A stretch of 64,000 nt of DNA, taken from assembly GCA_045536535.1 (NCBI GenBank), contig JAZSNS010000031.1:64934-128933 (forward strand), in the 5' to 3' direction. The notes beneath the pieces are model-generated. The model was not told where the DNA came from, made no database searches, and saw only the letters and a list, made by a program, of their open reading frames with translations. Both the position numbers and the translations under genes were made by a program. Shown piece by piece: positions 1 to 64,000 of the stretch (positions are counted from its first letter, which is position 1; each line of letters opens with the position of its first letter). The stretch is from Eubacteriales bacterium. Lineage in GTDB: Bacteria > Bacillota > Clostridia > Oscillospirales > CAG-382.

Positions 1-179
1 GTAGGATCCTCGGAAATGATATAGCCGACGATCTGGTTGATAGGGTTATATCCCTTTTCAACAAGAGCATCATAAACGCTCTGAAGTTTTTCGCGCATAA
101 CTTCTTTATGTTGCTCCTGAACGGAGAACATCAAGGTTTTCTGCTTATTATCGACCGACTTTTGGTTCTTATCCTTCAT
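1..179 (-). CDS. IreB-family (UPF0297) small regulatory phosphoprotein; C-terminus cut by window edge
   Basis: Not in ORF track because it runs off the window. Minus-strand ATG at 177-179 is preceded by AAGGAGGG. Translation [59 protein letters not shown].. carries the [11 protein letters not shown] motif I associate with the UPF0297/IreB family. Confidence 0.75.
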
Positions 180-265
180 TTTCAACCCTCCTTGACCGAT
201 TGTCAGAAAGCACTTTTAAATATTATACAACAAACTTTTGTTCTTTGCAATAGTTTTTTGGTATT

Positions 266-2647
266 TTACGAACGAAGTACGATACCCTGTTCATTACTGA
301 GTTTTTTGAGTATCTTCTTAACGCCCGAATCAGCCTCTTCGTCGGTGAGCGTTCTATCCGAAAGACGGAACACCAACCTTACGGCAACGCTCTTCTTGCC
401 CTCTTCAACGCCTTTGCCGCAATAAACGTCAAACACAAACGCATCTTCAAGAGATTTGCCGGCATAAGAGCGGATATCAGAAAGAAGTTTTCCGGCTTCA
501 TGAGCTTTATCACAGATGAGCGCGATATCTCTTTCCATTGCAGGATAAACGGGAAGCGGAACATATCCGCGTTCGTTCTTTACTGCCTCAAAGAGCGATT
601 CAACGGAAATGATTGCCGCGCAAACGCCCTTGGGAAGATCATAGTTTTCACAAACAAGCGGATGGACCTCACCGATAATGCCGACATTTTTGCCGCCGAC
701 GTTAACGCCTGCACATCTTCCGGGGTGGAAAGAGGGGTCATCAGTCACGGCAACATATTCACGCGGAGAGATATTCAACCTTGTGAAGAGTGCTTCGGCA
801 TCGGCTTTCAGCTCATAAAATCCGCCGCAATCGGGCGTGAACGCGAAACAAAGCGATTTTTTCTCGTTCGAAAGGTCGCCATCGCGGAAATAAAGTGTCA
901 TGATTTCGGACATGCGGCACTTTTCAACTTTTCGGTTAACGTTTCTCGAAAGAACCTCGAGCATCGAAGGAAGCGGATGCGTGCGCATTACCGACGTATC
1001 TTCACCGAGCGGATTGATAAGGCGAATGAAATCGCGGAGTTCACTGTCTTCGGGAACGTTTATCTTATCGAGCGAGCGGGGAGATACGAAAGAATAGGTG
1101 CAGGATTCGCAATAACCCAAACCTGCCATTGCATCATTGATACGATAACGGAACGCTTCCTGAGGTGTTCTGCCGCCGAGGTCAGCCGCGCCCTTGAACA
1201 TTGTCGGTTCGATATTATCAAAACCGTAAAGGCGAACAACTTCTTCGGCAATATCAGCAGTGTTGATGATATCGCTGCGGTAAGGAGGAACAACAAGACC
1301 GCCGTTTCCGTCGGAAATAAGTTCAACAGACGCAAGAATCTTATCCATTTCATCATCGGAGATATTTGTGCCGAGAAGCGCATTTATCTTAGCGCGGTCA
1401 TATGTGACGGTACGTTCACCGATATCGGTGTTATTAATATCAATAATTCCCTCGACAACTTCACCGCAACCGAGAAGTGCAACAAGTTCAGCCGCACGGT
1501 CGACCGCAGGCAATGTGTTACACGCAGGCAAGCCCTTTTCAAATTTTGCCGAACTTTCGGTACGGAGACCAACCGCTTTTGAGGTCTTTCGAATGCTTTC
1601 GCGAGCAAAATTCGCACTTTCGAAAACAACGGTAACGGTATCGTCGGTGATCTCGCTGTTTTCACCGCCCATGACACCTGCAAGAGCAACGGCACGGCTT
1701 CCGTCAGCGATAACGAGCATTTCGGGAGTGAGTTTTCGGGTAACTCCGTCAAGGGTCACGATCTCTTCGCCCGCGTTCGCGTTGCGAACGTTGATTTCAC
1801 GGCTCTTGATATATTCATAGTCGAACGCATGCATCGGCTGACCGTATTCAAGCATTACGAAGTTAGTGATATCAACGATATTATTGATAGGTCTTACGCC
1901 TGCCGCACGGAGTTTTGCTCGAAGCCAGAGAGGCGAGGGACCGATCTTGACGTTCTTTACAACTCTTGCGGTATAGCGCGGACAAAGTTCTTTATTAAGG
2001 ATGTTGACCTTGATATAATCCGAAGCCTTTTCTCCCGAGACCTCAGGCACAATCGGTTCGGGAAGATTGGTTTCAACACCGAAAGTCGCGGCACACTCAC
2101 GAGCTATTCCGATGTAAGAAAGGCAATCGGGACGGTTAAACGTGAGTTCGAATTCAACAACGGTATCGTTGATCTTACATACGTCGCGGATATCGTCGCC
2201 GAGGTTGCATTCCTCTTCAAGAATGAAAATGCCGTCTTCGATAGCATAAGGAAAATCGTTGACCGACAAACCGAGTTCACCAAGCGAACAGAGCATTCCC
2301 TGCGAAAGAACACCGCGAAGTTTGCCGTTTTTGATGGTTTTGCCGCCGGGGAGTTTCGCACCGTCGAGACAAACGGGAACGACATCGCCCGCTTTAACGT
2401 TTTGCGCACCGGTAACGATCTGCAATTTTTCTTCGCTTCCGACGTCGATCTGACAGATGATAAGATGATCGGAATCGGGGTGCGGTTCGGTTGACATAAT
2501 TTTGCCAACGACAACCTTTTCGATATCGCTTCCGAGAACTTTATAACCCTCGACCTTTGTACCCGTCATGGTCATAGCGTCGCAGAAAGTTTTTATATCG
2601 TCGGGTAATTTAACATAGTCTTTAAGCCAATTAAGTGATACTTCCAT
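266..2647 (-). CDS. pheT: phenylalanine--tRNA ligase beta subunit
   Basis: 793-aa ORF with an N-terminal tRNA-binding domain (MEVSLNWLKDYV..), B3/4 and B5 regions and a C-terminal anticodon-binding-like domain. It lies directly downstream of pheS. Confidence 0.97.
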   Translation of the reverse strand: MEVSLNWLKDYVKLPDDIKTFCDAMTMTGTKVEGYKVLGSDIEKVVVGKIMSTEPHPDSDHLIICQIDVGSEEKLQIVTGAQNVKAGDVVPVCLDGAKLPGGKTIKNGKLRGVLSQGMLCSLGELGLSVNDFPYAIEDGIFILEEECNLGDDIRDVCKINDTVVEFELTFNRPDCLSYIGIARECAATFGVETNLPEPIVPEVSGEKASDYIKVNILNKELCPRYTARVVKNVKIGPSPLWLRAKLRAAGVRPINNIVDITNFVMLEYGQPMHAFDYEYIKSREINVRNANAGEEIVTLDGVTRKLTPEMLVIADGSRAVALAGVMGGENSEITDDTVTVVFESANFARESIRKTSKAVGLRTESSAKFEKGLPACNTLPAVDRAAELVALLGCGEVVEGIIDINNTDIGERTVTYDRAKINALLGTNISDDEMDKILASVELISDGNGGLVVPPYRSDIINTADIAEEVVRLYGFDNIEPTMFKGAADLGGRTPQEAFRYRINDAMAGLGYCESCTYSFVSPRSLDKINVPEDSELRDFIRLINPLGEDTSVMRTHPLPSMLEVLSRNVNRKVEKCRMSEIMTLYFRDGDLSNEKKSLCFAFTPDCGGFYELKADAEALFTRLNISPREYVAVTDDPSFHPGRCAGVNVGGKNVGIIGEVHPLVCENYDLPKGVCAAIISVESLFEAVKNERGYVPLPVYPAMERDIALICDKAHEAGKLLSDIRSYAGKSLEDAFVFDVYCGKGVEEGKKSVAVRLVFRLSDRTLTDEEADSGVKKILKKLSNEQGIVLRS

Positions 2648-2683
2648 TTACAGTTCCTTCCGTTGGATAAAATTCAAATTGAT

Positions 2684-3697
2684 TTAGAATTGTTTGAGGA
2701 AACGAGCATCGTTTTCAAACATCAAACGAAGGTCGTCGATACCCGACATGACCATTGCAACACGTTCAACACCCATGCCGAATGCAAAACCTGTATAAAC
2801 ATCGGGATCGATACCGCCGGCACGCAAAACCTCGGGGTGAACCATACCCGAACCGAGAATTTCCATCCAGCCTTCGCCTTTGCAAAGACGACAGCCTTTG
2901 CCGCCGCAAACAAAGCATGAAACGTCAACTTCCGCCGACGGCTCGGTGAACGGGAAATTGTGGGGACGGAAACGGGTTTTTGTTTCGGGGCCGAACATTG
3001 TTTTCGCAAAGGTGGAAAGTATGCCTTTGAGGTCGCCCATAGTTATGCCTTTATCAACCACAAGCCCTTCAAGCTGATGGAACATGGGAGAATGAGAAGC
3101 ATCGGCAACGTCACTTCTGTAAACTCTGCCCGGAGAGATGATACGGATAGGCGGTGTCATGCCACGCATCGCACGGATCTGAACGGGAGAAGTTTGGGTG
3201 CGCAAAAGCGTGGATTCGGTGATATAAAACGTGTCCTGAAAATCACGCGAAGGGTGATCGGCAGGTGCGTTAAGCGCATCGAAGTTATTGGTTACGGTTT
3301 CAACTTCGGGGCCTTCTGCAACGGTAAAGCCCATGTCGATAAAGATCTCGGTCATGCGTTCAAGCGCACGCGTTATAGGATGAATATGTCCTGCGTTGGG
3401 AGCGATCGCATCATAAGTAACATCAAGTTTTTCGGCAGCGAGACTGCGCGCCAATTCCAGCTTTTTGAGTTCCGCACCGCGAACTTCAAGCGCATTTTCA
3501 ATGCAGTTTCTGACATCATTCGCAACCGCGCCGATGATAGGTCTTTCTTCGGGAGAAAGCGAGCCCATGCCGCGCAAAATCGCGGTGAGAGCACCTTTCT
3601 TTCCGAGATATTTAATTCTTATTTCCTCCAAAGAGGTATCCGCAGCCTCGATTTCCGCAACTGCGTTCAATCTGATCAGTTCTAATTGTTGTTTCAT
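2684..3697 (-). CDS. pheS: phenylalanine--tRNA ligase alpha subunit
   Basis: 337-aa ORF with class II aaRS motifs (HPSRDFQDTFY, FRPHNFPFTEPSAEVD, GFAFGMGVERVAM). Confidence 0.97.
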   Translation of the reverse strand: MKQQLELIRLNAVAEIEAADTSLEEIRIKYLGKKGALTAILRGMGSLSPEERPIIGAVANDVRNCIENALEVRGAELKKLELARSLAAEKLDVTYDAIAPNAGHIHPITRALERMTEIFIDMGFTVAEGPEVETVTNNFDALNAPADHPSRDFQDTFYITESTLLRTQTSPVQIRAMRGMTPPIRIISPGRVYRSDVADASHSPMFHQLEGLVVDKGITMGDLKGILSTFAKTMFGPETKTRFRPHNFPFTEPSAEVDVSCFVCGGKGCRLCKGEGWMEILGSGMVHPEVLRAGGIDPDVYTGFAFGMGVERVAMVMSGIDDLRLMFENDARFLKQF

Positions 3698-3721
3698 TTA
3701 TAAATGCCTTTCTGACACTGC

Positions 3722-4825
3722 TTATTCAAGATAATCTTTAAGTTTCTTGGAACGGCTCGGATGACGGAGTTTACGCAAAGCCTTTGCCTCGATCTGGCGG
3801 ATACGCTCACGGGTGATGTCAAACACTTTGCCGACTTCTTCAAGAGTGCGGGGTCTGCCGTCTTCGAGGCCGAAACGGAGTTTGAGGACCGCTTCTTCAC
3901 GCGGAGTGAGGGTATGAAGCACTTCGAGAAGATGCTCGCGAAGCATCTGATAAGATGCGGCATCGGCAGGCGCGGGAGTGTTATCGTCAGCGATAAAGTC
4001 GCCGAGATGAGAATCCTCTTCCTCACCGATAGGCATTTCGAGCGAAACCGGTTCCTGCGCTATCTTCAAGATATCGCGAACCTTATCAACGGGCATATCC
4101 ATTTCTTTTGCGATTTCCTCATCAAGCGGATCTCTTCCCTTTTCTTGAAGAAGCTGACGCGAAACGCGGAGAACTTTATTGATGGTTTCAACCATGTGAA
4201 CGGGAATTCTGATGGTTCTTGCCTGATCGGCAATGGCACGGGTGATGGCCTGTCTGATCCACCAAGTTGCATAGGTTGAGAATTTGAATCCTTTGCCGTA
4301 ATCAAACTTTTCTGCGGCCTTCATAAGACCGAGATTTCCCTCCTGAATAAGGTCAAGGAAGAACATGCCACGGTTTACATAACGTTTTGCGATACTAACA
4401 ACAAGACGAAGGTTCGCTTCGACAAGTTGCTGTTTTGCAGCAAGGTCACCATGAGACATACGGTTTGCAAGTTCGAGCTCTTTTTCAGCCGAAAGAAGCG
4501 GAACTTTACCGATCTCTTTGAGATACATTCTCACAGGGTCATCAATAGAAACGCCCTCTTGGGTCAGGAGAGTATCAACGTCTTCGGGAGCCTCTTCAAA
4601 CTCTTCGTTTTCGATATCCTCATCGGGCATATCAAAGACAACGTTCGAGAGCTCGGTTGCGATCTCAATACCGTTGCGTTCGAGCGCTTCACAAGCCTTT
4701 TCAAGTTTTTCGATCGAAACATCGGTATCCGAAAGTGCTTTCAGAATATCGGCAACTTTAATCGTTCCGTTCTGCTTTGCTTCTTCGATCTGTTCGGGGG
4801 TAAAAGCGGACAAATCTCTATCCAT
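3722..4825 (-). CDS. sigA: primary RNA polymerase sigma factor (sigma-70/SigA)
   Basis: 367 aa. Region 2 is [19 protein letters not shown]; region 4 is [30 protein letters not shown]. The start overlaps the dnaG stop by 8 nt. Confidence 0.97.
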
Positions 4826-6623
4826 TTGTGTCCTCCTGTATGTTAGACTTTTTATTTTTGATTTTATTTAAATACTCGTTAAGCGCTGCGGCAGGATCAG
4901 ATTCGATCTTTTTGTCATAGTCGTTACGCTCTCGGAGTGATTTAAGTGCTTCAATATGAGAATTAAGCGCCGAAAGGGTGATATCGCCGAGTTCAAGCCG
5001 CGATGCTCGGCAATTTTCAAGCGCGCCGATCTCTCGCGCGCTGAGCGCACCATCTTTTGAAAGAACGATTTCCCTGCCCGCCTCAAAATCTTCGCGGAAG
5101 AGGTTGAATATCTTCTTATTCAGCGCAGTTGCAAAATCGTTTTCGTCAAGCTTTTTGACCGCCTCGGGGCCGAAATCGCTCCTCAACAGCATGATACCGA
5201 GAATTGCTTCTTCATGAGATGCTTCCGACGAAAAACGGAGTTTATCGGAATTGGCGCTTCCGCCGAAACCGCTTTGTTCACGCAGAGCAACACGAGCCTG
5301 TTCGCGCCTTGCCTTGCCGTCCTGCTTTTTATAAAGCTGTTCTACCTCGGTGCGGATAGATTCCGCCGTCAAGCCAAGCTGTTCTGCGGCGCGAGACGCA
5401 TAAACTTCTCTTTCGGGTCGCGACGCAAGCGTTGCGATGAAAGCAGTGACCTCGGAAACGGCACGAAGTTTTTCCTCGGCAACCGAAACGTCAAAACGCG
5501 AAATGATCTCATTGATCCGATAATCGATCTGTCCCGAAGAACCGGTGAGTTTTGCACGGAAGGCGTTTGCGCCGAATTTTTTGATAAATTCGTCGGGGTC
5601 TTTTGCCTCTGTCCCCAAATTGATGATTTTTGTGTCAACGCCGACCTGATTCAAAAGATCGATACCTTTAAGCGTTGCTTTTCTGCCTGCTTTGTCTATA
5701 TCGTATGCGAGATAAACGGTCCGGCAATATCTTGCAATAATGCGAGCGTGTTCGGGTGTGATCGCCGTGCCGAGCGTTGCGATCGCGTTATCAAAACCCG
5801 CCTGATGCATCGCAATCGCATCGGGCGCGCCTTCGCACAAAATCAATGTTCCCGATTCGGTATTCTTTGCTATATTCAAACCGAAAAGGATGCGACTCTT
5901 TTTAAAGACGGGGGTATCTGACGTATTGATATATTTCCTTTCGTCTGCCTCATTGAGCCGTCTTCCGCTGAAAGCAACGACCTCGCCATTTGTGTCGAAA
6001 ACAGGGAACATCAAACGGTTGCGAAACATATCGAAAAGTCTGCCGTTTTTGCCTTCACCGCCCAAAAACGCGGTGCGGATTTCAAACGGGGTAAACCCTT
6101 TTGAAACAAGATATTCGCAAAGAGGAGCTTGTCCGTAAGGCGAATCCGGTGCATAACCGATGCCGAAACGCTTGACGGTAACCGAGGAAAACTGACGTTT
6201 TTCGAGATAGGCGCGTGCATGAGCGCCGTCAGGCGTCAACAGCGATTTATAAAAGAAACGAGCCGCTTCACGGTTGAGTTCAAGCATCCTGTCACGTTTC
6301 ACCGTCGGTTCGGCAGAGCGTCGTTCATAATTCTCCTCGACCTTGATTCCCGCGCGTTTCGCAAGAAATTCGATAGCCTCACGGTAGTCGAGATTTTCGG
6401 TCTGCATGACAAAGGTGACAACATCACCGCCCGCACCGCAGCCGAAACAATAATAACTTGAAGTTGCGGGAAACACAGTGAAAGAAGGGGTGCGTTCGCT
6501 GTGAAACGGGCAACGGCCGACAAGGTTTCCGCCCGCACGTTTGAGCGTTACGGTGCGCCCGATGACTTCTTCGATATTATTACGCATTTTCAGTTCTTCC
6601 AAAAATTCACGGGTAAACGCCAT
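4818..6623 (-). CDS. dnaG: DNA primase
   Basis: 601 aa with an N-terminal CHC2 zinc finger ([22 protein letters not shown]) and a TOPRIM domain ([11 protein letters not shown]). Confidence 0.96.
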
Positions 6624-6656
6624 TGTTGCCCTCCTTCCCTGATGATGAAATGATAA

Positions 6657-7655
6657 TTATTTATACTGCCAAACCTTTGGCACGAAAAGTTCGTTGAAAC
6701 AACCCAAAGCATAACGGTCGGTCATACCTGCAATAAAATCGGCGGTGACAATTTCGATCCCGTCGCGTTCGGCATATTTCATATATTCTTTCGGAATTGA
6801 TTCGGAATGCGACAGGAAATATTCATAAAGAAACGTGAGCATGCTGATAACTTTGTTATCCTCGCTCATTGTGATTTCGTTGCGATAAACCGATTCAAAC
6901 ATAAACTCACGGAGATTATCCATTGCTTCTGCATACGGCGCAACCAGCCCGATGCCGTTTTCCACACCGTGGTTTATCGTAGCCTGAACCAGCGTTGTTA
7001 TTCTTTGGCTATGTGTAGTTCCCAAAAGTTCACTGATTTCTTTGGGAATATCGTTGATGTTAAGTATTCCCGCACGGGCGGCATCGTCGATATCGTGATT
7101 AATATAAGCGATACGGTCGGCGATCTTAATTATCCTGCCCTCAAGAGTTGAAGCCGAAACGGCACCGGTGTGACAAAGAATTGCCTCGCGGACTTCAAAA
7201 GTTAAGTTAAGTCCCTCGCCCTCATTTTCGAGATAATCCACAACACGAAGGCTCTGTTCATTATGACGAAACCCCTCGGGAAGAAGACGGTCGAGCGCCC
7301 TCTCGCCCGAATGGCCAAAGGGGGTATGGCCGAGATCATGTCCCAACGCGGCGGCTTCGGTCAGATCTTCATTAAGATGCAGAGCGCGAGCGATCGTTCG
7401 CGCGATCTGAGCGACTTCGAGAGTATGGGTCAATCTGGTTCGATAATGATCGCCCTCGGGCGCCAAAAACACCTGCATTTTATTCATCAAACGGCGAAAA
7501 CTCTTGCTATGGGTAATACGGTCGCGATCGCGCTGAAATTCGCTTCTGACAGGACATTTCTCGACAGGACGAAGTCTGCCGCGAGTATCTTTCACATGAA
7601 AAGCAGCTTCGCAAAGAATGGTCTGTTCAAAGTCAAGCGTTCCGTCTTTGATCAT
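6657..7655 (-). CDS. dGTP triphosphohydrolase-like HD-domain phosphohydrolase
   Basis: HD motif is RLTHTLEVAQIAR...GHDLGHTPFGH. The start is placed at the internal ATG (MIKDGTLDF..) because it follows GGAGGAAACAAA. The ORF track start at 7718 lacks an RBS. Confidence 0.9.
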   Translation of the reverse strand: MIKDGTLDFEQTILCEAAFHVKDTRGRLRPVEKCPVRSEFQRDRDRITHSKSFRRLMNKMQVFLAPEGDHYRTRLTHTLEVAQIARTIARALHLNEDLTEAAALGHDLGHTPFGHSGERALDRLLPEGFRHNEQSLRVVDYLENEGEGLNLTFEVREAILCHTGAVSASTLEGRIIKIADRIAYINHDIDDAARAGILNINDIPKEISELLGTTHSQRITTLVQATINHGVENGIGLVAPYAEAMDNLREFMFESVYRNEITMSEDNKVISMLTFLYEYFLSHSESIPKEYMKYAERDGIEIVTADFIAGMTDRYALGCFNELFVPKVWQYK

Positions 7656-7810
7656 TTTGTTTCCTCCGTAATAATGGGTTTTCGATGAGCGTCGACACAG
7701 AATTTTATTTCTATACACGAATATATACGCTCAATCAACTCGATTTACTTTTTTCTTTCAAAATTTTTTAAAAATTTTATCGTTTGTCTATTTCTTTTTG
7801 AGGTATATCC

Positions 7811-7839
7811 TTGTCTTTTCAGATTTAACGTGATATAAT
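7811..7839 (+). promoter_or_regulatory. sigma-A-type promoter for the DUF5685/J-protein operon
   Basis: TTGTCT (7811-7816), 17-nt spacer, TGATATAAT extended -10 (TATAAT at 7834-7839), about 45 nt upstream of the ATG at 7883. Confidence 0.5.
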
Positions 7840-7882
7840 ATAATTTGATTTTAATTTATAAATATAACAAACGGGAGGATAA

Positions 7883-8737
7883 ATGTTCGGATATATAAGG
7901 CCTGTCAAGGGCGAACTTTACGTTAAAGACAGCGAATTTTATTCTGCCGTTTATTGCGGACTCTGCCGATACGGGGGAAAGAACATTTCGCATCTGACAC
8001 GTTGGCTTTTGAATTACGACTTCGTTTTATTGGCGTTGCTTCGAATGTCGCTTTCCGGCGAAGAAGTTTGCGTTGAAAAGAAACGTTGCCCATATAAACT
8101 CAAAAAGAAAAACTGTGCCTGTGCGGACGAAAGTTATTCTTTTGTCTGCTCAGCGTTCGGATTGCTGACTTACGGCAAACTTCTTGACGATATAAAAGAC
8201 GAAAAAGGTTTGAAACGTTTCGGCAAAAAACTCGCGAAACCCATTTTTTCTCATATCAGCAAGAAGTCAGACAATTTTGACGGTTTGAAAGACATTGTTA
8301 AGCGAGGTCTCGATGCCACCGACAAAGTCGAGGCCGAAAAATGCGATTCTATCGACAAAGCCGCTGACGGTTTTGCCACAATGATGAAGGAAATCGCGTC
8401 CTACGGGCTTAACGGCGACAAAGCGCTCATTGCGGAAAACTGCGGATATCACATCGGCAGATTTATCTATATAGCAGACGCTTTTGACGATCTCGAAGCA
8501 GATGAGAAAAGCGGAAATTATAACCCTTTGATTTTAAAATACGGATGTGCTCAAAAGGCCATCGAAAACTCCGAAAGCATCAAAGAAACTCTGTTTGACA
8601 GTCTAAATGCCTTTTCTAACCATTATGCATTAAGTCTTTCCGAGCCGTTAAACGGTATTGACAGGCTTATTTTCAACATAACCGAACTCGGCGGAAGAAA
8701 CGCCGTTGAGCGAATTACCGAAAGGAAAAACAAATAA
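7883..8737 (+). CDS. DUF5685-like hypothetical protein
   Basis: 284 aa with RBS GGGAGGA. The N-terminus [30 protein letters not shown] resembles the DUF5685 family as I recall it. No recognisable catalytic motif. Confidence 0.7.
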
Positions 8738-9354
8738 TGACCAATCCTTATGAAGTTCTCGGGGTCTCGGAAAACGCATCTGACGAGGAAATCAAAAAGG
8801 CCTACCGAAAACTTGCAAAACAATACCACCCCGACAATTACGTTGACAACCCGTTGAAGGACCTTGCGTCAGAAAAGATGAAGGCTATCAACGAAGCTTA
8901 CGACACGATACAAAAGCAACGCGCATCAGGAGGAAATCGCGGCGGTTCTTACGGTTACGGACAAGGCGGTTCCAACGCCTATGGCGACACGGGCTTCACT
9001 CGCATTCGCAGGCTAATTAACTCGAATAGGATCAACGAAGCCGAAACGCTCTTAAACGGTATGAATGCCGCCGATCGCAACGCAGAATGGCATTTTTTAA
9101 TGAGTCTTGTTTTTTATCGCAAAGGTTGGCTTCAAGATGCGAGAAACGAAATCAACACGGCTTGTTCAATGGATCCTTATAATCAGGAATACCGCGCTTT
9201 TCAGCAACGAATGAGCAGCGGTTCTTACCAAAGCCCTTATGCAGGCATGAACACAAATTCAAGGGAATGCACCGGTTGCGACATCTGCCAAGCACTTTTG
9301 TGCGCCGATTGCTGTTGCGAATGCATGGGCGGAGATATTATCAGGTGCTGTTGA
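8737..9354 (+). CDS. J-domain protein with Gly-rich linker, TPR-like segment and Cys-rich C-terminal tail
   Basis: J domain is NPYEVLGV...[12 protein letters not shown]. The C-terminus [28 protein letters not shown] has 10 Cys in 28 residues. TAATG stop/start overlap with the upstream gene. Confidence 0.9.
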
Positions 9355-9355
9355 C

Positions 9356-9871
9356 ATGAAAAAGGCAAAAAAAGTTGCTTTCTCGGGGGTATTCACCGCG
9401 CTATGCACCGTTTTGATGCTCATCGGTTCGCTTTTTCAAAGCCTTGATCTCAGCGCGGCGGCATTCGGAAGCATCGTTGTGCTCATTGCCGTTATCGAAC
9501 TCGGCAAAGGTTGGGCGTTAGGTGTTTATATTGCGAGTTCATTGCTTTCGTTGATTTTATTACCCAATAAATCAGCGGCGGTCATCTTTGCTTTATTTAC
9601 GGGTTTTTATCCCATTATCAAGGTTTTTTTGAACAAAATCAAACCGATTTTTCTTTCATACATCATCAGAGTTGTTTTTTGCAACCTCGCACTTTCGCTT
9701 TTGATCTTTCTTTCGGTCAAAGTGTTTGGTCTTACCGAGGATCTCATCGGTTTTAATTTTTTGATTTATTTTGTTGCAAACGTTACGTTCATTGTTTACG
9801 ATTTTGCGCTCGAACGCATCGCCGTGACATACGTTTCGCGCTTGAAACGCTTGATTTTCCGCAAGCGATAG
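9356..9871 (+). CDS. polytopic membrane protein, function unknown
   Basis: 171 aa with about five hydrophobic helices. It starts 2 nt after the J-protein stop. Confidence 0.8.
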   Translation: MKKAKKVAFSGVFTALCTVLMLIGSLFQSLDLSAAAFGSIVVLIAVIELGKGWALGVYIASSLLSLILLPNKSAAVIFALFTGFYPIIKVFLNKIKPIFLSYIIRVVFCNLALSLLIFLSVKVFGLTEDLIGFNFLIYFVANVTFIVYDFALERIAVTYVSRLKRLIFRKR

Positions 9872-9928
9872 TTGACAAACATTCCTGCGCGTGATATAAT
9901 TATATGATATTTTTTTCGGAGGTTCTCC

Positions 9929-10807
9929 ATGATAAAAAGCATGACGGGTTACGGACGTCACCGCGAGGTGATCGACGGACGCGATATTTTATGCGAGGTA
10001 AAATCGGTCAACAGCCGTTATCTCGACACAAATATTAAGTTAGGTCGTCTTTATGCCGCGCTCGAAGACAAGGTCAAGCAATATGCTTCAAGCCGTGTTT
10101 CTCGCGGAAAAATGGACATTTACATTTCGATCGACAACATTCAGGGCGACGACAACGGTCTTTCGGTAAATGAAAAGTTTCTCGAAAGTTACGTTGCGCT
10201 TCTGCGTGACATAAAAGACAGATATTCGCTCGGCGGCGACGTTACGATTCAGACGGTCGCAGGCAGAAACGAGGTTTTTGTTCAGACGCGTCCCGAAGAG
10301 GATACAGAGGCCGCGGGAAGAGCGCTTTTGACCGTTATGGAAAAAGCGTTTGACAGTTTCACGGCGATGAGAGAAGCCGAAGGCGAAAAACTTGAAGCAG
10401 ACCTGCTTTCACACCTTTCGGTTCTTGAAAACATTCGTGCAAACATCGTTGAAAGAGCTCCCGAATCGGTCAGAGAAAACAACGAAAAGATGAAGTCGAG
10501 AATCCGCGAGTTACTTGACGGCGCAAACTATGACGAAGCAAGACTTCTTACCGAATGTGCCGTTTTTGCGGACAAGGCTGACATCAGCGAAGAACTCGCA
10601 AGGCTCGATTCTCATTTCACTCAGTTCAAAAAGATCCTCCAAGAAAACGTTCCTGTTGGCAGAAAGCTCGACTTCCTCGTTCAGGAGATGAATCGCGAGG
10701 TTAACACGATCGGCTCGAAATGCAACGACAGCGAGATCGCAAAGCAGGTCATCGAAGCAAAGAGTTATGTCGAAAAGATCCGCGAACAGATCCAGAACAT
10801 TGAATAA
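9929..10807 (+). CDS. yicC: YicC/YloC family stress-induced protein
   Basis: N-terminus MIKSMTGYGR...EVKSVNSRYLD and C-terminus EMNREVNTIGSK are typical of YicC. Confidence 0.93.
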   Translation: MIKSMTGYGRHREVIDGRDILCEVKSVNSRYLDTNIKLGRLYAALEDKVKQYASSRVSRGKMDIYISIDNIQGDDNGLSVNEKFLESYVALLRDIKDRYSLGGDVTIQTVAGRNEVFVQTRPEEDTEAAGRALLTVMEKAFDSFTAMREAEGEKLEADLLSHLSVLENIRANIVERAPESVRENNEKMKSRIRELLDGANYDEARLLTECAVFADKADISEELARLDSHFTQFKKILQENVPVGRKLDFLVQEMNREVNTIGSKCNDSEIAKQVIEAKSYVEKIREQIQNIE

Positions 10808-10819
10808 GGAGTCCCCAAT

Positions 10820-11053
10820 ATGAAACTTATTGATGCAGGATTCGGCAACTTTATAAATTGCGACAGAGTTATCTCGGTCGTATCGCCCGATTCGCTTCCC
10901 GTTCGCCGATTGATACAAGATGCAAAGAACGCAGGCAGATTGATCGACGTCAGTTGCGGCAAGAAAACGAAATCGGTGCTTATCACCGACAGCGACCATA
11001 TTATCTGTTCCGCCGAAGAACCCGAGACCATTGTTAAATCCATTTCCGAATAA
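10820..11053 (+). CDS. remA: RemA/DUF370 family regulator
   Basis: 77 aa, MKLIDAGFGNFINCDRVISVVSPDSLPVRRLIQDAK..., in the conserved position after yicC. Confidence 0.9.
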   Translation: MKLIDAGFGNFINCDRVISVVSPDSLPVRRLIQDAKNAGRLIDVSCGKKTKSVLITDSDHIICSAEEPETIVKSISE

Positions 11054-11093
11054 AACCGTTGATAATTTACGAAAATAAAGAGGTAATCACATT

Positions 11094-11354
11094 ATGATGC
11101 TCTATCCCAACGTTCAAGATCTCACAAACGAAAAGGTGAACCGTTACAGATTGGTCATCGCGACCGCTAAGTGTGCACGTCATCTTATCGACAAAGCAAA
11201 CGACGAACGCGAACTCGAAGAACTTCGCAGACTCGAAACCGACCGTTTCAGCAAAGAAACCAAGAACGAAAACGATATTCTTCTTTCCGAAAAGCCGGTT
11301 TCTATCGCCGTTCAGAAACTTTACGACGGCGAATATACCATCGTCACAGAATAA
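11094..11354 (+). CDS. rpoZ: DNA-directed RNA polymerase subunit omega
   Basis: 86 aa with the NRYRLVIATAKCARHL motif. Confidence 0.9.
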   Translation: MMLYPNVQDLTNEKVNRYRLVIATAKCARHLIDKANDERELEELRRLETDRFSKETKNENDILLSEKPVSIAVQKLYDGEYTIVTE

Positions 11355-11356
11355 CA

Positions 11357-13825
11357 ATGAACAAAGCGTATGCCTTCGTGCACATAACCGACATTTCATA
11401 CGGTATTGACAGGAAATACAGTTATTTCGTGCCTGCGCCTTTGCGCGCCGATATAAAGGTCGGTTCTGTTGTCGTCGTGCCTTTCGGCAACTCGAACAAG
11501 AGAATGAGCGCTGTCGTTGTCGGATTTTCAGACGAATGTGAATATCCGAGAGTTAAATCCATCGACAGTATCATGAACTATCCGTTTGAGGTGCCCAACG
11601 ACCTTATCAACACATGTGCATTCATGAAGGAGCGCTTTTTCTGTACTTTCGGAAGCGCGTTCAGAGCGGTCATTCCTCCGGGAGTGAATCTCGGAAGCGA
11701 AACGACATATTCCCTCACCGAAGGGTGTGACACAAGCAATCTAAACAGCGCCGCCGAAGTTCTTTTGAGGACAATATCCGAAAAAGGCATTTGCAGCGAA
11801 CGAACGCTCATTGAGGAATTTGGCGAAGAATGCAAAAAACTGCTTGCCGCGCTTTGCAAAAGCGGCATTCTCACAAAAGGAAGCAGAGTTCCCGAAAGAC
11901 TTAACGAAAAGAACCTTTTCACATACAGCCTTACCGTTTCTCCCGAAGAAGCAAGCGAGATCTCGGAGGGCGACAACCGTCTTACAGACAAACAAAAAGG
12001 TCTTATTTCGTTGCTCATCCACTACCCTGCCGCTACAATGCGGGAGATCGAGGAACTCGGCGGTTTTTCTTCTGCCATTGTAAATGCGCTTATCAAAAAA
12101 GGCATTGTCGAAAAGCGCGAGACGTCGTTTTTCAGAGAGGCGTACAGTTTTGACGATATCGAACCCGAGGCGCCCTATTCACTTAATTGCGAGCAGAAAA
12201 AAGTTTCCGACGGTTTGAATGAGCTTGTTGACAGCAACGAGGCGAAAGGCGCTTTGCTTTTCGGTATAACTGGCAGCGGAAAAACGCGAGTTATTATTGA
12301 AACCGCGAAACATGTGATTTCGAGCGGGCGGCAGGTTATCGTTCTCGTCCCCGAAATCGGACTTGCATCGCAAGCGGTCAAGGCATATGCCGCCGCGTTC
12401 GGAAAACGGCTTGCGGTAATACACTCAATGCTTTCCGTCGGAGAAAGAACCGACACCTATCGAAAAATACTTTCGGGTGATATCGACATTGTCATCGGCA
12501 CGAGAAGCGCGGTTTTTGCACCTTTTCCGAAACTCGGAATGATCGCCGTCGACGAAGAGCAGGCACACACCTACAAAAGCGAGATGCAACCGAAATACAA
12601 CGCCGTTGACATTGCTCGTTTCAGATGCAGTGAATCAAAAGCGTTAATGTTGCTTGCATCGGCAACACCTTCTGTTGAGAGTTTTTACAAAGCAAAAAAA
12701 GGCATTTATTCGCTTTTCACTCTTGAAAGCCGTTTCAGCGGCACGGAGTTGCCGGAAGTTATCATCCAGGACCTGCGCGAAGACCCGACAGTCGTCACCG
12801 AAAAACTCATCGGTGAACGACTTTCGCAAGAAATCAAATCGGCAAAAGCCAACGGGAAACAGTCGTTGCTTTTCGTGAACCGCAGAGGTTTTAACTCACA
12901 TATTTCCTGCCGCGAATGCGGTTATGTCTTCTCCTGCCCGAACTGTTCGGTCTCGCTTACTCACCATGCATACGAAGGCAGTCGCAAAGGCACAAGACGT
13001 CTTTCCTGCCATTATTGCGGATATACGACCTCATTACCCGAAACCTGCACTGCTTGCGGCGGCAGCCGTATCGGTTACACAGGATACGGAACTCAAAAAC
13101 TTCAAGACGAACTTGAAAACGATTTTCCCGAACTTAAAATAACAAGAATGGATTCCGACACAACCGGCGGAAAATTTTCGCACGACAAGCTTATTAACGA
13201 ATTCGCGAGCGGCGAAAGCGACGTTTTGATCGGAACTCAGATGATATCAAAGGGATTGGATTTCCCAGAAGTCGTTTTGGCAGGCGCGGTCTCAATTGAC
13301 AATTCGCTTTATGCCGACGATTTCAGAGCGGGCGAACGAACCTTTTCGCTCGTAACCCAACTTGTCGGACGAGCAGGTCGTGCAGGAGCGCGAGGCAAAG
13401 CGATTTTGCAAACCTACAACCCTGACAACGAAACCCTTAATCTTGCGGCTTCGCAGGATTATCAAAGTTTTTTCGAGAGCGAAATCAAACTTCGTCAAGC
13501 GGTTGTTTTTCCACCGTTTTGCTCGATGGCTGTTTTTGGTTTTTCATCGGCTTCCGAAACCGAATGTGAAAATTTCGCAAGGAGGTTCGACACGATTCTG
13601 CTTTCGCTTTACGATAAAAACTATAAAGACATAAAAATCATCAAATTCGGTCCGTTTAAAAACGGGATTTACAAAATAATGGGCAAGTTTCGCCAACGCA
13701 TCATCATAAAATACAAAGACAACGCAAGGTCGCGCGAATTCCTTTCGCAACTTCTTTCTGAAGGGCTTGCCGCCGCACCGAAAGGTGTCAAGGTCGACCT
13801 TGATGCGAACCCAACCGTTATTTAG
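11357..13825 (+). CDS. priA: primosomal replication-restart helicase PriA
   Basis: Walker A is GITGSGKT, DEEQ box is VDEEQAH, with Cys4 zinc modules (CRECG..CPNC, CHYCG..CTACG). Start is set at ATG 11357 (MNKAYAFVHI..), just after the rpoZ stop. The track start at 11171 lies inside rpoZ. Confidence 0.95.
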   Translation: MNKAYAFVHITDISYGIDRKYSYFVPAPLRADIKVGSVVVVPFGNSNKRMSAVVVGFSDECEYPRVKSIDSIMNYPFEVPNDLINTCAFMKERFFCTFGSAFRAVIPPGVNLGSETTYSLTEGCDTSNLNSAAEVLLRTISEKGICSERTLIEEFGEECKKLLAALCKSGILTKGSRVPERLNEKNLFTYSLTVSPEEASEISEGDNRLTDKQKGLISLLIHYPAATMREIEELGGFSSAIVNALIKKGIVEKRETSFFREAYSFDDIEPEAPYSLNCEQKKVSDGLNELVDSNEAKGALLFGITGSGKTRVIIETAKHVISSGRQVIVLVPEIGLASQAVKAYAAAFGKRLAVIHSMLSVGERTDTYRKILSGDIDIVIGTRSAVFAPFPKLGMIAVDEEQAHTYKSEMQPKYNAVDIARFRCSESKALMLLASATPSVESFYKAKKGIYSLFTLESRFSGTELPEVIIQDLREDPTVVTEKLIGERLSQEIKSAKANGKQSLLFVNRRGFNSHISCRECGYVFSCPNCSVSLTHHAYEGSRKGTRRLSCHYCGYTTSLPETCTACGGSRIGYTGYGTQKLQDELENDFPELKITRMDSDTTGGKFSHDKLINEFASGESDVLIGTQMISKGLDFPEVVLAGAVSIDNSLYADDFRAGERTFSLVTQLVGRAGRAGARGKAILQTYNPDNETLNLAASQDYQSFFESEIKLRQAVVFPPFCSMAVFGFSSASETECENFARRFDTILLSLYDKNYKDIKIIKFGPFKNGIYKIMGKFRQRIIIKYKDNARSREFLSQLLSEGLAAAPKGVKVDLDANPTVI

Positions 13826-13834
13826 GAGGATATC

Positions 13835-14308
13835 ATGGCAATTTTGAACATACTTAAAGAAGGCGACGAAACTCTCCGCAAAAAATGCAGGAGGGTTGAC
13901 GAAATCACTCCCAGAATCCACACCCTTCTCGACGACATGCACGACACTCTCGAAAAGGCGCAAGGCGTCGGTCTTGCCGCTCCGCAGGTCGGGATTCTCA
14001 GAAGAATCGTAATCGTGGAAATTGACGACAAAAAATACGAAATGATAAATCCGGAGATCATCGAAACCAAAGGCAAGCAGGAAGAAATCGAAGCATGTCT
14101 TTCGGTTCCCGAAAAATTCGGACTTGTAAAACGCCCCGCATGGGTCAAGGTTCGCGCAACCGACAGAAACGGAAAGGTTTATGAGGTTGAGGGCGAAGGT
14201 CTTATGGCAAGATGTTTCTGCCACGAGCTCGACCATCTTGACGGCACGCTTTACATTGACAAAGCTATTGAAATGTATGATGCTGACGATATTGAGGATG
14301 CTGAATGA
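13835..14308 (+). CDS. def: peptide deformylase
   Basis: GVGLAAPQVG, EACLSVP and HELDHLDG motifs. Confidence 0.96.
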   Translation: MAILNILKEGDETLRKKCRRVDEITPRIHTLLDDMHDTLEKAQGVGLAAPQVGILRRIVIVEIDDKKYEMINPEIIETKGKQEEIEACLSVPEKFGLVKRPAWVKVRATDRNGKVYEVEGEGLMARCFCHELDHLDGTLYIDKAIEMYDADDIEDAE

Positions 14309-15231
14309 GAATTGTTTTTATGGGCACTCCCGATTTTGCGGTCGCTTCATTGGAAGCACTTTGTGAATCGGGACACGAAATAATTTTGGTTGTAACTCAA
14401 CCCGACAGGCCGAAAGGGCGCGGATATAATCTCACTCCCTCGCCCGTCAAGCAATATGCGATCGAAAAAGGGATCGACGTCATTTCCCCCTCGACGCTCA
14501 AAGACGAAAACGTCATCAAGACGCTCGAAGACGCAAACGCCGATCTTTTCATCGTAACCGCTTTTGGAAAAATTCTCCCGAAACGTGTTTTGGACATCCC
14601 GAAATTGGGTTGCATCAACGTTCATGCATCGCTTCTGCCCTCCTGGCGCGGTGCCGCACCGATCAACAGAGCTGTTATGAACGGTGACAAAAAGGGCGGT
14701 GTCACGGTCATGTTCATGGACGAAGGTCTTGACACGGGAGACATGATTTTGATCAAGGAGATCGAAATCAACGATGATTGGACCGCCGAAGATTACCACG
14801 ACGCTTTGGCAGACGTCAGCAAGGATGCGCTTAAAGATTTCCTTCAAATCGCTTCAAACGGAGAGATTCCGCGCATCGCACAGGACGGAAGTCTTGCGAC
14901 CTATGCTGCGAAAGTCGGTAACGAAGACGCATTTCTCAGTTTTTCCGAAACGGCAGAAGCGACGAAAAACCGTATCAGAGGGCTCTCACCTTTCCCCGGT
15001 TCGTTCTTTTTCCTCAACGGAAAGCGTTTCAAAGTCAGAAATGCGGTGGTTTCCGACGGCAAAGGCGAAATCGGTACCGTTATTTCTACCGATAAAGGCG
15101 GAATTGAAATCGCATGTGCCGACGGCAGTGTTATTATCACAAAACTTTGTCCGGAGGGCAAAGGGGTTTGTGACGCGGAAAGTTATCTGCGCGGAAACAG
15201 AATTGAGATCGGAACAAAAGTAAATGAGTGA
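14305..15231 (+). CDS. fmt: methionyl-tRNA formyltransferase
   Basis: MRIVFMGTPDFA..., HASLLPSWRGAAPI. ATGA overlap with def. Confidence 0.96.
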   Translation: MRIVFMGTPDFAVASLEALCESGHEIILVVTQPDRPKGRGYNLTPSPVKQYAIEKGIDVISPSTLKDENVIKTLEDANADLFIVTAFGKILPKRVLDIPKLGCINVHASLLPSWRGAAPINRAVMNGDKKGGVTVMFMDEGLDTGDMILIKEIEINDDWTAEDYHDALADVSKDALKDFLQIASNGEIPRIAQDGSLATYAAKVGNEDAFLSFSETAEATKNRIRGLSPFPGSFFFLNGKRFKVRNAVVSDGKGEIGTVISTDKGGIEIACADGSVIITKLCPEGKGVCDAESYLRGNRIEIGTKVNE

Positions 15232-16453
15232 CAGAGCCAGACTTGCCGCATATAATGCCGTTAAACGCATTTTCGGCGGAGCATATTCCAACCTTATATC
15301 CTTCGGCGACGATTTGACGGGTTTGGACAGGGCGTTCGCCGAAAGCATCGCTTTGGGCACGCTTGAACGCAAAATCACGCTCGAAAGCGTTATAAGCGAA
15401 CTTTTGCAAAAAGAGACCGGAGCTGATGTCGTTTATCTGCTTATGACGGGTGTATATCAGATTCTTTACATGGACAGAGTTCCCGACAACGCGGCCTGCG
15501 ACGAGACCGTCGGCATTGCAAAAGAACTGTTTGGCAAATCAACGGCAGGATTCGTCAACGCGGTGATGCGTACCGTTTGCCGAAACAAGAATGAAATTGA
15601 AAAGAAGATAGAAAATTCAAAAGGTTATATCAAATTTTCCGTCAACGAAGCTCTTTTTGAGCTGATCAAATCGCAATACCCTAACGATTACGAACGGATC
15701 TTCTCCGCTTTTTTCGGCAAATCTCCGACATTTTTAAGAATCAACACATTAAAAGCCGATGCGGAAACGGTTGCGATAAAAACCGACGGACGTGTTCTGA
15801 GCAAAAAAACGGTCGTTTGCAACGACGCGCAAAAAGCCATTTCTTTGCTCGGTAACGGCGAATTCTATATCCAAGGCGCCGCATCGCAAAAGGCGGTTGA
15901 ATTTTTGGGCGCGGCTCCGGGCGACATTGTGATCGACGTTTGCGCCTGCCCCGGCGGCAAAAGCCTCGGCGCCGCCATTGATATGAACAACATCGGAAGC
16001 ATCTTCTCTTTTGATCTGCACGAAAAGAAACTTCCTCTTATCGAAAAAAGTGCAAAAAAGCTCGGTGTTTCGATTATTTCAACCTCAAAACACGATGCGC
16101 GAATGCCGAAAGACGAACTTATCGAAAAAGCCGATAAGGTCATTTGCGACGTTCCGTGCAGCGGCACCGGTGTTATGGGCACAAAACCCGAAATAAAGCA
16201 CAAATCGCCCGATGGATTCAAGGGGTTATACCCGACTCAAAGGGCGATAATCAGAGCGGCTTCCGAATATCTCAAAATCGGTGGCACAATGGTTTATTCC
16301 ACATGTTCCATAAACAAAAAAGAGAACGAAGACATCGTTCACGATTTTTTGGAGCAAAACAAACGGTTCCGACTTGTCGGCGAAAAAACCTATCTGCCGT
16401 TTGAAGAAGAAAACGAAGGCTTTTACATGGCAAAAATCATACGGGAGAAATGA
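15224..16453 (+). CDS. rsmB: 16S rRNA (cytosine967-C5)-methyltransferase
   Basis: NusB-like N-terminus plus SAM methyltransferase motifs DVCACPGGKS and DVPCSGTGV. Confidence 0.93.
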   Translation: MSDRARLAAYNAVKRIFGGAYSNLISFGDDLTGLDRAFAESIALGTLERKITLESVISELLQKETGADVVYLLMTGVYQILYMDRVPDNAACDETVGIAKELFGKSTAGFVNAVMRTVCRNKNEIEKKIENSKGYIKFSVNEALFELIKSQYPNDYERIFSAFFGKSPTFLRINTLKADAETVAIKTDGRVLSKKTVVCNDAQKAISLLGNGEFYIQGAASQKAVEFLGAAPGDIVIDVCACPGGKSLGAAIDMNNIGSIFSFDLHEKKLPLIEKSAKKLGVSIISTSKHDARMPKDELIEKADKVICDVPCSGTGVMGTKPEIKHKSPDGFKGLYPTQRAIIRAASEYLKIGGTMVYSTCSINKKENEDIVHDFLEQNKRFRLVGEKTYLPFEEENEGFYMAKIIREK

Positions 16454-16454
16454 T

Positions 16455-17498
16455 ATGAAGGCTGATTTGCTTTCGATGTTTCCCGAAGAGTTGGGTGAGT
16501 TCGCAGTTTCGCTCGGACAACCCAAATACAGAGGAAAACAGATTTTTGAAGGCTTATATAAAGGCAACCGCGATTTTTCGGAGTTCACTTCTCTTCCGAA
16601 AGGCTTTCGCGAAACGCTTGATTCACACGCATTTATACCTAATGCAAGTATAAAAAGAAAACTGGTTTCCGCTATCGACGGAACAGTGAAATATCTTTAC
16701 TCTCTCCACGACGGCGAAACCGTCGAGAGCGTTTTTATGCGTTACCGTCATGGCAACACGATGTGCATTTCGACTCAGGTCGGATGCCGAATGGGCTGTG
16801 CTTTCTGCGCTTCCACCAAAGCAGGACTTGTGCGTTCGCTCGCGCCTTCGGAAATGCTTTTGCAGATTTTGGAAGCGGAACGCGACCTCGGAGAGCGCGT
16901 TTCAAACGTCGTTCTTATGGGCATGGGCGAGCCGCTCGATAACTATGACAACGTTATGAAGTTTTTGAGGCTTGTGAATCATGAAAGCGGTCTTAACATC
17001 GGTTTAAGGCATGTTTCGCTTTCAACCTGCGGGCTTGTTGACAAGATCGACCGGCTTGCCGACGAGGGGTTGCCGGTCACGCTCTCCATTTCGCTCCATG
17101 CGCCGAACGACGAAAAGCGCAGGCTGACGATGCCGATCGCAAACAAATACAGCATCAAGGAACTTTTAGAAGCGTGCAAACGTTTCACGGATAAAACGGG
17201 AAGACGCATTTCCTTTGAATACGCACTCATATCGGGCGTTAACGATTCGAAAGAAGATGCGCACGAACTCGGACGTCTGCTTTCGGGAATGCTTTGTCAC
17301 CTCAATCTGATCCCGGTTAACCCGATCAAAGAAAAAAACTTCGTAAGAAGTGAAAAAAATGCCATAAAAGTATTTACAGAAACGGTCGAAACATATAAAA
17401 TAAACGTAACGGTGAGAAGAAGACTCGGCGCAGATATCAACGCGTCGTGCGGTCAGCTTCGCGCCGATGATTCAGGCAAAAAGGAGGAACAGCTTTGA
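16455..17498 (+). CDS. rlmN: 23S rRNA/tRNA (adenine2503-C2)-methyltransferase, radical SAM
   Basis: Radical-SAM CRMGCAFC motif and C-terminal Cys (ASCGQL). Start is at ATG 16455 (MKADLLSMF..), directly after the rsmB stop. The track start at 16374 lies inside rsmB. Confidence 0.95.
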   Translation: MKADLLSMFPEELGEFAVSLGQPKYRGKQIFEGLYKGNRDFSEFTSLPKGFRETLDSHAFIPNASIKRKLVSAIDGTVKYLYSLHDGETVESVFMRYRHGNTMCISTQVGCRMGCAFCASTKAGLVRSLAPSEMLLQILEAERDLGERVSNVVLMGMGEPLDNYDNVMKFLRLVNHESGLNIGLRHVSLSTCGLVDKIDRLADEGLPVTLSISLHAPNDEKRRLTMPIANKYSIKELLEACKRFTDKTGRRISFEYALISGVNDSKEDAHELGRLLSGMLCHLNLIPVNPIKEKNFVRSEKNAIKVFTETVETYKINVTVRRRLGADINASCGQLRADDSGKKEEQL

Positions 17499-18250
17499 AA
17501 TACGGCGGAAAGACCGATGTTGGCAAAAAACGCAAATCCAATCAGGACAGTTATGCTGTTTTTTCCAAAGACAGTTATTTTTGTGCTGTCGTCTGTGACG
17601 GTATGGGCGGCGCAAAAGGCGGTAACGTTGCAAGCGGGCTTGCAGTAAAAACATTTGTGACTGTTATCAAAAAGGCTTTTTCTCTTCACAACGCAGACAA
17701 TTACAACGAGACAGAAATCAAACGTCTGCTCAAAACCGCAATTGATGAAGCGAACTATGTTATTCGCGAAAAATCCCTCATTGACGACGAACTCGAAGGC
17801 ATGGGCACGACGCTCGTTGCAGTTTTGATCTGTCTTTGCGGTACGTTTTGCGTCAATGTCGGCGACAGCAGGCTTTACCGTCAGACAGACGGAAATTTAT
17901 ATCAGGTTTCGATAGACCATTCTTTTGTGCAATACCTGATCGAAAAAGGCGAAATCAAGCCTAACGAAGCTGCCATGCACCCCAACAAAAATATCATTTT
18001 GCGTGCATTGGGTGTTAATGACAGAGTTGAAGCGGATTATTTCAGAATCGACAGATATGACAGACTTCTTCTTTGCACTGACGGACTTACAAACCACGTC
18101 AATGACAATCGAATCGGAGATATAATTTCAGGTTCGTATCTTACCAAACCGCCATCTTACAAAGAAAGAGTTGAAAAACTCATTGCCGAAGCAAATGACA
18201 ACGGCGGCAGTGACAACATTACTGCCGTATTGATCGGCGGCGAGCAATAA
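17495..18250 (+). CDS. stp: PP2C-family Ser/Thr protein phosphatase
   Basis: GKKRKSNQDSY, VCDGMGG, GMGTTL and DNITAV motifs. TTG start overlaps the rlmN stop. Confidence 0.93.
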   Translation: MKYGGKTDVGKKRKSNQDSYAVFSKDSYFCAVVCDGMGGAKGGNVASGLAVKTFVTVIKKAFSLHNADNYNETEIKRLLKTAIDEANYVIREKSLIDDELEGMGTTLVAVLICLCGTFCVNVGDSRLYRQTDGNLYQVSIDHSFVQYLIEKGEIKPNEAAMHPNKNIILRALGVNDRVEADYFRIDRYDRLLLCTDGLTNHVNDNRIGDIISGSYLTKPPSYKERVEKLIAEANDNGGSDNITAVLIGGEQ

Positions 18251-18292
18251 TCTTTTCGCAAATTACTTTTTCCGAACGAAAGGAAATTTGAA

Positions 18293-20578
18293 ATGAACAA
18301 ATACGAAGGCTTGGTCGGTAAAGTCCTCGACGGCAGATATAAAATACTTGAACTTGTCGGCATGGGCGGCATGGCTTGCGTTCTTAAAGCGCAGGACCTT
18401 GTTATGAACCGCATCGTTGCTATTAAAATACTTAATGATGAATACAACGGAAACGAGCAAGCAGAGGCCAGATTCATCGACGAATCCAAAGCCGTTGCTA
18501 TGCTTTCAAACAAAAACATCGTCAGTGTTTATGACGTTGCTATTTATCCCGATATCAAATATATCGTCATGGAGTTTCTCGACGGTATCACTTTGCGTGA
18601 ATATCTTGACAACAAGGGTGTAATCGGTTGGAAAGAAGCGTGTATTTACATTCTTAAAATCCTCCGTGCGCTCGAACATGCTCACAGCAAAGGCATTATT
18701 CACCGTGATATCAAACCTCAAAATGTGATTCTTATGAAGAACGGTGATATAAAAGTCACCGACTTCGGCATTGCAAAGCTGCCTAACTCTGTTTCGGAGC
18801 AGAACAACGAAAAGGCAGTCGGAACCGTTTATTACATCTCACCCGAGCAGGCATGCGGACAGGAAACCGATTATTATTCCGATATCTATTCTGTCGGCAT
18901 TATGCTCTACGAAGCGGTTACAGGCACGCTTCCTTTCACCGCGGAAACCCCGATGGAAGTTGCGCTTATGCAGGTCAACGATGAGCCTGTGCATCCTCGC
19001 GACATTGTGCTTGACGTCCCTGTCGGCGTTTCGCAGATCATTTTAAAAGCGATGGAAAAATCGCCTTCTGACAGATTCCAATCGGCTCACACGATGGCAA
19101 AAGCGATCGAATGGGTTCTCAGAAACCCCGACGTTATTTTTGCTATGGATGCTGCCGTTGCAGAAGAAAGTCAATTCGGCAAAACGAGCGTTGTTTCTAT
19201 CGATATGATCGATACCGCAGAGATCGTGCCTTTCGGCGAAGACGATATTGAAGATACGCTTCCCGAAAAAAAGGTTGCGGTTGTCGGCGGTGCAAAAGGT
19301 GCGAAAAACGGCGACAAAACCAAGAAAAAGAAGAAACCCTCGAAATTTAATAAAAGCATGTTTCCTATCGTCGCAGGGATTTCAATCTCAGCAATCATCG
19401 TCATCGTTTGCCTTATCGGCTTTGTCGGATGCGAGGTCATCAGAGAATTCACCTCCAACGACAACGATGTTGCCGAAGTTGAATATCCCGACATTATCGG
19501 CAAAACCTTCAACGATGAGCTCAAAGATGATTTGAAGAACTCATCGGTTCACGGTGCGGAATTTGTCATTGATGATAAAACCGAAATTATTTACGACTTC
19601 GACGAAGACTACGACCATAACAAAATTCTCAGAACCGAGCCGCCTGCGGGCCACAAGAGCAAGCCCAACAACGGCGTTCTCCATTTTGACAAGATCGTTG
19701 TCAACTGGTCCGAAAAGGTTACTATGCCCGACGTGATCGGACTTCCGAAAACAAACGTAAAGAAAATGCTCGAAGACCTCGATCTCAAAGTGAAATTTGA
19801 AATCGAAATCAATCTCGACAACCCTTATTATTTTGACGACCAAGTCGTTGGTGCCTCGATCAAAAGCGGCACACAAATCGACATCGGTACAACCGTAACG
19901 GTTTATGTCTGCAAAAAGGCGCAAACCAAAGACGTTACAGTTCCCGATCTTTTGGGCATGACTGCCGAACAAGCCGAAAAAGAGGCTATTTATTGGGGAT
20001 TTATTTGCGTTAAAGAAGCACGCAGTGATTCGATCGGAAGCAACAAAGTCGTTGAAATGTATCCTGCACCCGGCACGACCGCAACAAGAGGAGACGCAAT
20101 CAGAATCATAATCTCGGTTCCTGCCGACAGTCCTACCGTTCCCGATCTCAAAGGCACAACCCTCGGTGTGGCTCAACACATCATTGATTCTTCACCTGCG
20201 TTCGCTGACACCCAAATCACGCTCACTTATCACTATTTCGCCGCAGATGAGTCAATGAGAAACAGCATTAATGCGCTCAATTACACCAATATCGACGAAT
20301 ATATCGCGATGCTCGTTTCGTTGGATTGTGAAGCGTTGCCCGTCGGTGTTGACCCCGGAAACAATCTGATCGTTTTCCAAAGCGTTCCGGCAAACACACC
20401 GCTGCCGCCGCTTACATACGAAATTCAAGTTATAATCATCACCTATACAAGTTCTGAACCCGGACCCGGACCCGGACCCGGACCCGAGCCTGAACCCGAG
20501 CCCGAACCCGAGCCTGAGCCCGAGCCCGAGCCTGATGTATCGGATCCTTCCGGAGCGGTTTCGGAGGTTGTTTCTTGA
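18293..20578 (+). CDS. prkC: PASTA-domain Ser/Thr protein kinase
   Basis: Hanks kinase motifs (HRDIKPQN, DFGIA, SPEQ), a TM segment (MFPIVAGISISAIIVIVCLIGFV), about three PASTA-like repeats (MPDVIGL.., VPDLLGM.., VPDLKGT..) and a C-terminal GP/EP dipeptide tail. Confidence 0.95.
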   Translation: MNKYEGLVGKVLDGRYKILELVGMGGMACVLKAQDLVMNRIVAIKILNDEYNGNEQAEARFIDESKAVAMLSNKNIVSVYDVAIYPDIKYIVMEFLDGITLREYLDNKGVIGWKEACIYILKILRALEHAHSKGIIHRDIKPQNVILMKNGDIKVTDFGIAKLPNSVSEQNNEKAVGTVYYISPEQACGQETDYYSDIYSVGIMLYEAVTGTLPFTAETPMEVALMQVNDEPVHPRDIVLDVPVGVSQIILKAMEKSPSDRFQSAHTMAKAIEWVLRNPDVIFAMDAAVAEESQFGKTSVVSIDMIDTAEIVPFGEDDIEDTLPEKKVAVVGGAKGAKNGDKTKKKKKPSKFNKSMFPIVAGISISAIIVIVCLIGFVGCEVIREFTSNDNDVAEVEYPDIIGKTFNDELKDDLKNSSVHGAEFVIDDKTEIIYDFDEDYDHNKILRTEPPAGHKSKPNNGVLHFDKIVVNWSEKVTMPDVIGLPKTNVKKMLEDLDLKVKFEIEINLDNPYYFDDQVVGASIKSGTQIDIGTTVTVYVCKKAQTKDVTVPDLLGMTAEQAEKEAIYWGFICVKEARSDSIGSNKVVEMYPAPGTTATRGDAIRIIISVPADSPTVPDLKGTTLGVAQHIIDSSPAFADTQITLTYHYFAADESMRNSINALNYTNIDEYIAMLVSLDCEALPVGVDPGNNLIVFQSVPANTPLPPLTYEIQVIIITYTSSEPGPGPGPGPEPEPEPEPEPEPEPEPDVSDPSGAVSEVVS
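20456..20533 (+). repeat. 13 tandem hexanucleotide units (GAR/GGA-CCN) encoding EP(GP)4(EP)8 inside prkC
   Basis: Read directly: gaaccc ggaccc x4, then gagcct/gaaccc/gagccc variants x8. In frame with prkC. Confidence 0.9.
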
Positions 20579-21462
20579 AGATTATAGAAAAAGAAGGGTT
20601 GATCCTTTCAGGGAAAAACGGACAATACACCGTTGAATGCGAAGGCGAAAGAATCATCTGCCGTTCGGGAACGAAGGTCAGAAAATTCGAGGGCAAGATC
20701 CTTGCAGGAGACAAAGTTATTTTTCGTGACAACGGCGACGGAAACGGATTTATCACTTCCCTGCTTCCCCGAAAGAACCACCTCATTCGTCCCGCAGTCG
20801 CAAACATTGACACACTTGTCATGGTTGTTGCGCCTAAGGACCCCGAACCCTATCTTTACAATATCGACCTCTTAACCGTCATTGCCGCAAAAAACGATAT
20901 TGAATGTGCAATCGTTGTTTCTAAAAGCGACCTTGACGATTGCAACGATATCAAGGCTACATATGAAAAAACGCCTTTTAAGGTTTTTGAAACAAGTTCC
21001 CGAAAAGGCGAAGGTATCGACGAAGTTAAATCATTTTTAAAGGGAAAAATATGCGTCCTTTGCGGCGCATCGGGCGTTGGAAAATCAACGTTGATCAATT
21101 CTCTTTATCCTTTTCTGAATTTACAAACCGGTGAACTTTCGGAAAAAATCGCTCGCGGGAAAAACACCACGCGCACAACGGAGATTTTTTCGCTGGGCAA
21201 CGACACATATCTCGCCGATACACCGGGTTTCACAGCGGTGAACACCGAATTATATTGTCAAATCGACCACAAGGAACTCGAAGGTTTGTTCCTCGAATTC
21301 AATGACTTCAAAGCCGACTGCCGCTATGCCGACTGCACACACACAAAGGAAAAAGAATGCGGAATTGCATACGCTGTCGAAGACGGTCGTATTTCGGGTT
21401 CGCGCCACGAAAGTTACAAAAAATTATATGATGAACTCAAAAACATCGACAGGTATAAATGA
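20575..21462 (+). CDS. rsgA: ribosome small-subunit-dependent GTPase A
   Basis: Circularly permuted GTPase with a VSKSDL segment, GASGVGKSTLIN, DTPGF and a C-terminal Cys cluster (CRYADCTHTKEKEC). TTG start overlaps the prkC stop. Confidence 0.94.
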   Translation: MKIIEKEGLILSGKNGQYTVECEGERIICRSGTKVRKFEGKILAGDKVIFRDNGDGNGFITSLLPRKNHLIRPAVANIDTLVMVVAPKDPEPYLYNIDLLTVIAAKNDIECAIVVSKSDLDDCNDIKATYEKTPFKVFETSSRKGEGIDEVKSFLKGKICVLCGASGVGKSTLINSLYPFLNLQTGELSEKIARGKNTTRTTEIFSLGNDTYLADTPGFTAVNTELYCQIDHKELEGLFLEFNDFKADCRYADCTHTKEKECGIAYAVEDGRISGSRHESYKKLYDELKNIDRYK

Positions 21463-21476
21463 TTCGGAGGATATTT

Positions 21477-22172
21477 ATGTTCATGGGATTTTTTACGATA
21501 TCAAATCTACCCACCGTTTTAGGTTTGATATCAGCTTTAACGGCATGTTTTCTTGCCGGAAACGGTAACGTCAAATTTGGCATTTACATGATGTTTCTCG
21601 CATGCATTTGCGACGTGATCAACGAAAATATCGTAAAGAGAACCGAAAAAAAGACTCCGAGTCATACCGTTTTCGCAAATCAACTCATTGATTTATGCAA
21701 AATGGCGGTTTTCGGAATCGCACCTTGCTTTATTCTCTTTTCGTTTGGTTTCGACGGTTGGTTTGACACGGCTATCTACTGCATTTATATCGCATGTGCG
21801 GCAATAAGAGTCTCAACACAAAAGACTTTGGAACTTTCAAACCTCAACCCCAAAAAGAAATACAAGAGAAATCGCGGCATTCCGCTCAGCACAACGGTTT
21901 ATGTTCTCACGTTCCTCTTCTTGCTCACAACGTTTATTCCCGCTGTAGTTACCGTTTGGTTCGCGAGGATATTCTTACTTGCTTTGAGTGTCGGCTTTGT
22001 TCTTAACATCAAGATCAAACGCCCCGGTATCAAGCGTTCGGTTCTTATCCTCGGTATAGAATTGGCATTGTTGCTTATTCTCCTTGTTGTAGGAAACTGC
22101 AAAGCACCGATCGAAGAAAGCCCCGATACCGTAATCGAGGATGTCTCGACCGGCGAAACGTCAGAAGTTTAA
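21477..22172 (+). CDS. membrane protein, degenerate CDP-alcohol phosphatidyltransferase-like
   Basis: About six hydrophobic helices. The segment CDVINENIVKR...FANQLIDLCKMAVFGIAP aligns by eye with the DxxDGxxAR...GxxxDxxxD..FGxAP signature, but most signature residues are substituted. Start is at ATG 21477 (GGAGG 6 nt upstream). The track start at 21459 is also possible. Confidence 0.7.
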   Translation: MFMGFFTISNLPTVLGLISALTACFLAGNGNVKFGIYMMFLACICDVINENIVKRTEKKTPSHTVFANQLIDLCKMAVFGIAPCFILFSFGFDGWFDTAIYCIYIACAAIRVSTQKTLELSNLNPKKKYKRNRGIPLSTTVYVLTFLFLLTTFIPAVVTVWFARIFLLALSVGFVLNIKIKRPGIKRSVLILGIELALLLILLVVGNCKAPIEESPDTVIEDVSTGETSEV

Positions 22173-22185
22173 AAACGACCATAAT

Positions 22186-22216
22186 AAAAATCCACCCGAC
22201 ACGGGTGGATTTTTTT
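22186..22216. terminator. bidirectional rho-independent terminator
   Basis: AAAAA-TCCACCC-gacac-GGGTGGA-TTTTTTT between convergent genes. Confidence 0.8.
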
Positions 22217-22223
22217 ATGACAA

Positions 22224-23309
22224 TTATTGATAATCAACGAAGATAAGAGGATTCACGGCTTCACCGTCAACATAAACCTCGAAATGAAGGTGGGGACCGG
22301 TTGAATTACCGGTAGATCCGATCTTACCGACTTCGTCACCTGCGGAAACAACATCACCGACCTCAACCGAGCGTTCACTGAAATGTGCATAAAGAGTATG
22401 AACACCGTCGCCATGATCAATAACAACACAGTTGCCGTAACCGCCGTGCCATTCAGAAAGAACGACAACGCCGTCAGCAGCCGCAACAGCAGGATCGCCG
22501 TAGCAACTTCCGTGCTGAGCGATATCTATACCTTTGTGGGTTCTTCCCCATCTCGGTCCCATATAGGAAGTGATGATTCCGTCATAAGGTTTTGTGAAAG
22601 TTCCGAGTGTGGCGGTTTTGATGCCGTCGGAACAAGTGCCGACACGAACGATTTCATCAGATGCATCGCTAATTACTTCAAACGAAACAACGTTGCGTTC
22701 GGTGACAACACCGTTGATAGAAACGATCTGATAGGTTTCTGTGCCTTCACCGTTGTATCCTTTGGAAACAACCTTTTCAACGCCGTCACGAAGACCGTCA
22801 GTGAAGATTTTCTTTGACTGATACTCGATAACGACCGTATCGCTCAAAGTCTGAACCGATTTGACCGAAAGTTCAACAGAAAGGGTTTCGCCTTTATAAG
22901 TCTTTACATCGCCCGAAAGAAGCGATGCGGCTTTATCGGAACCGACAAAAGATGCCACAGGATACTTGCCCGAAACGATCTTAACATCATTGTTGAAACT
23001 GTTTTCCAAAGATGTATCAATACCGAGCGCGGCAACACGTTCCGCGAGAGCGGCATCGACCGCTTTATTTGCCGATTCGGCAGAACTCAAAGCGGCGATA
23101 AAGTTGCCGTCAACATAAATGCCTTCGCCGGAACGCTTTTCGGAAACCTCGGTTTTTTCGGAAACCTCAGCAGAAGAGCTCGAGTTATCATCGGAATTAT
23201 TACCTGCAAACACGAAGATACAAGAAATAGTGACAACAACCGCCAAAATGGCTATGACAGTAAATCTGTATTTTTTAAGTGATTCGAATAACTTTGAAAT
23301 GTAACTCAA
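22224..23309 (-). CDS. M23-family metallopeptidase with N-terminal membrane anchor
   Basis: The HKGIDI...HGGYGNCVVIDHG...STGPHLHFEV motifs are the M23/LytM signature. N-terminal TM segment is FTVIAILAVVVTISCIFVFA. Confidence 0.92.
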   Translation of the reverse strand: MSYISKLFESLKKYRFTVIAILAVVVTISCIFVFAGNNSDDNSSSSAEVSEKTEVSEKRSGEGIYVDGNFIAALSSAESANKAVDAALAERVAALGIDTSLENSFNNDVKIVSGKYPVASFVGSDKAASLLSGDVKTYKGETLSVELSVKSVQTLSDTVVIEYQSKKIFTDGLRDGVEKVVSKGYNGEGTETYQIVSINGVVTERNVVSFEVISDASDEIVRVGTCSDGIKTATLGTFTKPYDGIITSYMGPRWGRTHKGIDIAQHGSCYGDPAVAAADGVVVLSEWHGGYGNCVVIDHGDGVHTLYAHFSERSVEVGDVVSAGDEVGKIGSTGNSTGPHLHFEVYVDGEAVNPLIFVDYQ

Positions 23310-23474
23310 AAATTCTCCTCCATAATATCATTCCGAGATAGATTGTATACCATAAATGTTAACGCAATGTTACGTAATCTTAAATTTTTTTCATTTGTCT
23401 TTTTAAACGATGTCCGTTGGGCACAATTTTTCATGGTGTTTTGTCGTTATAGTGCATTTATTTAATGAAAACTA

Positions 23475-23503
23475 TTGAAAAAGAAGAAATGCGGTTGTAT
23501 AAT
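23475..23503 (+). promoter_or_regulatory. sigma-A-type promoter for ilvE
   Basis: TTGAAA (23475-23480), 17-nt spacer, TATAAT (23498-23503). Confidence 0.5.
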
Positions 23504-23541
23504 TTATTGTAGTTTCAAACGCATTGAAAGGACTAATCAAA

Positions 23542-24606
23542 ATGCAGATCACAAAAACACTCACCACCACACCGAAAGACAAGCCCACAGGCGCGCTCGG
23601 ATTCGGCAAGATATTCACCGATCATATGTTCATCATGGATTACAACACCGAAAACGGTTGGCATGATGCAAGAATCGTTCCTTTTGCAGATATTTCTCTT
23701 TCGCCCGCATGCATGGTTTTCCATTACGGTCAGGAAATGTTCGAAGGCATGAAAGCCTATCGCGCAAAAGACGGCAGAGTTTTGCTTTTCCGTCCCGAAA
23801 AGAATATCGAAAGAATGAACAACACCAACCTTCGCATGTGCATTCCGCAGGTCAATGTTGACGATGTGCTTCAAGCGATCGAAGAACTTGTTATGGTTGA
23901 CAAGGATTGGATCCCTTCCGATCCCGGAACCTCGCTCTACATCCGTCCGTTCATCATCGCGACCGATCCCTTCCTTGGTGTTCACCCCTCGCACACCTAC
24001 AAATTCATGATCATTCTCTCGCCCTCGGGTTCTTATTACGCCGGCGGTCTTGCGCCCGTCAAAATCTGCGTTGAGGACGAATATGTTCGCGCGGTCAAGG
24101 GCGGCACAGGTTACGCAAAGGTCGGCGGCAACTATGCAGCTTCGCTCAAAGGCCAGGAAAAGGCAGAACAGCTCGGATACGCTCAGGTGCTTTGGCTTGA
24201 CGGTATCGAACACAAATACATCGACGAAGTCGGAGCGATGAACGTTTTCTTCGTTATCGGCGACAAGGTCATCACGCCGAAACTTGAAGGCAACATTCTT
24301 CCCGGCGTTACCAGAGATTCCGTAATCTGCTATCTCAAAGCAAAAGGTTACACCGTTGAAGAACGCAGAATTTCCATCGACGAAGTTTATGAAGCAGGCA
24401 TGAGCGGCGAATTGAAGGAAATGTTCGGCACAGGAACCGCCGCAGTAATTTCGCCCGTAGGTTTGCTTGATTGGAACGGCAAAAAGCTCGAAATCAATAA
24501 CGGCGAAATCGGAACCGTTTCGCAGATGCTTTACGATGAAATCACCGGCATTCAGTTCGGTAACAAGGAAGATGAATTCGGATGGAGTCACGAAATCAAG
24601 AGATAA
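23542..24606 (+). CDS. ilvE: branched-chain amino-acid aminotransferase
   Basis: Fold-type IV PLP enzyme with FEGMKAYR, GGTGYAKVGGNYA, EVGAMNVF and PGVTRDS motifs. Start is at ATG 23542 (MQITKTL), preceded by AAAGGA. Confidence 0.95.
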   Translation: MQITKTLTTTPKDKPTGALGFGKIFTDHMFIMDYNTENGWHDARIVPFADISLSPACMVFHYGQEMFEGMKAYRAKDGRVLLFRPEKNIERMNNTNLRMCIPQVNVDDVLQAIEELVMVDKDWIPSDPGTSLYIRPFIIATDPFLGVHPSHTYKFMIILSPSGSYYAGGLAPVKICVEDEYVRAVKGGTGYAKVGGNYAASLKGQEKAEQLGYAQVLWLDGIEHKYIDEVGAMNVFFVIGDKVITPKLEGNILPGVTRDSVICYLKAKGYTVEERRISIDEVYEAGMSGELKEMFGTGTAAVISPVGLLDWNGKKLEINNGEIGTVSQMLYDEITGIQFGNKEDEFGWSHEIKR

Positions 24607-25799
24607 TCGACCAAGAAAATATTTTTGAAGAAGCGGAGTCAAACTCCGCTTCTTTCGAAGAACAGGAAATTTCAAAACCGCAACCAAAAAGATCCAAAAA
24701 TCCGTTCAAATCGCCTTTGTTTACAAAAGGTTTTTGGTGCTTGATTATCTTTTTCTGTTGTTCGGCATTTATATACATTTTATCAAGGTTCAATTCGGAT
24801 TTCGCAGAATTTTGGACCGTTTATCCCGCGCAGGCGTTGCGTTTCATTCTCGCCAAACTCAGCGGTTGGGTTCCCTTTTCGCTCGCCGAATGTCTGCTTT
24901 TGTTGTTGCCGATCCTTGCGATCACATATATCATCGCTTCAACCATTTCTACCAAGCGCGACGAAAGCGATGAAAACTTCTGCCGCTGGCTACGCCCGTT
25001 GATCTCGACCATTTTGGTCATCTCAACCATTTTCTTTTCGGGGTTCGGCCCCGCATACGGCAGAAAGCATTTATCGGACAATCTCGGGCTCGAACAAGAA
25101 CCGGTTTCCGCAAAGCAACTTTACAACACAGGCGTTATTTTGATTGAAGAGGTCTCAGAGGATATCAAAAAAGTCGAATTTGATCCCTCGGGCGCTTCTA
25201 TCATGCCTTATGATTACGACACTTTGAAAGAAAAAGTCAATGAAGCGTTCGGAAAATATGCGAAGGATGCCGATTACATCTCGCATTTCCGTTCAAATCC
25301 GAAAGCGATTGCGTTATCAAAGCCGATGACTTACACGCATATTTCAGGTGTTTACACATTCATGACAGGCGAATCCAACATCAACACAAATTATCCCGAT
25401 TTTCTTGTTCCGTTTACGATGGCGCATGAGATGGCACATCAGCGCGGTATCGCACGCGAAGACGAAGCCAATTTCGTTGCCTTTTTGGTTTGCATCGGCA
25501 GTGATGATGCATATATCAGATATTGCGGATATGCCAACATGCTTCATTACATCAACGGTGCGCTCTCTACCGCAAACACAGAAAAGAGCGTTGAACTTTA
25601 TTACCAAAAAACGCCGATCGAATTAAGAAAAGAGTTCGCGGCTTACTCGCTGTTCTTCGATGAATACCGCGACAGCACCGCAAGCGAAGTCACGGGCGCT
25701 GTCAACAACACCTTCCTGCAATCGCAAGGACAATCGGCAGGAACGAAAAGTTACGGTTTGGTCGTTGACCTCGCAGTTGCTTATTACAAAGGAAAATAA
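24582..25799 (+). CDS. DUF3810-like membrane-associated zinc-metallopeptidase-motif protein
   Basis: 405 aa with N-terminal TM helices and an HEMAHQRG (HExxH) motif. Overlaps the ilvE end by 25 nt. Confidence 0.85.
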   Translation: MESRNQEIIDQENIFEEAESNSASFEEQEISKPQPKRSKNPFKSPLFTKGFWCLIIFFCCSAFIYILSRFNSDFAEFWTVYPAQALRFILAKLSGWVPFSLAECLLLLLPILAITYIIASTISTKRDESDENFCRWLRPLISTILVISTIFFSGFGPAYGRKHLSDNLGLEQEPVSAKQLYNTGVILIEEVSEDIKKVEFDPSGASIMPYDYDTLKEKVNEAFGKYAKDADYISHFRSNPKAIALSKPMTYTHISGVYTFMTGESNINTNYPDFLVPFTMAHEMAHQRGIAREDEANFVAFLVCIGSDDAYIRYCGYANMLHYINGALSTANTEKSVELYYQKTPIELRKEFAAYSLFFDEYRDSTASEVTGAVNNTFLQSQGQSAGTKSYGLVVDLAVAYYKGK

Positions 25800-25825
25800 A
25801 AAGAGCGCGTTTGCGCTCTTTTTTC
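25797..25825. terminator. bidirectional rho-independent terminator
   Basis: AAAAA-AGAGCGC-gttt-GCGCTCT-TTTTT between convergent genes. Confidence 0.8.
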
Positions 25826-26928
25826 TATCTTATCAACATTTCAAACGCGGTCAACACGGCGAGAAAGCCAAAATTAAGCAGAGAGAACCTCGCGATATAA
25901 CCTGCCGTTCTGCCCGGTTGGTCTTTGCAGTATTCACGGAAGGTAATAAGGCTCGCAAGCGAAGCGATAAGCGTTCCGACGCCGCCGATATTGACACCTA
26001 TGAGAAGCGACGGATAATCATTCGTAAACTGTGAAAGCAGAACCGCAGAGGGAACGTTGCTGATGAATTGACAGGAAAGAACGCTGAAAATCAGAGTGTT
26101 CTTTTCGAGCAATCCCGAAAGAAGTTCTTTGACGGGTTCGATACGCGCCATATTTCCTGCGAAAATGAAGAAAAATACGAACGTCAACAGCAACGGATAA
26201 TCAACATCGCGCAGAGCCTTTCTGTCAACGAAAAACAAAACGGCGGGAATAACAATGAGCCCGATCGAATAATGGATGCCGCGAAAAACAACGGCTATGG
26301 AAAGCGCGAAAAGCAAAAGAAGTAAAATCGTTCTGGCACGCGGTATGAAAATCGGCTCGTCCTCCTGAACGATCTGTTCCGGGCGGATAAAAAGGCAACA
26401 AACGGTTATCAACACCACTGAAACGACAAAAGGCAGGAACATTATTTTCACAAATTCAGCGTCGGGAATCGAAAACTTCGAATAAAGAAAAAGGTTTTGA
26501 GGATTGCCGAACGGCGTGAGCATACCACCCAGGTTCGCGGCAATGTTTTGCATGATAAACGTAAATGCCATATATTTTTCTTTACCCGTTGTTTTCAAAA
26601 CGAGATAACCGAGAGGTAAGAAGGTGAGAAGCGCCATATCGTTCGCGATGAGCATCGAGCCGATAAACGTGATATAAACAAGCGCGAGAACGGCAGATCG
26701 GATCGTTTTGAAGCGAGAGACGAGTTTTCCCGCAAGTATATAAAAGAAATTTATATTCCGCAACGCACAAACAACGGCAAGAACGCAAAAAAGGCAGGAA
26801 AGAGTTTTGAAATCAAAATAATTGATATATTCGGCATCAATCGGCACGAAAAACACCGTCAACAAAGCCGCAACAAACGCGATCACCATGACGGTGTTCT
26901 TTTTCACGAAAGACTTTACGGCGTGCAT
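25825..26928 (-). CDS. ArsB/NhaD (CitMHS-like) superfamily anion permease
   Basis: 367 aa with about 10-11 hydrophobic helices. Its composition resembles citrate-transporter-like permeases. The family call is from general resemblance only. Confidence 0.75.
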   Translation of the reverse strand: MHAVKSFVKKNTVMVIAFVAALLTVFFVPIDAEYINYFDFKTLSCLFCVLAVVCALRNINFFYILAGKLVSRFKTIRSAVLALVYITFIGSMLIANDMALLTFLPLGYLVLKTTGKEKYMAFTFIMQNIAANLGGMLTPFGNPQNLFLYSKFSIPDAEFVKIMFLPFVVSVVLITVCCLFIRPEQIVQEDEPIFIPRARTILLLLLFALSIAVVFRGIHYSIGLIVIPAVLFFVDRKALRDVDYPLLLTFVFFFIFAGNMARIEPVKELLSGLLEKNTLIFSVLSCQFISNVPSAVLLSQFTNDYPSLLIGVNIGGVGTLIASLASLITFREYCKDQPGRTAGYIARFSLLNFGFLAVLTAFEMLIR

Positions 26929-27291
26929 ATTCTCTCCCCCTCCTTGAATTTTTATTACGGAGGCAATTATATCACCGAAAAAACAATATTACAATCGTGA
27001 AGTTTTATGAATTTTCAATTGGTTTGAAAACTAAATTATTCACATTGTCAAAGCAGTTATACTTCAAAAATACAGGCGTCGGTAATCCTTTGAGTTTACG
27101 AGCTGCCAAAAGCGCATCTTCATGATCACTTTCGTGAAAAAAACGTGGAAACTTTTTGTTAAAACATGCTTAATTTTCATTAAACCTCTTTAATAAAAAC
27201 GCTTGAAAATCGCAAATGAAAACAGCCGAAAACCGTTGCAAGCAAAAGAAAAACGAGCATTTGCAAGGATTTGCCTCACAAACACTCGTTG

Positions 27292-27366
27292 GAGCTGGTG
27301 GAGGGATTTGAACCCTCGGCCTATTGATTACGAATCAATTGCGCTACCCCTGCGCCACACCAGCAT
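27292..27366 (-). tRNA. tRNA-Thr (anticodon CGT), CCA encoded
   Basis: Hand-folded cloverleaf: acceptor GCTGGTG/CACCAGC, D stem GCGC/GCGC, anticodon stem ATTGA/TCAAT with loop TTCGTAA, T arm GAGGG-TTCAAAT-CCCTC, discriminator T, CCA. Confidence 0.92.
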
Positions 27367-27412
27367 AGCACCCACATAAGCAGGCGCGAAGTGAATTATA
27401 ACATTAAATTCT

Positions 27413-28561
27413 TTAAATGTCAATATCTTTTGCCTTTGCGATCAAAACTTCTTGATCGTTCTCGATCGCATCTTTCAAAACGAGGTCAAGCAGAACCAAG
27501 AGCGCTTTTCCTACCTTTATACCGTTGATTCCGATTGATGAAAGGTCGTTTCCGTTGACGGCAAGATCTTTCACAAAAAGGCAACATCCGCTTGATATCA
27601 TTTTTTCTGTTTCCATTTCAGGATCCTCGCCGTAAACCGCGCGGCGGTAAGCAGAAACGAGCAACGAATCTTCCCTGCCCAACGAAGAAATGTATTTTTT
27701 CAGTTCATAACGTTTCGAAGGAATCGGAGAAGAATTCAAGAGAATTTCGGCAACACGTTTTGTTTCGTTATCCGCATGAAGGTTTTCAAGCGTTTTTAAA
27801 GCATCTTCTCCACAAACATAAGCCAAGCGCATTGCATGATTTTTCGGAAGTTGCGAGAGCATTGAAACATCGGTTTTCAAAGGCAAAACCCGAAAAAGCG
27901 CTTCGCGATATTCCGACAGCACACGAGCCGCATCATCGCCCGTCAAGAGCCTTTTCAGTTCGGTATATATTCTTTCTGCCGAAACCTTCAAAAGCGTTTC
28001 CGAAAGCAAGAAAACCGCCTTTGAAGTGTTTTCTTCCAACTTGAAGCCGAGCGTTGCCGAGAAACGAAGCGCACGAAGGATACGAAGCGAATCCTCCGAA
28101 AAGCGTTTGACCGGATCGCCCACCGCACGAATCGTTCCCGACTTTATGTCCTCGATACCGAAAAAAGGATCAACGATGCCTCTTTTCGGTGAAAAGGCGA
28201 CAGCATTCATCGTGAAATCACGGCGCGCCAGATCTTCATTGATATCGCGGACAAACATAACCTCATCGGGGTGGCGTTGATCGGCATAGCCCTTTTCAAC
28301 ACGATAGGTCGTCACCTCATAAGGCTTTCTGTCAATCAAAACGGTTACCGTCCCGTGTCGGATACCTGTTTCAAGAACCGATTCAGATGAAAAAACCGAT
28401 TTTGTTTCATCAGGCAAAGCAGAAGTCGTGATATCGTAATCGGTGACTTCTCTGCCCAAAACGCAGTCACGCACACAGCCCCCGACCGCAAACGCCTCAA
28501 AGCCCGCATCTTCAAGCATTTTTATGATATATTCGGTGTTTTTATCAAGGGATATATGCAT
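27413..28561 (-). CDS. cca: CCA-adding tRNA nucleotidyltransferase
   Basis: AVGGCVRDCVLGREVTDYDI and RDFTMNA are class II nucleotidyltransferase motifs. Confidence 0.92.
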   Translation of the reverse strand: MHISLDKNTEYIIKMLEDAGFEAFAVGGCVRDCVLGREVTDYDITTSALPDETKSVFSSESVLETGIRHGTVTVLIDRKPYEVTTYRVEKGYADQRHPDEVMFVRDINEDLARRDFTMNAVAFSPKRGIVDPFFGIEDIKSGTIRAVGDPVKRFSEDSLRILRALRFSATLGFKLEENTSKAVFLLSETLLKVSAERIYTELKRLLTGDDAARVLSEYREALFRVLPLKTDVSMLSQLPKNHAMRLAYVCGEDALKTLENLHADNETKRVAEILLNSSPIPSKRYELKKYISSLGREDSLLVSAYRRAVYGEDPEMETEKMISSGCCLFVKDLAVNGNDLSSIGINGIKVGKALLVLLDLVLKDAIENDQEVLIAKAKDIDI

Positions 28562-28613
28562 CTTTTCACCTCCGTTTCGGTTATGATATCACAGAAAAAT
28601 AATTTATGCAACA

Positions 28614-29951
28614 TTGCATTTTTTCACCGAAAACGCAATAGACTCTTCTCGGGTGAGAATTTTGAAAAAACTGGCGGCATTATTATTATCGCTTTTTACG
28701 TTGACAGGTTGCGGTGCGCGTTCTTACGGCTATATAGAAAACGACGTTTTCAAGGAGGACAAGGTCTATCGAGTTTCTTATATCGGTCATCAAAACGACG
28801 TTTTCAACAGCGAAAACACCATGAACGGAATCTGGGTCTCGCAATTCGACATGCATCCGATCTTCCGCGACGGCGGAAAGCAAAGGGACAAAGAGGACTT
28901 CAGGGAAAAGATCGAAGTTATGATGTCAAACCTCAAACGCGACGGATTTGACACCGTTTTCTTGCAGATACGCCCAAACGGCGACAGTATGTATGAAAGC
29001 GAAATCTACCCTTTGTCGAAATACATCGCCGGTGTTTACGGCGGCCGGATCGAATATGACGCGATCGATATCTATCTTTCTTCAGCAAAACGTCACGGTA
29101 TTTCGGTTCACGCGTGGATAAACCCGTTCAGGCTCTGTCATGAAAGTGAACTTAACGATCATGCAACAGGAAAGCTTTATGAATGGGCGAATGAAGGCTA
29201 CGGAAAGCGCATTGAGCGCGGAAGTGACGGGATTTTATATCTCGACCCTTCATATCAAGAGGCAACCGATCTGATCGTTTCGGGCGTTAACGAAATTTTG
29301 AAGAAATACAGTTTCGACGGCATTCATATCGACGATTACTTCTATCCCACAGAATTTGAGTTTGATGACGAAAGCGAATTCAACGCAAGCGGATATGCCG
29401 ACAAGGGTGATTTTCGCAGAGCCAACATCAACCGAACGGTGAAAGCGATCTACGAAGCGGTTCACAAATTTGACAACAGGGTTTTCGGCATTTCGCCTGC
29501 GGGAAATATATATTCGCTCGAAAACGGTTGGTATGCCGACATTTACAGATGGTGCGAAGAAGACGGATTTGTTGATTACGTCATGCCGCAACTTTACTTT
29601 GGGTTTGAAAACGCAACCTGTCCTTTTGAAACGGTGTTGAAGGATTGGTGCGACGCAGTCAAAAACGAAAAAACAAAATTGTTCATCGGACTTTCGGCGG
29701 CAAAATGCGCTTTGGGAAGCGAAGGGCAAGCCGACACATACGCAGGCGAAAAAGGCAAATTTGAGTGGCGTGACAACAAAGACATTTTAGCAAGGTCTTT
29801 AAAGGTTATCAACGAATCCGAAAAGGTCAAGGGATATTGTATTTTTACTTATTCTTCTTTTTACGATCCTTTAACCGGCGAAAACAATCCTTTGACAGTC
29901 GAAGAAAAAACGGCGTTTTGCGAAGTTACGGCAAAAAAAGAGAACCTTTAG
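28614..29951 (+). CDS. GHL10 (family-10 glycosyl-hydrolase-like, YngK-type) lipoprotein
   Basis: Lipobox LSLFTLTGCG. The DGIHIDDYFYP motif is typical of GHL10/DUF187-type proteins. The true start may be the in-frame TTG at 28662 (MKKLAALLLSLFTLTGC). Confidence 0.85.
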   Translation: MHFFTENAIDSSRVRILKKLAALLLSLFTLTGCGARSYGYIENDVFKEDKVYRVSYIGHQNDVFNSENTMNGIWVSQFDMHPIFRDGGKQRDKEDFREKIEVMMSNLKRDGFDTVFLQIRPNGDSMYESEIYPLSKYIAGVYGGRIEYDAIDIYLSSAKRHGISVHAWINPFRLCHESELNDHATGKLYEWANEGYGKRIERGSDGILYLDPSYQEATDLIVSGVNEILKKYSFDGIHIDDYFYPTEFEFDDESEFNASGYADKGDFRRANINRTVKAIYEAVHKFDNRVFGISPAGNIYSLENGWYADIYRWCEEDGFVDYVMPQLYFGFENATCPFETVLKDWCDAVKNEKTKLFIGLSAAKCALGSEGQADTYAGEKGKFEWRDNKDILARSLKVINESEKVKGYCIFTYSSFYDPLTGENNPLTVEEKTAFCEVTAKKENL

Positions 29952-29986
29952 CGAGGCTTCCCATAAGGAAGTCTCGCAGTTTTATT
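29951..29986 (+). terminator. putative rho-independent terminator of the GHL10 gene
   Basis: GCGAGGCTTCC-cataa-GGAAGTCTCGC followed by AGTTTTATT. Confidence 0.55.
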
Positions 29987-30182
29987 CGCCGTTTTGCTCA
30001 AACGGCGAGTTATATTGCTTCGCAGTTATATTATGCTTCGCATAGTGATATTCGGCTAAGCCGAGTTTGACGAATAAAATACCACTGAAACCGCAAGGTT
30101 TCAATAACACTCTTTTGGAAGTATCTCGTCTGCGACGAGGTATTCCAAAAGAATATCACTCCGACGTTAGTTGGAATAAAAC

Positions 30183-30211
30183 TTGAAATAAATCGACTTG
30201 TATGATAAAAT
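30183..30211 (+). promoter_or_regulatory. putative promoter of the orphan HExxH gene
   Basis: TTGAAA (30183-30188), 17-nt spacer, TGATAAAAT extended -10 (TAAAAT at 30206-30211). Confidence 0.4.
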
Positions 30212-30314
30212 GATGAGGGTTTGGGCTTAGTCCATGGCACACTCGTGCAGACAAATGCGATGCTGGTTCTTTTTCACTCTGTTCGATAAATAAGAATTTG
30301 ATTAAGAGGTGCAT

Positions 30315-30794
30315 ATGATTTCGTGGATTGATAAAGAGCATAAAACTTATTATAAAGATTCTGCACCTGCATCGGGAATAAGATATAAGTTTTATGATTA
30401 TGGAAACAACTTCGATGAGAATGTGATAGAAGAAATAAAGAAATTCGTTGTTTTTTTAAGAAAGTATTATTTCTTTCCCATCAGGTTAAACATTTTATTT
30501 TGTAATACGCAAGGCTTTCGGCATCATATGGATGGTCATATTTATTATGGCGCATTTTATAGCATGGAAGATGAGAAAAAAAGGATTTACCCCAGAATAT
30601 CAATCGCCTCCAAAATTACACCAAGCAAATCTTTGGAAGATATACTTTGTGTATTAACCCACGAAATTACACACTATTATCAATGGTATTTCTTGGAAGA
30701 AGATAAACGAACCCACAGAAGTTTGGAAATAGAAGCGAATAAATGGTCTAAGCACATTGTAGATTTGTATTTTAATGATTATTTATCCAACTAA
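30315..30794 (+). CDS. orphan low-GC hypothetical protein with HExxH...E (minimal gluzincin-like) motif
   Basis: 159 aa from ATG 30315 (AAGAGG 5 nt upstream). Contains LTHEITHYYQW then LEIEANKW about 20 residues later. Rich in K/Y/F/I, and the DNA is visibly much more AT-rich than its neighbours. Confidence 0.7.
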   Translation: MISWIDKEHKTYYKDSAPASGIRYKFYDYGNNFDENVIEEIKKFVVFLRKYYFFPIRLNILFCNTQGFRHHMDGHIYYGAFYSMEDEKKRIYPRISIASKITPSKSLEDILCVLTHEITHYYQWYFLEEDKRTHRSLEIEANKWSKHIVDLYFNDYLSN

Positions 30795-30821
30795 CAAATT
30801 CCAATTTGAGAATAAAACGAA

Positions 30822-30857
30822 CCCCGACAGACCTTCAAAAAATCTGTCGGGGTTTTA
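30822..30857 (+). terminator. rho-independent terminator
   Basis: CCCCGACAGA-ccttcaaaaaa-TCTGTCGGGG-TTTT. Confidence 0.7.
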
Positions 30858-30898
30858 TCATCCTTACGAGAAGCTGCCCTAAGGTTCTCTTTTTCTGT

Positions 30899-31279
30899 TT
30901 ATTTCTGCAGTTTTGAATAGGTCTTTTCGGTGAAGCGCTCGGAAAGAACCGTAAAGCGTTCATGCGTTCCCTCGCCGATAAGACCGCTTTCGTCAAATGC
31001 TTCCACTTTTAAAACGAACTTTCTGCCCTCGTGGGACAAAACCTCGGCGGTTGCGGAGACCTGCATTCCGACGGGCGTTGCCGAAACGTGGCTGACGTTC
31101 AATCCTGTGCCGACGGTTGTTTCGCCTTCATTAAGGAGCGGTTTGACAGCTTCACACGCGGCTTTTTCCATGAGCGCTATCATAGCAGGTGTCGCATAAA
31201 CTTTCAGGCTGCCGCTTCCTACCGAAAGCGCGGTGTTTGAATCGGTTACAAATTCATTTACGGTTGCTTTATATTCCAT
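30899..31279 (-). CDS. hotdog-fold thioesterase family protein
   Basis: MEYKATVNEFVTDSNTALSVGSGSL.VYATPAMIALME... is typical of the small thioesterase (FlK/YiiD_C-like) family. Start is at the internal ATG 31279, which follows GAGGA. Confidence 0.82.
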   Translation of the reverse strand: MEYKATVNEFVTDSNTALSVGSGSLKVYATPAMIALMEKAACEAVKPLLNEGETTVGTGLNVSHVSATPVGMQVSATAEVLSHEGRKFVLKVEAFDESGLIGEGTHERFTVLSERFTEKTYSKLQK

Positions 31280-31365
31280 TTTACAAATCCTCAACAAAAA
31301 TTTTTTCAATGAATTATACCATTATCCAAATCCATTGTCAACTTTATGATGCATAAAATTCGGCA

Positions 31366-31394
31366 TTGCAAAATCGAATCAAATTTGGTATAAT
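31366..31394 (+). promoter_or_regulatory. sigma-A-type promoter for the pncA-like/nadE pair
   Basis: TTGCAA (31366-31371), 17-nt spacer, TGGTATAAT (TATAAT at 31389-31394). Confidence 0.5.
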
Positions 31395-31418
31395 TCCGAA
31401 AGAAGGGAGAGTTATGTT

Positions 31419-31940
31419 ATGGAAAACATTCTTATTGTTGTTGATATACAAAATGATTTTGTCGACGGCGCACTCGGAACAAAAGAGGCGGTTGCTATTA
31501 TCCCGAATGCGGTTGAGCGAATCAAAGCGCATCAGGGAGCGATTTTCGTGACGTTTGACACTCACGGAGATTATTATATGGATTCTTACGAGGGTAAAAA
31601 CCTCCCCGTGCCGCATTGCATCAAAGGCACTGACGGACATGATCTAAACAGCGAGATTCTTCATGCGCTTGACGGCAAGGATTTTATCTGCGTTGAAAAG
31701 CCGTCGTTCGGCTCGGTCGAACTTCCCGAAATGATAAAAGAAAGATTCGGAAACGACGTTAAGATCGAACTCATCGGCATTTGTACCGACATTTGCGTTA
31801 TTTCAAACGCACTTATTTTAAAAGCCAACTTCCCCGAAAGCGAAATTTCGGTTGTCGAGAACTGCTGCGCAGGCGTAACCCCGGAAAAACACAATTCTGC
31901 GATCGAAACAATGAGAAGTTGTCAGATAATTATTAAATGA
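31419..31940 (+). CDS. isochorismatase-family cysteine hydrolase (nicotinamidase-like)
   Basis: The VVDIQNDF start and the GICTDICV catalytic-Cys motif. Adjacent to nadE. Confidence 0.88.
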   Translation: MENILIVVDIQNDFVDGALGTKEAVAIIPNAVERIKAHQGAIFVTFDTHGDYYMDSYEGKNLPVPHCIKGTDGHDLNSEILHALDGKDFICVEKPSFGSVELPEMIKERFGNDVKIELIGICTDICVISNALILKANFPESEISVVENCCAGVTPEKHNSAIETMRSCQIIIK

Positions 31941-31955
31941 CCGAGAGGGTAAAAA

Positions 31956-32702
31956 ATGTTCGATGCATTGAAAGTCAAAAACGACTGCGTTAAATGGATT
32001 CGCGACTTTTTCGAGGAAAACGGCAAAGGCTGCAACGCCGTTGTCGGAATTTCGGGCGGCAAAGACAGCACCGTTGTTGCCGCACTCTGCGTTGAAGCAC
32101 TTGGAAAAGACAGAGTTATAGGCGTTTTGATGCCCAACGGAGAACAGCCGGACATTGATGATTCTTTTCGCGTTGTCAGCCATTTGGGCATTAAGTATTA
32201 CGTTGTGAACATCGCCGACGCGTTCAACGGATTAAAGACCGCTTTCCCCGAAGAGCTTGAAATGAGCCTTCAGACAAAAATAAACATTGCACCGAGAATT
32301 CGCATGGCCGCGCTTTATGCAGTTTCGCAAAGCGTTAACGGGCGCGTTGCCAACACCTGTAATTTGAGCGAAGACTGGGTTGGCTACTCAACACGTTACG
32401 GCGATGCTGCGGGTGATTTCAGCCCTTTGTGCTGTTTGACGGTCAGTGAAGTCAAGGAGATCGGCAAAGTTATCGGACTTCCTGTTGATCTGGTTGAAAA
32501 AGTGCCGTCTGACGGACTTTGCGGCAAGACCGACGAGGATAACCTCGGGTTCAAATATGCCACGCTCGACAGATATATCCGCACGGGTGAAATTGACGAC
32601 CAAGCCGAAAAAGAACTTATCGACCGCAAACACAGAGCAAACGTTTTCAAACTTCGCGTTATGCCCGGTTTTATCTACGGAGAGGGTACTGCGGACAGAT
32701 AA
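31956..32702 (+). CDS. nadE: ammonia-dependent NAD+ synthetase
   Basis: GISGGKDSTV PP-loop, 248 aa. Confidence 0.95.
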   Translation: MFDALKVKNDCVKWIRDFFEENGKGCNAVVGISGGKDSTVVAALCVEALGKDRVIGVLMPNGEQPDIDDSFRVVSHLGIKYYVVNIADAFNGLKTAFPEELEMSLQTKINIAPRIRMAALYAVSQSVNGRVANTCNLSEDWVGYSTRYGDAAGDFSPLCCLTVSEVKEIGKVIGLPVDLVEKVPSDGLCGKTDEDNLGFKYATLDRYIRTGEIDDQAEKELIDRKHRANVFKLRVMPGFIYGEGTADR

Positions 32703-32769
32703 CACCGCTCAAAAAGTTCAACGATTTTCGAAGACACGGTTTATCATTAATTTCATTTTGATTAAAATC

Positions 32770-32796
32770 AAAAAGACGGCAAGAGCCGTCTTTTTT
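32770..32796. terminator. bidirectional rho-independent terminator
   Basis: AAAAA-GACGGC-aaga-GCCGTC-TTTTTT between convergent nadE and dfx. Confidence 0.8.
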
Positions 32797-32807
32797 GTTA
32801 CGCTTTT

Positions 32808-33185
32808 TTAAAACTCCGATTTCCAGAGGCCGTGAAGATTGCAATATGCATATACCGCAACGGCTTTTTCTCCTTCCGCAAGCGAAAATTCAACAACGGG
32901 AGCGGATTCGGGAGAAAGATATTTCACAGCGCCGCCGAGGTTTGTTTCAAGATAAATCCACTGAATAAGATGTTCTGCAGTCATGGGGTGCGCAACAGAA
33001 CCGACGGACACATTTACAACGTTGCCGTTGATGGTTGCGACAGGGATATGTTTTTCAACGCTCGCTTCAACGGTGTTGGCAACAAGTTCCTGCATTTTGG
33101 TTCCGCAGCAGACAACGGGAACTTTGGAATCAACATGTTTTTCGATGATATTGCCGCAATGTTCACAGATGTAAAATTTCTTCAT
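32808..33185 (-). CDS. dfx: desulfoferrodoxin (2Fe superoxide reductase)
   Basis: N-terminal desulforedoxin-like CEHCGN...CCG, then the EKHIPV neelaredoxin-domain start and a C-terminal Cys/His centre (YCNLHGLW). Confidence 0.92.
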   Translation of the reverse strand: MKKFYICEHCGNIIEKHVDSKVPVVCCGTKMQELVANTVEASVEKHIPVATINGNVVNVSVGSVAHPMTAEHLIQWIYLETNLGGAVKYLSPESAPVVEFSLAEGEKAVAVYAYCNLHGLWKSEF

Positions 33186-33226
33186 AATCTAAACTCCTTA
33201 ACAGTAATTTTTCTTATTACGAGATC

Positions 33227-33255
33227 ATTATATCATACAAAATGACAGATTGCAA
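33227..33255 (-). promoter_or_regulatory. sigma-A-type promoter for dfx
   Basis: On the minus strand: TTGCAA, 17-nt spacer, TGATATAAT. Confidence 0.5.
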
Positions 33256-33296
33256 TAGGTTTTAGAAAATTTATTGATAATTTTTATCATTTAGCG

Positions 33297-34325
33297 TTAG
33301 AGTTTATCTGCAATATCATAGATAAGTGTTTCGGTCTTTTCCCAACCAAGGCAGGGGTCTGTGATCGATCTGCCGAAAACGTGTTCCCCGATTTTCTGCG
33401 AACCGTCTTCGAGATAGCTTTCTATCATCAGGCCTTTGACCAGCGATCTGATATCGGAGTTTTGGTTACGGCTCGAAACGATCTCGTTTGCAATACGTAT
33501 CTGTTCAAGATAACGTTTGCCGGAGTTGTTATGGTTTGTATCGACGATAACCGAGGGATTTTCTAGCCCTGAGGTGCTGTAAAGATCATGAAGTTTAAGC
33601 AGATCTTCATAATGATAGTTAGAAACGCTCTTCCCCGAAAAATCAAGATAACCTCTGAGAATTGCGTGAGCATAAGGGTTGCCGTTGCTCTTGACTTCCC
33701 AGCCGCGATAGATGAAGGTATGACTTCCCTGCGCTGCATGGATCGCATTCATCATGACCGACATATCGCCGCCCGTCGGATTTTTCATACCGACAGGAAC
33801 ATCAAGTCCGCTCGCGGTAAGACGATGCTGTTGATTTTCAACCGAACGTGCGCCGACGGCGACATAAGCAAGCAGATCGGAAAGATAACGGTGGTTTTCG
33901 GGATAAAGCATCTCATCGGCACAAGTAAAGCCATAATCTTTAAGGGCGCTCATGTGAAGTTCGCGGATAGCGACGATGCCTTTATACATATCGGGTTTTT
34001 CCTCGGGTTCGGGCTGATGAAGCATGCCTTTATAGCCCTCGCCCGTCGTGCGCGGTTTATTTGTATAAATGCGCGGGATTATGAGTATTTTATCGTTAAC
34101 TTTGTCCTGAACTTTACGAAGACGCGAAATATATTCAAGAACGGGCTCGCGGTGATCGGCAGAACAAGGCCCGATTATAAGCAGGAATTTATCAGATTCG
34201 CCCGAAAAAATGCTTCGGATCTCTTTATCACGCTGAATCTTTACAGCTTCCATTTCCGGGGTCACGGGATAATCTTGTTTTACCTGTTGAGGGATGGGGA
34301 GTTTGCGGAAGAATTGCATATTCAT
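33297..34325 (-). CDS. 3-deoxy-7-phosphoheptulonate (DAHP) synthase, class I
   Basis: 342 aa with LLIIGPCS, KPRT and GMKN motifs of type-I-alpha DAHP synthases. It is the last gene of the aro operon. Confidence 0.95.
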   Translation of the reverse strand: MNMQFFRKLPIPQQVKQDYPVTPEMEAVKIQRDKEIRSIFSGESDKFLLIIGPCSADHREPVLEYISRLRKVQDKVNDKILIIPRIYTNKPRTTGEGYKGMLHQPEPEEKPDMYKGIVAIRELHMSALKDYGFTCADEMLYPENHRYLSDLLAYVAVGARSVENQQHRLTASGLDVPVGMKNPTGGDMSVMMNAIHAAQGSHTFIYRGWEVKSNGNPYAHAILRGYLDFSGKSVSNYHYEDLLKLHDLYSTSGLENPSVIVDTNHNNSGKRYLEQIRIANEIVSSRNQNSDIRSLVKGLMIESYLEDGSQKIGEHVFGRSITDPCLGWEKTETLIYDIADKL

Positions 34326-34358
34326 AATTATTGCCTCTGTATATATTTAAAAAAGATC

Positions 34359-35225
34359 TCACAGTTTTTTCTTTTTATCGAATTTGCGTCGGCGCTCAGT
34401 CGAAAGGCGCATCATTTCGCGCATTGTTTCACGGTCGCCGTCTTTTATTGTGTCATAAAGTTTATCAAACGTGTTTCGATAGTTATCCATTTCTGCCAAA
34501 AGCGTCTCGCGGTTTGACAAAAACAGTTCGCTCCACATTTCATCGTTGATATTTGCAATACGTGTCAGGTCGCGAAAAGAGTCGCCCGTATAGCGTTCGA
34601 GGTCGGGGGCATCGCAAGCGCACATGAGAGAAACCGCAATGCAATGGGTAAGTTGCGAAAGAAACGCGATCATTCGGTCGTGCATCTCGGGACTCAGCAC
34701 CGATATTTCGCGAAAGCCGAGAGTTTCGCCCAGATCGCCGCAAAGTTCGACCGTATCAAGCGAATTTTTTTCGGTAGGAACTATTATATAATTCGCGTTT
34801 TTGAATATGGATTCATCGGCATATTCAACACCGGCGGTTTCTTTGCCCGCCATCGGATGGGCGGAAATGAACTCGACACCCTCAGGCAGGAGCGATTGGA
34901 TCTCATAAACGATGCACTGTTTAACACCCGTTACGTCGGTTATAACGGTTTTTGGGGTTATCAAATGAGCGTTTTCTTTTATCCACTCGACAAAAACGTG
35001 AGGATAAAGAGCGAACACGATTATGTCGGCTTCGGCAATAAGTTCGGGATCAACAAAAGCGGAACCTTTTGTTATAAGGTTATGTTCAAGCGCGTAATCA
35101 ATCGTCGACTGTTTGCGCGTTATCGCGGTTACGTAATAACCCTGTCGGGTAAGGCTCTGGGCATAACTGCCGCCGAGAAGACCCAATCCTACGATAAGTA
35201 TTTTTTTGGATTTATCAATTTTCAT
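34359..35225 (-). CDS. tyrA: prephenate dehydrogenase
   Basis: N-terminal Rossmann motif ILIVGLGLLGGS and HPMAG motif. Confidence 0.92.
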   Translation of the reverse strand: MKIDKSKKILIVGLGLLGGSYAQSLTRQGYYVTAITRKQSTIDYALEHNLITKGSAFVDPELIAEADIIVFALYPHVFVEWIKENAHLITPKTVITDVTGVKQCIVYEIQSLLPEGVEFISAHPMAGKETAGVEYADESIFKNANYIIVPTEKNSLDTVELCGDLGETLGFREISVLSPEMHDRMIAFLSQLTHCIAVSLMCACDAPDLERYTGDSFRDLTRIANINDEMWSELFLSNRETLLAEMDNYRNTFDKLYDTIKDGDRETMREMMRLSTERRRKFDKKKKL

Positions 35226-36423
35226 TAATCTCTATTCCTACGTTAAGGTTTTTTAGGACATCAAAGAAATCGGGATAACTTTTTGAGACCGCCTCAGCAC
35301 CCTCGATAACACCACCCGTCAGCGTTAACAGAACAGAAAGCGCCATAACGATTCGGTGGTCATTATGTCCGAAAAGCGGTTCGGACGGAGGGACAAGCGT
35401 TGCCGATCCGATCAAAACATGGTTTTCGCCGACCTCAACGGGAATCCCGAATTTCAAAAGTTCGGTTTGCATTGCAACTCCGCGATCGCTTTCCTTGATG
35501 CGCAAGCGCGAAGTTCCGTTGAACCTCACGTTTCCGACAAGCGATGCCATCGCAAACAGGATCGGGGCCAGATCGGGGCAATCCGAAAGATCAAATTCAT
35601 TTATTCCCTCTTTCATGCCTTTGAAAATATCGGCATAAACACGATCGCCTTGGAGAGTTTCGGGTGAAACACCGCAAACCTCAACATCTCCGCCAACAAA
35701 GTTAAGCGCGTCCAAAAACGCGGCGTTCGAGCAATCGCCCTCGACAAAATATTCACGATTTTGATAACTTTGGTTGCCGAAAATGATAAAACGGTTGCCT
35801 GCGTGCGTGATTTTTATGCCGAAATAAGAAAGCACGTTTAACGTCAGTTCAATATAAGACGCGCTCTCCAATTCCCCGATGATTTCGATAATGCTCAGCC
35901 CGTCAAGCAGAGGAAGCGCGAAAAGCAAACCCGAGATAAACTGACTCGATATATCGCCGCGAATCTTAAAGTTGCCGCTTTTGAGTTTTCCGCAGACGGT
36001 GAGTGAATCTTCGCCCTTTTCAAAAAGAATTCCTTGTTCGCGGCATATATCTTCATAGATCCCCAACGGGCGTTCAAAAAGACGTTTGCTGCCTTTTAAA
36101 ACCACTCTTTTTCCTGTTAGCAGACAAAGCGGTATCAAAAAACGCAGAGTGCTTCCGCTTTCATCACAAAACAATTCGGTATTATCATTGATCGCAGAAA
36201 AATCAAGTTTACATAATTCGATTTCGTTGCCGTTCGATGAAAAATTTGTTCCAAGCGATTCAAGGCAGGAAAGAGTTGCCGCGATATCTTTTGACTGCGA
36301 CACGTTTTTCACAACGCTTCCACCCGCAAGTGCGCCGCAGATGAGCGCGCGATGTGCTAAACTTTTTGACGGCGGTGCAAAAACTTTTCCGGATGCCTTT
36401 GAGGGGATAATTTTAACCTTCAT
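35215..36423 (-). CDS. aroA: 3-phosphoshikimate 1-carboxyvinyltransferase (EPSP synthase)
   Basis: PSKSLAHRALI, ESGSTLRF and DHRIVMA motifs. Start is at ATG 36423 (MKVKIIPS), abutting the aroQ stop. The track start at 36519 lies inside aroQ. Confidence 0.95.
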   Translation of the reverse strand: MKVKIIPSKASGKVFAPPSKSLAHRALICGALAGGSVVKNVSQSKDIAATLSCLESLGTNFSSNGNEIELCKLDFSAINDNTELFCDESGSTLRFLIPLCLLTGKRVVLKGSKRLFERPLGIYEDICREQGILFEKGEDSLTVCGKLKSGNFKIRGDISSQFISGLLFALPLLDGLSIIEIIGELESASYIELTLNVLSYFGIKITHAGNRFIIFGNQSYQNREYFVEGDCSNAAFLDALNFVGGDVEVCGVSPETLQGDRVYADIFKGMKEGINEFDLSDCPDLAPILFAMASLVGNVRFNGTSRLRIKESDRGVAMQTELLKFGIPVEVGENHVLIGSATLVPPSEPLFGHNDHRIVMALSVLLTLTGGVIEGAEAVSKSYPDFFDVLKNLNVGIEINEN

Positions 36424-36424
36424 T

Positions 36425-36859
36425 TTATTCTCCGTGAATTCCGATAAGATAATCAATTGCCTCCAAATAACCGTCAATGCCTTTTCCGACGACCGTCTTC
36501 TGACAATACTCGCGAACATAACTTATCTGACGGTATGATTCACGCTTTGAAACATCGGAGATATGAACCTCAACCGCAGGGATCGAAACGCATTTCAATG
36601 CGTCCAAGATCGCGATGCTCGTATGTGTATATGCGGCGGGGTTGATGATGATACCGTCAACACAGCCATAAGCGTTTTGAATTTTTTCAACAATCTCGCC
36701 CTCATGGTTTGATTGAAAAATTTCAATCTCGATTCCCTTTTCGTTAGCGTTGGCATTTATCAACTCACAAAGGTCGTTATAGGTTTTATTTCCGTATACA
36801 GAGGGCTCGCGGATACCGAGCATATTAAGATTCGGGCCGTTGATCACAAGCAATTTCAT
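36425..36859 (-). CDS. aroQ: type II 3-dehydroquinate dehydratase
   Basis: MKLLVINGPNLNMLGIREPSVYG...FQSNHEGE...NPAAYTHTS. Confidence 0.95.
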   Translation of the reverse strand: MKLLVINGPNLNMLGIREPSVYGNKTYNDLCELINANANEKGIEIEIFQSNHEGEIVEKIQNAYGCVDGIIINPAAYTHTSIAILDALKCVSIPAVEVHISDVSKRESYRQISYVREYCQKTVVGKGIDGYLEAIDYLIGIHGE

Positions 36860-38094
36860 TTTTGAAAATCCTCCAAAATCATGTCTGCGTTACGGTCTGC
36901 ACCATCGACACAGCAGATCTGTTTATCGCAACATGAAAGATATATTTCATAGCGTTCGTTAAAACGTTTTTCGAGTTCATCACGGTTGGAAGAAAGAGGT
37001 CGGTCGTCCGACGGTTTGATATCATCAAGCGCGCGGTCAAGGAAATACAGACGACCGTTTTCACGCAGGAGTTCAACATTCTCTTCTCTTAAAATCGCGC
37101 CGCCGCCGGTTGAGATGATCTTACCTTGAAGCGCGGAAACGCGCCTGATGACCTCGCTTTCGATATCGCGAAAGGCTTTTTCGCCATGAATTCTGATCAA
37201 TTCATCGGCGGTTTTTCCGACGGTCTTTAAAATTTCTTCATCGGTATCGACGAATTCCCTGCCTGTTTTTTCTGCAAGATATCTGCCCGTTGCAGTCTTT
37301 CCGCAACCCGGCATTCCTATTAAAACGATATTTTGTTTTGCGGCAAAAAGTTCATTGAAAATCTTTTCGAGTTTTTCGTTTTCGACAGATCTTCCGACAA
37401 ACAACTCGGCCGCAAAAGCAGCTTGAGCAACGAGCATATAAAGCCCGCCGACAGCATTTATGCCCTTTTTCAAAGCATCGTTAACAAGTTTTGTGCGAAG
37501 CGGGTTATAGACAACGTCAATGACGCTTGAAAGTTTCGGAAACGCGTTGATATCGACCGCGCCGACGCCGAGTTCGGGATACATTCCGCAAGGCGTTGTG
37601 TTTATTATCACATCGGCATCACGATGTTTCCCGAGAGTTTCGTCGTAGGTAAGGCAACCGTCTCTGCCGCTGCGGGAAACACGGCGGACCTCACTGCATT
37701 TGAGTTTTTCCGCGACGTAGCATGCGGTTTTTGAAGTGCCGCCGCTACCCAAAACGATAACCTTCTTATTTTTTAATTGAATTCCGCTTTTTTCGATAAG
37801 CGCCAGCATTCCAAAAACATCGGTATTAAATCCGAAAAGTTTTCCTTGGCGGTTGACGACCGTGTTCACCGCTCCTATGATCTTCGCGGTTTCATCGACG
37901 GAATCAAGGTATGGAATGACAGACTCTTTATAGGGGATCGTTACGTTTATCGCAGAAAAATCGCGTTCTGTCATAAAAGTTTCAAGTTCTTCGGGCGCGA
38001 GCGATTTCAGCTCATAATCATAACCGAAAAGCGATTTGTGTATTTCCGCAGAAAAGCTGTGACTTATCTTTTCGGCAATCAAACCGTATTTCAT
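36856..38094 (-). CDS. bifunctional shikimate dehydrogenase / shikimate kinase fusion
   Basis: The N-terminal ~270 aa are AroE-like (INVTIPYK, GAVNT, VLGSGGTSK). The C-terminal ~165 aa are AroK-like (IVLIGMPGCGKTATG Walker A, DTDEEI). Start is at ATG 38094 in an ATGA overlap with the aroC stop. Confidence 0.92.
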   Translation of the reverse strand: MKYGLIAEKISHSFSAEIHKSLFGYDYELKSLAPEELETFMTERDFSAINVTIPYKESVIPYLDSVDETAKIIGAVNTVVNRQGKLFGFNTDVFGMLALIEKSGIQLKNKKVIVLGSGGTSKTACYVAEKLKCSEVRRVSRSGRDGCLTYDETLGKHRDADVIINTTPCGMYPELGVGAVDINAFPKLSSVIDVVYNPLRTKLVNDALKKGINAVGGLYMLVAQAAFAAELFVGRSVENEKLEKIFNELFAAKQNIVLIGMPGCGKTATGRYLAEKTGREFVDTDEEILKTVGKTADELIRIHGEKAFRDIESEVIRRVSALQGKIISTGGGAILREENVELLRENGRLYFLDRALDDIKPSDDRPLSSNRDELEKRFNERYEIYLSCCDKQICCVDGADRNADMILEDFQK

Positions 38095-39182
38095 AGCGCC
38101 AACCAATCCGTTCCGTGCTTCACCGAAAGCGCATCGGCAATGACAAGCGCGGTGACGCAATCCACAACGATTCTTGCACGGTGAACGACACAGGGATCGT
38201 GTCTGCCGCCCGCCGCGAGAGTTGCGTTTTCTGAGTTTACATAATTAACCGTATTTTGTTCTTTGGAAATTGTCGGTGTCGGGCGAAGAGCGCAACGGAA
38301 AATGATCGGCATTCCGTTCGTGATACCGCCGTTTATGCCACCGGAATTGTTGGTTTTTGTAAACACGTTCCCTTTTTCGGCGTAAAACTCGTCGTTCGCG
38401 TTCGAGCCGTACATTTCGGCGAAACCGAAACCTGCACCAAACTCTACCGCTTTGACCGCAGGGATCGAGAACAACGCGTGAGAAAGCAAGCCTTCGACGG
38501 TGTCAAACCAAGGTTCGCCAACTCCTGCTTCGACGCCGATAACGGCGGTTTCAAGCGATCCGCCGAGGCTATCGCCGTTGTTTTTTGCTTCGATGATTTT
38601 CGATTGCATCTGTTCAGCCGAAGTTTCATCAAGAACGGCAAACGAAAGTTTCGACAGTTTTTCGATATCCGATTTGAAATCGCCGAAATCGCGGTCTTGA
38701 ACGCCGCCGATGTTCTTAATATGCGTGCCGATATATATTCCTTTTTTATTAAGCGCGGGAATCAAAATCCCGCCGGCGGCAACGAGCGCCGCAGTGACAC
38801 GTCCGCTGAAATGGCCGCCGCCGCGATAATCTTCAAAGCCGCGATACTTTACATGAGCGGTATAATCGGCATGCGACGGACGCGCAAGGCAGGACACGGT
38901 GTTATAATCATTTGAGTTTTTATCGTTGTTCGGGATAGTGATACAGATCGGAGCGCCGTTCGTAAAGCCGTTGAACACGCCGCTTTGAATAACAAACTCA
39001 TCTTCTTCGCGTCGTGCGGTTGAAACCGAGCCCGAAGGACGGCGCAGCGCAAGAAGCGCGCGGATCTTAGCATCATCAACGGGAATGCCTGCGGCAACAC
39101 CGTCAAGCACAAAGCCGACGGACGGGCCGTGGCTTTCTCCGAAAATCGTAAGCGTTATATTTGTTCCAAACGTATTTTTCAT
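38091..39182 (-). CDS. aroC: chorismate synthase
   Basis: FGESHG, RPSHADY and GGRHDPCV motifs. Confidence 0.96.
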   Translation of the reverse strand: MKNTFGTNITLTIFGESHGPSVGFVLDGVAAGIPVDDAKIRALLALRRPSGSVSTARREEDEFVIQSGVFNGFTNGAPICITIPNNDKNSNDYNTVSCLARPSHADYTAHVKYRGFEDYRGGGHFSGRVTAALVAAGGILIPALNKKGIYIGTHIKNIGGVQDRDFGDFKSDIEKLSKLSFAVLDETSAEQMQSKIIEAKNNGDSLGGSLETAVIGVEAGVGEPWFDTVEGLLSHALFSIPAVKAVEFGAGFGFAEMYGSNANDEFYAEKGNVFTKTNNSGGINGGITNGMPIIFRCALRPTPTISKEQNTVNYVNSENATLAAGGRHDPCVVHRARIVVDCVTALVIADALSVKHGTDWLAL

Positions 39183-40195
39183 TTTGCGAGAACCTGCCTT
39201 ATCATCATTTCAAATTCGCTAAACGGCATTTTTTTGAATTCAAATTCGCCTATTTCGGGGACATAAACCGCTGTGATATCCGTTCCTGTGAGTTTTTTAT
39301 CATGTTTGCAGGCGTTGATTACCGTTTCGATATCCTCGCCCGAGAATTCATAAGGAAGCGAAAGTTTTTTCAAAACGGCGACCAGTTTTTCCCTGACACG
39401 GGGCGAACACATAGGGACCATTCCGATCGCCACACATTCGCCGTGATAAAGATTTCCCATACCGTTTGCGCTTTCGATCGCATGAGCAAGAGTGTGACCG
39501 AAGTTAAGAACACGGCGCAAGCCCGATTCCCTCTCATCCGCTTCGACAATTCTCTTTTTCACAAGAAGCGAGCGTTCGATGATTGTGTCGATTTCTTTAT
39601 CAATATCCCCGTTTTCAAAGATATCAAATAAAACAGAATCGCTTGTGAGTGACATCTTGACAGATTCTGCGATACCGTTCGACAGTTGGCGTTCGGGGAG
39701 GGTTTTAAGCGTTTCGGGGTCGATAACGACCCTTTTCGGCGGATAAAACGCACCAACGATATTTTTGATCCCCATAAAGTCGACCGCGGTCTTTCCGCCG
39801 ACAGAAGAATCGACCTGAGAAAGAAGAGTCGTGGGGATATTGTAAAAATCAATACCGCGCATATATGCACTTGCCGCAAAGCCCGCAAGGTCGCCGACAA
39901 CTCCGCCGCCGACAGCAACGACGCAATCGCTTCTTGTGAAGTCGTTTTCGACCATTTTTTTGAGCAAAAGTTCAAAGTTGGAAAGGTTCTTTGAAGCTTC
40001 GCCCTGCTCGATCACAACCGTCACTGCAGATTTGCATTGTTTGGCAACGGTTTCGGCATATTCAGAAGGTACTCCGTCATCGGTAACGACCAAAACCTTG
40101 CGCGAAAGCGAAAGATATTTCTCAACTTTTAAAATCGCACCACGTTCAAGAACGATATCGTAACCGCCCGATAATGTTTTTACGGGTATAAGCAT
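39179..40195 (-). CDS. aroB: 3-dehydroquinate synthase
   Basis: GGGVVGDLAGFAA, GGKTAVD and FGHTLAHAIE motifs. Confidence 0.95.
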   Translation of the reverse strand: MLIPVKTLSGGYDIVLERGAILKVEKYLSLSRKVLVVTDDGVPSEYAETVAKQCKSAVTVVIEQGEASKNLSNFELLLKKMVENDFTRSDCVVAVGGGVVGDLAGFAASAYMRGIDFYNIPTTLLSQVDSSVGGKTAVDFMGIKNIVGAFYPPKRVVIDPETLKTLPERQLSNGIAESVKMSLTSDSVLFDIFENGDIDKEIDTIIERSLLVKKRIVEADERESGLRRVLNFGHTLAHAIESANGMGNLYHGECVAIGMVPMCSPRVREKLVAVLKKLSLPYEFSGEDIETVINACKHDKKLTGTDITAVYVPEIGEFEFKKMPFSEFEMMIRQVLAK

Positions 40196-40213
40196 ATATA
40201 CACTCCAAAATGT

Positions 40214-41302
40214 TTAGATTTTAATTTCCTTTTCGTAGCTTGCAATGATTTTAACGTTATTGCAGCAACCTTCCAGATCGGCAAGCATCGCTTTACCCTC
40301 GAACGTCCCCAAATTGCCCTCGCCTTCGGCATAGAAATAATAGTCCCAAACGAGGTCTTTTGTAGGACGGCTCTTCAAAGCGCGGAGATTAAATCCGTGT
40401 TCGCCGATAACCGACACCGCTTTGCCGAGCGAGCCTGCAACGTTTTTTACGGTGAAGAGCATTATGAAATGCTTATCGTTCGCGGCATATTCACGGTGGT
40501 TTTTCGAAAAGACGGCAAAACGTGTTGTATTTGTGCCGCTTTCGTTAATTCTCCCTTCGAGTTTTTCAAGGCCGAACTTCAAAGCCGCTTCTTCGCTTGC
40601 GATCGCCGCGATATCATGACTTCCCATTTCGGCAACTGTTTTTGCCGCAACGGCGGTATTGACAGCCTCGACGGTTTCAAAACCGTGTTTTTCGATATAA
40701 GAAGCACATTGCCCGAGCGCTTGCGGATGGCTTATAACCCGTTTTACTTCATCAATCGTTGTTCCCTTTATCGCAAGCAGGTTCTGAACGACCTCGGCTT
40801 CATAAACACCGTTGATATAAAGGTCTCCGAAAAACGCAAGATCAAGCACCTTTCCGACATCGCCGTTGAAACTGTTTTCAACAGGCAAAAGAGCACAATC
40901 GCATTCGCCCGAGAGAGCGGCGTTATAAGCGGCGTCGAAAGAGGGGTAACCGACACAGGTCGCATCGGGAAAGATCCTTTCGGCCGCAATATTTGCAAAC
41001 GCGCCTTCAACACCGCTGTAAGCAACGCGCATTCCATCGAGAATACGGTGCTGAAACTTTTTGGAAACATCTATCGTACTTTTCAGAAAATCAATGTAAT
41101 AGGAGCGGTAATCGTCAGACGATATCATTTCGGAGTTACGTTTGATTACCTCGGCTTCCCTACCGGGATCATCAACGGGAATTCCGTGTTCCTTTTTATA
41201 GTCTGCAACCATTCTGACCGCATCCATACGCTGTTCGAACAGATGCGCGATCTCTTTATCGGTCGCGTTGATGATATTCCTCGCTTTATCAAGTTCGGTC
41301 AT
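40214..41302 (-). CDS. pheA: bifunctional chorismate mutase / prephenate dehydratase (P-protein)
   Basis: N-terminal AroQ-class chorismate mutase helix (IDKEIAHLFEQRMD), a PDT domain (TTRFAVF) and a C-terminal ACT domain (GSLGKAV..ESRP-like SRPTK). Confidence 0.94.
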   Translation of the reverse strand: MTELDKARNIINATDKEIAHLFEQRMDAVRMVADYKKEHGIPVDDPGREAEVIKRNSEMISSDDYRSYYIDFLKSTIDVSKKFQHRILDGMRVAYSGVEGAFANIAAERIFPDATCVGYPSFDAAYNAALSGECDCALLPVENSFNGDVGKVLDLAFFGDLYINGVYEAEVVQNLLAIKGTTIDEVKRVISHPQALGQCASYIEKHGFETVEAVNTAVAAKTVAEMGSHDIAAIASEEAALKFGLEKLEGRINESGTNTTRFAVFSKNHREYAANDKHFIMLFTVKNVAGSLGKAVSVIGEHGFNLRALKSRPTKDLVWDYYFYAEGEGNLGTFEGKAMLADLEGCCNNVKIIASYEKEIKI

Positions 41303-41333
41303 TTGAAAACATCTCCTTCAAATGGGTTTATTT

Positions 41334-41382
41334 AAAACAAAAAATCCGCCACCATTATGCAAAGAAAGCATAGCGGATGCGG
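41334..41382 (-). terminator. leader (attenuator) terminator upstream of pheA
   Basis: Minus strand: CCGCATCCGCTATGC-tttcttt-GCATAATGGTGGCGG-A-TTTTTTGTTTT. The imperfect stem has 12 pairs including one G-U. It lies between the leader ORF and the pheA RBS. Confidence 0.6.
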
Positions 41383-41406
41383 ACTGCCGTTTGGTATGAA
41401 CAAAAA

Positions 41407-41475
41407 TCAAGCGTTCAGAGCAGACGAGCAGTCCTTTTTAAAATAATAAAAATAGCGGTATGAATTAAAGAACAT
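41407..41475 (-). CDS. candidate Phe/Tyr-rich leader peptide MFFNSYRYFYYFKKDCSSALNA
   Basis: 22-codon ORF, below the ORF-track cutoff. AAAGGAG sits 8 nt upstream of the ATG. Eight of residues 2-12 are F or Y. It lies between a consensus promoter and a terminator, directly upstream of the aro/pheA/tyrA operon. Confidence 0.55.
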   Translation of the reverse strand: MFFNSYRYFYYFKKDCSSALNA

Positions 41476-41515
41476 CTCGTTTACTCCTTTCACAAATCAA
41501 TCATTTTATGCACAC

Positions 41516-41544
41516 ATAATAGTACAATTTCCACGATTTGTCAA
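41516..41544 (-). promoter_or_regulatory. sigma-A-type promoter of the aro operon leader
   Basis: Minus strand: TTGACA (41544-41539), 17-nt spacer, TATTAT (41521-41516). Confidence 0.55.
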
Positions 41545-41617
41545 GAGGAAAATTCCATTTCCCAACCTTCTTTTTCACGCTCGGGTGGATATTTCGACGT
41601 CTTTAAACACATGACAC

Positions 41618-41646
41618 TTGATTTTTATCTCACTTTGGTATATAAT
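41618..41646 (+). promoter_or_regulatory. sigma-A-type promoter for citrate synthase
   Basis: TTGATT, 17-nt spacer, TATAAT. Divergent from the aro promoter. Confidence 0.5.
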
Positions 41647-41689
41647 CGTTTTGTATAAATTTTCACTTTAAAGAAAGAGAGGCAAAAGA

Positions 41690-43051
41690 TTGAAAAAGTC
41701 CTATTCCGCTATTACACCTTACATTGCCGAAATGGCTGAACTTTCGTGCAACAACAACAGAATAGAACCTGCGATGTATGCAGAGCACCGCGTTAACAGA
41801 GGTTTGCGCGATATGAACGGCAACGGTGTTGTTACCGGCCTGACCGAAGTTTCTAAAATCAAGGCAAAAGAAGTTGACGAAAACGGAAACGCAGTTCCTT
41901 GCGAGGGACAGCTTTGTTATCGCGGAATCGACGTTCGCGATCTCGTCAACGGATTCAGATCAGACGACAGATTCGGGTTTGAAGAAACGGTTTATCTTTT
42001 GCTTTTCTCCGAACTTCCGAACACTCAGCAACTCAAACGATTCTCGAAAGAACTTTCGGATTATCGCAGTTTGCCGAAATCCTTCGTTCGCGATATGATT
42101 CTCAAAGCGCCCGGAAAGGATATGATGAATATTCTTTCGCGATCGGTTCTTGCGCTTTATGCTTATGACGACAATCCCGACGATATTTCTATCCCGAACG
42201 TTTTAAGACAGAGCATGCAGATGATCGCAATGTTCCCTCTTCTTGCGGTTTACGGTTATCAGTCATACATTCATTATCACAGAGGCAAAGACCTGCACAT
42301 TCGACTTCCCAAACCCGAGTTTTCGACAGCAGAGAACCTTTTGCATCTGCTTCGCAAAGATGGCGAATTTTCCGATCTTGAAGCAAAAATACTTGACCTT
42401 GCCATGGTTCTCCATGCCGAACACGGCGGCGGTAACAACTCGACATTCACAACACACGTCGTCACCTCTTCGGGCACCGACACCTATTCCGCAATCGCGG
42501 CGGCACTCGGTTCGCTCAAAGGTCCGCGTCACGGCGGCGCGAACATAAAGGTCGTTAAGATGTTTGAGGACATGAAAAAGCACGTCAACGTTAAGAAAAC
42601 GGGCGAAATCGAAGATTATCTCGTTAAGCTTCTCGACAAGCAGGCGTTTGACAACGCCGGTCTCATTTACGGCATGGGACATGCGGTATATTCCCTCTCC
42701 GACCCCAGATCGGACATTTTGAAGGAATGTGCGAAGATGCTCTCTACCGAAAAAGGTCGCGCCGAAGAATACGCTCTCTATGAAAAGGTTGCAAAACTCG
42801 CACCTGAGATAATCGCCGAAAAGCGCAGAATGTACAAAGGCGTCAGCGCAAACGTTGACTTTTATTCGGGTCTTATCTACAAGATGCTCAACATCCCCAA
42901 CGAACTTTACACTCCGATTTTCGCCGTTTCGAGAATTGCGGGTTGGAGCGCACACAGAATCGAGGAAATTCAGAACGCGGGCAAGATCATTCGTCCTGCA
43001 TACATAGCCGTTAAGAACGACAGAGATTACGTGCAGCTCAAACAAAGATAA
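41690..43051 (+). CDS. citrate synthase family enzyme
   Basis: 453 aa with a TTG start after AGAGAGG. Catalytic-region motifs are HAEHGGGNNSTF, GPRHGGAN and GMGHAVY. Confidence 0.93.
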   Translation: MKKSYSAITPYIAEMAELSCNNNRIEPAMYAEHRVNRGLRDMNGNGVVTGLTEVSKIKAKEVDENGNAVPCEGQLCYRGIDVRDLVNGFRSDDRFGFEETVYLLLFSELPNTQQLKRFSKELSDYRSLPKSFVRDMILKAPGKDMMNILSRSVLALYAYDDNPDDISIPNVLRQSMQMIAMFPLLAVYGYQSYIHYHRGKDLHIRLPKPEFSTAENLLHLLRKDGEFSDLEAKILDLAMVLHAEHGGGNNSTFTTHVVTSSGTDTYSAIAAALGSLKGPRHGGANIKVVKMFEDMKKHVNVKKTGEIEDYLVKLLDKQAFDNAGLIYGMGHAVYSLSDPRSDILKECAKMLSTEKGRAEEYALYEKVAKLAPEIIAEKRRMYKGVSANVDFYSGLIYKMLNIPNELYTPIFAVSRIAGWSAHRIEEIQNAGKIIRPAYIAVKNDRDYVQLKQR

Positions 43052-43053
43052 AT

Positions 43054-43090
43054 AAAAAAGCGGTTCAAAACGAACCGCTTTTTATTTTTT
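43054..43090. terminator. bidirectional rho-independent terminator
   Basis: AAAAAA-GCGGTTC-aaaac-GAACCGC-TTTTTATTTTTT. The last codons of the convergent oxidoreductase gene lie within the hairpin. Confidence 0.75.
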
Positions 43091-44423
43091 CGTTCAAGAT
43101 CAGTTTTGCTGCTTTTTTTCCTGAAATTACCGCGCCCTCCATCGTTGCAAACGTTTTTGTCAAGGTATAATCCCCGGCGAGAAAAAGACCTTTTATGCCA
43201 GTCGACTGGCTCGGGCGTAAGCGCTGACTGCCTTTTGCGAGCGCATAAAATTTGTTTTTCTCAGAAACCTTTCGAGCCTCGATAACCGAATCTTCGATGT
43301 GAATACCAAGCGAAGCAAGTTGACGGAGAACAGACGGTAATATTTCATCTGCCGTTTTATCCTCATATTGGTCGGGACGCCCTAAAATTATTGAAAGTCT
43401 GCCTTTTGACTCTCTGAACGTTGTTCTTGATTGCTCGGCAAAACTAACGATATCTGTAGATGGGCCGAAGGTCGTGATATCCTTTTCAAGCGCAGGGCGA
43501 GACAGTTCAAGTTGAATGCTGCAAGCCGACATTTCGGGAAGCGCGAAGAGTTTTTTCAATTCCTCCCTTTCTTTAAACCGCGAAAGGATTCGTTTCGCGC
43601 TTGGCAAATCGGTTGCGATGACCACCGACTTTGCTCGATATTCGGCACCCGATGAGGTTCTCGCTCCGACCACCGCTCCATGCTCGGTTATTACCGATTC
43701 GACCTTTTCGGAAAGGCAGACAACTCCTCCGTTCGAGCGTATCTTCCTCACGATCGGTCGACACATAACTTCGGACATTCCGCCGAGATACGCCCCGACA
43801 CGCATTTTGTAAAACTTCGGAATCGCAGGTGCGAAAAGTCCGAAAAATGCATAGGCTGAATATTCCTCCGGCGGCAGAAAGAAGATTCCGCTTGTCAATG
43901 GTTCGAGCACCAAACGCTGCGAACGCGGAGTGACTTTTAATTTATTTGCATATTCTGTCACGGAATAGCGATCAAGTTCATAAGAAAACATATAATTCAA
44001 AAATCCACATGCAAAAAACGGCAGAAGCGACAGTTTGTCTTCGACCGAGAGAACATCGTTATTTTCCAAGATACCTCTTAACGTTTTTATAGGCGCAAGC
44101 AGAGGTGCAAGTCCCAAAACGAGTTTTTTGTTTTTTCCTTTCACCAAAATATCGACTTTATCTTCCCATGTGACGATTTTGTCGATATCGGAACCGCATT
44201 TTTTAATAAGACGAGGCAAGGCGCTGTAATAACCGATATAACGGTGCAAGCCCGATTCGACCTTCATTCCGTTATCGTTAAACGAAGAAGTTCTGCCGCC
44301 GACATAAGAATTCGATTCGAGAACAGTTACTCTTTTTCCGCGGGAAGAAAGTTCATAGGCGCAAGAAAGACCTGCAAGTCCCGCTCCAACGATCAAAACA
44401 TCGGGTGTCGTGTTGAAAATCAT
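43065..44423 (-). CDS. FAD-dependent oxidoreductase (amine oxidase / phytoene-desaturase-like fold)
   Basis: N-terminal motif DVLIVGAGLAGLSCAYEL..VTVLESNSYVGGR. Substrate unknown. Confidence 0.85.
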   Translation of the reverse strand: MIFNTTPDVLIVGAGLAGLSCAYELSSRGKRVTVLESNSYVGGRTSSFNDNGMKVESGLHRYIGYYSALPRLIKKCGSDIDKIVTWEDKVDILVKGKNKKLVLGLAPLLAPIKTLRGILENNDVLSVEDKLSLLPFFACGFLNYMFSYELDRYSVTEYANKLKVTPRSQRLVLEPLTSGIFFLPPEEYSAYAFFGLFAPAIPKFYKMRVGAYLGGMSEVMCRPIVRKIRSNGGVVCLSEKVESVITEHGAVVGARTSSGAEYRAKSVVIATDLPSAKRILSRFKEREELKKLFALPEMSACSIQLELSRPALEKDITTFGPSTDIVSFAEQSRTTFRESKGRLSIILGRPDQYEDKTADEILPSVLRQLASLGIHIEDSVIEARKVSEKNKFYALAKGSQRLRPSQSTGIKGLFLAGDYTLTKTFATMEGAVISGKKAAKLILNEKIKSGSF

Positions 44424-44578
44424 AATTATTTATCTTCCTCCGATTGATTTTTTTACTTATTATTCCCGGCACAGGATTAATTATCGGTTTTGGTTCATCA
44501 AAGCTTTCGTTGACAATTATCCGTCGGTATAATATAATAAAAGAGCAAAAAACGAGAACATAAAACCGAGGCATTCTG

Positions 44579-45253
44579 ATGAAAAAGACTTTTTCCGTTT
44601 TAAACGCAATATTTATTCTCACAACGTTTTTAAGCGCTTTTTATTACCGTTTGCACGGCGGAATCGAACTCAAAGCCCTGACGAGTTTCGGATTTGTTAT
44701 CATCGGTGCAATAAACCTTTTTTACACTTTAAAAGCGAAAAACGGCAACCGATTTTTTGCGTTTTTTATGATGAGCGGCCTTGTTTTTTCATTCCTCGGC
44801 GACGTTATTCTGAATTACAACTTTATTCTCGGAGCAATCGTTTTCGCGCTCGGTCATTTGGCATATCTTGCGGCATATTGCAGGTTGTTGCGATTCAAGA
44901 GAACCGACATTATCCACTGCGCTTTGATTTTTATCGTTTCGGCGGCGGTACTTTTGCTCTGTCCCGTTTTTGAGTTCGGGAGCAATTCGATGAAATTCGT
45001 CTGTCTTTTTTATGCACTTATTATCTCCTTCATGGTGGGCAAAGCGATCGCAAATCTGCAAAGCATCAAGAACCTGCAAAGCGTTATTTTGGCGGTCGGA
45101 AGTTTGCTGTTTTTTATTTCCGACATCGCGTTGGTTTTCTATGTTTTCGCAGGGGCATCGGAGATCGCAAACACGGTTTGTCTTATGACCTACGTCCCTG
45201 CTCAATGCGTGCTCGCATTTTCGATGATTTTGCCGGAAACAAAAAGCGAATGA
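44579..45253 (+). CDS. YhhN-family (lysoplasmalogenase-like) membrane protein
   Basis: 224 aa with about 7-8 TM helices. FLGDVIL and ALGHLAYL are motifs I associate with YhhN/TMEM86. Confidence 0.8.
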   Translation: MKKTFSVLNAIFILTTFLSAFYYRLHGGIELKALTSFGFVIIGAINLFYTLKAKNGNRFFAFFMMSGLVFSFLGDVILNYNFILGAIVFALGHLAYLAAYCRLLRFKRTDIIHCALIFIVSAAVLLLCPVFEFGSNSMKFVCLFYALIISFMVGKAIANLQSIKNLQSVILAVGSLLFFISDIALVFYVFAGASEIANTVCLMTYVPAQCVLAFSMILPETKSE

Positions 45254-45358
45254 ATTTCAACAAAAGGAACGCCAAAACGTTCCTTTTTTATTGACTTTTT
45301 CGTTGATCTTATGGTAAAATAATTCGAACATACTTTTCGCGTTCAAGGAGAACGTTTT

Positions 45359-46279
45359 ATGAATATCATTCACATGAAATATGCCGTTGAGGTTGCAAAA
45401 GTCGGTTCTATAAACAAAGCGAGCGAAAACCTTTCAATGGCTCAACCTAACATCAGCCGCGCGATCAAAGACCTTGAAGCCGATCTCGGCATCACAATTT
45501 TTGACCGTTCGGCAAAAGGTATGAATCTAACGGCAGAGGGACGAGAATTCATTGCTCAGTCACAAAAAATCTTAAATCAACTCAACGATCTTGAAACCAT
45601 GTTCAAAAGCGGTGAAGCGGAGGTTCAAAAGTTTTCGATTTCCGCACCGAGAGCAGGATATATCGCCGAAGCGTTTGCCGATTTTTCCAAATTGATCGAC
45701 AGCAATTCCGCCGAAATCGTTCTTGACGAAACAAGTACGTTCAACACTATCAAAAAAGTCGTCTCTTCGGAATGCAAAATCGGCATTATCCGTTATGAAG
45801 AGGCCGCAGACCGTCATTTCAAAGAAATGCTTGACAAGCACGAATTGGCACATAAAACCATCGCCGATTTCAAGCATTTGGTTATCATGAGCAAGGAAAG
45901 TCGTTTGAACGATCTTGAAGAAATCAGCGAATCCGACCTTCAAGGTTATATACAGATCACCCACAGCGATCCTTACGAGGCTTCTATCACCGCTTCGAAC
46001 GACCGCAAAAACGAGCGCCGCGAAAGTGCCAACAGATGTATTTTTGTATTCGATACTGCGGCGCAACTTGAATTGCTTTCCGAAAACAAAGACACATTTA
46101 TGTGGGTTTCTCCCGTTCCTCAAAAACTTCTTGACAGATACGGTTTGGTTCAAAAAGACTGCACCGACAACAACAAGGTTTACAAAGACGTTCTTATCTA
46201 CCGCAGAGATTACAAACTGACCAAACTTGATGCTTTTTTTATTGAAGAACTTCAAAAATCCAAAGAAAAAAACCTTTAA
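45359..46279 (+). CDS. LysR-family transcriptional regulator
   Basis: N-terminal wHTH MKYAVEVAKVGSINKASENLSMAQPNISRAIKDLE, plus a substrate-binding domain. Confidence 0.93.
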   Translation: MNIIHMKYAVEVAKVGSINKASENLSMAQPNISRAIKDLEADLGITIFDRSAKGMNLTAEGREFIAQSQKILNQLNDLETMFKSGEAEVQKFSISAPRAGYIAEAFADFSKLIDSNSAEIVLDETSTFNTIKKVVSSECKIGIIRYEEAADRHFKEMLDKHELAHKTIADFKHLVIMSKESRLNDLEEISESDLQGYIQITHSDPYEASITASNDRKNERRESANRCIFVFDTAAQLELLSENKDTFMWVSPVPQKLLDRYGLVQKDCTDNNKVYKDVLIYRRDYKLTKLDAFFIEELQKSKEKNL

Positions 46280-46327
46280 AACATACCAAACCCCGAAATT
46301 CGATTTTTCACAACGTTTGTATTACCC

Positions 46328-46357
46328 AAAAAGCCTTGCAAATGCAAGGCTTTTTTG
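46328..46357 (+). terminator. rho-independent terminator after the LysR gene
   Basis: AAAAA-GCCTTGC-aaat-GCAAGGC-TTTTTT. Confidence 0.7.
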
Positions 46358-46533
46358 TTCGCTACGGGGTATATCAATATATATATTATCGATATGCCAT
46401 TCTCATAATTCCCAATCGCTGTTTTTTTTGATAGAATTATGTCGACAAATTATGTTTTATATGTTATATATAAATATACCTAAAACACGCGCGACGTTCA
46501 CGCGCGAAAAGACACTTTTGACGGAAGGATGGC

Positions 46534-47169
46534 ATGAAACCGATGAAACAGGTATCGGTAATGAAGGCAACGCTCGGAAGGCTCCCTTTGTATCTCGACT
46601 ACTTGAAAAAGCTCGACACTGCTAAAAGCGAAAATATCTCTGCTACCGTTATCGCCAAAGCGCTCGGGCTCGGAGAGGTTCAGGTCAGAAAAGATCTGAG
46701 TTCCGTCAGCGGTGCGGGCAGACCCAAGTTGGGATATAAGACCGAAGCGTTGATCAAAAAAATCGAGGAAGTGCTCGGACGACATTCCGTCACCAAAGCG
46801 ATAATCGTCGGCGCTGGCAAGTTGGGCAACGCTTTGTTGGAATACAACGGGTTTTCAAATTACGGTTTGGAAATCTCCGCCGCGTTTGACATTGATGAAG
46901 AGAGAATCAGAAATTCCGTTTCAAACAAACTTGTTCTCCCTCTTGACAAACTTGAAGAATATTGCAAACAGGAAGGAATCTGCATCGGAATCATATCCGT
47001 ACCCGTTGCATCCGCTCAGGAAATTTGCGACAGACTTATAAATTGCGGCGTGAACGGCATTTGGAATTTTGCTCCCTGTCAACTTCACGTACCCGAGAGC
47101 GTCACGCTTCAACAGGAAAATCTCGCACTTTCGTTGGCTCATCTCAAATTGCACATGATGAATATATAG
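46534..47169 (+). CDS. rex: redox-sensing transcriptional repressor Rex
   Basis: ATLGRLPLYLDYL wHTH start and the NAD(H) Rossmann motif IIVGAGKLGNAL. Confidence 0.93.
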   Translation: MKPMKQVSVMKATLGRLPLYLDYLKKLDTAKSENISATVIAKALGLGEVQVRKDLSSVSGAGRPKLGYKTEALIKKIEEVLGRHSVTKAIIVGAGKLGNALLEYNGFSNYGLEISAAFDIDEERIRNSVSNKLVLPLDKLEEYCKQEGICIGIISVPVASAQEICDRLINCGVNGIWNFAPCQLHVPESVTLQQENLALSLAHLKLHMMNI

Positions 47170-47217
47170 CAAGGGATCCAATCGAAAAAAACGGTTGGCG
47201 GCTGAGGAGTAAATCGA

Positions 47218-48648
47218 ATGAGAAAATTTGATACAAAAGTACAATATCTTAAATACAAGGTGTTGCGCGAAGTTGCAAGGCAGGCTTGGGAAGGCACTTT
47301 GCTCGAAAAGTTGTTGGATATTCCTACAATGATCGTCCCCGGCAAGACGCCCACAATGCGTTGCTGTGTTTACAAAGAACGCGCAATACTTACAAAACGC
47401 ATCAAACTTGCAATGGGCGGCAACACCGAAAACAGCAACGTCATTGAAGTTATCGACATTGCGTGTGACGAATGCCCTTCCGCAGGTTACGTCGTTACCG
47501 ACTCCTGCCGAGGTTGCCTTGCACACCGTTGCGAAGACGTTTGCAAAAAAGGTGCGATCGCTTTTGACCATAATCACGTTGCACATATCGATAAATCGAA
47601 ATGCGTCGAGTGCGGGCAATGCGCGAAGGTCTGCCCCTTTACCGCGATCGTAAACCGAAAGCGCCCGTGTCAGAACGCATGTAAAGTCAAGGCGATCTCG
47701 ATAAACCAAAACAATGCCGCTTCGATCGACAGCAAAAAGTGTATCGCCTGCGGTGCATGTGTTTATCAATGTCCGTTCGGCGCTATTTCGGAAAAATCAT
47801 ATATTCTTGACGTCATCGACTTTATCAAGAAGAGCGACAACAACAAGAACTACAAAGTTTATGCGGTCGTTGCGCCCTCAATTTCGAGTCAATTCACCTA
47901 TGCAAAACTCGGTCAGATCGTCACCGGATTGAAGGAACTCGGTTTCCACACGGTTGTTGAAGCCGCGCTCGGCGCAGATATGATCGCGCTCGAAGAATCG
48001 AAGGAACTTGTTGAAAAGGGTTTCCTTACAAGTTCCTGTTGTCCTGCTTTTGTGACATACATCAGACAGAATTTCCCGAATCTCGTTCCTTTTATATCGC
48101 ACAACCCCTCGCCCATGACAGCGATTTCAAAACACATCAAGGGGCTTGACAAGGATTGCAAGGTCGTTTTCATCGGTCCCTGCACGGCAAAAAAGGCCGA
48201 GGCAAAACAAGAAAGCGTCAGTCCTTTCGTCGATTCGGTCATAACCTTTGAAGAACTTCAAGCGTTGTTTGACAGCCGTGACATCGATATCACCACACTC
48301 GAAGAGGGTTTGCTTGACAACGCCTCATACTTCGGACGGATTTTCGCGAGATGCGGCGGTCTTTCCGATGCGGTCGGGCAGGCCATCAAAGAACAAGGCA
48401 TTGAGGACTTTGTTCTGAAAGCATTTTCATGCGACGGTATCGAAGAATGCCGAGCGGCTTTGCTCAAAAAGAACAAAAACGCGCTTGACGTGAACTTTAT
48501 TGAAGGAATGGCATGTGTCGGCGGCTGCATCGGCGGTGCGGGTTGTTTGACACACGGCGAAAAAAACAAGTTACAGGTTGACAAATACGGAAAAGAAGCC
48601 ACAGACAAAACGATCAAAGACGCAGTCGGCGTTTTGAACATAAAATAA
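47218..48648 (+). CDS. [FeFe]-hydrogenase-like protein (H-cluster domain plus 2x[4Fe-4S] ferredoxin domain)
   Basis: Ferredoxin motifs CVECGQCAKVCP and CIACGACVYQCP. H-cluster-like motifs TSSCCPAF, GPCTAKKAE and EGMACVGGCIGG. No PAS or sensor domain. Confidence 0.85.
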   Translation: MRKFDTKVQYLKYKVLREVARQAWEGTLLEKLLDIPTMIVPGKTPTMRCCVYKERAILTKRIKLAMGGNTENSNVIEVIDIACDECPSAGYVVTDSCRGCLAHRCEDVCKKGAIAFDHNHVAHIDKSKCVECGQCAKVCPFTAIVNRKRPCQNACKVKAISINQNNAASIDSKKCIACGACVYQCPFGAISEKSYILDVIDFIKKSDNNKNYKVYAVVAPSISSQFTYAKLGQIVTGLKELGFHTVVEAALGADMIALEESKELVEKGFLTSSCCPAFVTYIRQNFPNLVPFISHNPSPMTAISKHIKGLDKDCKVVFIGPCTAKKAEAKQESVSPFVDSVITFEELQALFDSRDIDITTLEEGLLDNASYFGRIFARCGGLSDAVGQAIKEQGIEDFVLKAFSCDGIEECRAALLKKNKNALDVNFIEGMACVGGCIGGAGCLTHGEKNKLQVDKYGKEATDKTIKDAVGVLNIK

Positions 48649-48691
48649 AAATGTGTAAAAAAACAGTTTCTATATAAAAAAGGAGTTTATC

Positions 48692-49636
48692 ATGACTAAG
48701 ATCACTATCATCGGAACCGGCAGTGTTGGTTCCACCATAGCCTACACTCTCACAGTTCAGGGTATTGCGTCCGAAATCGTAATGATTGACATCAACGGCG
48801 AAAAAGCGATCGGCGAAGCACTTGACATCCGTCAAGGTACACCTTTTTGCCATCCCTGCACCATTTATGCAGGCAGTTATCCCGATGCGGCAGGTTCTGA
48901 CGTCGTTATCCTCACATCAGGTGTTGCAAGAAAGCCCGGTCAGTCCAGACTTGACCTCGCTCAGACCAACGTTAACATCACAAAGAGCATAATTCCCGAA
49001 ATCACCAAATATGCTCCCGATGCAACCTACGTTATCGTCAGCAACCCCGTTGATATTCTCACATATACTTTCTGTAAATATTCCGGGCTTCCGCACAACC
49101 GTATCATCGGTTCGGGTACTATCCTCGATACTTCAAGACTTCGTTCGAGAATCTCCGAATATTACCAGGTCAACCAGCAGAACGTTCATGCATACGTTCT
49201 CGGCGAACACGGCGACAGCAGTTTCATTCCTTGGTCGCTCGCAAACATCTCCAACGTTCCCGTTGAAAACTATAGTGATGCACTTCTTCACAACAACGGC
49301 GTTTATCCCAAACTCGACAAGGCAGAAGTCGAAGAATATGTCCGCAAGTCAGGCGCATCGGTCATCCAGCGCAAAGGCGCGACCTTCTATGCGGTTTCGA
49401 TATCGGTTTGCCGTATCGTCAAAGCGCTTCTTTCGGGCATTGATACAACACTTACCGTTTCGACCATGCTTGAAGGCGAATACGGAATCAATGACGTTTG
49501 TTTGAGTCTTCTCACTATCATCGGCAACAAGGCTGCAAACGGCAAGATCCTTCTTCCTCTTAACGATGAAGAAATCAAGGCCCTTAATCACAGCGCAGAT
49601 GAGTTGAAGAACGTTATCAACAACCTTCAATGGTAA
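48692..49636 (+). CDS. L-lactate/malate dehydrogenase family enzyme; Arg at specificity position suggests malate dehydrogenase
   Basis: IIGTGSVGS Rossmann motif, GEHGDS catalytic His and GSGTILDT. The substrate loop is SGVARKPGQSRLDL, where canonical LDHs read ..NQKPGETRLDL. Confidence 0.9.
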   Translation: MTKITIIGTGSVGSTIAYTLTVQGIASEIVMIDINGEKAIGEALDIRQGTPFCHPCTIYAGSYPDAAGSDVVILTSGVARKPGQSRLDLAQTNVNITKSIIPEITKYAPDATYVIVSNPVDILTYTFCKYSGLPHNRIIGSGTILDTSRLRSRISEYYQVNQQNVHAYVLGEHGDSSFIPWSLANISNVPVENYSDALLHNNGVYPKLDKAEVEEYVRKSGASVIQRKGATFYAVSISVCRIVKALLSGIDTTLTVSTMLEGEYGINDVCLSLLTIIGNKAANGKILLPLNDEEIKALNHSADELKNVINNLQW

Positions 49637-49667
49637 TTAATTTAGTGATATAGTGAGGTTATAAAAA

Positions 49668-51044
49668 ATGGAATACCGTATTGAACACGATTCTATGGGC
49701 GAAATGAAGGTCCCCGCAGACCGTCTTTGGGCTGCGCAAACTCAGAGAAGCCGCGAAAATTTCGAAATCGGCGTTGGCATTGAAACGATGCCCGCAGAAA
49801 TAATCCGCGCGTTCGGCGTTCTCAAACAGGCCGCCGCTGTTACCAACAACGCGCTCAAACCCGAAAAGATGACCGATGAAAAACTCACCGCCATCAAACA
49901 GGCTTGCGATGAAGTTATCGAAGGCAAACTTAACGGTCACTTCCCTCTTGTCGTATGGCAGACGGGTTCGGGCACTCAGTCGAACATGAACTCCAATGAG
50001 GTCATTGCGAACCGCGCAAATGAAATTCTCGGCAAAAAACTTTGCCACCCCAACGATGACGTTAACATGAGCCAATCCTCGAACGACACCTTCCCGACCG
50101 CAATGCACATCGCGGCGGTTATCGCTTTGGAAGACAAGCTCATTCCCGCAGTTGACGAACTTATTGCTACTTTTCTCCGTCTTGAAGTCGAAAACGAAGG
50201 TATCGTCAAGAGCGGCAGAACGCATCTCCAAGATGCAACCCCCATTAAGTTCAGTCAGGAAATCAGCGGTTGGAGATCCAGCCTTCAAAAAGACGTTGAA
50301 CTTATCAAACGTTCTGTCGAACCTTTGCGCGAACTTGCGCTCGGCGGCACTGCCGTCGGCACGGGGCTGAACGCTCCCAAAGGATTTGCCGAAAGAGTTG
50401 CCGAAGAAGTCAGCAACATCACGGGCAAGACCTTCATCACCGCAGAAAACAAGTTCCACGCACTTACCTCAAAAGATGAACTCGTTTTCGCGCACGGCGC
50501 TATCAAAGCTCTCGCTTGCGATATGATGAAGATCGCAAACGATATCCGTTGGCTCGCTTCCGGTCCGCGAGACGGGCTCGGAGAAATTTTCATCCCCGAA
50601 AACGAGCCCGGCTCCTCGATTATGCCCGGCAAGGTAAACCCGACTCAGTGCGAAGCGGTCACTATGGTTGCCGTTCAGGTTATGGGTAACGACGTTGCTG
50701 TCGGTATGGCGGCATCGCAGGGGAACTTTGAACTCAACGTATTTATGCCTGTTTGCATTTACAATTTCCTTCAATCCGCCAGACTTCTTGCAGAAGCAAT
50801 CGTTTCATTCAACAAGAACTGCGCTGTCGGTATTACCGCAAACAAAGAAAAAATGCATCACAATCTTCACAACTCGTTGATGCTCGTTACCGCGCTCAAT
50901 CCCTACATCGGTTATGAAAACGCGGCAAAAACCGCCAAAAAGGCGTTCAAAGACAATATCTCGCTCAAAGAAGCCTGCGTTGAACTCGGTTTCCTTACCG
51001 CAGAAAGATTTGACGAAGTTTTCCATCCCGAACAGATGGTTTAA
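49668..51044 (+). CDS. fumC: class II fumarate hydratase
   Basis: GSSIMPGKVNP signature, 458 aa. Confidence 0.96.
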   Translation: MEYRIEHDSMGEMKVPADRLWAAQTQRSRENFEIGVGIETMPAEIIRAFGVLKQAAAVTNNALKPEKMTDEKLTAIKQACDEVIEGKLNGHFPLVVWQTGSGTQSNMNSNEVIANRANEILGKKLCHPNDDVNMSQSSNDTFPTAMHIAAVIALEDKLIPAVDELIATFLRLEVENEGIVKSGRTHLQDATPIKFSQEISGWRSSLQKDVELIKRSVEPLRELALGGTAVGTGLNAPKGFAERVAEEVSNITGKTFITAENKFHALTSKDELVFAHGAIKALACDMMKIANDIRWLASGPRDGLGEIFIPENEPGSSIMPGKVNPTQCEAVTMVAVQVMGNDVAVGMAASQGNFELNVFMPVCIYNFLQSARLLAEAIVSFNKNCAVGITANKEKMHHNLHNSLMLVTALNPYIGYENAAKTAKKAFKDNISLKEACVELGFLTAERFDEVFHPEQMV

Positions 51045-51104
51045 AAACGGGTGTTTTTCAGAAAATAATTATTTCCTATGCAATTTTTACCGGAGGTATT
51101 ATAA

Positions 51105-51896
51105 ATGAAGTTCAGTTACTTCCCCGGGTGCACTCTCAAAAACAAAGCGAAAGATCTTGACATTTACGCAAGAAAATGCGCCGAAGTTTTGGGTGTTACT
51201 TTGGAAGAAATAGAAAACTGGCAATGTTGCGGCGGCGTTTTTACCACCGCAAGGAACGAAGTTGCCACAAAACTTTCCTCGGTTCGCGTTCTTAAAGCCG
51301 CGAAGGAGAAAGATCAAGCGTTGGTTACCGTTTGTTCGGCTTGCCACAACGTCGTTAAGCAGACAAACCATGCGATGCAGAACGACGCTGATTTTGCAAA
51401 CAAAGTGAACCTTTATATGAACGAAGGCGAATATGACGGTTCTACACAGGTTTACCATTATCTGGAAATGCTTCGCGACGTTATCGGTTTTGACAATCTT
51501 AAAGAAAAAGTTGTCAACCCGTTCAAAGGCAGAAAAATCGCGGCTTATTACGGATGTCTTCTTTTGAGGCCGAATTCGGTCATGAGAATGGACGATCCCG
51601 AAAACCCCAGCATCATTGAGGACCTTATCCGTGCTATCGGCGCAGAACCCGTTATTTACGGTTTCAGAAACGAATGTTGCGGCGGTTACGTCAGAATGGA
51701 GAGTCCCGAACTTGCCGTTAAAAAAAGCAACACGGTCAGCAACAGCGCGATCAACGCAGGAGCAGAAATGATCGTTACCGCATGTCCGCTTTGCAAATAC
51801 AACCTTGAAAAGAGCGGTTCTAAGATCCCCGTTGTTTATATCACCGAACTTCTTGCGGAAGCATTGGGAGTTAAGGAGGGCGACGATGAGCAATAA
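51105..51896 (+). CDS. hdrB: heterodisulfide-reductase subunit B-like protein (two CCG domains)
   Basis: YFPGCTL...WQCCGG...CSAC, and a second copy YYGCLL...ECCGG...CPLC. Confidence 0.88.
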   Translation: MKFSYFPGCTLKNKAKDLDIYARKCAEVLGVTLEEIENWQCCGGVFTTARNEVATKLSSVRVLKAAKEKDQALVTVCSACHNVVKQTNHAMQNDADFANKVNLYMNEGEYDGSTQVYHYLEMLRDVIGFDNLKEKVVNPFKGRKIAAYYGCLLLRPNSVMRMDDPENPSIIEDLIRAIGAEPVIYGFRNECCGGYVRMESPELAVKKSNTVSNSAINAGAEMIVTACPLCKYNLEKSGSKIPVVYITELLAEALGVKEGDDEQ

Positions 51897-52278
51897 AAAC
51901 AAATATCTTCAAGAAGAATTGCTCCGCATGAGCGGCGTCAACCCCAGAAAATGCATGCGTTGCGGCAAATGTTCGGCAACCTGTCCCGCTTATGACGAGA
52001 TGGAATATCATCCCCACCAATTTGTTTTCATGGTCGAAAGCGGCGATATCGAACCGTTGCTCGAATCGAAATCGCTTTACAGATGTCTCACCTGCTTTGC
52101 CTGTGTTGACAGATGTCCGCGCGGTGTTGAACCCGCAAAACTTGTCGAAGCGGTTCGTCTTGCTGCAATCCGCAAGCAGGGCAACAACCACATGACGGCA
52201 AACGACGTTCCCGAATTGATCGAAGACGATACGCCTCAACAGCTTATCGTTTCGGCATTCAGAAAATACACGAAGTAA
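51886..52278 (+). CDS. hdrC: heterodisulfide-reductase subunit C-like 2x[4Fe-4S] protein
   Basis: CMRCGKCSATCP and CLTCFACVDRCP. Start is at ATG 51886 after AAGGAGG, overlapping hdrB by 11 nt. The track start at 51805 lies inside hdrB. Confidence 0.88.
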   Translation: MSNKNKYLQEELLRMSGVNPRKCMRCGKCSATCPAYDEMEYHPHQFVFMVESGDIEPLLESKSLYRCLTCFACVDRCPRGVEPAKLVEAVRLAAIRKQGNNHMTANDVPELIEDDTPQQLIVSAFRKYTK

Positions 52279-52293
52279 GGAGGAAAAGGCAAA

Positions 52294-54288
52294 ATGCAAA
52301 GAATTGGTGTTTTTGTATGTTGGTGCGGCAGTAATATCGCAGGTACTGTTGACGTTAAAGCCGTTGCCGAAGCGCTCAAAAGCGAGCCCGGCGTTGTCTT
52401 TTCCACCAACTATCAGTACATGTGTTCCCAAGCAGGTCAGGAACTTATCAAGGACGCCATTAAAGAGCATAATCTCACCGGCGTTGTAGTTTGTTCCTGT
52501 TCGCCCCGTATGCACGAAGCGACGTTCCGTAAAACCGTCGCCGCCGCAGGGATCAACCCTTATATGCTTGAAATCGCAAATATCCGCGAGCAATGCTCCT
52601 GGGTACATAAAGATATGGCTGTCGGTACCGAAAAGGCAATTATCCTCGGTAAAGCGGCTATCGCCAAGGTCAACCTTAACACTCCGCTCACTCCCGGTGA
52701 ATCGCCCGTTACCAAACGTGCGCTTGTTATCGGTGGCGGTATTGCGGGCATTCAGACCGCGCTTGACATCGCAGACGCAGGTTTTGAAGTTGACATCGTT
52801 GAAAAGAAGCCGACGATCGGCGGCAAGATGGCACAACTTGATAAGACCTTCCCGACGCTCGACTGCGCGGCTTGTATCCTCACCCCGAAAATGGTTGACG
52901 TTGCGCAAAATGAAAAGATCCGCATCTTCTCTTACAGCGAAGTGGCAGAAGTCGGCGGATTCGTTGGCAACTTTGACGTTAAGATCAAGAAGAAGGCGCG
53001 TTACGTTAAGGAAGAGCTTTGCACAGGCTGCGGAGCTTGTACCGAAAAATGTCCTATGAAGAAGGTTCCCAACGACTTTAACCTTAATATGGACACAAAG
53101 CGCGCAATATACATTCCCTTTGCACAGGCGGTTCCGAACGTTGCTACTATCGACCCCGATTACTGCAACATGCTCAAAAACGGCAAATGCGGTGTTTGCG
53201 CAAAGGTCTGTACCGCAGGTGCGATCGATTACACGCAAAAAGACGAAATCATCGAAGAAAAATACGGCGCGATCGTCGTTGCTACCGGTTTCAATCCGAT
53301 CAGCATGGATAAATTCGATGAATTCGCATACAACCAATCAAAAGACGTTATAACCTCGCTTGAATTCGAACGTCTTACCAACGCGGCAGGTCCGACTGCG
53401 GGCAAGTTGCTCCGTCCCTCCGACGGAAAGCATCCGCACACGATCGTTTTCGTTCAATGCGTTGGCTCGCGTTGCGACGCATGTGCGGAAAAAGGCAAGG
53501 AATATTGCTCGAAGATCTGCTGTATGTACACCGCAAAACATGCGATGCTCACCAGAGACAAATATCCCGATACCGACGTTTACGTATTCTATATCGACGT
53601 CAGAACTCCCGGTAAGAATTTTGACGAGTTCTATCGCAGAGCGGTCGAAGAATACGGAGTGCATTATATCAAAGGCATGGTTGGCAAGGTCAGTCCCGAA
53701 GGCGACAAACTTCTCGTTCAGGCTTCGGATCTGCTTGCAGACAAACAGCTTAAAATCGAAGCAGACCTTGTTGTTCTTGCCGCCGCGATCGAGCCCGATA
53801 AATCGGCGCGTTCGCTCGCAACCATGCTTACCGCAAGCATGGACACCAACGACTTCTTCACCGAAGCGCACCCGAAACTCCGTCCCGTTGAAAGTCCGAC
53901 GGCAGGCGTTTTCCTTTCGGGTGCATGCCAAGGTCCTAAGGATATTCCCGAAACCGTTTCGCAGGCAGGCGCTGCCGCCGCGAAGGTTATCGGACTTCTT
54001 GCCAAAGACAAACTCATGGGCAACCCCTGTGTTGCGCATTCAGACGAAATGATGTGCAACGGTTGCTCGTCATGCGAAAAGGTTTGTCCTTACGGTGCTA
54101 TCACTTACGAAGACAAAGAATTCCGTATGCCCGACAGAACCACTTTGGTTCGACGTATTGCAAAAGTCAACCCCGCAGTTTGTCAGGGTTGCGGTTGCTG
54201 TACCGTTGCTTGTCCTTCGGGCGCGATGGATCTCAAAGGATTCGCGAGTGAACAAATCATTGCGGAGGTAGATGCGATATGCAAATGA
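52294..54288 (+). CDS. hdrA: heterodisulfide-reductase subunit A-like FAD/FeS flavoprotein
   Basis: 664 aa with an N-terminal VCWCGSNI Cys domain, the VIGGGIAGIQTALDIA FAD fold, and inserted and C-terminal ferredoxin motifs (CTGCGACTEKCP, CGVCAKVC, CNGCSSCEKVCP, CQGCGCCTVACP). Confidence 0.92.
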   Translation: MQRIGVFVCWCGSNIAGTVDVKAVAEALKSEPGVVFSTNYQYMCSQAGQELIKDAIKEHNLTGVVVCSCSPRMHEATFRKTVAAAGINPYMLEIANIREQCSWVHKDMAVGTEKAIILGKAAIAKVNLNTPLTPGESPVTKRALVIGGGIAGIQTALDIADAGFEVDIVEKKPTIGGKMAQLDKTFPTLDCAACILTPKMVDVAQNEKIRIFSYSEVAEVGGFVGNFDVKIKKKARYVKEELCTGCGACTEKCPMKKVPNDFNLNMDTKRAIYIPFAQAVPNVATIDPDYCNMLKNGKCGVCAKVCTAGAIDYTQKDEIIEEKYGAIVVATGFNPISMDKFDEFAYNQSKDVITSLEFERLTNAAGPTAGKLLRPSDGKHPHTIVFVQCVGSRCDACAEKGKEYCSKICCMYTAKHAMLTRDKYPDTDVYVFYIDVRTPGKNFDEFYRRAVEEYGVHYIKGMVGKVSPEGDKLLVQASDLLADKQLKIEADLVVLAAAIEPDKSARSLATMLTASMDTNDFFTEAHPKLRPVESPTAGVFLSGACQGPKDIPETVSQAGAAAAKVIGLLAKDKLMGNPCVAHSDEMMCNGCSSCEKVCPYGAITYEDKEFRMPDRTTLVRRIAKVNPAVCQGCGCCTVACPSGAMDLKGFASEQIIAEVDAICK

Positions 54289-54713
54289 AAGAATATAAAC
54301 CTTTGATCGTAGCATTTTGCTGCAACTGGTGTTCTTATGCAGGCGCAGACCTTGCAGGCAACAACAGATTGAATTACCCCGCAGAAGTCAAGATCATTCG
54401 TGTTCCCTGCTCTTGCAGAGTCAATCCGATGTTCATTCTTCGCGCTTTCCAGCGCGGCGCGGACGGTGTTATCCTTTGCGGTTGCCACCCCGGTGACTGT
54501 CATTATACATCCGGCAACTATTTCACAAGACGCAGAATGACGTTGCTTTTCTCGATGCTTGATTATCTCGGCATTGAAAGAGAACGCACCCGCGTTGAAT
54601 GGGTTTCCGCAGCAGAAGGCGCAAAGTTTGCCGCCACCATGAACGATTTTGCCGAAAAGGTTGCTGCCCTCGGCGAAAACAAGAGATTGGAGGACCTCAG
54701 ATGCAAAAAATAA
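54279..54713 (+). CDS. mvhD: MvhD/FlxD-like hydrogenase iron-sulfur subunit
   Basis: AFCCNWCSYAGAD...VPCSCRV...LCGCHPGDCHY. Overlaps hdrA by 10 nt. Confidence 0.9.
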   Translation: MQMKEYKPLIVAFCCNWCSYAGADLAGNNRLNYPAEVKIIRVPCSCRVNPMFILRAFQRGADGVILCGCHPGDCHYTSGNYFTRRRMTLLFSMLDYLGIERERTRVEWVSAAEGAKFAATMNDFAEKVAALGENKRLEDLRCKK

Positions 54714-55693
54714 CCCGTGACGTTTTGGTCGAAAAAGCGGTTTCCATGCTCGAAAGCGGTGACGTTTGCTGTGTTCTCGGTTGGAGAAAGGGCGAATTTG
54801 ATTACGACATCACTCCCGCCGTTTTCACAAGCAAGGAAGATATCGAATCAAATTTCGTATTCAACGACTTTTGCGGCGCAAACTTTTCAAAATATTTAAT
54901 TCAGAAAACCCGCAAGGCGGAAGGAAAGATTCTTGTTTTCCTCAAACCCTGCGATACTTACAGTTTTAACCAACTCCTTACCGAGCACCGTTTTGACCGC
55001 AATCTTGTTTATGCGGTCGGAATCCCCTGCGAAGGTATGGCGGACATAAACAAGGTCAAAGAAGTCGTCGGCGAAGGCATCTCCTCGATCGATTTTGACG
55101 GCGACAAGATTCTTGTTAACACCATTTACGATGACGAACCTCTTGCGGTGGAAGCCAAAAGCGTCATTGCTGAACGCTGCATAAACTGCAAGAGCAAAAA
55201 GCACGTCGCCTTTGACGAGCTTATCGGCGAAGACGGAGATGTTATCGAATCGGGCAGATTTGACGAAGTTGAAAAAATCGAAGCAATGACTCCCGACGAA
55301 AGATTTGCTTTCTGGCAGAACGAACTTTCAAAATGCATTCGTTGCAACGCATGCCGCGACGTTTGTCCCGCCTGCACATGTGAAAAGTGCGTTTTCGACA
55401 ACCCGAAATCGGGCGTTGAAAACAAAGCGGCGGCAAACAGTTTTGAAGAAAAAATGTTCCACATCATTCGCGCGTTCCACGTTGCAGGCCGTTGCACCGA
55501 CTGCGGCGAATGTTCAAGAGTCTGCCCTCAGCACATTCCGCTTCATTTGTTGAACAGAAAATTTATCAAAGATATTGATCTCTTTTACGGCGAATATCAA
55601 GCAGGTGAAGAAGTCGGCTCGCGCGCTCCGCTTGTTGACTACACCACCGATGATCTTGAACCCGGCGAAGTTTTTGAAGGGAGGGGCAACTGA
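54701..55693 (+). CDS. 4Fe-4S cluster protein (FlxC-like)
   Basis: 330 aa from ATG 54701 (GGAGGA upstream), overlapping mvhD by 13 nt. Motifs are CIRCNACRDVCPAC and CTDCGECSRVCP. The family call is by architecture and context only. Confidence 0.75.
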   Translation: MQKITRDVLVEKAVSMLESGDVCCVLGWRKGEFDYDITPAVFTSKEDIESNFVFNDFCGANFSKYLIQKTRKAEGKILVFLKPCDTYSFNQLLTEHRFDRNLVYAVGIPCEGMADINKVKEVVGEGISSIDFDGDKILVNTIYDDEPLAVEAKSVIAERCINCKSKKHVAFDELIGEDGDVIESGRFDEVEKIEAMTPDERFAFWQNELSKCIRCNACRDVCPACTCEKCVFDNPKSGVENKAAANSFEEKMFHIIRAFHVAGRCTDCGECSRVCPQHIPLHLLNRKFIKDIDLFYGEYQAGEEVGSRAPLVDYTTDDLEPGEVFEGRGN

Positions 55694-56712
55694 TGTTTAA
55701 ATGCTCGTTTGATTCCCTTGACGGCATTTTTGCGAAGATCGCGAACAACGCCACGCTTTATCTCCCCGCTGACAACGGCGACGGCAAAGCAGTTTTCACA
55801 AAATGGGAAAACGGAATCGTTTGGAGCAACGCTCTCAACACCGAAAGAAGCCCCAAGGACTTCTTCTTCCCTCAGTTTGAAAACATGATGGAATTCAAAG
55901 TTGAAGGCAAGTCCATCGAAATCAGCGACATTCGCAATGAATCCGAAGATTTCGTTGTGTTCGGCGTTCGTGCCTGCGACGTTAAAAGTTTTGACATTCT
56001 CGACAGAGTTTTCCTTGTTGACCCCTGTGACAGTTATTATGCAAATCGCAGAGAACACGGAATCATTGTTTCGGTTGCTTGCACAAAGCCTTCTGAAACC
56101 TGTTTCTGCAAAACCTTCGGCATTGACTGCACAAATCCCGGCGGCGATATCGCCGTTTGGAAGACAGAAAATGCTCTTTATTGGACTGCAAACACCGAAA
56201 AAGGCGAAAAGCTTTTGAATTCGCTCGGTCTTGAAGAATGCACCGACGATGCGGTCAACGCACAAAAAGAAAAGACCGAAAAGATCATGAAAAAACTTCC
56301 GCTTGCAAACCTCACAACCGACGGTTTCGGCGGAGGCAAGACCAAGGAACTTTTCGACCGTCCCGAATGGAAGACGCTTTCTGAATCCTGTCTCGGCTGC
56401 GGTACATGTACCTTTGTCTGCCCGACATGTCAATGCTATGACATCAAGGATTTCAACACCGGCAAGGGTATCGTCCGTTTCCGTTGCTGGGACTCCTGCA
56501 TGTATTCCGATTTCACAAAAATGGCGCACGGCAACAACAGATTGAGTCAGGTCGAACGTTTCCGTCAGCGTTTCATGCACAAACTCGTTTATTATCCCGA
56601 AAATAACGAGGGTATCTTCGGTTGTGTCGGTTGCGGCAGATGCCTGGCTAAATGCCCTATTTCGATGAACATTGTTAAAGTTATGAAGACGATCGGAGGT
56701 AACGAGGAATGA
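55693..56712 (+). CDS. 4Fe-4S cluster protein, AsrA/HydB(sulfhydrogenase beta)/FlxB-like
   Basis: FGVRACD, ETCFCKTFG, CLGCGTCTFVCPTC and CVGCGRCLAKCP. TGATG overlap with the upstream gene. Confidence 0.8.
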   Translation: MFKCSFDSLDGIFAKIANNATLYLPADNGDGKAVFTKWENGIVWSNALNTERSPKDFFFPQFENMMEFKVEGKSIEISDIRNESEDFVVFGVRACDVKSFDILDRVFLVDPCDSYYANRREHGIIVSVACTKPSETCFCKTFGIDCTNPGGDIAVWKTENALYWTANTEKGEKLLNSLGLEECTDDAVNAQKEKTEKIMKKLPLANLTTDGFGGGKTKELFDRPEWKTLSESCLGCGTCTFVCPTCQCYDIKDFNTGKGIVRFRCWDSCMYSDFTKMAHGNNRLSQVERFRQRFMHKLVYYPENNEGIFGCVGCGRCLAKCPISMNIVKVMKTIGGNEE

Positions 56713-57542
56713 ACAATCGCAGAGAACCTTTGATCCCTGTTGTCGGCGTTATTACCGACGTTCGTATTGATACCCCCGACATCAAGACCTTCCGCGTTGT
56801 TACTCCCGACGGAAAGAAGGCGTTTGACCACATGCCCGGTCAGTGCGCGATGCTTTCTATCCCCGGTGTCGGCGAAGCGATGTTTTCGATCACATCGTCC
56901 CCGACAAACACCGAATTTATGGAATTTTCTATTAAAAAATGCGGTTGCGTTACCGATTGGCTCCACCAAGCAGAAGTCGGTCAGCAATTAACCATTCGCG
57001 GTCCTTACGGCAAGGCGTTTCCCGTTGACGATGCGTTCGTCGGCAAGAACCTCCTGTTCGTTGCGGGAGGCGTCGGTCTTGCTCCGCTTCGCTCGGTAAT
57101 CAATTATTGCCGTTATTATCGCGACAGATACGGCAAGATCGACATTGTTTACGGTTCGAGAAGCAAAGACGATCTTCTTCAATACAAAGAAATTATTGAA
57201 GAATGGGCCACCGATGAAGGTGTTAACGTTCATCTCACCATCGACCGTGAACAGGAAGGTTGGGACGGACACGTTGGTTTTGTGCCCAACTATGTTAAGG
57301 AACTCGGTTTTGACACCGACAAGACCGCAATACTTTGCGGACCTCCTATTATGATCAAGTTCACTCTTGACGGACTTCAAACGCTCGGTTTTGAGAAAAC
57401 TCAGGTTTACACAACGCTTGAACTCAAAATGAAATGCGCTATCGGCAAATGCGGCAGATGCAACGTCGGCTCGAAATACGTCTGCAAAGACGGCCCGGTT
57501 TTCCGATTTGACGAACTTGATGAACTTCCGAGCGAATATTGA
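56709..57542 (+). CDS. FAD/NAD(P)H-binding 2Fe-2S oxidoreductase, AsrB/HydG/PyrK/FlxA-like
   Basis: FNR-like fold (RPFSITS-like FSITSSP, LLFVAGGVGLAPLRS) and C-terminal CAIGKCGRC...C. ATGA overlap with the upstream gene. Confidence 0.87.
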   Translation: MNNRREPLIPVVGVITDVRIDTPDIKTFRVVTPDGKKAFDHMPGQCAMLSIPGVGEAMFSITSSPTNTEFMEFSIKKCGCVTDWLHQAEVGQQLTIRGPYGKAFPVDDAFVGKNLLFVAGGVGLAPLRSVINYCRYYRDRYGKIDIVYGSRSKDDLLQYKEIIEEWATDEGVNVHLTIDREQEGWDGHVGFVPNYVKELGFDTDKTAILCGPPIMIKFTLDGLQTLGFEKTQVYTTLELKMKCAIGKCGRCNVGSKYVCKDGPVFRFDELDELPSEY

Positions 57543-57592
57543 TAACTTCGCTCTCGCTCGAAAACCTACAAGGTAAAAAGGAGATTTATTTA

Positions 57593-58267
57593 ATGGAAAA
57601 TATGGTTAACATTTTTCTGTTCGGCAAAAAGTATTCGGTGCCGGACAACCTGACAATTATGAATGCTATGGAATACGCAGGCTATCAACTCGTCAGAGGT
57701 TGCGGATGCAGAAACGGTTTCTGCGGTGCTTGCGCTACCATTTACAGAATCAAAGGCGACAAGGAACTCAAATCCTGTCTCGCTTGCCAAACCAAAGTTG
57801 AAGATAACATGTATATCGCCACCCTGCCCTTCTTCCCTCTCGTTAAGCAGGTTTACGATATCAACACCGTTTCGATCAACGAGACCGTCATGATGCAACT
57901 TTACCCCGAAATCTATGCCTGCATCGGATGCAACGCCTGCACCAAGGCTTGTACGCAGGAGCTTAACGTTATGCAATACATTGCTTATGCTCAGCGCGGC
58001 GATTTCGAAAAATGCGCAGAAGAATCGTTCGACTGCGTAATGTGCGGCGTTTGCTCGTCACGTTGCCCCGCAGGTATTTCGCATCCGCAGGTTGCGATGC
58101 TTGCACGCAGAATCAACGGCAAATATCTCGCACCCAAATGTGATCATCTTGATGAACGCGTTCAGGAGATCAAAGACGGAACCTTTGCTGAACTCATTGA
58201 AGCACTTATGCAAAAGCCTATCGATGAGATCAAGGAACTTTACAACAACCGCGATATTGAGAAATAA
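57593..58267 (+). CDS. SdhB/FrdB-like iron-sulfur protein (2Fe-2S plus two Cys-cluster motifs)
   Basis: 224 aa from ATG 57593 (AAGGAG upstream). Motifs are CGCRNGFCGACA...C, CIGCNACTKAC and CVMCGVCSSRCP. Confidence 0.82.
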   Translation: MENMVNIFLFGKKYSVPDNLTIMNAMEYAGYQLVRGCGCRNGFCGACATIYRIKGDKELKSCLACQTKVEDNMYIATLPFFPLVKQVYDINTVSINETVMMQLYPEIYACIGCNACTKACTQELNVMQYIAYAQRGDFEKCAEESFDCVMCGVCSSRCPAGISHPQVAMLARRINGKYLAPKCDHLDERVQEIKDGTFAELIEALMQKPIDEIKELYNNRDIEK

Positions 58268-58281
58268 GGAGGGTAAAAGAG

Positions 58282-59886
58282 ATGTATTCCGAAAAATTTC
58301 AGAAATCTTTGGCTGCTGTCGAGGCCGCAAGAGAGAAAAACATTGCTCTTGAACCCGCACGCATGACCGCTCAGCAGAAAACGGACCTTCTTGCCGAATA
58401 TCATCCCGACTACAAACAAGATGAATTCGAAATTCTTGCAATAGGTCCCAACAAGGGCGACAAGGTTCCGAAAGAACTTGCCGCAACGCTTCAAGCACAC
58501 AGCCGCGTTTGCGCGGAATGTATTGACCTTGAAAATCCCGATTATGACGTTGACGTTCTCGTTATCGGCGGCGGCGGCGCAGGTTCTTCTGCCGCTATCG
58601 AAGCGCACGAGGCAGGCGCAAACGTTATGATCGTCACAAAGCTCCGTATCGGTGACGCAAACACAATGATGGCGGAAGGCGGTATTCAGGCGGCTGATAA
58701 GCCCAACGACTCGCCTGCAATTCACTTTGTCGACGCTTTTGGCGGCGGCCACTTTGCCGCAAAACGCGAACTTCTTCAAAAACTCGTTTGTGATGCTCCC
58801 GAGGCGATCCAATGGTTAAGCGAACTCGGCGTTGAGTTCGACAAGACCGAAGACGGCACGATGGTCACAACTCACGGCGGCGGCACTTCGAGAAAGCGTA
58901 TGCACGCCGCAAAGGACTATTCGGGAGCGGAAATCATGAGAACGCTCCGCGACGAGGTTCTCAACAGAAATATTCCCGTTGTTGACTTTACTTCCGCGAT
59001 CGAGCTCATTCTCGATGAAAACGGCAATGCCGCAGGAGCGGTTCTTCTTAACATGGAAACCAAGGAGATCCTTATTGCGAAGGCTAAAACCGTTATCATC
59101 GCCACCGGTGGTGCAGGCAGAATGCATTATCAAGGATTCCCTACCTCGAACCACTACGGCGCAACGGCTGACGGTCTTGTTCTCGGTTACAGAGCAGGCG
59201 CGAAACTTCTCTATGCCGAAACGCTTCAATACCACCCGACGGGTGCGGCTTATCCCGAACAGATCTTCGGCGCGCTTGTTACCGAAAAGGTTCGTTCTCT
59301 CGGTGCAAAACTCGTTAACGTAAACGGCGAAGTTTTCATGCATCCGCTTGAAACCCGCGACGTTTCCGCTGCTTCCATTATCCGTGAATGTTCGACTCGC
59401 GGTAACGGCGTTGAAACCGATCAGGGCAAAGCCGTTTGGCTTGATACCCCGATGATCGAAGCGATCGGCGGCGAAGGAACTATTGAAAAGAGAATTCCCG
59501 CGATGATGAGAATGTTCGGTAAATACGGCATCGACATCCGCAAAGAGCCGATTCTTGTTTACCCGACGCTTCACTATCAGAACGGCGGTCTTGACATCAC
59601 TCCCGACGGCATGACCACCAACGTTAAGAACCTCTTTGTCGCAGGCGAAGCAGTCGGCGGTATTCACGGCAAGAACAGACTTATGGGCAATTCGCTGCTT
59701 GACATCATCGTATTCGGCAGAATCGCAGGTAAATCGGCAGGCGCGGCTTGCAAGGACATCACCGTTGGCAAACTTACGCTTGACCACGTTGCAAAGTTCG
59801 AGAAGGAAATTGCAGACGCAGGCATCGTTACAGATACCGTATCTCCTAAACTCCTCCCCGATTACACCAGAAAGGTTAACGGTTAA
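58282..59886 (+). CDS. succinate dehydrogenase/fumarate reductase-family flavoprotein, soluble type
   Basis: VLVIGGGGAGSSAA FAD fold, LQYHPTG, TEKVRSLG, PTLHYQNGG and GEAVGGIHGKNRLMGNSLLD. The N-terminal extension of about 88 aa lies before the Rossmann fold. Confidence 0.88.
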   Translation: MYSEKFQKSLAAVEAAREKNIALEPARMTAQQKTDLLAEYHPDYKQDEFEILAIGPNKGDKVPKELAATLQAHSRVCAECIDLENPDYDVDVLVIGGGGAGSSAAIEAHEAGANVMIVTKLRIGDANTMMAEGGIQAADKPNDSPAIHFVDAFGGGHFAAKRELLQKLVCDAPEAIQWLSELGVEFDKTEDGTMVTTHGGGTSRKRMHAAKDYSGAEIMRTLRDEVLNRNIPVVDFTSAIELILDENGNAAGAVLLNMETKEILIAKAKTVIIATGGAGRMHYQGFPTSNHYGATADGLVLGYRAGAKLLYAETLQYHPTGAAYPEQIFGALVTEKVRSLGAKLVNVNGEVFMHPLETRDVSAASIIRECSTRGNGVETDQGKAVWLDTPMIEAIGGEGTIEKRIPAMMRMFGKYGIDIRKEPILVYPTLHYQNGGLDITPDGMTTNVKNLFVAGEAVGGIHGKNRLMGNSLLDIIVFGRIAGKSAGAACKDITVGKLTLDHVAKFEKEIADAGIVTDTVSPKLLPDYTRKVNG

Positions 59887-59906
59887 CGGAGGGTTAAGAG
59901 ATTTAA

Positions 59907-61295
59907 ATGAAAAACAAAAACACTAATATCAAGAAGGCAATCGGCATTGTTCTGGCATTGTTAATAGTTGCCGGTGTTGCCGCTTGGTGTTGTTACAACG
60001 CTCTTGCGGACAACGCAGACGGGGTTGAAAGCACCTTTAACTTCTCGTCGACCTTCGTGCTCTTCACTCTTGTATTTGTCATTGTTGCTTTCGGTTATCT
60101 TTTGGGTTCGATCGAAATCAAAGGCGTTTCTCTCGGCACGGCAGGCGTTTTCCTTATCGCCATTCTTGTCGGTTGGCTTTGTACCCTTAACTTCGGAGAC
60201 GTTCCGCTTTTGGGCGCATTCCACATTGAGGGCGAAAGCGATGCGATCGTTACCACATTCAAATCCACCATTCAGAACATCGGTCTTATCCTTTTCGTCG
60301 GTGCGGTTGGATTTATCGCAGGTCCTAACTTCTTCAAGAACCTCGCGAAAAACTTCAAGACCTACATCCTTTTAGGTTTCGTCATCATCCTTTCGGGCAC
60401 TGCCGTTGCAGTCATCTGCTCGCTTCTCACGCCCGAATTCGGGCCTGAATATTGGTCGGGTGTTCTTTCGGGTGCTTTGACCTCTACCCCCGGTTTTTCT
60501 GCCGCAAAAGATGCGGTTTTGGGTCACCCCGATCAGGACAGTCTTGAAGCGCTTATCACTCTCGGTCATGCGGTTGCATATCCGTTCGGCGTTATCGGGG
60601 TTGTGCTTTTTGTGCAGCTTATCCCCAAAATACTCAAAGCGGATATGAACAAAGAAGTTGAACTTCTTAGAGCAGGCGCTTCCGAAGAAAGAAAGCTGCC
60701 CGACGGTCTTTTCAAATGCGATGAACTCGGACTTATGTCATTTGCACTCGCTATTGTTTCCGGACTTATTCTCGGTTCGATAACAATTCCGCTTTCTGCC
60801 GAAGGATATGCCGAGGGCGCACCTTGTTTCAGTTTGGGAACAACAGGCGGTGTTCTTATCATGTGCTTGATTTTCGGTCATTTCGGTCATTTCGGAAAAC
60901 TTTCGCTTGAAATCCCCGAAAAGACGCTTAAAGTTTGCAGAGAGTTAGGTCTTATGCTCTTCCTCCTCGGCGCAGGTTTTCACGGCGGCGTTGCGTTGGT
61001 CGAGCAGGTCAGCGAATATGGCGCGAGCATCGTTGTTTGGGGACTCCTCGGCGGTGCGGTCATGACGATTGCACCGATGATCGTCGGACTTTTGCTTGCA
61101 AAACTTCTTATGAAGCTCCCCTTGCTCAACTCGCTCGGTTCGATCACAGGCGGTATGACATCAACCCCCGCTTTGGGCGCGCTCATCAAAACGGCAAAAA
61201 CCGATGACGTTGCGGCGGCTTATGCTTCGACATATCCCATTGCACTTGTGCTTATCGTTCTTGCTTGTCAGTTGATGATAACATTGATGAACTAA
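59907..61295 (+). CDS. AAE-family (aspartate:alanine exchanger / YidE-YbjL-SucE-like) transporter
   Basis: 462 aa in two homologous hydrophobic halves. The first-half motif GYLLGSIEIKGVSLGTAGVF is typical of the Asp-Al_Ex domain as I recall it. Confidence 0.75.
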   Translation: MKNKNTNIKKAIGIVLALLIVAGVAAWCCYNALADNADGVESTFNFSSTFVLFTLVFVIVAFGYLLGSIEIKGVSLGTAGVFLIAILVGWLCTLNFGDVPLLGAFHIEGESDAIVTTFKSTIQNIGLILFVGAVGFIAGPNFFKNLAKNFKTYILLGFVIILSGTAVAVICSLLTPEFGPEYWSGVLSGALTSTPGFSAAKDAVLGHPDQDSLEALITLGHAVAYPFGVIGVVLFVQLIPKILKADMNKEVELLRAGASEERKLPDGLFKCDELGLMSFALAIVSGLILGSITIPLSAEGYAEGAPCFSLGTTGGVLIMCLIFGHFGHFGKLSLEIPEKTLKVCRELGLMLFLLGAGFHGGVALVEQVSEYGASIVVWGLLGGAVMTIAPMIVGLLLAKLLMKLPLLNSLGSITGGMTSTPALGALIKTAKTDDVAAAYASTYPIALVLIVLACQLMITLMN

Positions 61296-61296
61296 A

Positions 61297-61331
61297 CAAA
61301 AAAACTCGGTTCGATGTGAACCGAGTTTTTT
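61297..61331. terminator. bidirectional rho-independent terminator
   Basis: AAAAAAA-CTCGGTTC-gatgt-GAACCGAG-TTTTTT between convergent genes. Confidence 0.8.
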
Positions 61332-61358
61332 ATTTGTTATTTACTTTTCAATTCTTAA

Positions 61359-62030
61359 TCAGTCTTCATTTTTCTTGGAAGCAAGAAACATATAAACGAC
61401 AGCTGCCAAAGCGCCGCCGACGAGCGGAGCGACGATGAACACCCAAACGTTTGACAATGCTTCGCCGCCAACGAGAAGCGCGGGGCCAAAGGAACGAGCG
61501 GGGTTAACGGAAGTGCCGGTGAAATAAATACCGAAGATGTGAACGAGGGTGAGAGTCAAGCCGATAACGATACCCGAAACGGCACCGTTTTCGATTTTTG
61601 AAGTGACACCGAGAATTGCGAGAACAAACACGAAGGTAAGGATAACTTCAATGATAAGAGATTTTGCGATATCACCTTCAAAGAGAGCGTTTGCACCGAG
61701 ATTGCTTTCCGCACCGAAGAAATAACGGAGAACACCTGCGCCTGCAATCGCACCGGCAAACTGAGCAAGAATGTAGCCGATAAAATCGGTCACCGACATT
61801 TTCTTGCTGATGAGCATTGCGATCGAAACGGCGGGATTGATATGACAGCCGGAGATGTTACCGATCGAATAAGCCATAGCGACAATAACGAGACCGAATG
61901 CCAAAGCGGTGAGCAGGTAACCGGTGCCGTTTTCAGCCGAACAACCGACCGCACATGCCGTTCCGCAGGCGAACAATACCAACACGAAAGTTCCGATAAA
62001 CTCCGAAACGTACTTTTTCACAGAGTTCAT
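61359..62030 (-). CDS. aqpZ: MIP-family channel (aquaporin Z-like)
   Basis: Two NPA boxes (HINPAVS, SVNPARS), 223 aa. Confidence 0.92.
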   Translation of the reverse strand: MNSVKKYVSEFIGTFVLVLFACGTACAVGCSAENGTGYLLTALAFGLVIVAMAYSIGNISGCHINPAVSIAMLISKKMSVTDFIGYILAQFAGAIAGAGVLRYFFGAESNLGANALFEGDIAKSLIIEVILTFVFVLAILGVTSKIENGAVSGIVIGLTLTLVHIFGIYFTGTSVNPARSFGPALLVGGEALSNVWVFIVAPLVGGALAAVVYMFLASKKNED

Positions 62031-62207
62031 AGTAAAATCCTCCTAAAATTTGAAATATTTGCTATTGCTTTTTTATTATAACACATATATAATTTATTAC
62101 AAGTGTTTTTAATAAAGAAGTCAATAAAAATTTTTGACGATTCTGCATTATATAATACAACTTTTGTTGAATTTTTTCAAAAACAGATTCAGAAAGGTTC
62201 AGAACCG

Positions 62208-63461
62208 ATGACAAGCATAATTAAAAATGCCGCAGCAGGACAGAAGAAGGCTTTGGAAACCCTTTACCACAGCGTTGAAAAAAAGGTTTTCTTTTTAGCA
62301 TGTTCTTTGCTTGGCGATGAAAAGGAAGCGGTCAACGCTTCGGTACAGGCTTTTAAAAGTGCATTTGAGTCCTTGAAAAACGAAGGCATCGAAACCGAGA
62401 AGGATTTTTCCGATCTCGTCATAAAAAAGCTTGCGAATAACTGTAAAAAGATCATTACCAAAAAGGATCAGAAGGCTTTTAAAATCCCTGCCAACAAGAA
62501 CTTCGTACTGACGGGTGCGGTTGACACCGATTGCAATAACACCGAACTCGCCGACCGTATTCTGGACAGATTCGCTTTTGTTCAGAAAACGGTTTTGGTT
62601 CTTGATATCGTCGGCGGACTTGACAAAAAACAGATCGCCGCGATTTGTAAAACAGACGTCAAAACCGTTGAAGCCGCGATCGATGCTCAAAACGGAAATA
62701 TCGAACGTCTTTCCGACGGGAAGATGACTCTTGAAAATATCTCTGATACGTTCAGAAAGCGCGAAAACGCGATTTCTCTTCCCCGAGAAGCAAATGACGA
62801 AATCAAAAAGATCATCGCTGAAATATCCGCACCTTATAAAAAGAGAAGACGCAACATTGCAATCATCATAACGTCTATCGTTCTTGTTGTTTGTCTGATC
62901 GCAACCGGTGTTATTATTCACAATTTGAACAACCAACCTCAGGAATATGAAGAAGGCGCGATCTACACCGCCGAAATCGAAGTTGAAAAATACGGTACTA
63001 TTAAACTCGAACTTGACTCAAACGTTGCGCCGATAACAGTCAAAAACTTCGTTTCGCTTGCGAACAGCGGTTTTTATGACGGCTTGACCTTCCACCGCAT
63101 CATAAGCGGATTTATGATTCAGGGTGGCGACCCCGACGGAAACGGCATGGGCGGTTCGGATGAAGAAATTTTCGGCGAATTCAGCGAAAACGGTTGGGAA
63201 AACAACCTTTTGCATAAGCGCGGCGTCATTTCAATGGCTCGCAGCGAAAAGCCCAACAGTGCAAGCTCGCAGTTCTTCATCATGCACAAAGATGCACCTC
63301 ATCTCGACGGCAAATATGCCGCATTCGGCTGGGTTACCGACGGTATTGAAGTTGTTGATGAAATTTGTGAAAAGGCCGCCGACCCTGTTGACGGAAACGG
63401 TTTGATCCACCCCGATCATCAGCCGAGGATAAAGACAATTAAGATCACAGGCACAAAATAA
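62208..63461 (+). CDS. membrane-anchored cyclophilin-type peptidyl-prolyl isomerase with sigma-70/ECF-like N-terminal domain
   Basis: C-terminal cyclophilin motifs are FHRIISGFMIQGGDP and SMARSEKPNSASSQFFI. There is a single TM segment (IAIIITSIVLVVCLIATGVII). The N-terminal ~230 aa resemble sigma region 2 and region 4. Start at ATG 62208 (MTSIIKN) is preferred over the track start at 62103, but is uncertain. Confidence 0.85.
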   Translation: MTSIIKNAAAGQKKALETLYHSVEKKVFFLACSLLGDEKEAVNASVQAFKSAFESLKNEGIETEKDFSDLVIKKLANNCKKIITKKDQKAFKIPANKNFVLTGAVDTDCNNTELADRILDRFAFVQKTVLVLDIVGGLDKKQIAAICKTDVKTVEAAIDAQNGNIERLSDGKMTLENISDTFRKRENAISLPREANDEIKKIIAEISAPYKKRRRNIAIIITSIVLVVCLIATGVIIHNLNNQPQEYEEGAIYTAEIEVEKYGTIKLELDSNVAPITVKNFVSLANSGFYDGLTFHRIISGFMIQGGDPDGNGMGGSDEEIFGEFSENGWENNLLHKRGVISMARSEKPNSASSQFFIMHKDAPHLDGKYAAFGWVTDGIEVVDEICEKAADPVDGNGLIHPDHQPRIKTIKITGTK

Positions 63462-63601
63462 CTCGCAACGGTCTACAAAAAGTTTAAGCTGTAAGGCGAA
63501 TACCCCGACGGAAACGGATTATCGCGGAAAGCGAAAGATATGTTATTGAACGTTTAATTGTTACAGAAATCAAAAACGACCAGTTTTAAGGAGATAAACA
63601 A

Positions 63602-64000
63602 ATGAAAGTAATTATGATCAACGGCAGTCCGAGAGTTAACGGTAACACCGCATTGGCACTTGCCGAAATGGAAAGCGTATTCCGCGCAAACGGAATCCAA
63701 ACCGAAACCATTCAAGTCGGTTATATGAACATGCGCGGCTGTCTCGCTTGCGATTATTGCAGAGAATGCAACAGATGCGTTTTTGACGACGCGGTCAACG
63801 ACGTTGCACCCAAATTTGAAAAAGCAGACGGTCTTGTTATTGCAAGCCCCGTTTACTACGCTTCCGCGAACGGAACGCTTATTTCTTTCCTTGACAGACT
63901 CTTTTACAGCACCACCTTTGACAGATCAATGAAAGTCGGCGCAAGCATTGCGGTTGCACGCAGAAGCGGCGCTACGGCAACCTTTGATGAGTTGAACAAA
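63602..64000 (+). CDS. flavodoxin-fold iron-sulfur flavoprotein / NADPH-dependent FMN reductase-like; 3' end cut by window
   Basis: Not in ORF track because it is open at the window end. AAGGAGA RBS; MKVIMINGSPRVNGNT..., Cys cluster CLACDYCRECNRC, ASPVYYASANG. Confidence 0.8.
   Translation, partial: MKVIMINGSPRVNGNTALALAEMESVFRANGIQTETIQVGYMNMRGCLACDYCRECNRCVFDDAVNDVAPKFEKADGLVIASPVYYASANGTLISFLDRLFYSTTFDRSMKVGASIAVARRSGATATFDELNK

Follow-up and report, generated by a model that had tools for sequence, protein, structure and literature searches.

The eight-gene operon for Phe and Tyr biosynthesis in the window, i.e. the whole 64-kb stretch of DNA that was analysed, is preceded by a leader which very probably functions as a classical ribosome-mediated transcription attenuator and would make expression of this operon depend on how much charged tRNA-Phe and tRNA-Tyr is available. 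This assignment was derived from comparative sequence analysis and from RNA folding models. The conserved module consists of a Phe/Tyr-rich mini-ORF preceded by a Shine-Dalgarno sequence (SD) and of a terminator. It was found in front of the orthologous operon in 76 of 81 species-level genomes of the Oscillospiraceae/Acutalibacteraceae and was also identified at the operon head on 14 metagenome contigs. Its three helices, named 1:2, 2:3 and 3:4 after the RNA regions that form them, are mutually exclusive and covarying. The original prediction of an attenuator had been made dependent on the conservation of an F/Y-rich mini-ORF before orthologous operons, and such an ORF is indeed conserved there.

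Leader-peptide attenuation, a textbook mechanism in Proteobacteria and one also known from Actinobacteria, is uncommon in Firmicutes, which rely mainly on T-boxes and proteins. The Oscillospiraceae and Acutalibacteraceae are abundant, mostly uncultured bacteria of rumen and gut, for which a well-supported and widely conserved aromatic attenuator family is added by the present study. The PheA proteins of the 81 related genomes are 67-86% identical to PheA of the window, and the carrier genomes are metagenome-assembled and belong to uncultured hosts. Counts based on the alignment refer to 72 aligned leaders and promoter counts to 73 loci.

Promoter, operon and leader features

The positions of the leader features and of the operon are compiled in Table 1. 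The promoter that had been read from the sequence, TTGACA and TATTAT at a spacing of 17 nt, is present. It represents an 11/12 match and ranks first among the 19 promoter-like sites of the 10 kb that were scanned. A match of at least 10/12 was found in 70 of the 73 related loci, whereas intragenic controls mostly reached 6-8, and the spacer is 17 nt long in all promoter examples listed for the relatives. The -10 hexamer and the leader ATG are separated by 30-43 nt in 72 of the 73 related loci and by 40 nt in the window. The distance from the -10 hexamer to AAAGGAG had been given as about 34 nt and is in fact 25 nt; AAAGGAG itself and the ATG that follows 8 nt on were located as described. Transcription presumably starts about 7 nt 3′ of the -10 hexamer, directly upstream of the leader SD, and the leader transcript from this start to the U-tract would have an estimated length of about 165 nt.

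Table 1. Positions of the leader and operon features in the window
Feature	Position (strand)	Details
Near-consensus sigma-70-type promoter	41516..41544 (-)	TTGACA 41544-41539, 17-nt spacer, TATTAT 41521-41516
Leader SD	41484..41490 (-)	AAAGGAG, 8 nt 5′ of ATG
Region 1	41467..41487 (-)	GGAGUA.ACGAG..GUUCUUU; SD, spacer, start and codons 2-3; 5′ strand of helix 1:2
Leader ORF	41407..41475 (-)	22 codons + TGA; ATG at 41475; MFFNSYRYFYYFKKDCSSALNA
Additional Phe codons 2-3	41472-41467 (-)	in leader ORF
Regulatory run, codons 6-12	41440..41460 (-)	UAC CGC UAU UUU UAU UAU UUU (Y R Y F Y Y F)
Region 2	41417..41437 (-)	AAAGGAC UG CUCGU C UGCUCU; codons 13-20; partners region 1 or 3
Apical hairpin of antiterminator	41397..41417 (-)	UGAACG ... 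UGUUCA; encloses stop UGA 41409-41407
Region 3	41381..41390 (-)	ACGGCAGUCC; 3′ strand of antiterminator; last 3 nt UCC = base of terminator stem
Intrinsic terminator 3:4	41334..41383 (-)	stem-loop 41383-41345; U-tract UUUUUUGUUUU (U6GU4) 41344-41334
pheA SD	41319-41313 (-)	GAAGGAG; pheA ATG at 41302
Controlled operon	33297..41319 (-)	pheA-aroB-aroC-aroE/K-aroQ-aroA-tyrA-DAHP synthase, eight genes
pheA	41302-40214 (-)	chorismate mutase-prephenate dehydratase-ACT domain (Pfam)
DAHP synthase, last operon gene	34325-33297 (-)	Pfam
Terminator-like hairpin 3′ of last gene	32770..32795 (-)	11-bp stem, top-ranked terminator-like site

Besides pheA and the DAHP synthase gene, the operon encodes the Pfam domains of DHQ synthase, chorismate synthase, a shikimate dehydrogenase/kinase fusion, type II dehydroquinase, EPSP synthase and prephenate dehydrogenase, while no trp genes were detected by Pfam among its eight genes. 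The predicted gene content, namely the common pathway with the Phe (pheA) and Tyr (tyrA) branches and without Trp genes, is in agreement with these assignments. The sensor fits the product, as the operon yields Phe and Tyr but no Trp and the codons of the leader are of the same kind. The hairpin found 3′ of the last gene likely marks the end of the operon. At the other end, the upstream neighbour is a citrate synthase gene on the plus strand, and because it is divergent from the operon the leader terminator closes no upstream gene. The pheA ribosome binding site was found 3′ of this terminator, as predicted. A 10-bp hairpin over the pheA SD and AUG (41324-41300) was considered as a second, translational control and was rejected as unconserved, with a mean z of -0.2 in 27 loci.

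Conservation of the leader reading frame

The 22-codon ORF was found as predicted, with Phe or Tyr at 8 of residues 2-12 and no Trp codon, and Trp codons are absent from all 72 leaders. At least 8 Phe/Tyr codons in 11 occur at a single site in the six frames of the 64-kb window and in none of 50 composition-preserving shuffles. The scan of the window revealed no further leader-peptide-like mini-ORFs and no second copy of the GGRCUG...CAGUCC module. Windows with 6 Phe/Tyr codons in 11 are common, with 16 sites in the window, and stray Phe/Tyr-rich mini-ORFs turn up elsewhere in related loci, as would be expected if a Phe/Tyr-rich frame had come to lie beside a hairpin in an AT-rich intergenic region by chance. 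The rarity of the 8/11 site speaks against such a coincidence, and the recurrence of the module in the related genomes together with covariation refutes it, so that its probability is negligible. The leader mini-ORF carries no annotation.

In the alignment of the 72 leaders the GGAG/GAGG/GGTG motif occupies identical columns, and the start codons share one column in which ATG (64 leaders), GTG (4) and TTG (4) alternate. The distance from the ATG to the anchor falls into classes of 32, 35, 38, 41 and 44 nt, all in one frame, in 71 of the 72 leaders; the differences in leader length are multiples of three and the reading frame is constant. Phe and Tyr account for 64% of the codons located 5′ of the structured part, each leader of this family having 6-9 of them, and the codons from -7 to -2 relative to the anchor codon are nearly all T[T/A][T/C] with TAT/TAC and TTT/TAT swaps. 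Outside the Phe/Tyr run little of the peptide is conserved. The conserved C-terminal residues DC(S/P/L) can be accounted for by the GGRCUG:CAGUCC pairing of the RNA, and the D/G swaps (GAC/GGC) that occur here retain an A-U or G-U pair. Translation of the leader ORF is suggested by these sequence features.

A conserved ORF with a conserved SD would also be compatible with a functional small hydrophobic peptide followed by an ordinary terminator or processing site that is unrelated to amino-acid sensing. This explanation is highly improbable in view of the poor conservation outside the Phe/Tyr run and the fact that DC(S/P/L) is accounted for by RNA pairing; moreover, the terminator sits between the promoter and its operon, and the gene upstream is divergent.

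It was also considered that a trans-acting RNA-binding protein, an uncharged tRNA or a small ligand sets the switch on the UAU/UUU-rich tract and that the mini-ORF is incidental. Attenuation by TRAP and by T-boxes is the usual solution in Firmicutes (PMC2965389), a U/A-rich triplet repeat is in principle a possible protein-binding site, and the invariant UUUA that follows the run is not explained by pairing. However, the window searched at gathering thresholds and positions 41200-41750 searched at E<=10 gave no match to a T-box, to Phe_leader or to a riboswitch in Rfam, the best match at 41200-41750 being a spurious U12 (E = 0.069). The predicted absence of a T-box core was thereby confirmed, and within the leader, about 165 nt by estimate, neither a specifier nor a T-box element was seen. 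A sequence regex for T-boxes gave no match 5′ of pheA in the window; in the related loci it hit once, at a stray site 581 nt upstream in L067. Furthermore, the tract is always in frame with an SD-preceded start, its indels are multiples of three, three start codons alternate in one column, the variation is codon-periodic, and the stop codon is located inside the apical hairpin of the antiterminator in 96% of the 72 leaders. Taken together, the features of frame, start, codons and stop are unlike what a non-translated binding site predicts, and control by a trans-acting factor is regarded as very unlikely. A ribosome-mediated attenuator is the reading that is followed below.

Competing helices and the position of the ribosome

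The GC-rich hairpin with a U-tract that had been predicted upstream of pheA is present, and its stem (UCCGC..CCG.UAUGC / GCAUA.UGG..GCGGA) has a free energy of -17.1 kcal/mol. A U-tract was found in 72 of the 72 aligned leaders, and the six basal pairs of the terminator are 90.7% paired with compensatory changes at four of them. The alternative helix between GGACTGC and GCAGTCC that had been noticed earlier is the core of the antiterminator, in which region 2 meets region 3 through GGACUGC.UCGU (41434-41424). Helix 2:3 is the sole consensus helix chosen by RNAalifold. Its columns (83-93 with 158-168) are 88.4% paired, compared to 28-41% when slid, with compensatory changes at 6 of 11 pairs and 70 compensatory cells; none of 500 shuffles reached its score, the shuffle controls leaving the phylogenetic relatedness of the leaders in place. 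The antiterminator, which had resisted folding by hand, could thus be resolved as a long 2:3 stem-loop with the stop codon in its apical hairpin and with helix 1:2 as anti-antiterminator. The apical hairpin has a mean z of -2.7 in the family and is weak in the window (-3.1 kcal/mol, z = -0.6).

For helix 1:2 the duplex energy is -21.2 kcal/mol in the window and -19.3 kcal/mol as family mean (z = -3.5 against shuffles). In an alignment-free duplex test the energy with the leader's own partner was -19.3 kcal/mol, compared to -14.3 kcal/mol with non-self partners. A column model with one register on the MAFFT alignment gave 111 compensatory cells and a score reached by 0 of 500 shuffles, which again preserve relatedness, and merely 66% of pairing because subfamilies pair in different registers; the alignment-free test is therefore the better evidence for 1:2. 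The helix covers a median of 7 of the 9 nucleotides of the SD window and shares a median of 8 nt of region 2 with helix 2:3, while antiterminator and terminator have few nucleotides in common (median 3 nt). The check for covariation in orthologous leaders that had been proposed was thus carried out, and the competing helices covary.

The effect of the ribosome position was analysed with a model in which only the RNA 3′ of the ribosome is folded. With the ribosome site on run codons -8 to -4 the antiterminator formed in 85-96% of the 72 leaders, and once the site had moved to -3 or beyond, or to the stop codon, the terminator formed in 86-100%, provided that the ribosome keeps the RNA on its 5′ side from pairing with the RNA beyond it. 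In the naked RNA, 1:2 and the terminator were both present in 65% of the leaders, and the minimum free energy structure of the window includes 1:2. Equilibrium folding (ViennaRNA) with the ribosome footprint merely masked did not reproduce the switch and is uninformative, because the algorithm closes 1:2 around the ribosome, which is physically implausible. Of the folding with masked leader codons that had been suggested, masking alone failed, and the change between antiterminator and terminator appeared when only the 3′ RNA was folded. As a rough estimate, a ribosome that stalls at codons 8-10 might still be bridged by the outer part of 1:2; in the proposed mechanism region 1 would be kept from region 2 during such a stall.

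According to the proposed mechanism, RNA polymerase would initiate at the conserved promoter and the leader SD would load a ribosome. If Phe- or Tyr-tRNA is scarce, this ribosome would stall in the Phe/Tyr run (codons 2-3 and 6-10) and region 1 would be masked or kept apart from region 2. Region 2 (GGACUGCUCGU, which begins 5 nt past the last Phe codon) would then be free to pair with the nascent region 3 (ACGGCAGUCC), and the antiterminator stem-loop would take up three bases at the start of the terminator stem, permitting read-through into pheA. If both tRNAs are charged, the ribosome would cross region 2 and reach the stop codon in the apical hairpin, where it would block 2:3 and allow 3:4 to form, with termination at the U-tract. 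In an untranslated leader, region 1 with SD and start would pair with region 2 and the terminator would form, so that the default state would be off. Premature termination at the U-tract is predicted by the folding model, and read-through that responds to Phe and Tyr is what the codon content suggests.

The same attenuator might sense Phe only, with the Tyr codons as tolerated filler or as the result of a constraint on RNA or peptide. In the account given in PMC11802643, which cites Neshat et al. 2014, the C. glutamicum aroR leader precedes aroF, contains Phe-Tyr-Phe and responded to limitation of Phe and not of Tyr; for this reason dual sensing should not be assumed. Moreover, all 72 leaders end the run with UUU, and Phe is the usual residue at codons 2-3. 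On the other hand, Tyr codons are about as frequent as Phe codons (3.5 and 3.8 per leader), Tyr occupies positions -6, -4 and -3 in the majority of leaders with synonymous TAT/TAC swaps, several Tyr codons fall within the window of stall positions that gives the antiterminator, and tyrA is present beside pheA in the operon. A sensor for Phe alone is therefore considered rather unlikely. Of the predicted Phe/Tyr-sensing attenuator, the attenuator is borne out by conservation and covariation, whereas sensing of both amino acids and not just of Phe is what the leader codons point to.

Relation to known leaders and distribution of the module

The leader resembles the pheL-pheA system of E. coli (PMC3082878) in that an SD-preceded ORF rich in codons for the product is located before the gene for chorismate mutase/prephenate dehydratase, and in that an intrinsic terminator competes with an alternative antiterminator upstream, the position of the ribosome choosing the fold. 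The predicted pheL/pheA type thus describes the way the leader would work and does not extend to membership of the Phe_leader RNA family, since sequence and structure are not similar and no Rfam Phe_leader match was obtained even at E<=10. Phe and Tyr codons are interleaved here and only Phe codons are used in pheL; the controlled unit is an eight-gene operon with the common pathway and both branches instead of pheA alone, and the host belongs to the Clostridia and not to the Gammaproteobacteria. In classical leaders the regulatory codons are located inside region 1, whereas region 1 is here formed by the SD and start of the leader itself, and the loop that separates it from region 2 contains most of the regulatory codons.

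Tentatively, the element may be regarded as an independently evolved, dual-input attenuator with a self-gating start, a possibility that is held with considerable doubt. With dual input, the interleaved Phe and Tyr codons would act as an OR logic, so that starvation for either amino acid would open the common pathway and both branches. With a self-gating start, 1:2 would bury the SD and start of the leader, so that the signal could be read only by a ribosome loaded during transcription, prior to the emergence of region 2. Every transcript would then be tested a single time, and a transcript left untranslated would be fixed in the off state. The position of most regulatory codons in the 1-2 loop would then be a topological variant of the trp/phe paradigm.

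T-box riboswitches read the uncharged tRNA directly and without translation. They share with the present leader the choice between terminator and antiterminator and the charging of tRNA as signal, but the leader has no T-box element and instead an ORF with conservation at the codon level.

Mixed Phe/Tyr leader peptides that would govern a shikimate-pathway operon by ribosome stalling are common to aroR, as described in the account cited above, and to the present leader. The aroR leader belongs to the Actinobacteria and has one Phe-Tyr-Phe triplet, compared to the longer runs found here, and the likeness is one of functional analogy only. The description of the candidate uORFC-13-1 (24 representatives in Acholeplasma and unknown organisms; PMC8632094) places it 5′ of aroF and lists a promoter, an RBS, a start codon and a Phe-encoding U-run directly before a terminator, with DAHP synthase next; compared by this description alone, it matches the present leader in these points and in its origin from Bacillota sensu lato, and a DAHP synthase gene likewise follows some of the present leader's relatives from metagenomes. 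It differs in that the description speaks of at least one Phe codon and mentions no Tyr codons.

Among Firmicutes, His leaders are located before hisZ/hisS in bacilli (PMC2965389) and occur in the B. cereus group, Peptostreptococcaceae and Erysipelotrichales (PMC9413887), and the ilv-leu operon of Staphylococcus aureus has a Leu-rich attenuator peptide (PMC5794164). These attenuators and the present leader share phylum and principle, which stands in place of the usual T-box or repressor, but they concern other amino acids, operons and lineages, and none of them is aromatic or from Oscillospiraceae/Acutalibacteraceae. The open-access literature that was searched contained no Phe/Tyr leader in Clostridia or Ruminococcaceae. 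By Rfam and by this literature, the leader is a new sequence family, and its mechanism is itself of a known type.

With a covariance model derived from the alignment of the 72 sequences, the leader could be annotated in many metagenome-assembled genomes, and the ratio of terminator read-through in metatranscriptomes would mark Phe or Tyr starvation of these bacteria. With an estimated 165 nt, the leader is moreover a compact candidate part for engineering that may respond to two amino acids.

The leader was missing from three related species, and Rfam searches of four related loci in which no leader was detected gave nothing relevant. In the 76 genomes with the module, two arrangements occur: leader-pheA in 31 and leader-aminotransferase-pheA in 45, the first gene of the latter encoding a class I/II aminotransferase. 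The metagenome contigs add the arrangements leader-DAHP synthase and leader-chorismate mutase. Since the first gene varies between pheA, aminotransferase and DAHP synthase, the module tracks the start of the operon and not one particular gene. It would represent an example of convergent evolution of attenuation logic, in which the module keeps its place at the operon start and the gene behind it is exchanged.

Leader anatomy and the aromatic operon

The promoter, Shine-Dalgarno sequence (SD), Phe/Tyr-rich ORF, hairpin and pheA ribosome binding site of the original prediction were all found on the minus strand; its sole inaccuracy was the gap between the -10 hexamer and the leader SD, which is 25 nt and not about 34 nt. 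The leader promoter was the top promoter-like site within the surrounding 10 kb. At least eight Phe/Tyr codons in 11 occurred at one site in the 64-kb window (six frames), which is the leader, and at none in 50 shuffles of the window, so that composition does not account for the richness in Phe/Tyr codons.

Elements of the leader region (window coordinates)
Element	Position	Strand	Remarks
Promoter (-35 TTGACA, 17-nt spacer, -10 TATTAT)	41544-41539; 41521-41516	minus	11/12 match
Leader SD AAAGGAG	41490-41484	minus	8 nt ahead of ATG at 41475
Leader ORF MFFNSYRYFYYFKKDCSSALNA	start 41475; stop TGA 41409-41407	minus	22 codons
Terminator, GC-rich imperfect hairpin	41383-41345	minus	-17.1 kcal/mol
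U-tract UUUUUUGUUUU	41344-41334	minus	directly 3' of hairpin
pheA SD	41319-41313	minus	ATG 41302

Pfam assigned to the operon, in this order, chorismate mutase-prephenate dehydratase-ACT domain (pheA), 3-dehydroquinate synthase, chorismate synthase, a shikimate dehydrogenase/shikimate kinase fusion, type II dehydroquinase, EPSP synthase, prephenate dehydrogenase and DAHP synthase. It detected no trp genes in the operon, in agreement with the content originally proposed (common pathway with Phe and Tyr branches, without trp genes). The aroE-aroK fusion is a single ORF (36856-38160, minus) with a shikimate dehydrogenase N-terminal domain and a shikimate kinase domain. Since adjoining ORFs overlap (aroC/aroE-K by 70 nt, aroQ/aroA by 95 nt), some operon start codons probably lie further downstream. 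On the upstream side lies a citrate synthase gene in divergent orientation, and the leader hairpin therefore terminates no upstream gene. The citrate synthase gene (41690-43051, plus) has its own promoter-like site (10/12) at 41618-41646 (plus), in the intergenic region that also holds the leader promoter, the two being arranged back to back.

With Rfam gathering thresholds a tRNA gene (27293-27364, minus) was the sole family matched in the whole window. At E<=10 nothing meaningful was obtained for 41200-41750, neither a T-box, as had been noted from the sequence, nor a riboswitch or Phe_leader, and by this search the leader falls outside the enterobacterial Phe_leader family. A 10-bp hairpin over the pheA SD and start codon (41300-41324, minus; -7.6 kcal/mol) gave z = -0.6 against shuffles, was unconserved in 27 related loci and is probably without function.

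Conservation and coding signature

One genome per GTDB species was scanned with the PheA protein of the window, which yielded 80 loci (PheA 67-86% identical) from uncultured Oscillospiraceae, Acutalibacteraceae, 'Ruminococcus', 'Faecousia' or Clostridia metagenome-assembled genomes, mostly of ruminant and human gut origin. The Phe/Tyr-rich mini-ORF expected at orthologous operons was indeed conserved: preceded by an SD and on the operon strand, it was present in 73 of 81 sequences (threshold 6 of 10), and a slightly lower Phe/Tyr threshold added three leaders. As in the window, 31 leaders are located 90-110 nt upstream of pheA, and 45 lie ahead of a class I/II aminotransferase gene, which precedes pheA-aroB-aroC. 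A promoter matching at least 10/12 positions was found in 70 of 73 related loci (intragenic controls mostly 6-8). In 72 of 73 loci the distance from the end of the -10 hexamer to the leader ATG is 30-43 nt, and the transcript should therefore begin just 5' of the leader SD. Five of the 81 sequences were without leader, two of them on contigs ending too early. In the other three (L015, L045, L059) a TTGAC(A/T)-17-TATAAT consensus promoter is located 35-45 nt upstream of pheA, leader and terminator are absent altogether, and no Rfam family was matched upstream of pheA (about 330 nt; pheA at 3001); attenuation looks to have been lost at these loci.

A scan of metagenome contigs with an exact pattern of the RNA core gave 16 matches. 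Fourteen were genuine leaders, with an aminotransferase, pheA, DAHP synthase or chorismate-mutase-only gene as first gene; the remaining two (L088 and L094, Ga0164315/Ga0164313 contigs) lack a Phe/Tyr leader ORF and seem to have matched the degenerate pattern by chance. According to Pfam, a DAHP synthase gene follows the leader in L083, L086 and L092. The same order is suggested for L090 and L096, where an ORF of 362 aa, pheA-sized and in L090 matching PheA, comes after one of about 342 aa. The distance from the terminator to the start of the first long ORF is about 200-430 nt in L086, L090 and L096. In L093 the leader (394-496) is followed by a short ORF matching PheA residues 1-87 only (chorismate mutase domain) and then by aroB, which by sequence matching is a fourth operon-head arrangement. 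Since aminotransferase, pheA, DAHP synthase and chorismate mutase genes all follow it, the leader module is a marker of where the Phe/Tyr operon begins, irrespective of which gene comes first.

In an alignment of 72 leaders, Phe and Tyr made up 64% of the residues from the start to the structured segment (of 819 codons, TTT 227, TAT 183, TAC 69 and TTC 45), and Trp did not occur. At the six codon positions ahead of the spacer, T[T/A][T/C] occurs almost without exception; both synonymous swaps (e.g. TAC 35 versus TAT 28 at one position) and Phe/Tyr interchanges are common, and Phe occupies residue 2 in 48/72 and residue 3 in 37/72 leaders. The start codon is ATG in 64, GTG in four and TTG in four leaders, and the peptides are 17-29 residues long. 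The conserved GGRCUG motif in region 2 (the anchor) is in an identical frame in 71/72 leaders and always starts 5 nt past the last Phe codon; its distances from the ATG fall into five classes (32, 35, 38, 41 and 44 nt) differing by multiples of three. The alignment thus indicates that the leader ORF is conserved as a reading frame. The apparent conservation of a C-terminal 'DC(S/P/L)' is attributed to RNA pairing, D/G swaps (GAC/GGC) exchanging A-U for G-U pairs. In 72/72 leaders UUU is the final Phe codon ahead of region 2 and the codon after it starts with A (alignment columns 66-69, window 41442-41439); this invariant UUUA is explained neither by the pairing model nor by a coding requirement.

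Competing helices and ribosome position

Three helices were considered: the anti-antiterminator 1:2 between the leader SD/start (region 1) and codons 13-20 (region 2), the antiterminator 2:3 and the terminator 3:4. The sole consensus helix returned by RNAalifold was 2:3 (GGACUG.CC with GG.CAGUCC). In the window, GGACUGC(U)CGU (41434-41424) pairs with ACGGCAGUCC (41390-41381), which extends the GGACTGC:GCAGTCC helix already recognized in the original prediction. The covariation analysis proposed there revealed compensatory changes in both 2:3 and 3:4. The 11 pairs of 2:3 were 88.4% paired (28-41% with the partner slid), with compensatory changes at six pairs (70 cells) and a covariation score reached by 0/500 column shuffles; the base of 3:4 was 90.7% paired, with such changes at 4/6 pairs.

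Helix 1:2 arises from complementarity of codons 13-20 to the stretch that runs from the leader SD through spacer and start codon to codons 2-3; in the window its strands are GGAGUA.ACGAG..GUUCUUU and AAAGGAC..CUCGU.UGCUCU (-21.2 kcal/mol). Because its registers differ between subfamilies (for example ACGAG:CUCGU, ACGGA:UCCGU, AGACA:UGUCU and ACACAGA:UCUGUGU), an alignment-free duplex test was chosen. The mean duplex energy was -19.3 kcal/mol (z = -3.5 against shuffles, 93% below -2), compared with -14.3 when region 1 was combined with region 2 of other loci, and the own partner had a median rank of 4 of 72. A fixed-register count was weaker, yet above all controls. Of 9 SD-window nucleotides, a median of 7 are paired in helix 1:2. 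The overlap of 1:2 with 2:3 in region 2 has a median of 8 nucleotides, and that of 2:3 with 3:4 in region 3 a median of 3. In 96% of leaders the stop codon of the leader ORF falls within an extra hairpin located between regions 2 and 3 (mean z = -2.7; weak in the window itself). The antiterminator therefore forms an extended stem-loop that carries this codon close to its tip (-21.3 kcal/mol for the window, -26.5 on family average).

The naked window RNA folds as 1:2 plus terminator. Folding with the leader codons covered, as originally suggested, was performed with a translation model in which only RNA 3' of the ribosome leading edge (P site +15) was folded, at every A-site position of the 72 leaders. 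The antiterminator was part of the minimum-energy fold in 85-96% of leaders when the A site occupied codons -8 to -4, counted back from the anchor codon; for A sites from -3 onwards and for the stop codon, the fold had the terminator (86-100%). The regulatory run therefore covers the stretch where a stalled ribosome leaves region 2 free. Masked-footprint folding did not discriminate between ribosome positions because a helix was allowed to enclose the ribosome.

In the proposed mechanism the leader ORF would be translated, and a stall in the Phe/Tyr run would leave region 2 free to form 2:3. A ribosome moving past the run would melt region 2 and end up in the antiterminator tip, so that the terminator forms and transcription ends at the U-tract; the response would be to charging of tRNA-Phe and tRNA-Tyr. 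A ribosome stalled at Phe codons 2-3, inside region 1, would mask this region directly. During a stall at codons 8-10, region 1 would have to be kept from region 2; by a rough estimate of our own rather than a computation, 1:2 might with its outer part extend around the ribosome.

Relation to known attenuators

The computed anatomy, conservation, coding signature, covariation and position-dependent folds support the Phe/Tyr attenuator reading of the original prediction, and the leader is very probably a functional ribosome-mediated attenuator, which may sense Phe and Tyr or Phe only. The absence of leader peptides in Firmicutes was long assumed (PMC2965389). Histidine-gene leader peptides have been predicted in bacilli, Peptostreptococcaceae and Erysipelotrichales (PMC2965389, PMC9413887), and an ilv-leu leader peptide was reported in S. 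aureus (PMC5794164); the host lineage is one where leader-peptide attenuators are unusual. In C. glutamicum, aroF is known to be preceded by AroR, a leader of mixed Phe-Tyr-Phe type for which Phe limitation alone mattered (PMC11802643). A candidate Phe uORF ahead of aroF, uORFC-13-1, was reported in Acholeplasma (PMC8632094), to which the leader, compared by description only, may be related. In the literature searched, which covered few subscription papers, no Phe/Tyr leader was described in Clostridia, Oscillospiraceae or Ruminococcaceae. Judged by its sequence, and with uORFC-13-1 compared by description only, the leader is a new, well-conserved family of a known regulator kind. The mechanism itself is unsurprising, and the value lies in annotation, in gut and rumen metatranscriptomics and in an example of convergent evolution.

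The leader follows the same logic of classical attenuation as trpL and pheL. In contrast to the classical paradigm, it interleaves codons for two amino acids, governs the complete common pathway and both branches, uses its own ribosome-binding site as region 1, carries most of its regulatory codons in the 1-2 loop and has its stop codon in the antiterminator tip.

Follow-up and report, generated by a model that had tools for sequence, protein, structure and literature searches.

We analysed a 64,000-nucleotide window from an uncultured ruminant-gut Clostridia bacterium (genome G000, 1.55 Mb, 86% complete), in which positions 46534 to 61295 hold an island of 14 genes, all on the + strand and flanked by one terminator on each side. 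The gene order is rex, hydB, mdh, fumC, hdrBCA, mvhD/flxD, flxCBA, frdB, frdA and a gene for an AAE-family transporter (Table 1). Families were assigned with Pfam and NCBIfam profiles, and bit scores were judged against the NCBIfam cut-offs. Profiles and motifs agree for 14 of 14 genes with the same-strand order read in an earlier note on this DNA, as do two Asp-Al_Ex repeats and TIGR01625 with its assignment of the transporter to the AAE family. Neighbouring genes overlap or stand at most 60 nt apart. The spacers between rex, the hydrogenase gene and mdh measure 48 and 43 nt, and a terminator scan of both was empty. All 14 genes most likely form a single transcription unit. We infer that hdrC starts at the ATG at 51886 rather than at 51805, since orthologues align from 51886, that flxC starts at the ATG at 54701 rather than at 54599, and that frdB starts at the ATG at 57593, its 224-aa product being on record.

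Table 1. Features of the island and its upstream region (positions within the window)
Feature	Position	Strand	Basis or description
LysR-type regulator gene	45359..46279	+	Pfam HTH_1, E 2e-17; conserved upstream neighbour
Terminator of lysR	46328-46355		perfect 13-bp inverted repeat (stem), then T-run
25-bp palindrome ATATCAATAtatatatTATCGATAT	46371..46395	.	a short distance upstream of -35
Candidate island promoter	46409..46437	+	-35 TTCCCA, 17-nt spacer, extended -10 TG-n-TAGAAT
rex, NADH/NAD+ redox-sensing transcriptional repressor	46534..47169	+	NF003994
hydB, monomeric group-B [FeFe]-hydrogenase	47218..48648	+	TIGR04105, full length
mdh, NAD-dependent malate dehydrogenase, L-LDH-clade-derived	48692..49636	+	Ldh_1_N/C
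fumC, class II fumarate hydratase	49668..51044	+	TIGR00979, Pfam Lyase_1 and FumaraseC_C
HdrB-like subunit	51105..51896	+	Pfam CCG x2
HdrC-like subunit, two [4Fe-4S] motifs	51886..52278	+	TIGR03290, NF041779, Fer4 families
HdrA flavoprotein, candidate electron-bifurcation site	52294..54288	+	5odc_A, NF040770
MvhD/FlxD [2Fe-2S] connector	54279..54713	+	Pfam FlpD, E 5e-55
FlxC-like iron-sulfur protein (poly-ferredoxin)	54701..55693	+	Fer4_8, Fer4_9; colinear orthologues
FlxB-like iron-sulfur protein (poly-ferredoxin)	55693..56712	+	Pfam Fer4_22, E 9e-30; NF040829, TIGR02910
FlxA, NAD(P)H-binding FAD/[2Fe-2S] entry subunit	56709..57542	+	NAD_binding_1, FAD_binding_6, DHODB_Fe-S_bind; NF006220, TIGR02911
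FrdB/SdhB-like iron-sulfur subunit	57593..58267	+	Fer2_4, Fer2, Fer4_9, TfrB N-terminal part
FrdA/TfrA-like fumarate reductase flavoprotein	58282..59886	+	FAD_binding_2, E 1e-68
AAE-family transporter (AspT/YidE/YbjL/SucE-type)	59907..61295	+	Asp-Al_Ex x2, TIGR01625 duplication domain
Intrinsic terminator, bidirectional	61299-61331	.	15-bp stem, T-runs on both strands; closes island 3' of transporter

The lysR gene adjoins rex in three same-genus loci (L096, L099 and L100). The palindrome between the two genes is near-invariant across all five aligned genus loci and occurs as a single perfect copy in the genome; it may be an operator bound by LysR or by an atypical Rex. The promoter was located by a promoter scan, and the aligned genus loci show conservation of both its hexamers. 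Rex scores 253.9 bits to NF003994 (cut-off 130) and has Pfam Put_DNA-bind_N and CoA_binding domains as well as a GAGKLG Rossmann motif. A paralogue search of the genome found no second rex. The earlier note had placed a Rex sensor at the head of the island, where the gene indeed lies; neither within the island nor ahead of rex did we find a canonical Rex operator. Operator matches across the whole genome were unconvincing. Of 45 relatives, 10 have a near-consensus Rex box (at least 12 of 14 positions) ahead of mdh, compared with a frequency of 1.2% in background windows, and another such box precedes hydB in G127. In 10 of 48 loci rex immediately follows frdA or the transporter gene; in the host's genus it lies on the upstream side. 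G005 and G013, which are among the closest relatives, have rex followed by mdh with no hydrogenase gene between them.

The product of mdh belongs to the L-lactate dehydrogenase clade and carries the motif GVARKPGQSR, in which Arg replaces Gln at LDH position 102, a substitution (Q102R) that in the work of Wilks et al. in 1988 reportedly switches LDH to oxaloacetate. Catalytic His195 is retained, as are the LDH-type Arg173 and His188. The best PDB matches are all L-LDHs, whose AQKPGETR aligns with ARKPGQSR, and the protein scores above the L-LDH HMM cut-offs and below those for MDH. The MDH-type Arg, also pointed out in the earlier note, is found in 40 of 40 orthologues, a count restricted to operon-linked orthologues with a readable motif. 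No other Ldh_1_N (LDH/MDH-family) gene occurs in the genome. FumC scores 716.6 bits to TIGR00979 (cut-off 664.75) and has the GSSIMPGKVNP loop. The transporter has 11 TM-like segments and no TrkA_C domains. Among solved structures only those of AspT are related to it (E 2e-16), and in 29 of 48 loci its gene is found 3' of frdA; the protein is a candidate succinate exporter or dicarboxylate exchanger.

The Hdr/Flx block, for which the earlier note gave no explanation, is probably central to the system as a putative flavin-based electron-bifurcating NADH:fumarate/ferredoxin oxidoreductase. HdrA matches PDB 5odc_A, a bifurcating HdrA of known structure, over its full length (693 bits, residues 3-661 against 5-648), and scores 787 bits to NF040770 (HdrA2). 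The HdrB-like subunit retains both CCG motifs (Cx31CC...CxxC), matches the methanogen HdrB chains 8rvv_B and 5odc_B with 125 bits, and also resembles the SdhE subunit of type-E Sdh/Mfr. The FlxB-like protein resembles sulfhydrogenase beta and AsrA. In the FrdB-like subunit there is one 2Fe-2S motif and two CxxCxxCxxxC (4-Cys) motifs, with no motif of the 3Fe-4S type. None of the enzyme subunits has TM-like segments, and no membrane-anchor gene was found in the island; together with the two 4-Cys motifs this indicates that there is no quinone site or anchor. The best NCBIfam match of the FrdA-like flavoprotein is TfrA (NF004900, 343.8 bits, under the cut-off of 718). It contains HPTG, TE..R, RD, HY..GG and NRL, with all fumarate-binding and catalytic residues kept; it is soluble, lacks the His for covalent FAD, has a shortened C-terminus, and begins with a conserved 88-aa N-terminal extension, orthologues aligning from residue 1.

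We compared the locus with 52 species-level related loci that have enough upstream flank. The order hdrBCA-mvhD-flxCBA-frdBA is colinear in 51 of the 52, in 49 together with fumC and in 45 together with mdh. Thus the core order holds up in the synteny comparison suggested in the earlier note, and the arrangement is not due to chance. Within the order the FrdA-like flavoprotein was detected in 54 of 201 genomes, which span 15 of 30 families; the number of species that carry it exceeds 587. The same gene order forms the 'succinate operon' of Pseudoclostridium thermosuccinogenes, a proven succinate producer, where an NADH-dependent, ferredoxin-reducing (bifurcating) fumarate reductase was proposed (PMC7282089). 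In rTCA clusters, tfrAB is interleaved with flxABCD-hdrABC (PMC6315080). We found no study in the searchable literature that demonstrates a bifurcating fumarate reductase biochemically.

HydB scores 559 bits to TIGR04105 (cut-off 450) and consists of two 4Fe-4S ferredoxin-like domains and an H-domain with the three H-cluster motifs TSSCCP, GPCTAKK and EGMACVGGCIGG. Within the order, 59 of 201 genomes encode orthologues with 64-85% identity; this identity across families and the conservation of every H-cluster ligand and the proton-path Cys point to purifying selection. Hydrogenases of group B actively produce H2 in a ferredoxin-dependent manner (PMC12578642). The genome contains two more [FeFe]-hydrogenase genes, among them a complete HydABC set. 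However, the earlier note's ferredoxin-consuming hydrogenase at the head of the island is borne out only as to gene and motifs, since it belongs to a separate module and its maturases were found neither here nor in three near-complete relatives.

We put a probability of roughly 0.55 on the reading that the island is an NADH-driven succinate fermentation unit with a bifurcating Flx-Hdr-Frd complex, H2 venting and Rex control. Oxaloacetate, whose supply lies outside the island, would be formed by an ATP-dependent PEP carboxykinase encoded elsewhere, reduced to malate by the LDH-derived malate dehydrogenase and dehydrated to fumarate by FumC. A soluble nine-subunit FlxABCD-HdrABC-FrdAB assembly would then reduce fumarate to succinate, which may leave through the AAE transporter. 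Electrons from NADH would enter at FlxA, pass through FlxB, FlxC and FlxD to the HdrA flavin and there be split in pairs, the high-potential branch running through HdrC, HdrB and FrdB to the FrdA FAD and fumarate, and the low-potential branch reducing ferredoxin. The predicted net reaction is 2 NADH + fumarate + Fd(ox) -> 2 NAD+ + succinate + Fd(red). With E0' of about -320 mV for NADH, +33 mV for fumarate/succinate and -400 to -500 mV for ferredoxin, such bifurcation would be exergonic. Neither Rnf nor Ech was found in the genome, nor was Rnf in the near-complete same-genus operon carriers G013 and G171; reduced ferredoxin would therefore leave as H2 via the co-encoded HydB. Rex, the product of the first gene, would couple expression to the NADH/NAD+ ratio. 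A search of the genome for methylmalonyl-CoA mutase found none, which makes succinate a plausible end product.

The carbon path from oxaloacetate through malate and fumarate to succinate and export, already drawn in the earlier note, is well supported by synteny, Arg102, the sole LDH/MDH gene, PEP carboxykinase and the published succinate operon. Its description of a 'self-contained' module was too strong, since PEP carboxykinase, PFOR and a second, HydABC-type hydrogenase are encoded on other contigs, and the link to Rex and the hydrogenase stands only in part. The same path run from succinate to oxaloacetate, with the complex confurcating electrons of succinate and reduced ferredoxin onto NAD+, is very improbable. 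In principle every step could run in either direction, AAE transporters may act as exchangers, and confurcation might overcome uphill succinate oxidation. However, the non-covalent FAD and low-potential-type 4-Cys FrdB clusters are typical of fumarate reducers in the Sdh/Frd group, the genome is small and fermentative, encoding PEP carboxykinase and PFOR but, as far as our searches showed, no respiratory chain, and the owner of the homologous operon makes succinate (PMC7282089). It is also rather unlikely that fumarate reduction involves two enzymes, Flx-Hdr reducing some disulfide, either of low molecular weight or on a protein, and FrdAB re-oxidising the thiol, with bifurcation by way of a diffusible thiol shuttle. 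Analogues are the DsrC disulfide proposed in Desulfovibrio and the thiol:fumarate reductase Tfr of methanogens, and both the intact disulfide-reducing CCG site of HdrB and the TfrA match of the flavoprotein would fit such a scheme. The FrdB-like and CCG parts are joined in one polypeptide in TfrB and encoded by separate genes here, and the published description itself has Flx-Hdr electrons going 'to ferredoxin (and thiols)' (PMC7282089). On the other hand, the island has no gene for a DsrC-like protein or thiol carrier, FrdB lacks a CCG domain of its own for thiol oxidation, and the strict nine-gene colinearity favours one assembly.

More doubt attaches to the hydrogenase within the favoured fermentation unit. 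Active [FeFe]-hydrogenases require the maturases HydE, HydF and HydG, none of which was found in G000 or in the near-complete relatives G013, G171 and G155 (the same-genus ones 96-98% complete); tblastn queries with the maturases of G008 matched only generic GTPases, and HydG is missing from 35 of the 59 hydB-bearing genomes, five of them 100% complete. The activity of HydB is thus uncertain. Still, it seems unlikely that HydB, without a [2Fe] subcluster, is inactive or serves only as an iron-sulfur redox protein, ferredoxin then being re-oxidised by another route: its ligands are conserved across families, two further hydrogenase genes are kept, the assembly is incomplete, and active maturase-less [FeFe]-hydrogenases are documented in archaea and some eukaryotes (PMC11216029). 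A larger, though still minor, chance is that an independent rex-hydB module serves PFOR-derived ferredoxin and shares at most a promoter with the operon. In about 25 genomes rex precedes hydB on the same strand at a distance of 0-8 kb, and the pair occurs in many that lack FrdA (for example G195, G034, G196, G027, G191, G042 and G204). In sister species hydS, for the H2 sensor HydS, is inserted between them, and the rex-hydS-SpoIIE/PP2C-hydB cluster of G039 is of the same type as the Ruminococcus albus hydrogenase regulon (PMC6776011). The island head is a trimmed copy of this separate rex-hydS-PP2C-hydrogenase module. Many hydB carriers in the order have no reductase, and 24 of the 54 reductase-bearing genomes lack a hydB orthologue (72% of these have Rnf), so that hydrogenase coupling is facultative; only about 7 of the roughly 30 genomes with hydB and the reductase operon have the two side by side. 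Against mere juxtaposition, the module has joined the operon independently in 4 families; in 7 genomes no more than about 5 kb separates hydB from the operon, on the upstream side in some and on the downstream side in others. Rnf is absent from 6 of these 7, compared with only 5 of about 23 genomes that encode the reductase and have hydB at another site. The short terminator-free gaps here and the Rex boxes ahead of mdh in relatives also argue against it. The head module has joined the succinate operon in several, mostly Rnf-less, lineages; the core operon is already known, and only its fusion to the Rex/hydrogenase head is new.

The island at 46534-61295 consists of 14 genes, all on the plus strand, in the order rex, hydB (a monomeric group-B [FeFe]-hydrogenase), mdh (an enzyme of the lactate dehydrogenase clade), fumC, hdrBCA, flxDCBA, frdBA and a transporter gene of the AAE family. 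The opposite strand holds no rival gene. Adjacent genes overlap or are separated by no more than 60 nucleotides, and we found no convincing terminator between the first and last island genes, whereas terminators flank the island on both sides. Together with the family assignments, which come from Pfam and NCBIfam profile searches of the island proteins, these features confirm the gene set that an earlier note had recognized here. The ORF list over-extends three starts, and the likely starts are 51886 (hdrC), 54701 (flxC) and 57593 (frdB). The frdB product from the latter start is already present in a database record. Every island gene is single-copy in the genome to which the window belongs, a 1.55-Mb metagenome-assembled genome (MAG) that is 86% complete and has MAGs of Clostridia from the ruminant gut as its closest named relatives. 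An Rfam scan of 44000-64000 matched no family.

Features of the island, its flanks and associated loci. Positions without a prefix are those of the window; L numbers denote homologous loci in related species, and C numbers denote other contigs of the same genome.
Feature	Position	Strand	Remarks
lysR	45359-46279		conserved neighbour upstream of rex
Upstream terminator	46328-46355		perfect 13-bp stem; closes lysR gene
Palindrome, 25 bp	46371-46395		ATATCAATAtatatatTATCGATAT; just upstream of the promoter's -35; near-invariant in 5 same-genus loci
Predicted promoter before rex	46409-46437		TTCCCA, 17-nt spacer, extended -10 TG-n-TAGAAT; conserved in genus
mdh	48692-49636	+	LDH-clade enzyme
Downstream bidirectional terminator	61299-61331		15-bp stem; 3' of transporter
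MIP-family channel gene	61359-62030	-	converges on island
hydS between rex and hydB	L096:3494-5176; L100:5559-6380; L104:3456-6318		sister species and other families
ATP-dependent PEP carboxykinase	C31:14055-14948 and C2:12625-13272		split at contig ends
HydABC-type hydrogenase operon	C18:352-8594		complete; outside window

The centre of the island is a block of seven adjacent flx and hdr genes with the domain architectures expected of FlxABCD-HdrABC. FlxC and FlxB are poly-ferredoxins, FlxA is an NAD/FAD/2Fe-2S protein, and FlxD is MvhD. HdrA matches the solved bifurcating HdrA 5odc_A along its entire length (693 bits), and HdrB, which is accompanied by an HdrC-like partner, carries two CCG domains with both Cx31CC...CxxC motifs intact.

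The flavoprotein encoded by frdA has equivalents of E. coli FrdA residues His232, Thr244/Glu245, Arg287, His355 and Arg390, and displays the fumarate-site motifs HPTG, VTEKVR, TRDVS, TLHYQNGG and GKNRLMGNS. These residues are common to L-aspartate oxidase as well and alone do not discriminate between the two enzymes. We rejected an L-aspartate oxidase on context, given the FeS partner subunit and the strict linkage to fumC, mdh and hdr genes. The His that binds FAD covalently is replaced by Asn, and the FrdB partner has one 2Fe-2S and two 4-Cys motifs, the second of which reads CxxCxxCxxxCP, with no 3Fe-4S-type site. No transmembrane (TM)-like segments were detected in the enzyme subunits, and the island contains no membrane anchor gene. 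The protein pair therefore lacks the FAD His, the 3Fe-4S motif and the anchors of the membrane-bound quinol:fumarate reductase FrdABCD.

The mdh product is approximately 50% identical to canonical L-lactate dehydrogenases (L-LDHs), and its top PDB matches are all L-LDHs. It passes the curated L-LDH cut-offs of NF000824 and TIGR01771 and misses those of two curated malate dehydrogenase (MDH) models, one of them only just (280.9 versus 283, and 221 versus 352). However, its substrate loop reads ARKPGQSR rather than the AQKPGETR of 4m1q, placing Arg at position 102, where L-LDH has Gln. Arg102, the catalytic Arg109, Asp168, Arg171 and His195 can all be read from the sequence, and Arg102 is present in each of the 40 operon-linked orthologues with a readable motif. 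In a classic result, reportedly that of Wilks in 1988, the change Q102R shifted LDH to oxaloacetate, which together with Arg102 predicts that the island enzyme is specific for oxaloacetate. Because the L-LDH HMM cut-offs are passed despite Arg102, automatic annotation will name this protein an LDH, and reconstructions from MAGs would predict lactate rather than succinate. The gene is the only one in the genome with an Ldh_1_N domain. The neighbouring fumC encodes a class II fumarase (TIGR00979, 716.6 bits versus 664.75) whose GSSxMPxKxN signature appears as GSSIMPGKVNP.

The transporter matches PF06826 with two Asp-Al_Ex stretches (E 3e-64) and TIGR01625 (141 bits versus 72), and has 11 TM-like segments. 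We take AspT (Tetragenococcus, PDB 8y1x) and SucE (Corynebacterium) to be relatives within the AAE family, with which the island protein shares the two membrane repeats and, putatively, a dicarboxylate substrate range. In contrast to them, the 462-aa island protein gave no match to the central TrkA_C domain and falls below every curated equivalog cut-off. Succinate is a putative substrate. An AAE gene lies 3' of the reductase in 29 of 48 loci, and rex lies 3' of frdA or of the transporter in 10 of the 48. When the window was compared with five same-genus loci (L002-L006), FrdA was 95-98% identical, yet transporter identity was about 78-83% in some loci and about 47-50% in the others. Two identity classes at one position indicate that divergent AAE genes of two types have replaced one another there. 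In the same comparison rex (61-68%) and hydB (83-85%) are far more divergent than the reductase core, which runs from hdrB to frdA.

Flavoprotein orthologues 82-87% identical to that of the island occur in Congzhengia, Ructibacterium and the cultured Yeguia hominis NSJ-40, and relatives are found in more than 587 species-level genomes. They form more than 8000 clusters at 90% identity, which the sources name only 'FAD-dependent oxidoreductase'. With the reductase recorded under this name and the MDH matching an LDH model, metabolic reconstructions from MAGs will miss the pathway. Among 201 sampled genomes of the order, 54 (27%) encode the flavoprotein, and these represent 15 of 30 families. 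The synteny comparison that the earlier note had proposed shows that the core order hdrBCA-mvhD-flxCBA-frdBA is colinear in 51 of the 52 related loci with enough flanking sequence, 49 of which also include fumC and 45 mdh.

The carbon path that had been read from the gene order, from oxaloacetate through malate and fumarate to succinate and its export, is supported by the motifs, Arg102 and this conserved synteny. Its placement in the cytoplasm is also borne out, since the enzyme subunits are devoid of TM-like segments and there is no quinone-site anchor. However, that reading was incomplete in that it gave the Hdr/Flx block no role, and it overstated the case in calling the module self-contained, because a PEP carboxykinase (on contigs C31 and C2) and a HydABC hydrogenase (on C18) are encoded outside the island. 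As the PEP carboxykinase gene is split across the ends of C31 and C2, these two contigs are probably neighbours in the actual genome. The genome also encodes PFOR, whereas searches of it for a GTP-dependent PEP carboxykinase, Rnf, the Ech/complex-I 49-kDa subunit and methylmalonyl-CoA mutase found none.

The reductase operon closely resembles the 'succinate operon' (CDQ83_RS03365-03315) of the succinate producer Pseudoclostridium thermosuccinogenes, which comprises genes for fumarate hydratase, seven Flx-Hdr proteins, two fumarate reductase subunits and a putative succinate transporter (PMC7282089). Gene order and count are the same, as judged from the published description rather than from sequence identity, and the same proposal has been made, namely that NADH-driven fumarate reduction is coupled to ferredoxin reduction (PMC7282089, which cites a 2019 preprint by Koendjbiharie and van Kranenburg on the operon). 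The published operon begins at fumarate hydratase, whereas the island adds rex, the group-B hydrogenase gene and mdh in front. The hosts also differ: P. thermosuccinogenes is a 4-5-Mb thermophile with both Rnf and Ech, and the island resides in a 1.5-Mb uncultured gut bacterium in which neither was found.

Two other systems share parts of the core. FlxABCD-HdrABC of Desulfovibrio vulgaris (Ramos et al. 2015, as cited in PMC7282089 and PMC6315080) has seven subunits of the same domain make-up. According to these citing papers its proposed acceptor is the DsrC disulfide and its genes sit with an alcohol dehydrogenase gene, whereas the island would use the FrdAB pair as acceptor and has the gene order hdrBCA-flxDCBA. 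Methanothermobacter TfrAB, described in PMC6315080 (citing Heim et al. 1998) as a soluble, quinone-independent fumarate reductase, likewise pairs an FrdB-like FeS module with an HdrB-type CCG module, and in rTCA clusters of tubeworm symbionts tfrAB is associated with flxABCD-hdrABC (PMC6315080). TfrA is the best family match of the island flavoprotein, although the score is below the cut-off (343.8 versus 718), and the island protein differs in its conserved extra N-terminus of 88 aa and shortened C-terminus. Moreover, the FrdB and CCG parts that are fused in TfrB are separate genes in the island, where the FrdB-like protein matches TfrB positions 19-152 only, and neither CoM nor CoB is known from bacteria.

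The first gene of the island encodes a full-length Rex (NF003994, 253.9 bits versus a cut-off of 130) with the winged-helix Put_DNA-bind_N and Rossmann CoA_binding domains of Pfam and a GAGKLG motif. We searched for Rex operators with two consensus variants, TTGTTAAnnnnTTAACAA or TTGTGAAnnnnTTCACAA, allowing up to three mismatches. No canonical operator was found in the island, where intergenic matches reach at most 11 of 14 positions. The sole 11/14 match near the island, at 61334, lies beyond the terminator and is at chance level, and three 13/14 matches elsewhere in the genome, none upstream of an obvious redox gene, were not used as evidence. In relatives with rex elsewhere, 7 of 45 loci have a 13/14 box 34-388 nucleotides ahead of mdh. 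Matches of at least 12/14 precede mdh in 10 of the 45, compared with 1.2% of random windows, and genome G127 has a box approximately 100 nucleotides upstream of hydB. These boxes before mdh and hydB indicate that at least some members of the clade have the operon in their Rex regulon. The second gene product passes the group-B hydrogenase model TIGR04105 (559 bits versus 450) and retains all H-cluster motifs (TSSCCP, GPCTAKK and EGMACVGGCIGG) and all four cluster cysteines. The identities assigned to these two genes in the earlier note thus stand, but its reading of Rex and the hydrogenase is only partly supported: Rex boxes occur in relatives and not in the island itself, and searches for the maturases HydE, HydF and HydG, which serve the hydrogenase, found none.

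Rex heads comparable operons elsewhere. In Clostridium acetobutylicum, rex is said to lie upstream of crt-bcd-etfBA-hbd (Wietzke and Bahl, 2012), an operon for an NADH-consuming, ferredoxin-reducing bifurcating C=C reductase. There Bcd/Etf leads to butyryl-CoA and a Rex box is documented, whereas the island, with no such box found, would lead to succinate through a Flx-Hdr-Frd assembly for which bifurcation is proposed. A second parallel is the hydrogenase cluster of Ruminococcus albus 7, reportedly described by Zheng and co-workers in 2014. It combines rex, HydS (group C), PP2C and a ferredoxin-hydrogenase (PMC6776011), placing the gene of a ferredoxin-dependent [FeFe]-hydrogenase beside those of regulators that sense redox state and H2, and it is mirrored by the order rex-hydS(-PP2C)-hydB in relatives of the window. 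The R. albus enzyme belongs to group A1 and sits beside adhE, with ethanol as the product; the island has a group-B enzyme, has lost hydS and PP2C, and has succinate as the putative product.

On the most far-reaching interpretation, to which we assign a probability of roughly 0.35, the island would be a fumarate-driven NADH-to-H2 converter of gut and rumen Clostridia without Rnf or Ech, in which ferredoxin reduced by bifurcation would be vented by the co-transcribed group-B hydrogenase. In the mechanism that we favour, PEP carboxykinase would make oxaloacetate, which the LDH-derived MDH, FumC and a soluble Flx-Hdr-Frd assembly would convert to succinate for export by the AAE protein. The assembly may catalyse 2 NADH + fumarate + Fd(ox) -> 2 NAD+ + succinate + Fd(red). 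NADH has a standard potential of about -320 mV, fumarate/succinate one of about +33 mV and ferredoxin one of about -400 to -500 mV, so that the proposed bifurcation would be exergonic by the same logic as in Bcd/Etf. Because neither Rnf nor Ech was found, the reduced ferredoxin would have to be discharged by a hydrogenase, for which the co-encoded group-B enzyme is the obvious candidate. Rex, at the head, may switch the unit on when NADH accumulates. What the sequences establish are the gene identities, the motifs, the synteny and the genome context, and from these we infer the complex, bifurcation, the tie to H2, control by Rex and the exported substrate. If the converter interpretation is correct, three NADH would be consumed and one H2 released per oxaloacetate, and NADH disposal would be possible even at high H2 pressure, under Rex control to which sister species would add the H2 sensor HydS. 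Many uncultured gut bacteria would then have their H2 and succinate output linked.

Alternatively, head and operon could simply be neighbours, which is possible but doubtful. Several arrangements show that rex and hydB constitute a separate module. In about 25 genomes of the order, many of them without FrdA, hydB has a same-strand rex gene 0-8 kb upstream. Sister species have the order lysR-rex-hydS-hydB-mdh, in which the hydS product is a sensory hydrogenase of group C that carries Fe_hyd_lg_C, FeS and PAS domains, and a genome of another family (G039) has frdA-rex-hydS-SpoIIE/PP2C-hydB. The window has lost hydS and the PP2C gene, leaving a 48-nucleotide gap between rex and hydB, and two of the closest relatives have rex-mdh without any hydrogenase gene. 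A functional tie is suggested by seven genomes, from four families, with hydB no more than about 5 kb away from the operon, on its upstream or its downstream side depending on the genome. Six of these seven are without Rnf, compared with 5 of about 23 reductase-bearing genomes that have hydB elsewhere; in the whole sample, 167 of 201 genomes have Rnf. Three of the seven fall within a single genus. In the genus of the window, Rnf was not found in the near-complete carriers G013 and G171, and the three genomes with a strong Rnf match (G006, G009 and G011) all lack the reductase. Ferredoxin therefore seems to be discharged through either Rnf or the operon-linked hydrogenase, an alternation weakened by the relatedness of the counted genomes, which are not independent.

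The remaining alternatives concern the chemistry. A diffusible thiol might link Flx-Hdr and Frd, as in Tfr, the family to which the flavoprotein scores best; we consider this quite unlikely. That the pathway runs oxidatively is very improbable. It is unlikely, although somewhat less so than a thiol link, that the hydrogenase is inactive for want of maturases. HydE, HydF and HydG gave no match above cut-off in this 86% complete genome or in three of the same genus that are 96-98% complete (G013, G171 and G155), whereas genome G008 encodes all three. HydG is absent from 35 of the 59 hydB-bearing genomes of the order, and five of these 35 are 100% complete. These absences weaken the H2 part of our explanation. 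On the other hand, the window's genome has three hydrogenase-domain genes despite the maturases not being found, and maturase-less [FeFe]-hydrogenases are documented in archaea and some eukaryotes (PMC11216029), although we found no literature report of one in bacteria. In gut Bacteroides, a hydrogenase of the same group B actively produces H2 from ferredoxin that PFOR has reduced (PMC12578642). The fumarate reductase of Bacteroides is a membrane enzyme containing cytochrome and does not feed the hydrogenase (PMC12578642), whereas for the converter proposed here the ferredoxin donors would include the fumarate reductase itself.

The core operon is not new, since the same gene order is published for P. 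thermosuccinogenes and the association of tfrAB with flx-hdr had been noted; the island is a new member of a system already put forward as a hypothesis. We found no paper that demonstrates a bifurcating Flx-Hdr fumarate reductase biochemically, the P. thermosuccinogenes enzyme included. What is new is that the succinate operon is fused to rex-hydB and an LDH-derived mdh, that it is widely distributed among Clostridia of gut and rumen, that hydrogenase adjacency goes with the absence of Rnf, and that the HydEFG maturases are missing. Both succinate and H2 serve as key currencies of cross-feeding in the gut and rumen. A soluble, ferredoxin-reducing fumarate reductase, so far proposed from the genome of one thermophile only, would give succinate without quinones or membranes. 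That the operon has repeatedly been joined to a Rex/hydrogenase module, chiefly in genomes without Rnf, yields a concrete prediction of how small-genome fermenters may balance NADH.

Upstream of rex, the 25-bp palindrome is a candidate LysR-type site because of its position and the conserved lysR neighbour. We rejected it as a genome-wide operator, since the genome holds a single perfect copy. Another sequence, TGTCGACA, near the -10 element was also rejected as an operator, its palindrome not being kept in the genus alignment. A copy of the 25-bp palindrome with two mismatches occurs at C18:8644, approximately 50 nucleotides before the first gene, hydC, of the HydABC operon on that contig, which is suggestive, yet within chance for AT-rich DNA. 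This operon encodes a group A3 hydrogenase with NuoE/NuoF-like partners, and is interleaved with genes for a HydS-like protein, two proteins with a histidine-kinase-type ATPase fold and a PHP-domain protein. At the other end of the island, the bidirectional terminator is common to the transporter gene and the convergent MIP-family channel gene (aquaporin or glycerol facilitator), which adjoins the transporter in locus L013 too.

Follow-up and report, generated by a model that had tools for sequence, protein, structure and literature searches.

A described counterpart that matches the operon reported here is the 'succinate operon' of Pseudoclostridium thermosuccinogenes, a succinate producer, for which the idea was put forward in a 2019 preprint and then published with RNA-seq (BMC Microbiol 2020; PMC7282089). 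Seven Flx/Hdr genes and fumC accompany frdA (about 534 codons) and frdB (about 224 codons) in that operon, whose expression is high and shifts block-wise by about 3- to 4-fold between two CO2 conditions (PMC7282089, supplementary table); according to its authors, Flx-Hdr passes electrons to 'ferredoxin (and thiols)' (PMC7282089). The HdrABC-MvhD complexes that have been characterised biochemically all bifurcate (PMC5861303). No enzyme assay, purification or structure was found in the searchable literature for any member of this family. Here, we describe a locus in a 64,000-nt window (the whole stretch of DNA analysed) from a gut- or rumen-dwelling Eubacteriales bacterium and suggest, with a probability of roughly 0.6, that it encodes a cytoplasmic, quinone-independent, NADH-dependent fumarate reductase that probably bifurcates to ferredoxin. 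If this is true, the operon yields succinate while also charging ferredoxin.

Gene Organization and Limits of the Operon

On the + strand, the genes are arranged in the order rex, [FeFe]-hydrogenase, mdh, fumC, hdrBCA, flxDCBA, frdBA and AAEx-family transporter, with the following features:

46333..46356, +, terminator-like hairpin (GCCTTGC-AAAT-GCAAGGC then T6), 3' of an upstream LysR-family gene, seen in the sequence directly
46534..47169, +, rex, redox-sensing (NADH/NAD+) transcriptional repressor (NCBIfam NF003994, 254 bits, cut-off 130)
47218..48648, +, monomeric [FeFe] hydrogenase, group B1 (TIGR04105, 559 bits, cut-off 450)
48692..49636, +, LDH-family dehydrogenase, probable mdh (LDH model 360 bits, MDH model 281 bits)
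49668..51044, +, fumC, class II fumarate hydratase (TIGR00979, 717 bits, cut-off 665)
51105..51896, +, HdrB-like protein with two CCG domains (Pfam CCG twice; NCBIfam HdrB 150 bits, MfrE/SdhE 148 bits)
51886..52278, +, HdrC-like 2x[4Fe-4S] ferredoxin subunit (Fer4_8/Fer4_17; top NCBIfam match HdrC)
52294..54288, +, HdrA, FAD/FeS flavoprotein, 664 aa (NF040770 HdrA2, 787 bits)
54279..54713, +, MvhD/FlxD-like [2Fe-2S] electron-transfer protein (Pfam FlpD 185 bits; VhuD 132 bits)
54701..55693, +, FlxC-like poly-Cys FeS protein, 330 aa, 18 Cys (Fer4 dicluster domains as sole matches; position kept in 56/57 loci)
55693..56712, +, FlxB-like FeS protein of the sulfhydrogenase beta/AsrA family, 339 aa (Fer4_22, 104 bits)
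56709..57542, +, FlxA-like FNR-fold NAD(P)H/FAD protein, 277 aa (FAD_binding_6, NAD_binding_1 and DHODB_Fe-S_bind, the last a C-terminal [2Fe-2S] domain)
57593..58267, +, FrdB-like FeS subunit, 224 aa (Fer2_4/Fer2 and Fer4 domains; [2Fe-2S] and two 4-Cys cluster motifs)
58282..59886, +, FrdA-fold flavoprotein, 534 aa (FAD_binding_2 233 bits, no PF02910 match; top NCBIfam model TfrA)
59907..61295, +, AspT/YidE/YbjL (AAEx) family transporter (Pfam Asp-Al_Ex 216 bits; TIGR01625 above cut-off)
61299..61331, strandless, strong bidirectional intrinsic terminator (15-bp stem and T-run)

The first-pass annotation had placed the operon at 51105-59886, where nine tightly packed + strand open reading frames are indeed present, each with an ATG start preceded by a GGAGG-type Shine-Dalgarno sequence. 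The junction lengths that it gave were reproduced exactly: overlaps of 11 nt (hdrB/hdrC), 10 nt (hdrA/mvhD), 13 nt (mvhD/FlxC-like), 1 nt (FlxC-like/FlxB-like) and 4 nt (FlxB-like/FlxA-like), and gaps of 15 nt (hdrC-hdrA), 50 nt (FlxA-like to FrdB-like) and 14 nt (FrdB-like to FrdA-fold). The FrdB-like gene starts at ATG 57593 and not at the upstream TTG 57539, as homologues begin MENMVN. The extent itself was drawn too narrowly, since the functional cluster reaches from 46534 to 61295 and takes in the flanking rex, hydrogenase, mdh, fumC and transporter genes. The hairpin at 46333..46356, which is missing from the list of the consensus terminator scan, is the likely upstream limit of the unit, and the bidirectional terminator closes it. 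Every terminator-like site between the two has at most 9 stem pairs, and such sites in general occur at expectation level (26 found against 23.5 expected from shuffles); the whole unit would be read as one transcript. Throughout the unit, the genes carry Shine-Dalgarno sequences and either overlap or lie close together. The synteny on which the earlier reading had been made to depend was found in related genomes: among the species-level related Clostridia genomes with enough flank, hdrBCA-flxDCBA-frdBA is intact and ordered in 56 of 57. Because the same ordered block recurs in this way, the arrangement is not due to chance, and the operon is real and well supported.

The surrounding genes recur as well. 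FumC is encoded upstream of hdrB in 52/55 loci, mdh upstream of fumC in 47/54 and an AAEx-family gene downstream of frdA in 46/69, while at least 12 related loci have rex beside the Frd operon, and [FeFe] hydrogenase homologues lie close to it in five (L036, L046, L050, L056, and L060). A Rex operator was looked for and no convincing site was found. The LDH-family protein reads GVARKPGQSR, with Arg at the position where LDHs carry Gln; taking this exchange as a marker of LDH/MDH specificity, the enzyme is probably a malate dehydrogenase. Together, mdh, fumC, the carboxylate exporter family, Rex and the ferredoxin-type hydrogenase form a context that fits fumarate reduction with ferredoxin output.

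The Flavoprotein and Its Iron-Sulfur Partner

The FrdA-fold flavoprotein contains the motifs quoted in the first-pass annotation (HPTG at 318, TE..R at 334, HYQNGG at 431, and NRLMGNSLLD at 465). Its AF2 model (pLDDT 80.6) has FrdA of the E. coli QFR as top Foldseek match (1kf6_A, E 5e-27), and in alignment with E. coli FrdA and SdhA all dicarboxylate-binding and catalytic residues are kept and are invariant in the family; their counterparts in E. coli FrdA are H232, T244/E245, R287, H355, and R390. An Asn (N127), likewise invariant in the family, stands where the His for covalent FAD is expected, and the FAD is therefore predicted to be bound non-covalently. One-way fumarate reductases typically hold their FAD non-covalently. 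The protein also lacks the C-terminal Sdh/Frd domain and has a conserved N-terminal extension of 88 aa.

The partner subunit departs from the canonical form too. Its cysteines 39/44/47/65, 110/113/116/120, and 148/151/154/158 are invariant across bacteria and archaea, but its likeness to SdhB is weak, and it carries two 4-Cys motifs where SdhB has a 3Fe-4S motif. Wolinella FrdB gives a weak profile match (E 2e-6), and the NCBIfam matches are to the TfrB N-terminus (E 3.8e-10) and dhsB (E 1.8e-7). TfrB is a natural fusion of FrdB with a CCG protein, whereas the subunit here has no CCG domain; the two halves of the TfrB model are matched by the FrdB-like and HdrB-like proteins, respectively. A natural FrdB-FrdA fusion also exists (P0121), in keeping with an FeS partner that is obligatory for the flavoprotein. 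The earlier description of the two as an SdhA/SdhB-like pair thus holds for the FrdA fold and the catalytic residues, but the pair is non-canonical in lacking the C-terminal domain, the covalent-FAD His and the 3Fe-4S motif. As it had been noted, the cluster has no membrane-anchor gene, and a tblastn search of the whole window with E. coli FrdC, FrdD, SdhC, and SdhD, a weak test, gave no match below E=0.1.

The flavoprotein does not group with L-aspartate oxidase, a placement that the first-pass annotation had regarded as fatal to its reading. The NCBIfam scores fall from TfrA (344 bits, cut-off 718) through Sdh/Frd (285, cut-off 567) to NadB (265, cut-off 453), and in a neighbor-joining tree, the deep nodes of which are poorly supported, the flavoprotein occupies a clade to which neither E. 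coli NadB nor a NadB representative passing the model cut-off belongs. As the scores lie below every one of these curated cut-offs and the protein lacks the C-terminal domain and forms its own clade, the pair could be imagined not to be a fumarate reductase but to act on L-aspartate, on a different enoate or on some unknown acceptor, with the adjacency of fumC and mdh incidental; more distant members of the flavoprotein family (L089 and L091) have neither an FeS partner nor a carboxylate context. This is highly improbable given that the dicarboxylate-binding and catalytic residues are all invariant, that a fumarase adjoins in Bathyarchaeota as in the Clostridia, that carboxylate transporters adjoin (AAEx here, CitMHS in Congzhengia), and that P. 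thermosuccinogenes makes succinate and expresses a matching operon strongly (PMC7282089).

The Hdr/Flx Subunits and Their Exchange Across Lineages

The inventory of HdrABC and FlxABCD given earlier was borne out at the domain level by Pfam, NCBIfam and alignments to structures, with all seven types intact. The HdrB-like protein has the patterns C9...C41C42...C77xxC80 and C151...C191C192...C227xxC230 and aligns over its full length with methanogen HdrB (E 3.5e-35), every CCG cysteine being aligned; both domains are predicted non-cubane [4Fe-4S] sites. The HdrC-like subunit has eight Cys in two CxxCxxCxxxC motifs. HdrA, the presumed bifurcation site, matches Methanothermococcus HdrA (5odc_A) at full length with 693 bits. 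The FlxB-like protein scores 179 bits with ShyB, 169 with HydB and 133 with AsrA, each under its own cut-off, and the FlxA-like protein, with matches in the hydrogenase gamma/HydG/AsrB family, is the presumed entry point of NADH, the choice between NADH and NADPH not being readable from sequence.

An Asgard archaeon has the locus HdrA-MvhD-MvhG-MvhA-HycI-HdrC-HdrB-FrdB-FrdA (41-58% identity to the window proteins), in which a [NiFe]-hydrogenase takes the place of FlxABC while HdrACB-MvhD-FrdBA are orthologous to those of the Clostridia. The proposed electron path from HdrB to FrdB gains support from the adjacent, orthologous HdrC-HdrB-FrdB-FrdA of this locus and from the TfrB fusion. The same observations bear on a rather unlikely scheme in which Flx-HdrABC is an NADH-dependent, ferredoxin-reducing disulfide reductase (the Desulfovibrio model) whose substrate is some small-thiol or protein disulfide, and FrdAB with the CCG protein re-oxidises the thiol, as archaeal thiol:fumarate reductase does; the net chemistry would be the same, with a diffusible or protein-bound dithiol as intermediate in place of a hard-wired FeS chain. 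Methanogens reduce fumarate via TfrAB plus Mvh-Hdr, which speaks for such a shuttle, as do the two complete CCG motifs of HdrB, aligned with the disulfide-reducing site of methanogen HdrB, TfrA as top model of the flavoprotein, and the correspondence of FrdB and HdrB to the TfrB halves. The mention of thiols by the P. thermosuccinogenes authors points the same way (PMC7282089). However, FrdB itself lacks a CCG domain and the operon encodes a single CCG protein, which would then need to reduce and re-oxidise the shuttle at one and the same site; moreover, no thiol-cofactor or DsrC-like gene is found among the cluster genes, and the tight Asgard adjacency suits a wired unit at least equally. No occurrence of CoM or CoB in Clostridia is known.

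Modules have been swapped across lineages around a constant Frd core. A gammaproteobacterial locus reads FrdB-FrdA-NuoF-like, and FrdBA of the same family occurs without adjacent Hdr/Flx in L033, L087 (the fusion), L082 and L090, so Hdr/Flx is not obligatory for the reductase. In L082, from Bathyarchaeota, the order is malic enzyme - fumarase alpha/beta - FrdB - FrdA, and in Congzhengia CitMHS adjoins frdBA; judged by gene neighborhood, these are independent links to fumarate. Since NuoF-linked and stand-alone members imply a reductase core that needs no bifurcation, HdrA, HdrC, and HdrB might merely wire the Flx NADH dehydrogenase to FrdAB in a soluble NADH:fumarate oxidoreductase, with no ferredoxin reduced and the free energy dissipated or used for redox balancing only. 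Some HdrA homologues, e.g., QmoA/B, are to our knowledge not proven to bifurcate. We nevertheless consider this improbable, because seven further subunits, one of them an HdrA that scores so highly over its whole length against a structurally defined bifurcating enzyme, are kept in nearly all of the genomes and would be costly as a mere wire; the recurrence of a ferredoxin-type monomeric hydrogenase and Rex beside the operon and the bifurcation by all characterised HdrABC-MvhD complexes (PMC5861303) also count against it.

Proposed Mechanism

In the bifurcating fumarate reductase that we favor, oxaloacetate would be converted to malate by the LDH-family MDH, and malate to fumarate and water by FumC. 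NAD(P)H would be oxidised at the FNR-type FlxA, and the electrons would reach the FAD of HdrA by way of the FeS proteins FlxB and FlxC and then the MvhD-like FlxD; at HdrA the pair would be split. The downhill electron would travel via HdrC, the CCG protein HdrB and FrdB to the non-covalent FAD of FrdA, reducing fumarate to succinate, and the uphill electron via the ferredoxin domains of HdrA to ferredoxin, with the net reaction 2 NADH + fumarate + Fd(ox) -> 2 NAD+ + succinate + Fd(red, 2 e-). Succinate may be exported by the AAEx-family transporter, a candidate exporter, and the adjacent monomeric [FeFe] hydrogenase is a candidate sink that could re-oxidise the ferredoxin, as could Rnf encoded elsewhere; Rex would tie expression to the NADH/NAD+ ratio. 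The E0' values are +33 mV for fumarate/succinate and -320 mV for NAD+/NADH (PMC5861303). From these, NADH -> fumarate releases about -68 kJ/mol, which is enough to pay for ferredoxin reduction, estimated at +19 to +35 kJ per electron pair. We infer complex formation, NADH as donor, direct transfer from HdrB to FrdB, bifurcation to ferredoxin and NADH:fumarate activity from sequence. Several points count against a hard-wired bifurcating enzyme: the FrdB-like subunit is only weakly SdhB-like, FrdBA pairs of the family occur without adjacent Hdr/Flx, the search for a Rex operator gave no convincing site, and the CCG clusters of HdrB are, as far as we know, the disulfide-reducing active site in every characterised Hdr, so that using them to pass electrons on to a further FeS protein would be without precedent.

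Comparison With Known Systems

Overall, the interpretation given in the first-pass annotation is supported, but its novelty was over-rated, because the same hypothesis and operon architecture had been published for P. thermosuccinogenes (PMC7282089 and the preprint cited there). That operon and the present one are matched by gene content and gene lengths, and the present operon is a further case of a described but biochemically uncharacterised system.

Gene organization and surroundings

Nine open reading frames on the + strand make up the hdrBCA-flxDCBA-frdBA operon (51105-59886), and ORF analysis of the window places each of them where the first-pass annotation had read it. The tight packing described there was recovered when the junctions were recomputed: hdrB and hdrC overlap by 11 nt, hdrA and flxD by 10 nt, flxD and flxC by 13 nt, flxC and flxB by 1 nt and flxB and flxA by 4 nt, while gaps inside the run measure 15 nt (hdrC-hdrA), 50 nt (flxA-frdB) and 14 nt (frdB-frdA). 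All nine genes start with ATG, with a GGAGG-like ribosome-binding site ahead. The ORF-finder start of the FeS gene, TTG 57539, was rejected in favor of ATG 57593 because homologues begin MENMVN... Four genes recognized by NCBIfam precede hdrB on the same strand at spacings of 31-60 nt, and the operon with its flanking features reads as follows.

Features of the putative transcription unit and its boundaries
46333-46356: hairpin with T-run, 3' of the preceding LysR gene, read from the sequence
5' of the hydrogenase gene, + strand: rex, 254 bits, above cut-off
5' of mdh, + strand: monomeric group-B1 [FeFe] hydrogenase, 559 bits, above cut-off
48692-49636, + strand: LDH-family dehydrogenase (mdh), specificity position reading GVARKPG
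5' of hdrB, + strand: fumC, class II fumarase, 717 bits, above cut-off
51105-59886, + strand: hdrBCA-flxDCBA-frdBA, with frdB at 57593-58267 and frdA at 58282-59886
3' of frdA, + strand: transporter of the AspT/YidE/YbjL (AAEx) family, 462 aa, matched by Pfam and NCBIfam
61299-61331: bidirectional terminator with 15-bp stem, 3' of the transporter gene, from the terminator scan

The transcription unit likely spans 46534-61295 (rex-hyd-mdh-fumC-hdrBCA-flxDCBA-frdBA-transporter), since hairpins bound it on both sides and only short, shuffle-level stems lie between them (all of at most 9 pairs; 26 sites in total vs. 23.5 by shuffling), and the unit would presumably be read as a single transcript. 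The AAEx family is one that we take to include the Corynebacterium succinate exporter SucE. A search for the Rex operators TTGTGAANNNNTTCACAA / TTGTTAANNNNTTAACAA with up to three mismatches gave no convincing site 5' of rex, mdh or hdrB, and control by Rex is therefore suggested by gene adjacency only. The leader is AT-rich except for a GC-rich inverted repeat, CGCGCGACGTTCACGCGCG, at 46486-46506, about 30 nt 5' of the rex start; this repeat, which departs from the Rex-box consensus, could be a regulatory hairpin or operator. The dehydrogenase at 48692-49636 passes the NCBIfam L-lactate dehydrogenase cut-off despite the Arg in GVARKPG, which we take to be the residue found in malate dehydrogenases, and automatic annotation would probably mis-name it as LDH.

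Queries with E. coli FrdC, FrdD, SdhC and SdhD found no membrane anchor in the window, the search being an insensitive one for such poorly conserved proteins. The remaining window is ordinary chromosome (pheST, sigA, dnaG, priA, a PASTA kinase, the shikimate operon and citrate synthase). The citrate synthase is of the PRK14032 type (692 bits) and lies about 3 kb 5' of the rex-frd unit; a gene of the HpnE/phytoene-desaturase-like amine oxidase family adjoins it on the opposite strand (both within 41690-44423), and a similar Amino_oxidase gene adjoins archaeal and cyanobacterial frdAB loci (our loci L083, L089, and L090). Beyond the unit, just past a divergent aquaporin Z gene (61359-62030, minus strand), begins a gene for a 452-aa protein (62103-63461) with a C-terminal cyclophilin-type peptidyl-prolyl isomerase domain (residues 291-427) and a long N-terminal region that has no Pfam match and contains a hydrophobic stretch.

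The Hdr/Flx module

At the domain level, Pfam and NCBIfam matches agree with the subunit inventory proposed from the sequence, HdrABC plus FlxABCD in the order hdrBCA-flxDCBA, so that all four Flx types are encoded together with hdrABC. The 664-aa HdrA matches NF040770 with 787 bits and the structurally solved HdrA 5odc_A over its full length with 693 bits, and contains the FAD domain, the N-terminal cluster, and the inserted and C-terminal ferredoxin domains. HdrC carries two CxxCxxCxxxC motifs, that is, two 4Fe-4S motifs. The FlxD protein is of the MvhD/FlpD family (185 bits, Pfam), FlxC is a 330-aa poly-Cys protein with generic Fer4 matches only, FlxB a 339-aa FeS protein resembling sulfhydrogenase beta and AsrA, and FlxA a 277-aa protein with an FNR fold and a C-terminal 2Fe-2S domain. 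A rival reading is an NADH:fumarate reductase without bifurcation, in which Hdr is only a wire; we consider it improbable.

HdrB has two CCG domains with complete Cys patterns (C9...C41C42...C77xxC80 and C151...C191C192...C227xxC230) and aligns over its full length with methanogen HdrB (E 3.5e-35). It scores about equally on the NCBIfam models for HdrB (150 bits) and MfrE/SdhE (148 bits, far under the equivalog cut-off of 500). The likeness to methanogen HdrB is compatible with a rival reading in which a thiol/disulfide pair shuttles electrons from a Desulfovibrio-type Flx-Hdr to a Tfr-like reductase, and the MfrE/SdhE score with a CCG protein that serves an Frd-type FeS subunit; we regard the shuttle as unlikely.

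The flavoprotein and its FeS partner

The 534-aa flavoprotein matches FAD_binding_2 (233 bits, Pfam), and Pfam finds no Succ_DH_flav_C domain (PF02910). Among the curated NCBIfam models, on which its match ends at about position 419-425, it scores highest on TfrA (344 bits, covering model positions 6-425 of 546 only), followed by generic SdhA/FrdA (285 bits) and NadB (265 bits), and it lies below every cut-off (718 bits for TfrA, 567 for SdhA/FrdA TIGR01812 and 453 for NadB). Alignment with E. coli SdhA and FrdA shows the catalytic His/Thr/Glu/Arg/His/Arg set to be complete; the E. coli numbers below are those that we take to be current.

Catalytic residues of the flavoprotein
H318, in HPTG: counterpart of E. 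coli FrdA H232
T334, E335 and R338: members of the catalytic set
R359, in an RD motif: counterpart of E. coli FrdA R287
H431, in HYQNGG: counterpart of E. coli FrdA H355
R466, in NRL: counterpart of E. coli FrdA R390

The scores below cut-off leave some room for a substrate other than fumarate; the full catalytic set points to fumarate, and we hold another substrate to be very improbable. At the position of the covalent-FAD His (SHT in E. coli FrdA and SdhA) stands Asn127, which is invariant in family alignments down to ~40% identity, and residues 1-88 form a conserved extra N-terminal segment. An AlphaFold run on a shallow alignment (at least 87% identity) was discarded at pLDDT 63.7; inclusion of archaeal homologues raised this to 80.6 (pTM 0.85), with the N-terminal extension confidently folded. 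The best PDB match of the model by Foldseek is FrdA of E. coli quinol:fumarate reductase (1kf6_A, E 5e-27, TM 0.64).

A neighbor-joining tree was built with E. coli FrdA, SdhA and NadB and with representatives labeled by NCBIfam. It places the flavoprotein in a clade of its own, apart from NadB and beside the TfrA and Sdh/Frd group, and unites clostridial, Asgard/Bathyarchaeota and fused members with 100% bootstrap. Its deep nodes have very low bootstrap, so the tree was used only to exclude NadB and to show the tight clade of Clostridia and archaea. Grouping with L-aspartate oxidase had been named as an outcome that would speak against a fumarate reductase; the flavoprotein does not group there, since the tree separates it both from NadB of E. 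coli and from a representative scoring above the NadB cut-off, and its own NadB score falls short (265 vs. 453 bits). Unlike stand-alone NadB, it is also accompanied by a conserved FeS partner, and the two occur naturally fused in homologue P0121 (727 aa). One close homologue (P0017, L001:2794-4611, 605 aa) has an internal segment of ~70 aa in duplicate (WLDTPMIE...YQNGG twice), which probably arose in assembly or by a recent tandem duplication.

The FeS partner (224 aa) has the SdhB architecture of an N-terminal 2Fe-2S domain and a dicluster domain, with twelve invariant Cys (39/44/47/65, 110/113/116/120 and 148/151/154/158). As the third motif has four Cys, the predicted clusters are one 2Fe-2S and two [4Fe-4S], rather than a 3Fe-4S cluster at the third site. 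Sequence similarity to true SdhB/FrdB is weak: the dhsB model matches the N-terminal domain only (E 1.8e-7; model cut-off 88 bits), the profile match to Wolinella FrdB is weak (E 2e-6), and identity to E. coli FrdB is 23% (E 0.013). A profile search of the PDB gave no strong SdhB match, and the protein is therefore not classed as a true SdhB.

Conservation across Clostridia

Close relatives of the flavoprotein number in the thousands in MAGs of Ruminococcaceae, Acutalibacteraceae and other Clostridia. A scan with one genome per species and FrdA identity of at least 75% returned 80 loci, among them the cultured Yeguia hominis NSJ-40 and MAGs labeled Ruminococcus flavefaciens, the nearest being a MAG from water-buffalo rectum (97% FrdA identity); none of the 80 was from the Pseudoclostridium thermosuccinogenes genome. 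Synteny was scored by tblastn with 14 window proteins, the denominators being loci with enough flank. The linkage of Hdr/Flx and FrdAB genes, on which the first-pass annotation had staked its proposal, is kept in all loci but one: the full ordered block hdrB-hdrC-hdrA-flxD-flxC-flxB-flxA-frdB lies 5' of frdA in 56/57 loci. The operon is no curiosity of one thermophile, being intact in at least 56 species-level genomes of gut and rumen Clostridia, those of Y. hominis and of the MAGs labeled R. flavefaciens among them. fumC is present in 52/55 loci, mdh in 47/54 and the AAEx transporter, 3' of frdA, in 46/69; rex and/or the hydrogenase adjoin the operon in a dozen loci, often on its 3' side.

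The sole exception of the 57, in a Congzhengia sp. MAG (L033:8079-11605), has frdBA without the upstream hdr/flx block; a CitMHS-family carboxylate transporter gene stands directly ahead of frdBA, with pyrimidine-biosynthesis and PTS enzyme I genes further 5'.

Distant relatives with other donor modules

More distant homologues combine the FrdAB core with other modules. An Asgard locus (L083:2563-11656, contig JBNGVH010000002.1) has the order HdrA-MvhD-MvhG-MvhA-HycI-HdrC-HdrB-FrdB-FrdA, preceded by 2-oxoacid:ferredoxin oxidoreductase genes. Its Hdr and Frd set is that of the window (identities: HdrA 52%, MvhD 57%, HdrC 41%, HdrB 43%, FrdB 52%, FrdA 58%), with a [NiFe] hydrogenase (MvhA) in the place of FlxABC, and by its gene content the locus resembles a version of the clostridial system driven by H2 instead of NADH. 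Its hdrA holds an in-frame TGA (L083:4141-4143) with clear HdrA similarity on either side. The residue that corresponds in the window HdrA is not Cys, so selenocysteine is not the obvious reading; the codon may reflect a sequencing error, a pseudogene or recoding.

In a gammaproteobacterial MAG (L088:7366-10891, JABINK010000023.1), genes for FrdB-like, FrdA-like (47% identity to the window flavoprotein) and NuoF-like (Complex1_51K and NADH_4Fe-4S domains) proteins stand in a row with overlapping ends, and the NuoF-like protein would add a third kind of electron input to the FrdAB core. A bathyarchaeotal locus (L082:6440-11662, CP070659.1) encodes malic enzyme, class I fumarase alpha and beta, FrdB-like and FrdA-like proteins with no adjacent Hdr/Flx genes; a lone CCG-domain protein is encoded about 7 kb 5', beside 2-oxoacid:ferredoxin oxidoreductase genes. 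The fusion P0121 (L087:5250-7433), with the FrdB-like part at the N-terminus of the FrdA-like part, also lies away from Hdr/Flx genes, and a Prochlorococcus-like genome has FrdA-FrdB alone. Because its relatives pair FrdAB with different donor modules or none, the core is, on this comparative evidence, ancient and portable, and the donor module varies.

Proposed mechanism and significance

With a probability of about 60%, we read the cluster as encoding an NAD(P)H-driven, HdrA-bifurcating fumarate reductase with ferredoxin as the low-potential product. FlxA would oxidize NAD(P)H, and FlxB, FlxC, and FlxD would carry the electrons to the HdrA flavin for bifurcation; the high-potential branch would run through HdrC, HdrB, and FrdB to the FAD of FrdA and on to fumarate, the low-potential branch would reduce ferredoxin, and the neighboring hydrogenase or Rnf could recycle the latter. 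Gene content, motifs, flavoprotein fold, synteny and the exchange of modules are shown by the data; we infer that the proteins form a complex, that NAD(P)H is the donor, that HdrB is wired directly to FrdB and that bifurcation takes place. The reverse direction, succinate oxidation or confurcation, was rejected on thermodynamic grounds and because covalent FAD is missing. From E0' values of +33 mV and -320 mV (PMC5861303), NADH:fumarate gives ~-68 kJ/mol, of which an estimated ~-33 to -49 kJ/mol would be left once ferredoxin reduction is paid for.

More tentatively, and at somewhat less than even odds, all nine proteins may be hard-wired into a single Flx-Hdr-Frd complex, in which the non-cubane clusters of HdrB relay electrons to FrdB instead of reducing a disulfide, and the FrdAB core may belong to an unrecognized wider family. 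If so, a C=C bond (that of fumarate) would for the first time be the high-potential acceptor of an Hdr-type flavin-based bifurcating enzyme, adding a new acceptor class to Hdr-type bifurcation. The FrdAB family would be soluble, with an N-terminal extension, no C-terminal domain and non-covalent FAD, and would have interchangeable donors, with Clostridia using Flx (NADH), Asgard archaea the Mvh [NiFe]-hydrogenase (H2) and Gammaproteobacteria a NuoF-like protein. Together with Rnf, such a system would let gut and rumen Clostridia that form succinate carry out a "fumarate respiration" with neither quinone nor cytochromes.

Succinate is a major fermentation intermediate of gut and rumen and a precursor of propionate, and classical fumarate reduction requires a membrane anchor and quinone. 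A soluble NADH-dependent, ferredoxin-reducing enzyme would explain clostridial succinate formation without either, and would conserve energy via Rnf or shed electrons as H2, as Bcd/Etf does for butyrate. For biochemists the operon offers a defined nine-subunit target with archaeal and proteobacterial relatives as natural controls, and it bears on the engineering of bio-succinate.

Published accounts of the operon type

The central idea, a Flx-Hdr-linked, ferredoxin-coupled fumarate reductase, is already published as a proposal, and the enzyme class is of physiological importance. Koendjbiharie et al. (2020; PMC7282089) describe a "succinate operon" in Pseudoclostridium (Clostridium) thermosuccinogenes (CDQ83_RS03320-RS03365) with fumarate hydratase (CDQ83_RS03365), fumarate reductase (RS03325-20) and a small hypothetical protein. 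The link to ferredoxin reduction is assumed there "as proposed previously," with reference to a preprint (Koendjbiharie and van Kranenburg, 2019; doi 10.20944/preprints201912.0288.v1, as cited in PMC7282089). In their supplementary RNA-seq table the operon is highly and co-ordinately expressed, with gene spans near-equal to those in the window. CRISPRi is available for this organism (PMC9044749). For Ruminococcus champanellensis, a 2024 preprint briefly mentions that STRING links HdrA with Sdh/Frd. Literature searches on bifurcating or Flx-Hdr-linked fumarate reductase and on R. flavefaciens Hdr yielded no purification, assay or structure. New relative to this literature are the wide occurrence of the operon among Clostridia of gut and rumen, its extension by rex, hydrogenase, mdh and transporter genes, the defining peculiarities of the flavoprotein, and the association of the FrdAB core with Mvh in archaea and with a NuoF-like protein in proteobacteria.

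Comparison with known systems

By architecture, compared through gene order and sizes, the window operon belongs to the type known from P. thermosuccinogenes. Both run from fumarate hydratase through seven Flx-Hdr genes to two fumarate reductase genes, with nearly equal sizes (P. thermosuccinogenes vs. window: frdA 1603/1605, frdB 676/675, hdrB 784/792, fumC 1366/1377 nt), and for both the function proposed is to couple fumarate reduction, via Flx-Hdr, to that of ferredoxin. However, the gene 3' of frd is a hypothetical one of ~250 nt there and the AAEx transporter gene here, and rex and hydrogenase, part of the window unit, are not described within that operon. The organisms also differ, the window being nearest to MAGs of uncultured gut and rumen Clostridia.

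FlxABCD-HdrABC of Desulfovibrio vulgaris (Ramos et al., 2015, as cited in PMC7282089 and PMC5861303) has, at the domain level, the same seven subunit types, and it too is proposed to be a bifurcating module that depends on NADH and reduces ferredoxin. The window gene order is inverted relative to Desulfovibrio, and the proposed high-potential acceptor in the latter is a disulfide (DsrC), whereas the window operon holds the Frd-like flavoprotein/FeS pair.

With classical FrdABCD and SdhABCD the window pair shares the flavoprotein fold, the catalytic residues and a two-domain FeS partner with N-terminal 2Fe-2S, but it has no anchor subunits, covalent-FAD His or PF02910 domain, and has the extra 88 N-terminal residues. 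Membership of canonical SdhAB/FrdAB was rejected on the missing C-terminal domain and covalent-FAD His, the four-Cys third motif and the scores below cut-offs. In type-E SdhABEF and in MfrABE of Campylobacter and Wolinella a CCG protein pairs with the Frd/Sdh FeS subunit, as is proposed for the window; these enzymes, however, are membrane-associated and quinone-linked, and lack HdrA, HdrC, MvhD and Flx. In the type-E FeS subunit an extra Cys gives a second 4Fe-4S cluster.

MetFV-HdrABC-MvhD of Moorella and QmoABC-AprAB of sulfate reducers share the logic of an HdrA-type module that feeds a separate substrate reductase, and AprA is itself a flavoprotein of the Frd superfamily with an FeS partner, AprB. 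The substrate modules of MetFV-Hdr, Qmo-Apr and Bcd/Etf are different and none acts on fumarate, and Qmo is membrane-linked. Bcd/EtfAB couples C=C reduction at similar potential to ferredoxin reduction (PMC5861303).

TfrAB of Methanothermobacter resembles the window pair in that the flavoprotein scores higher on TfrA than on any other curated model, and TfrB, an SdhB-like part fused to a CCG (HdrB-like) part, parallels the pairing of FrdB and HdrB. Membership of TfrAB was rejected on the TfrA score (344 vs. 718 bits) and the absence of a TfrB-type single polypeptide: TfrA has a C-terminal domain that the window flavoprotein lacks, and the FrdB-like and CCG proteins are encoded by separate genes, six genes apart. 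The Tfr donors CoM-SH and CoB-SH are not expected in Clostridia. In Methanothermobacter, TfrAB together with MvhADG-HdrABC couples fumarate reduction to ferredoxin reduction with H2 as donor, whereas NAD(P)H through Flx is proposed for the window. The Asgard locus looks like a merged Mvh-Hdr-Frd version of Tfr and Mvh-Hdr, and the window system would work like methanogen TfrAB and Mvh-Hdr merged into one cluster with NADH input.
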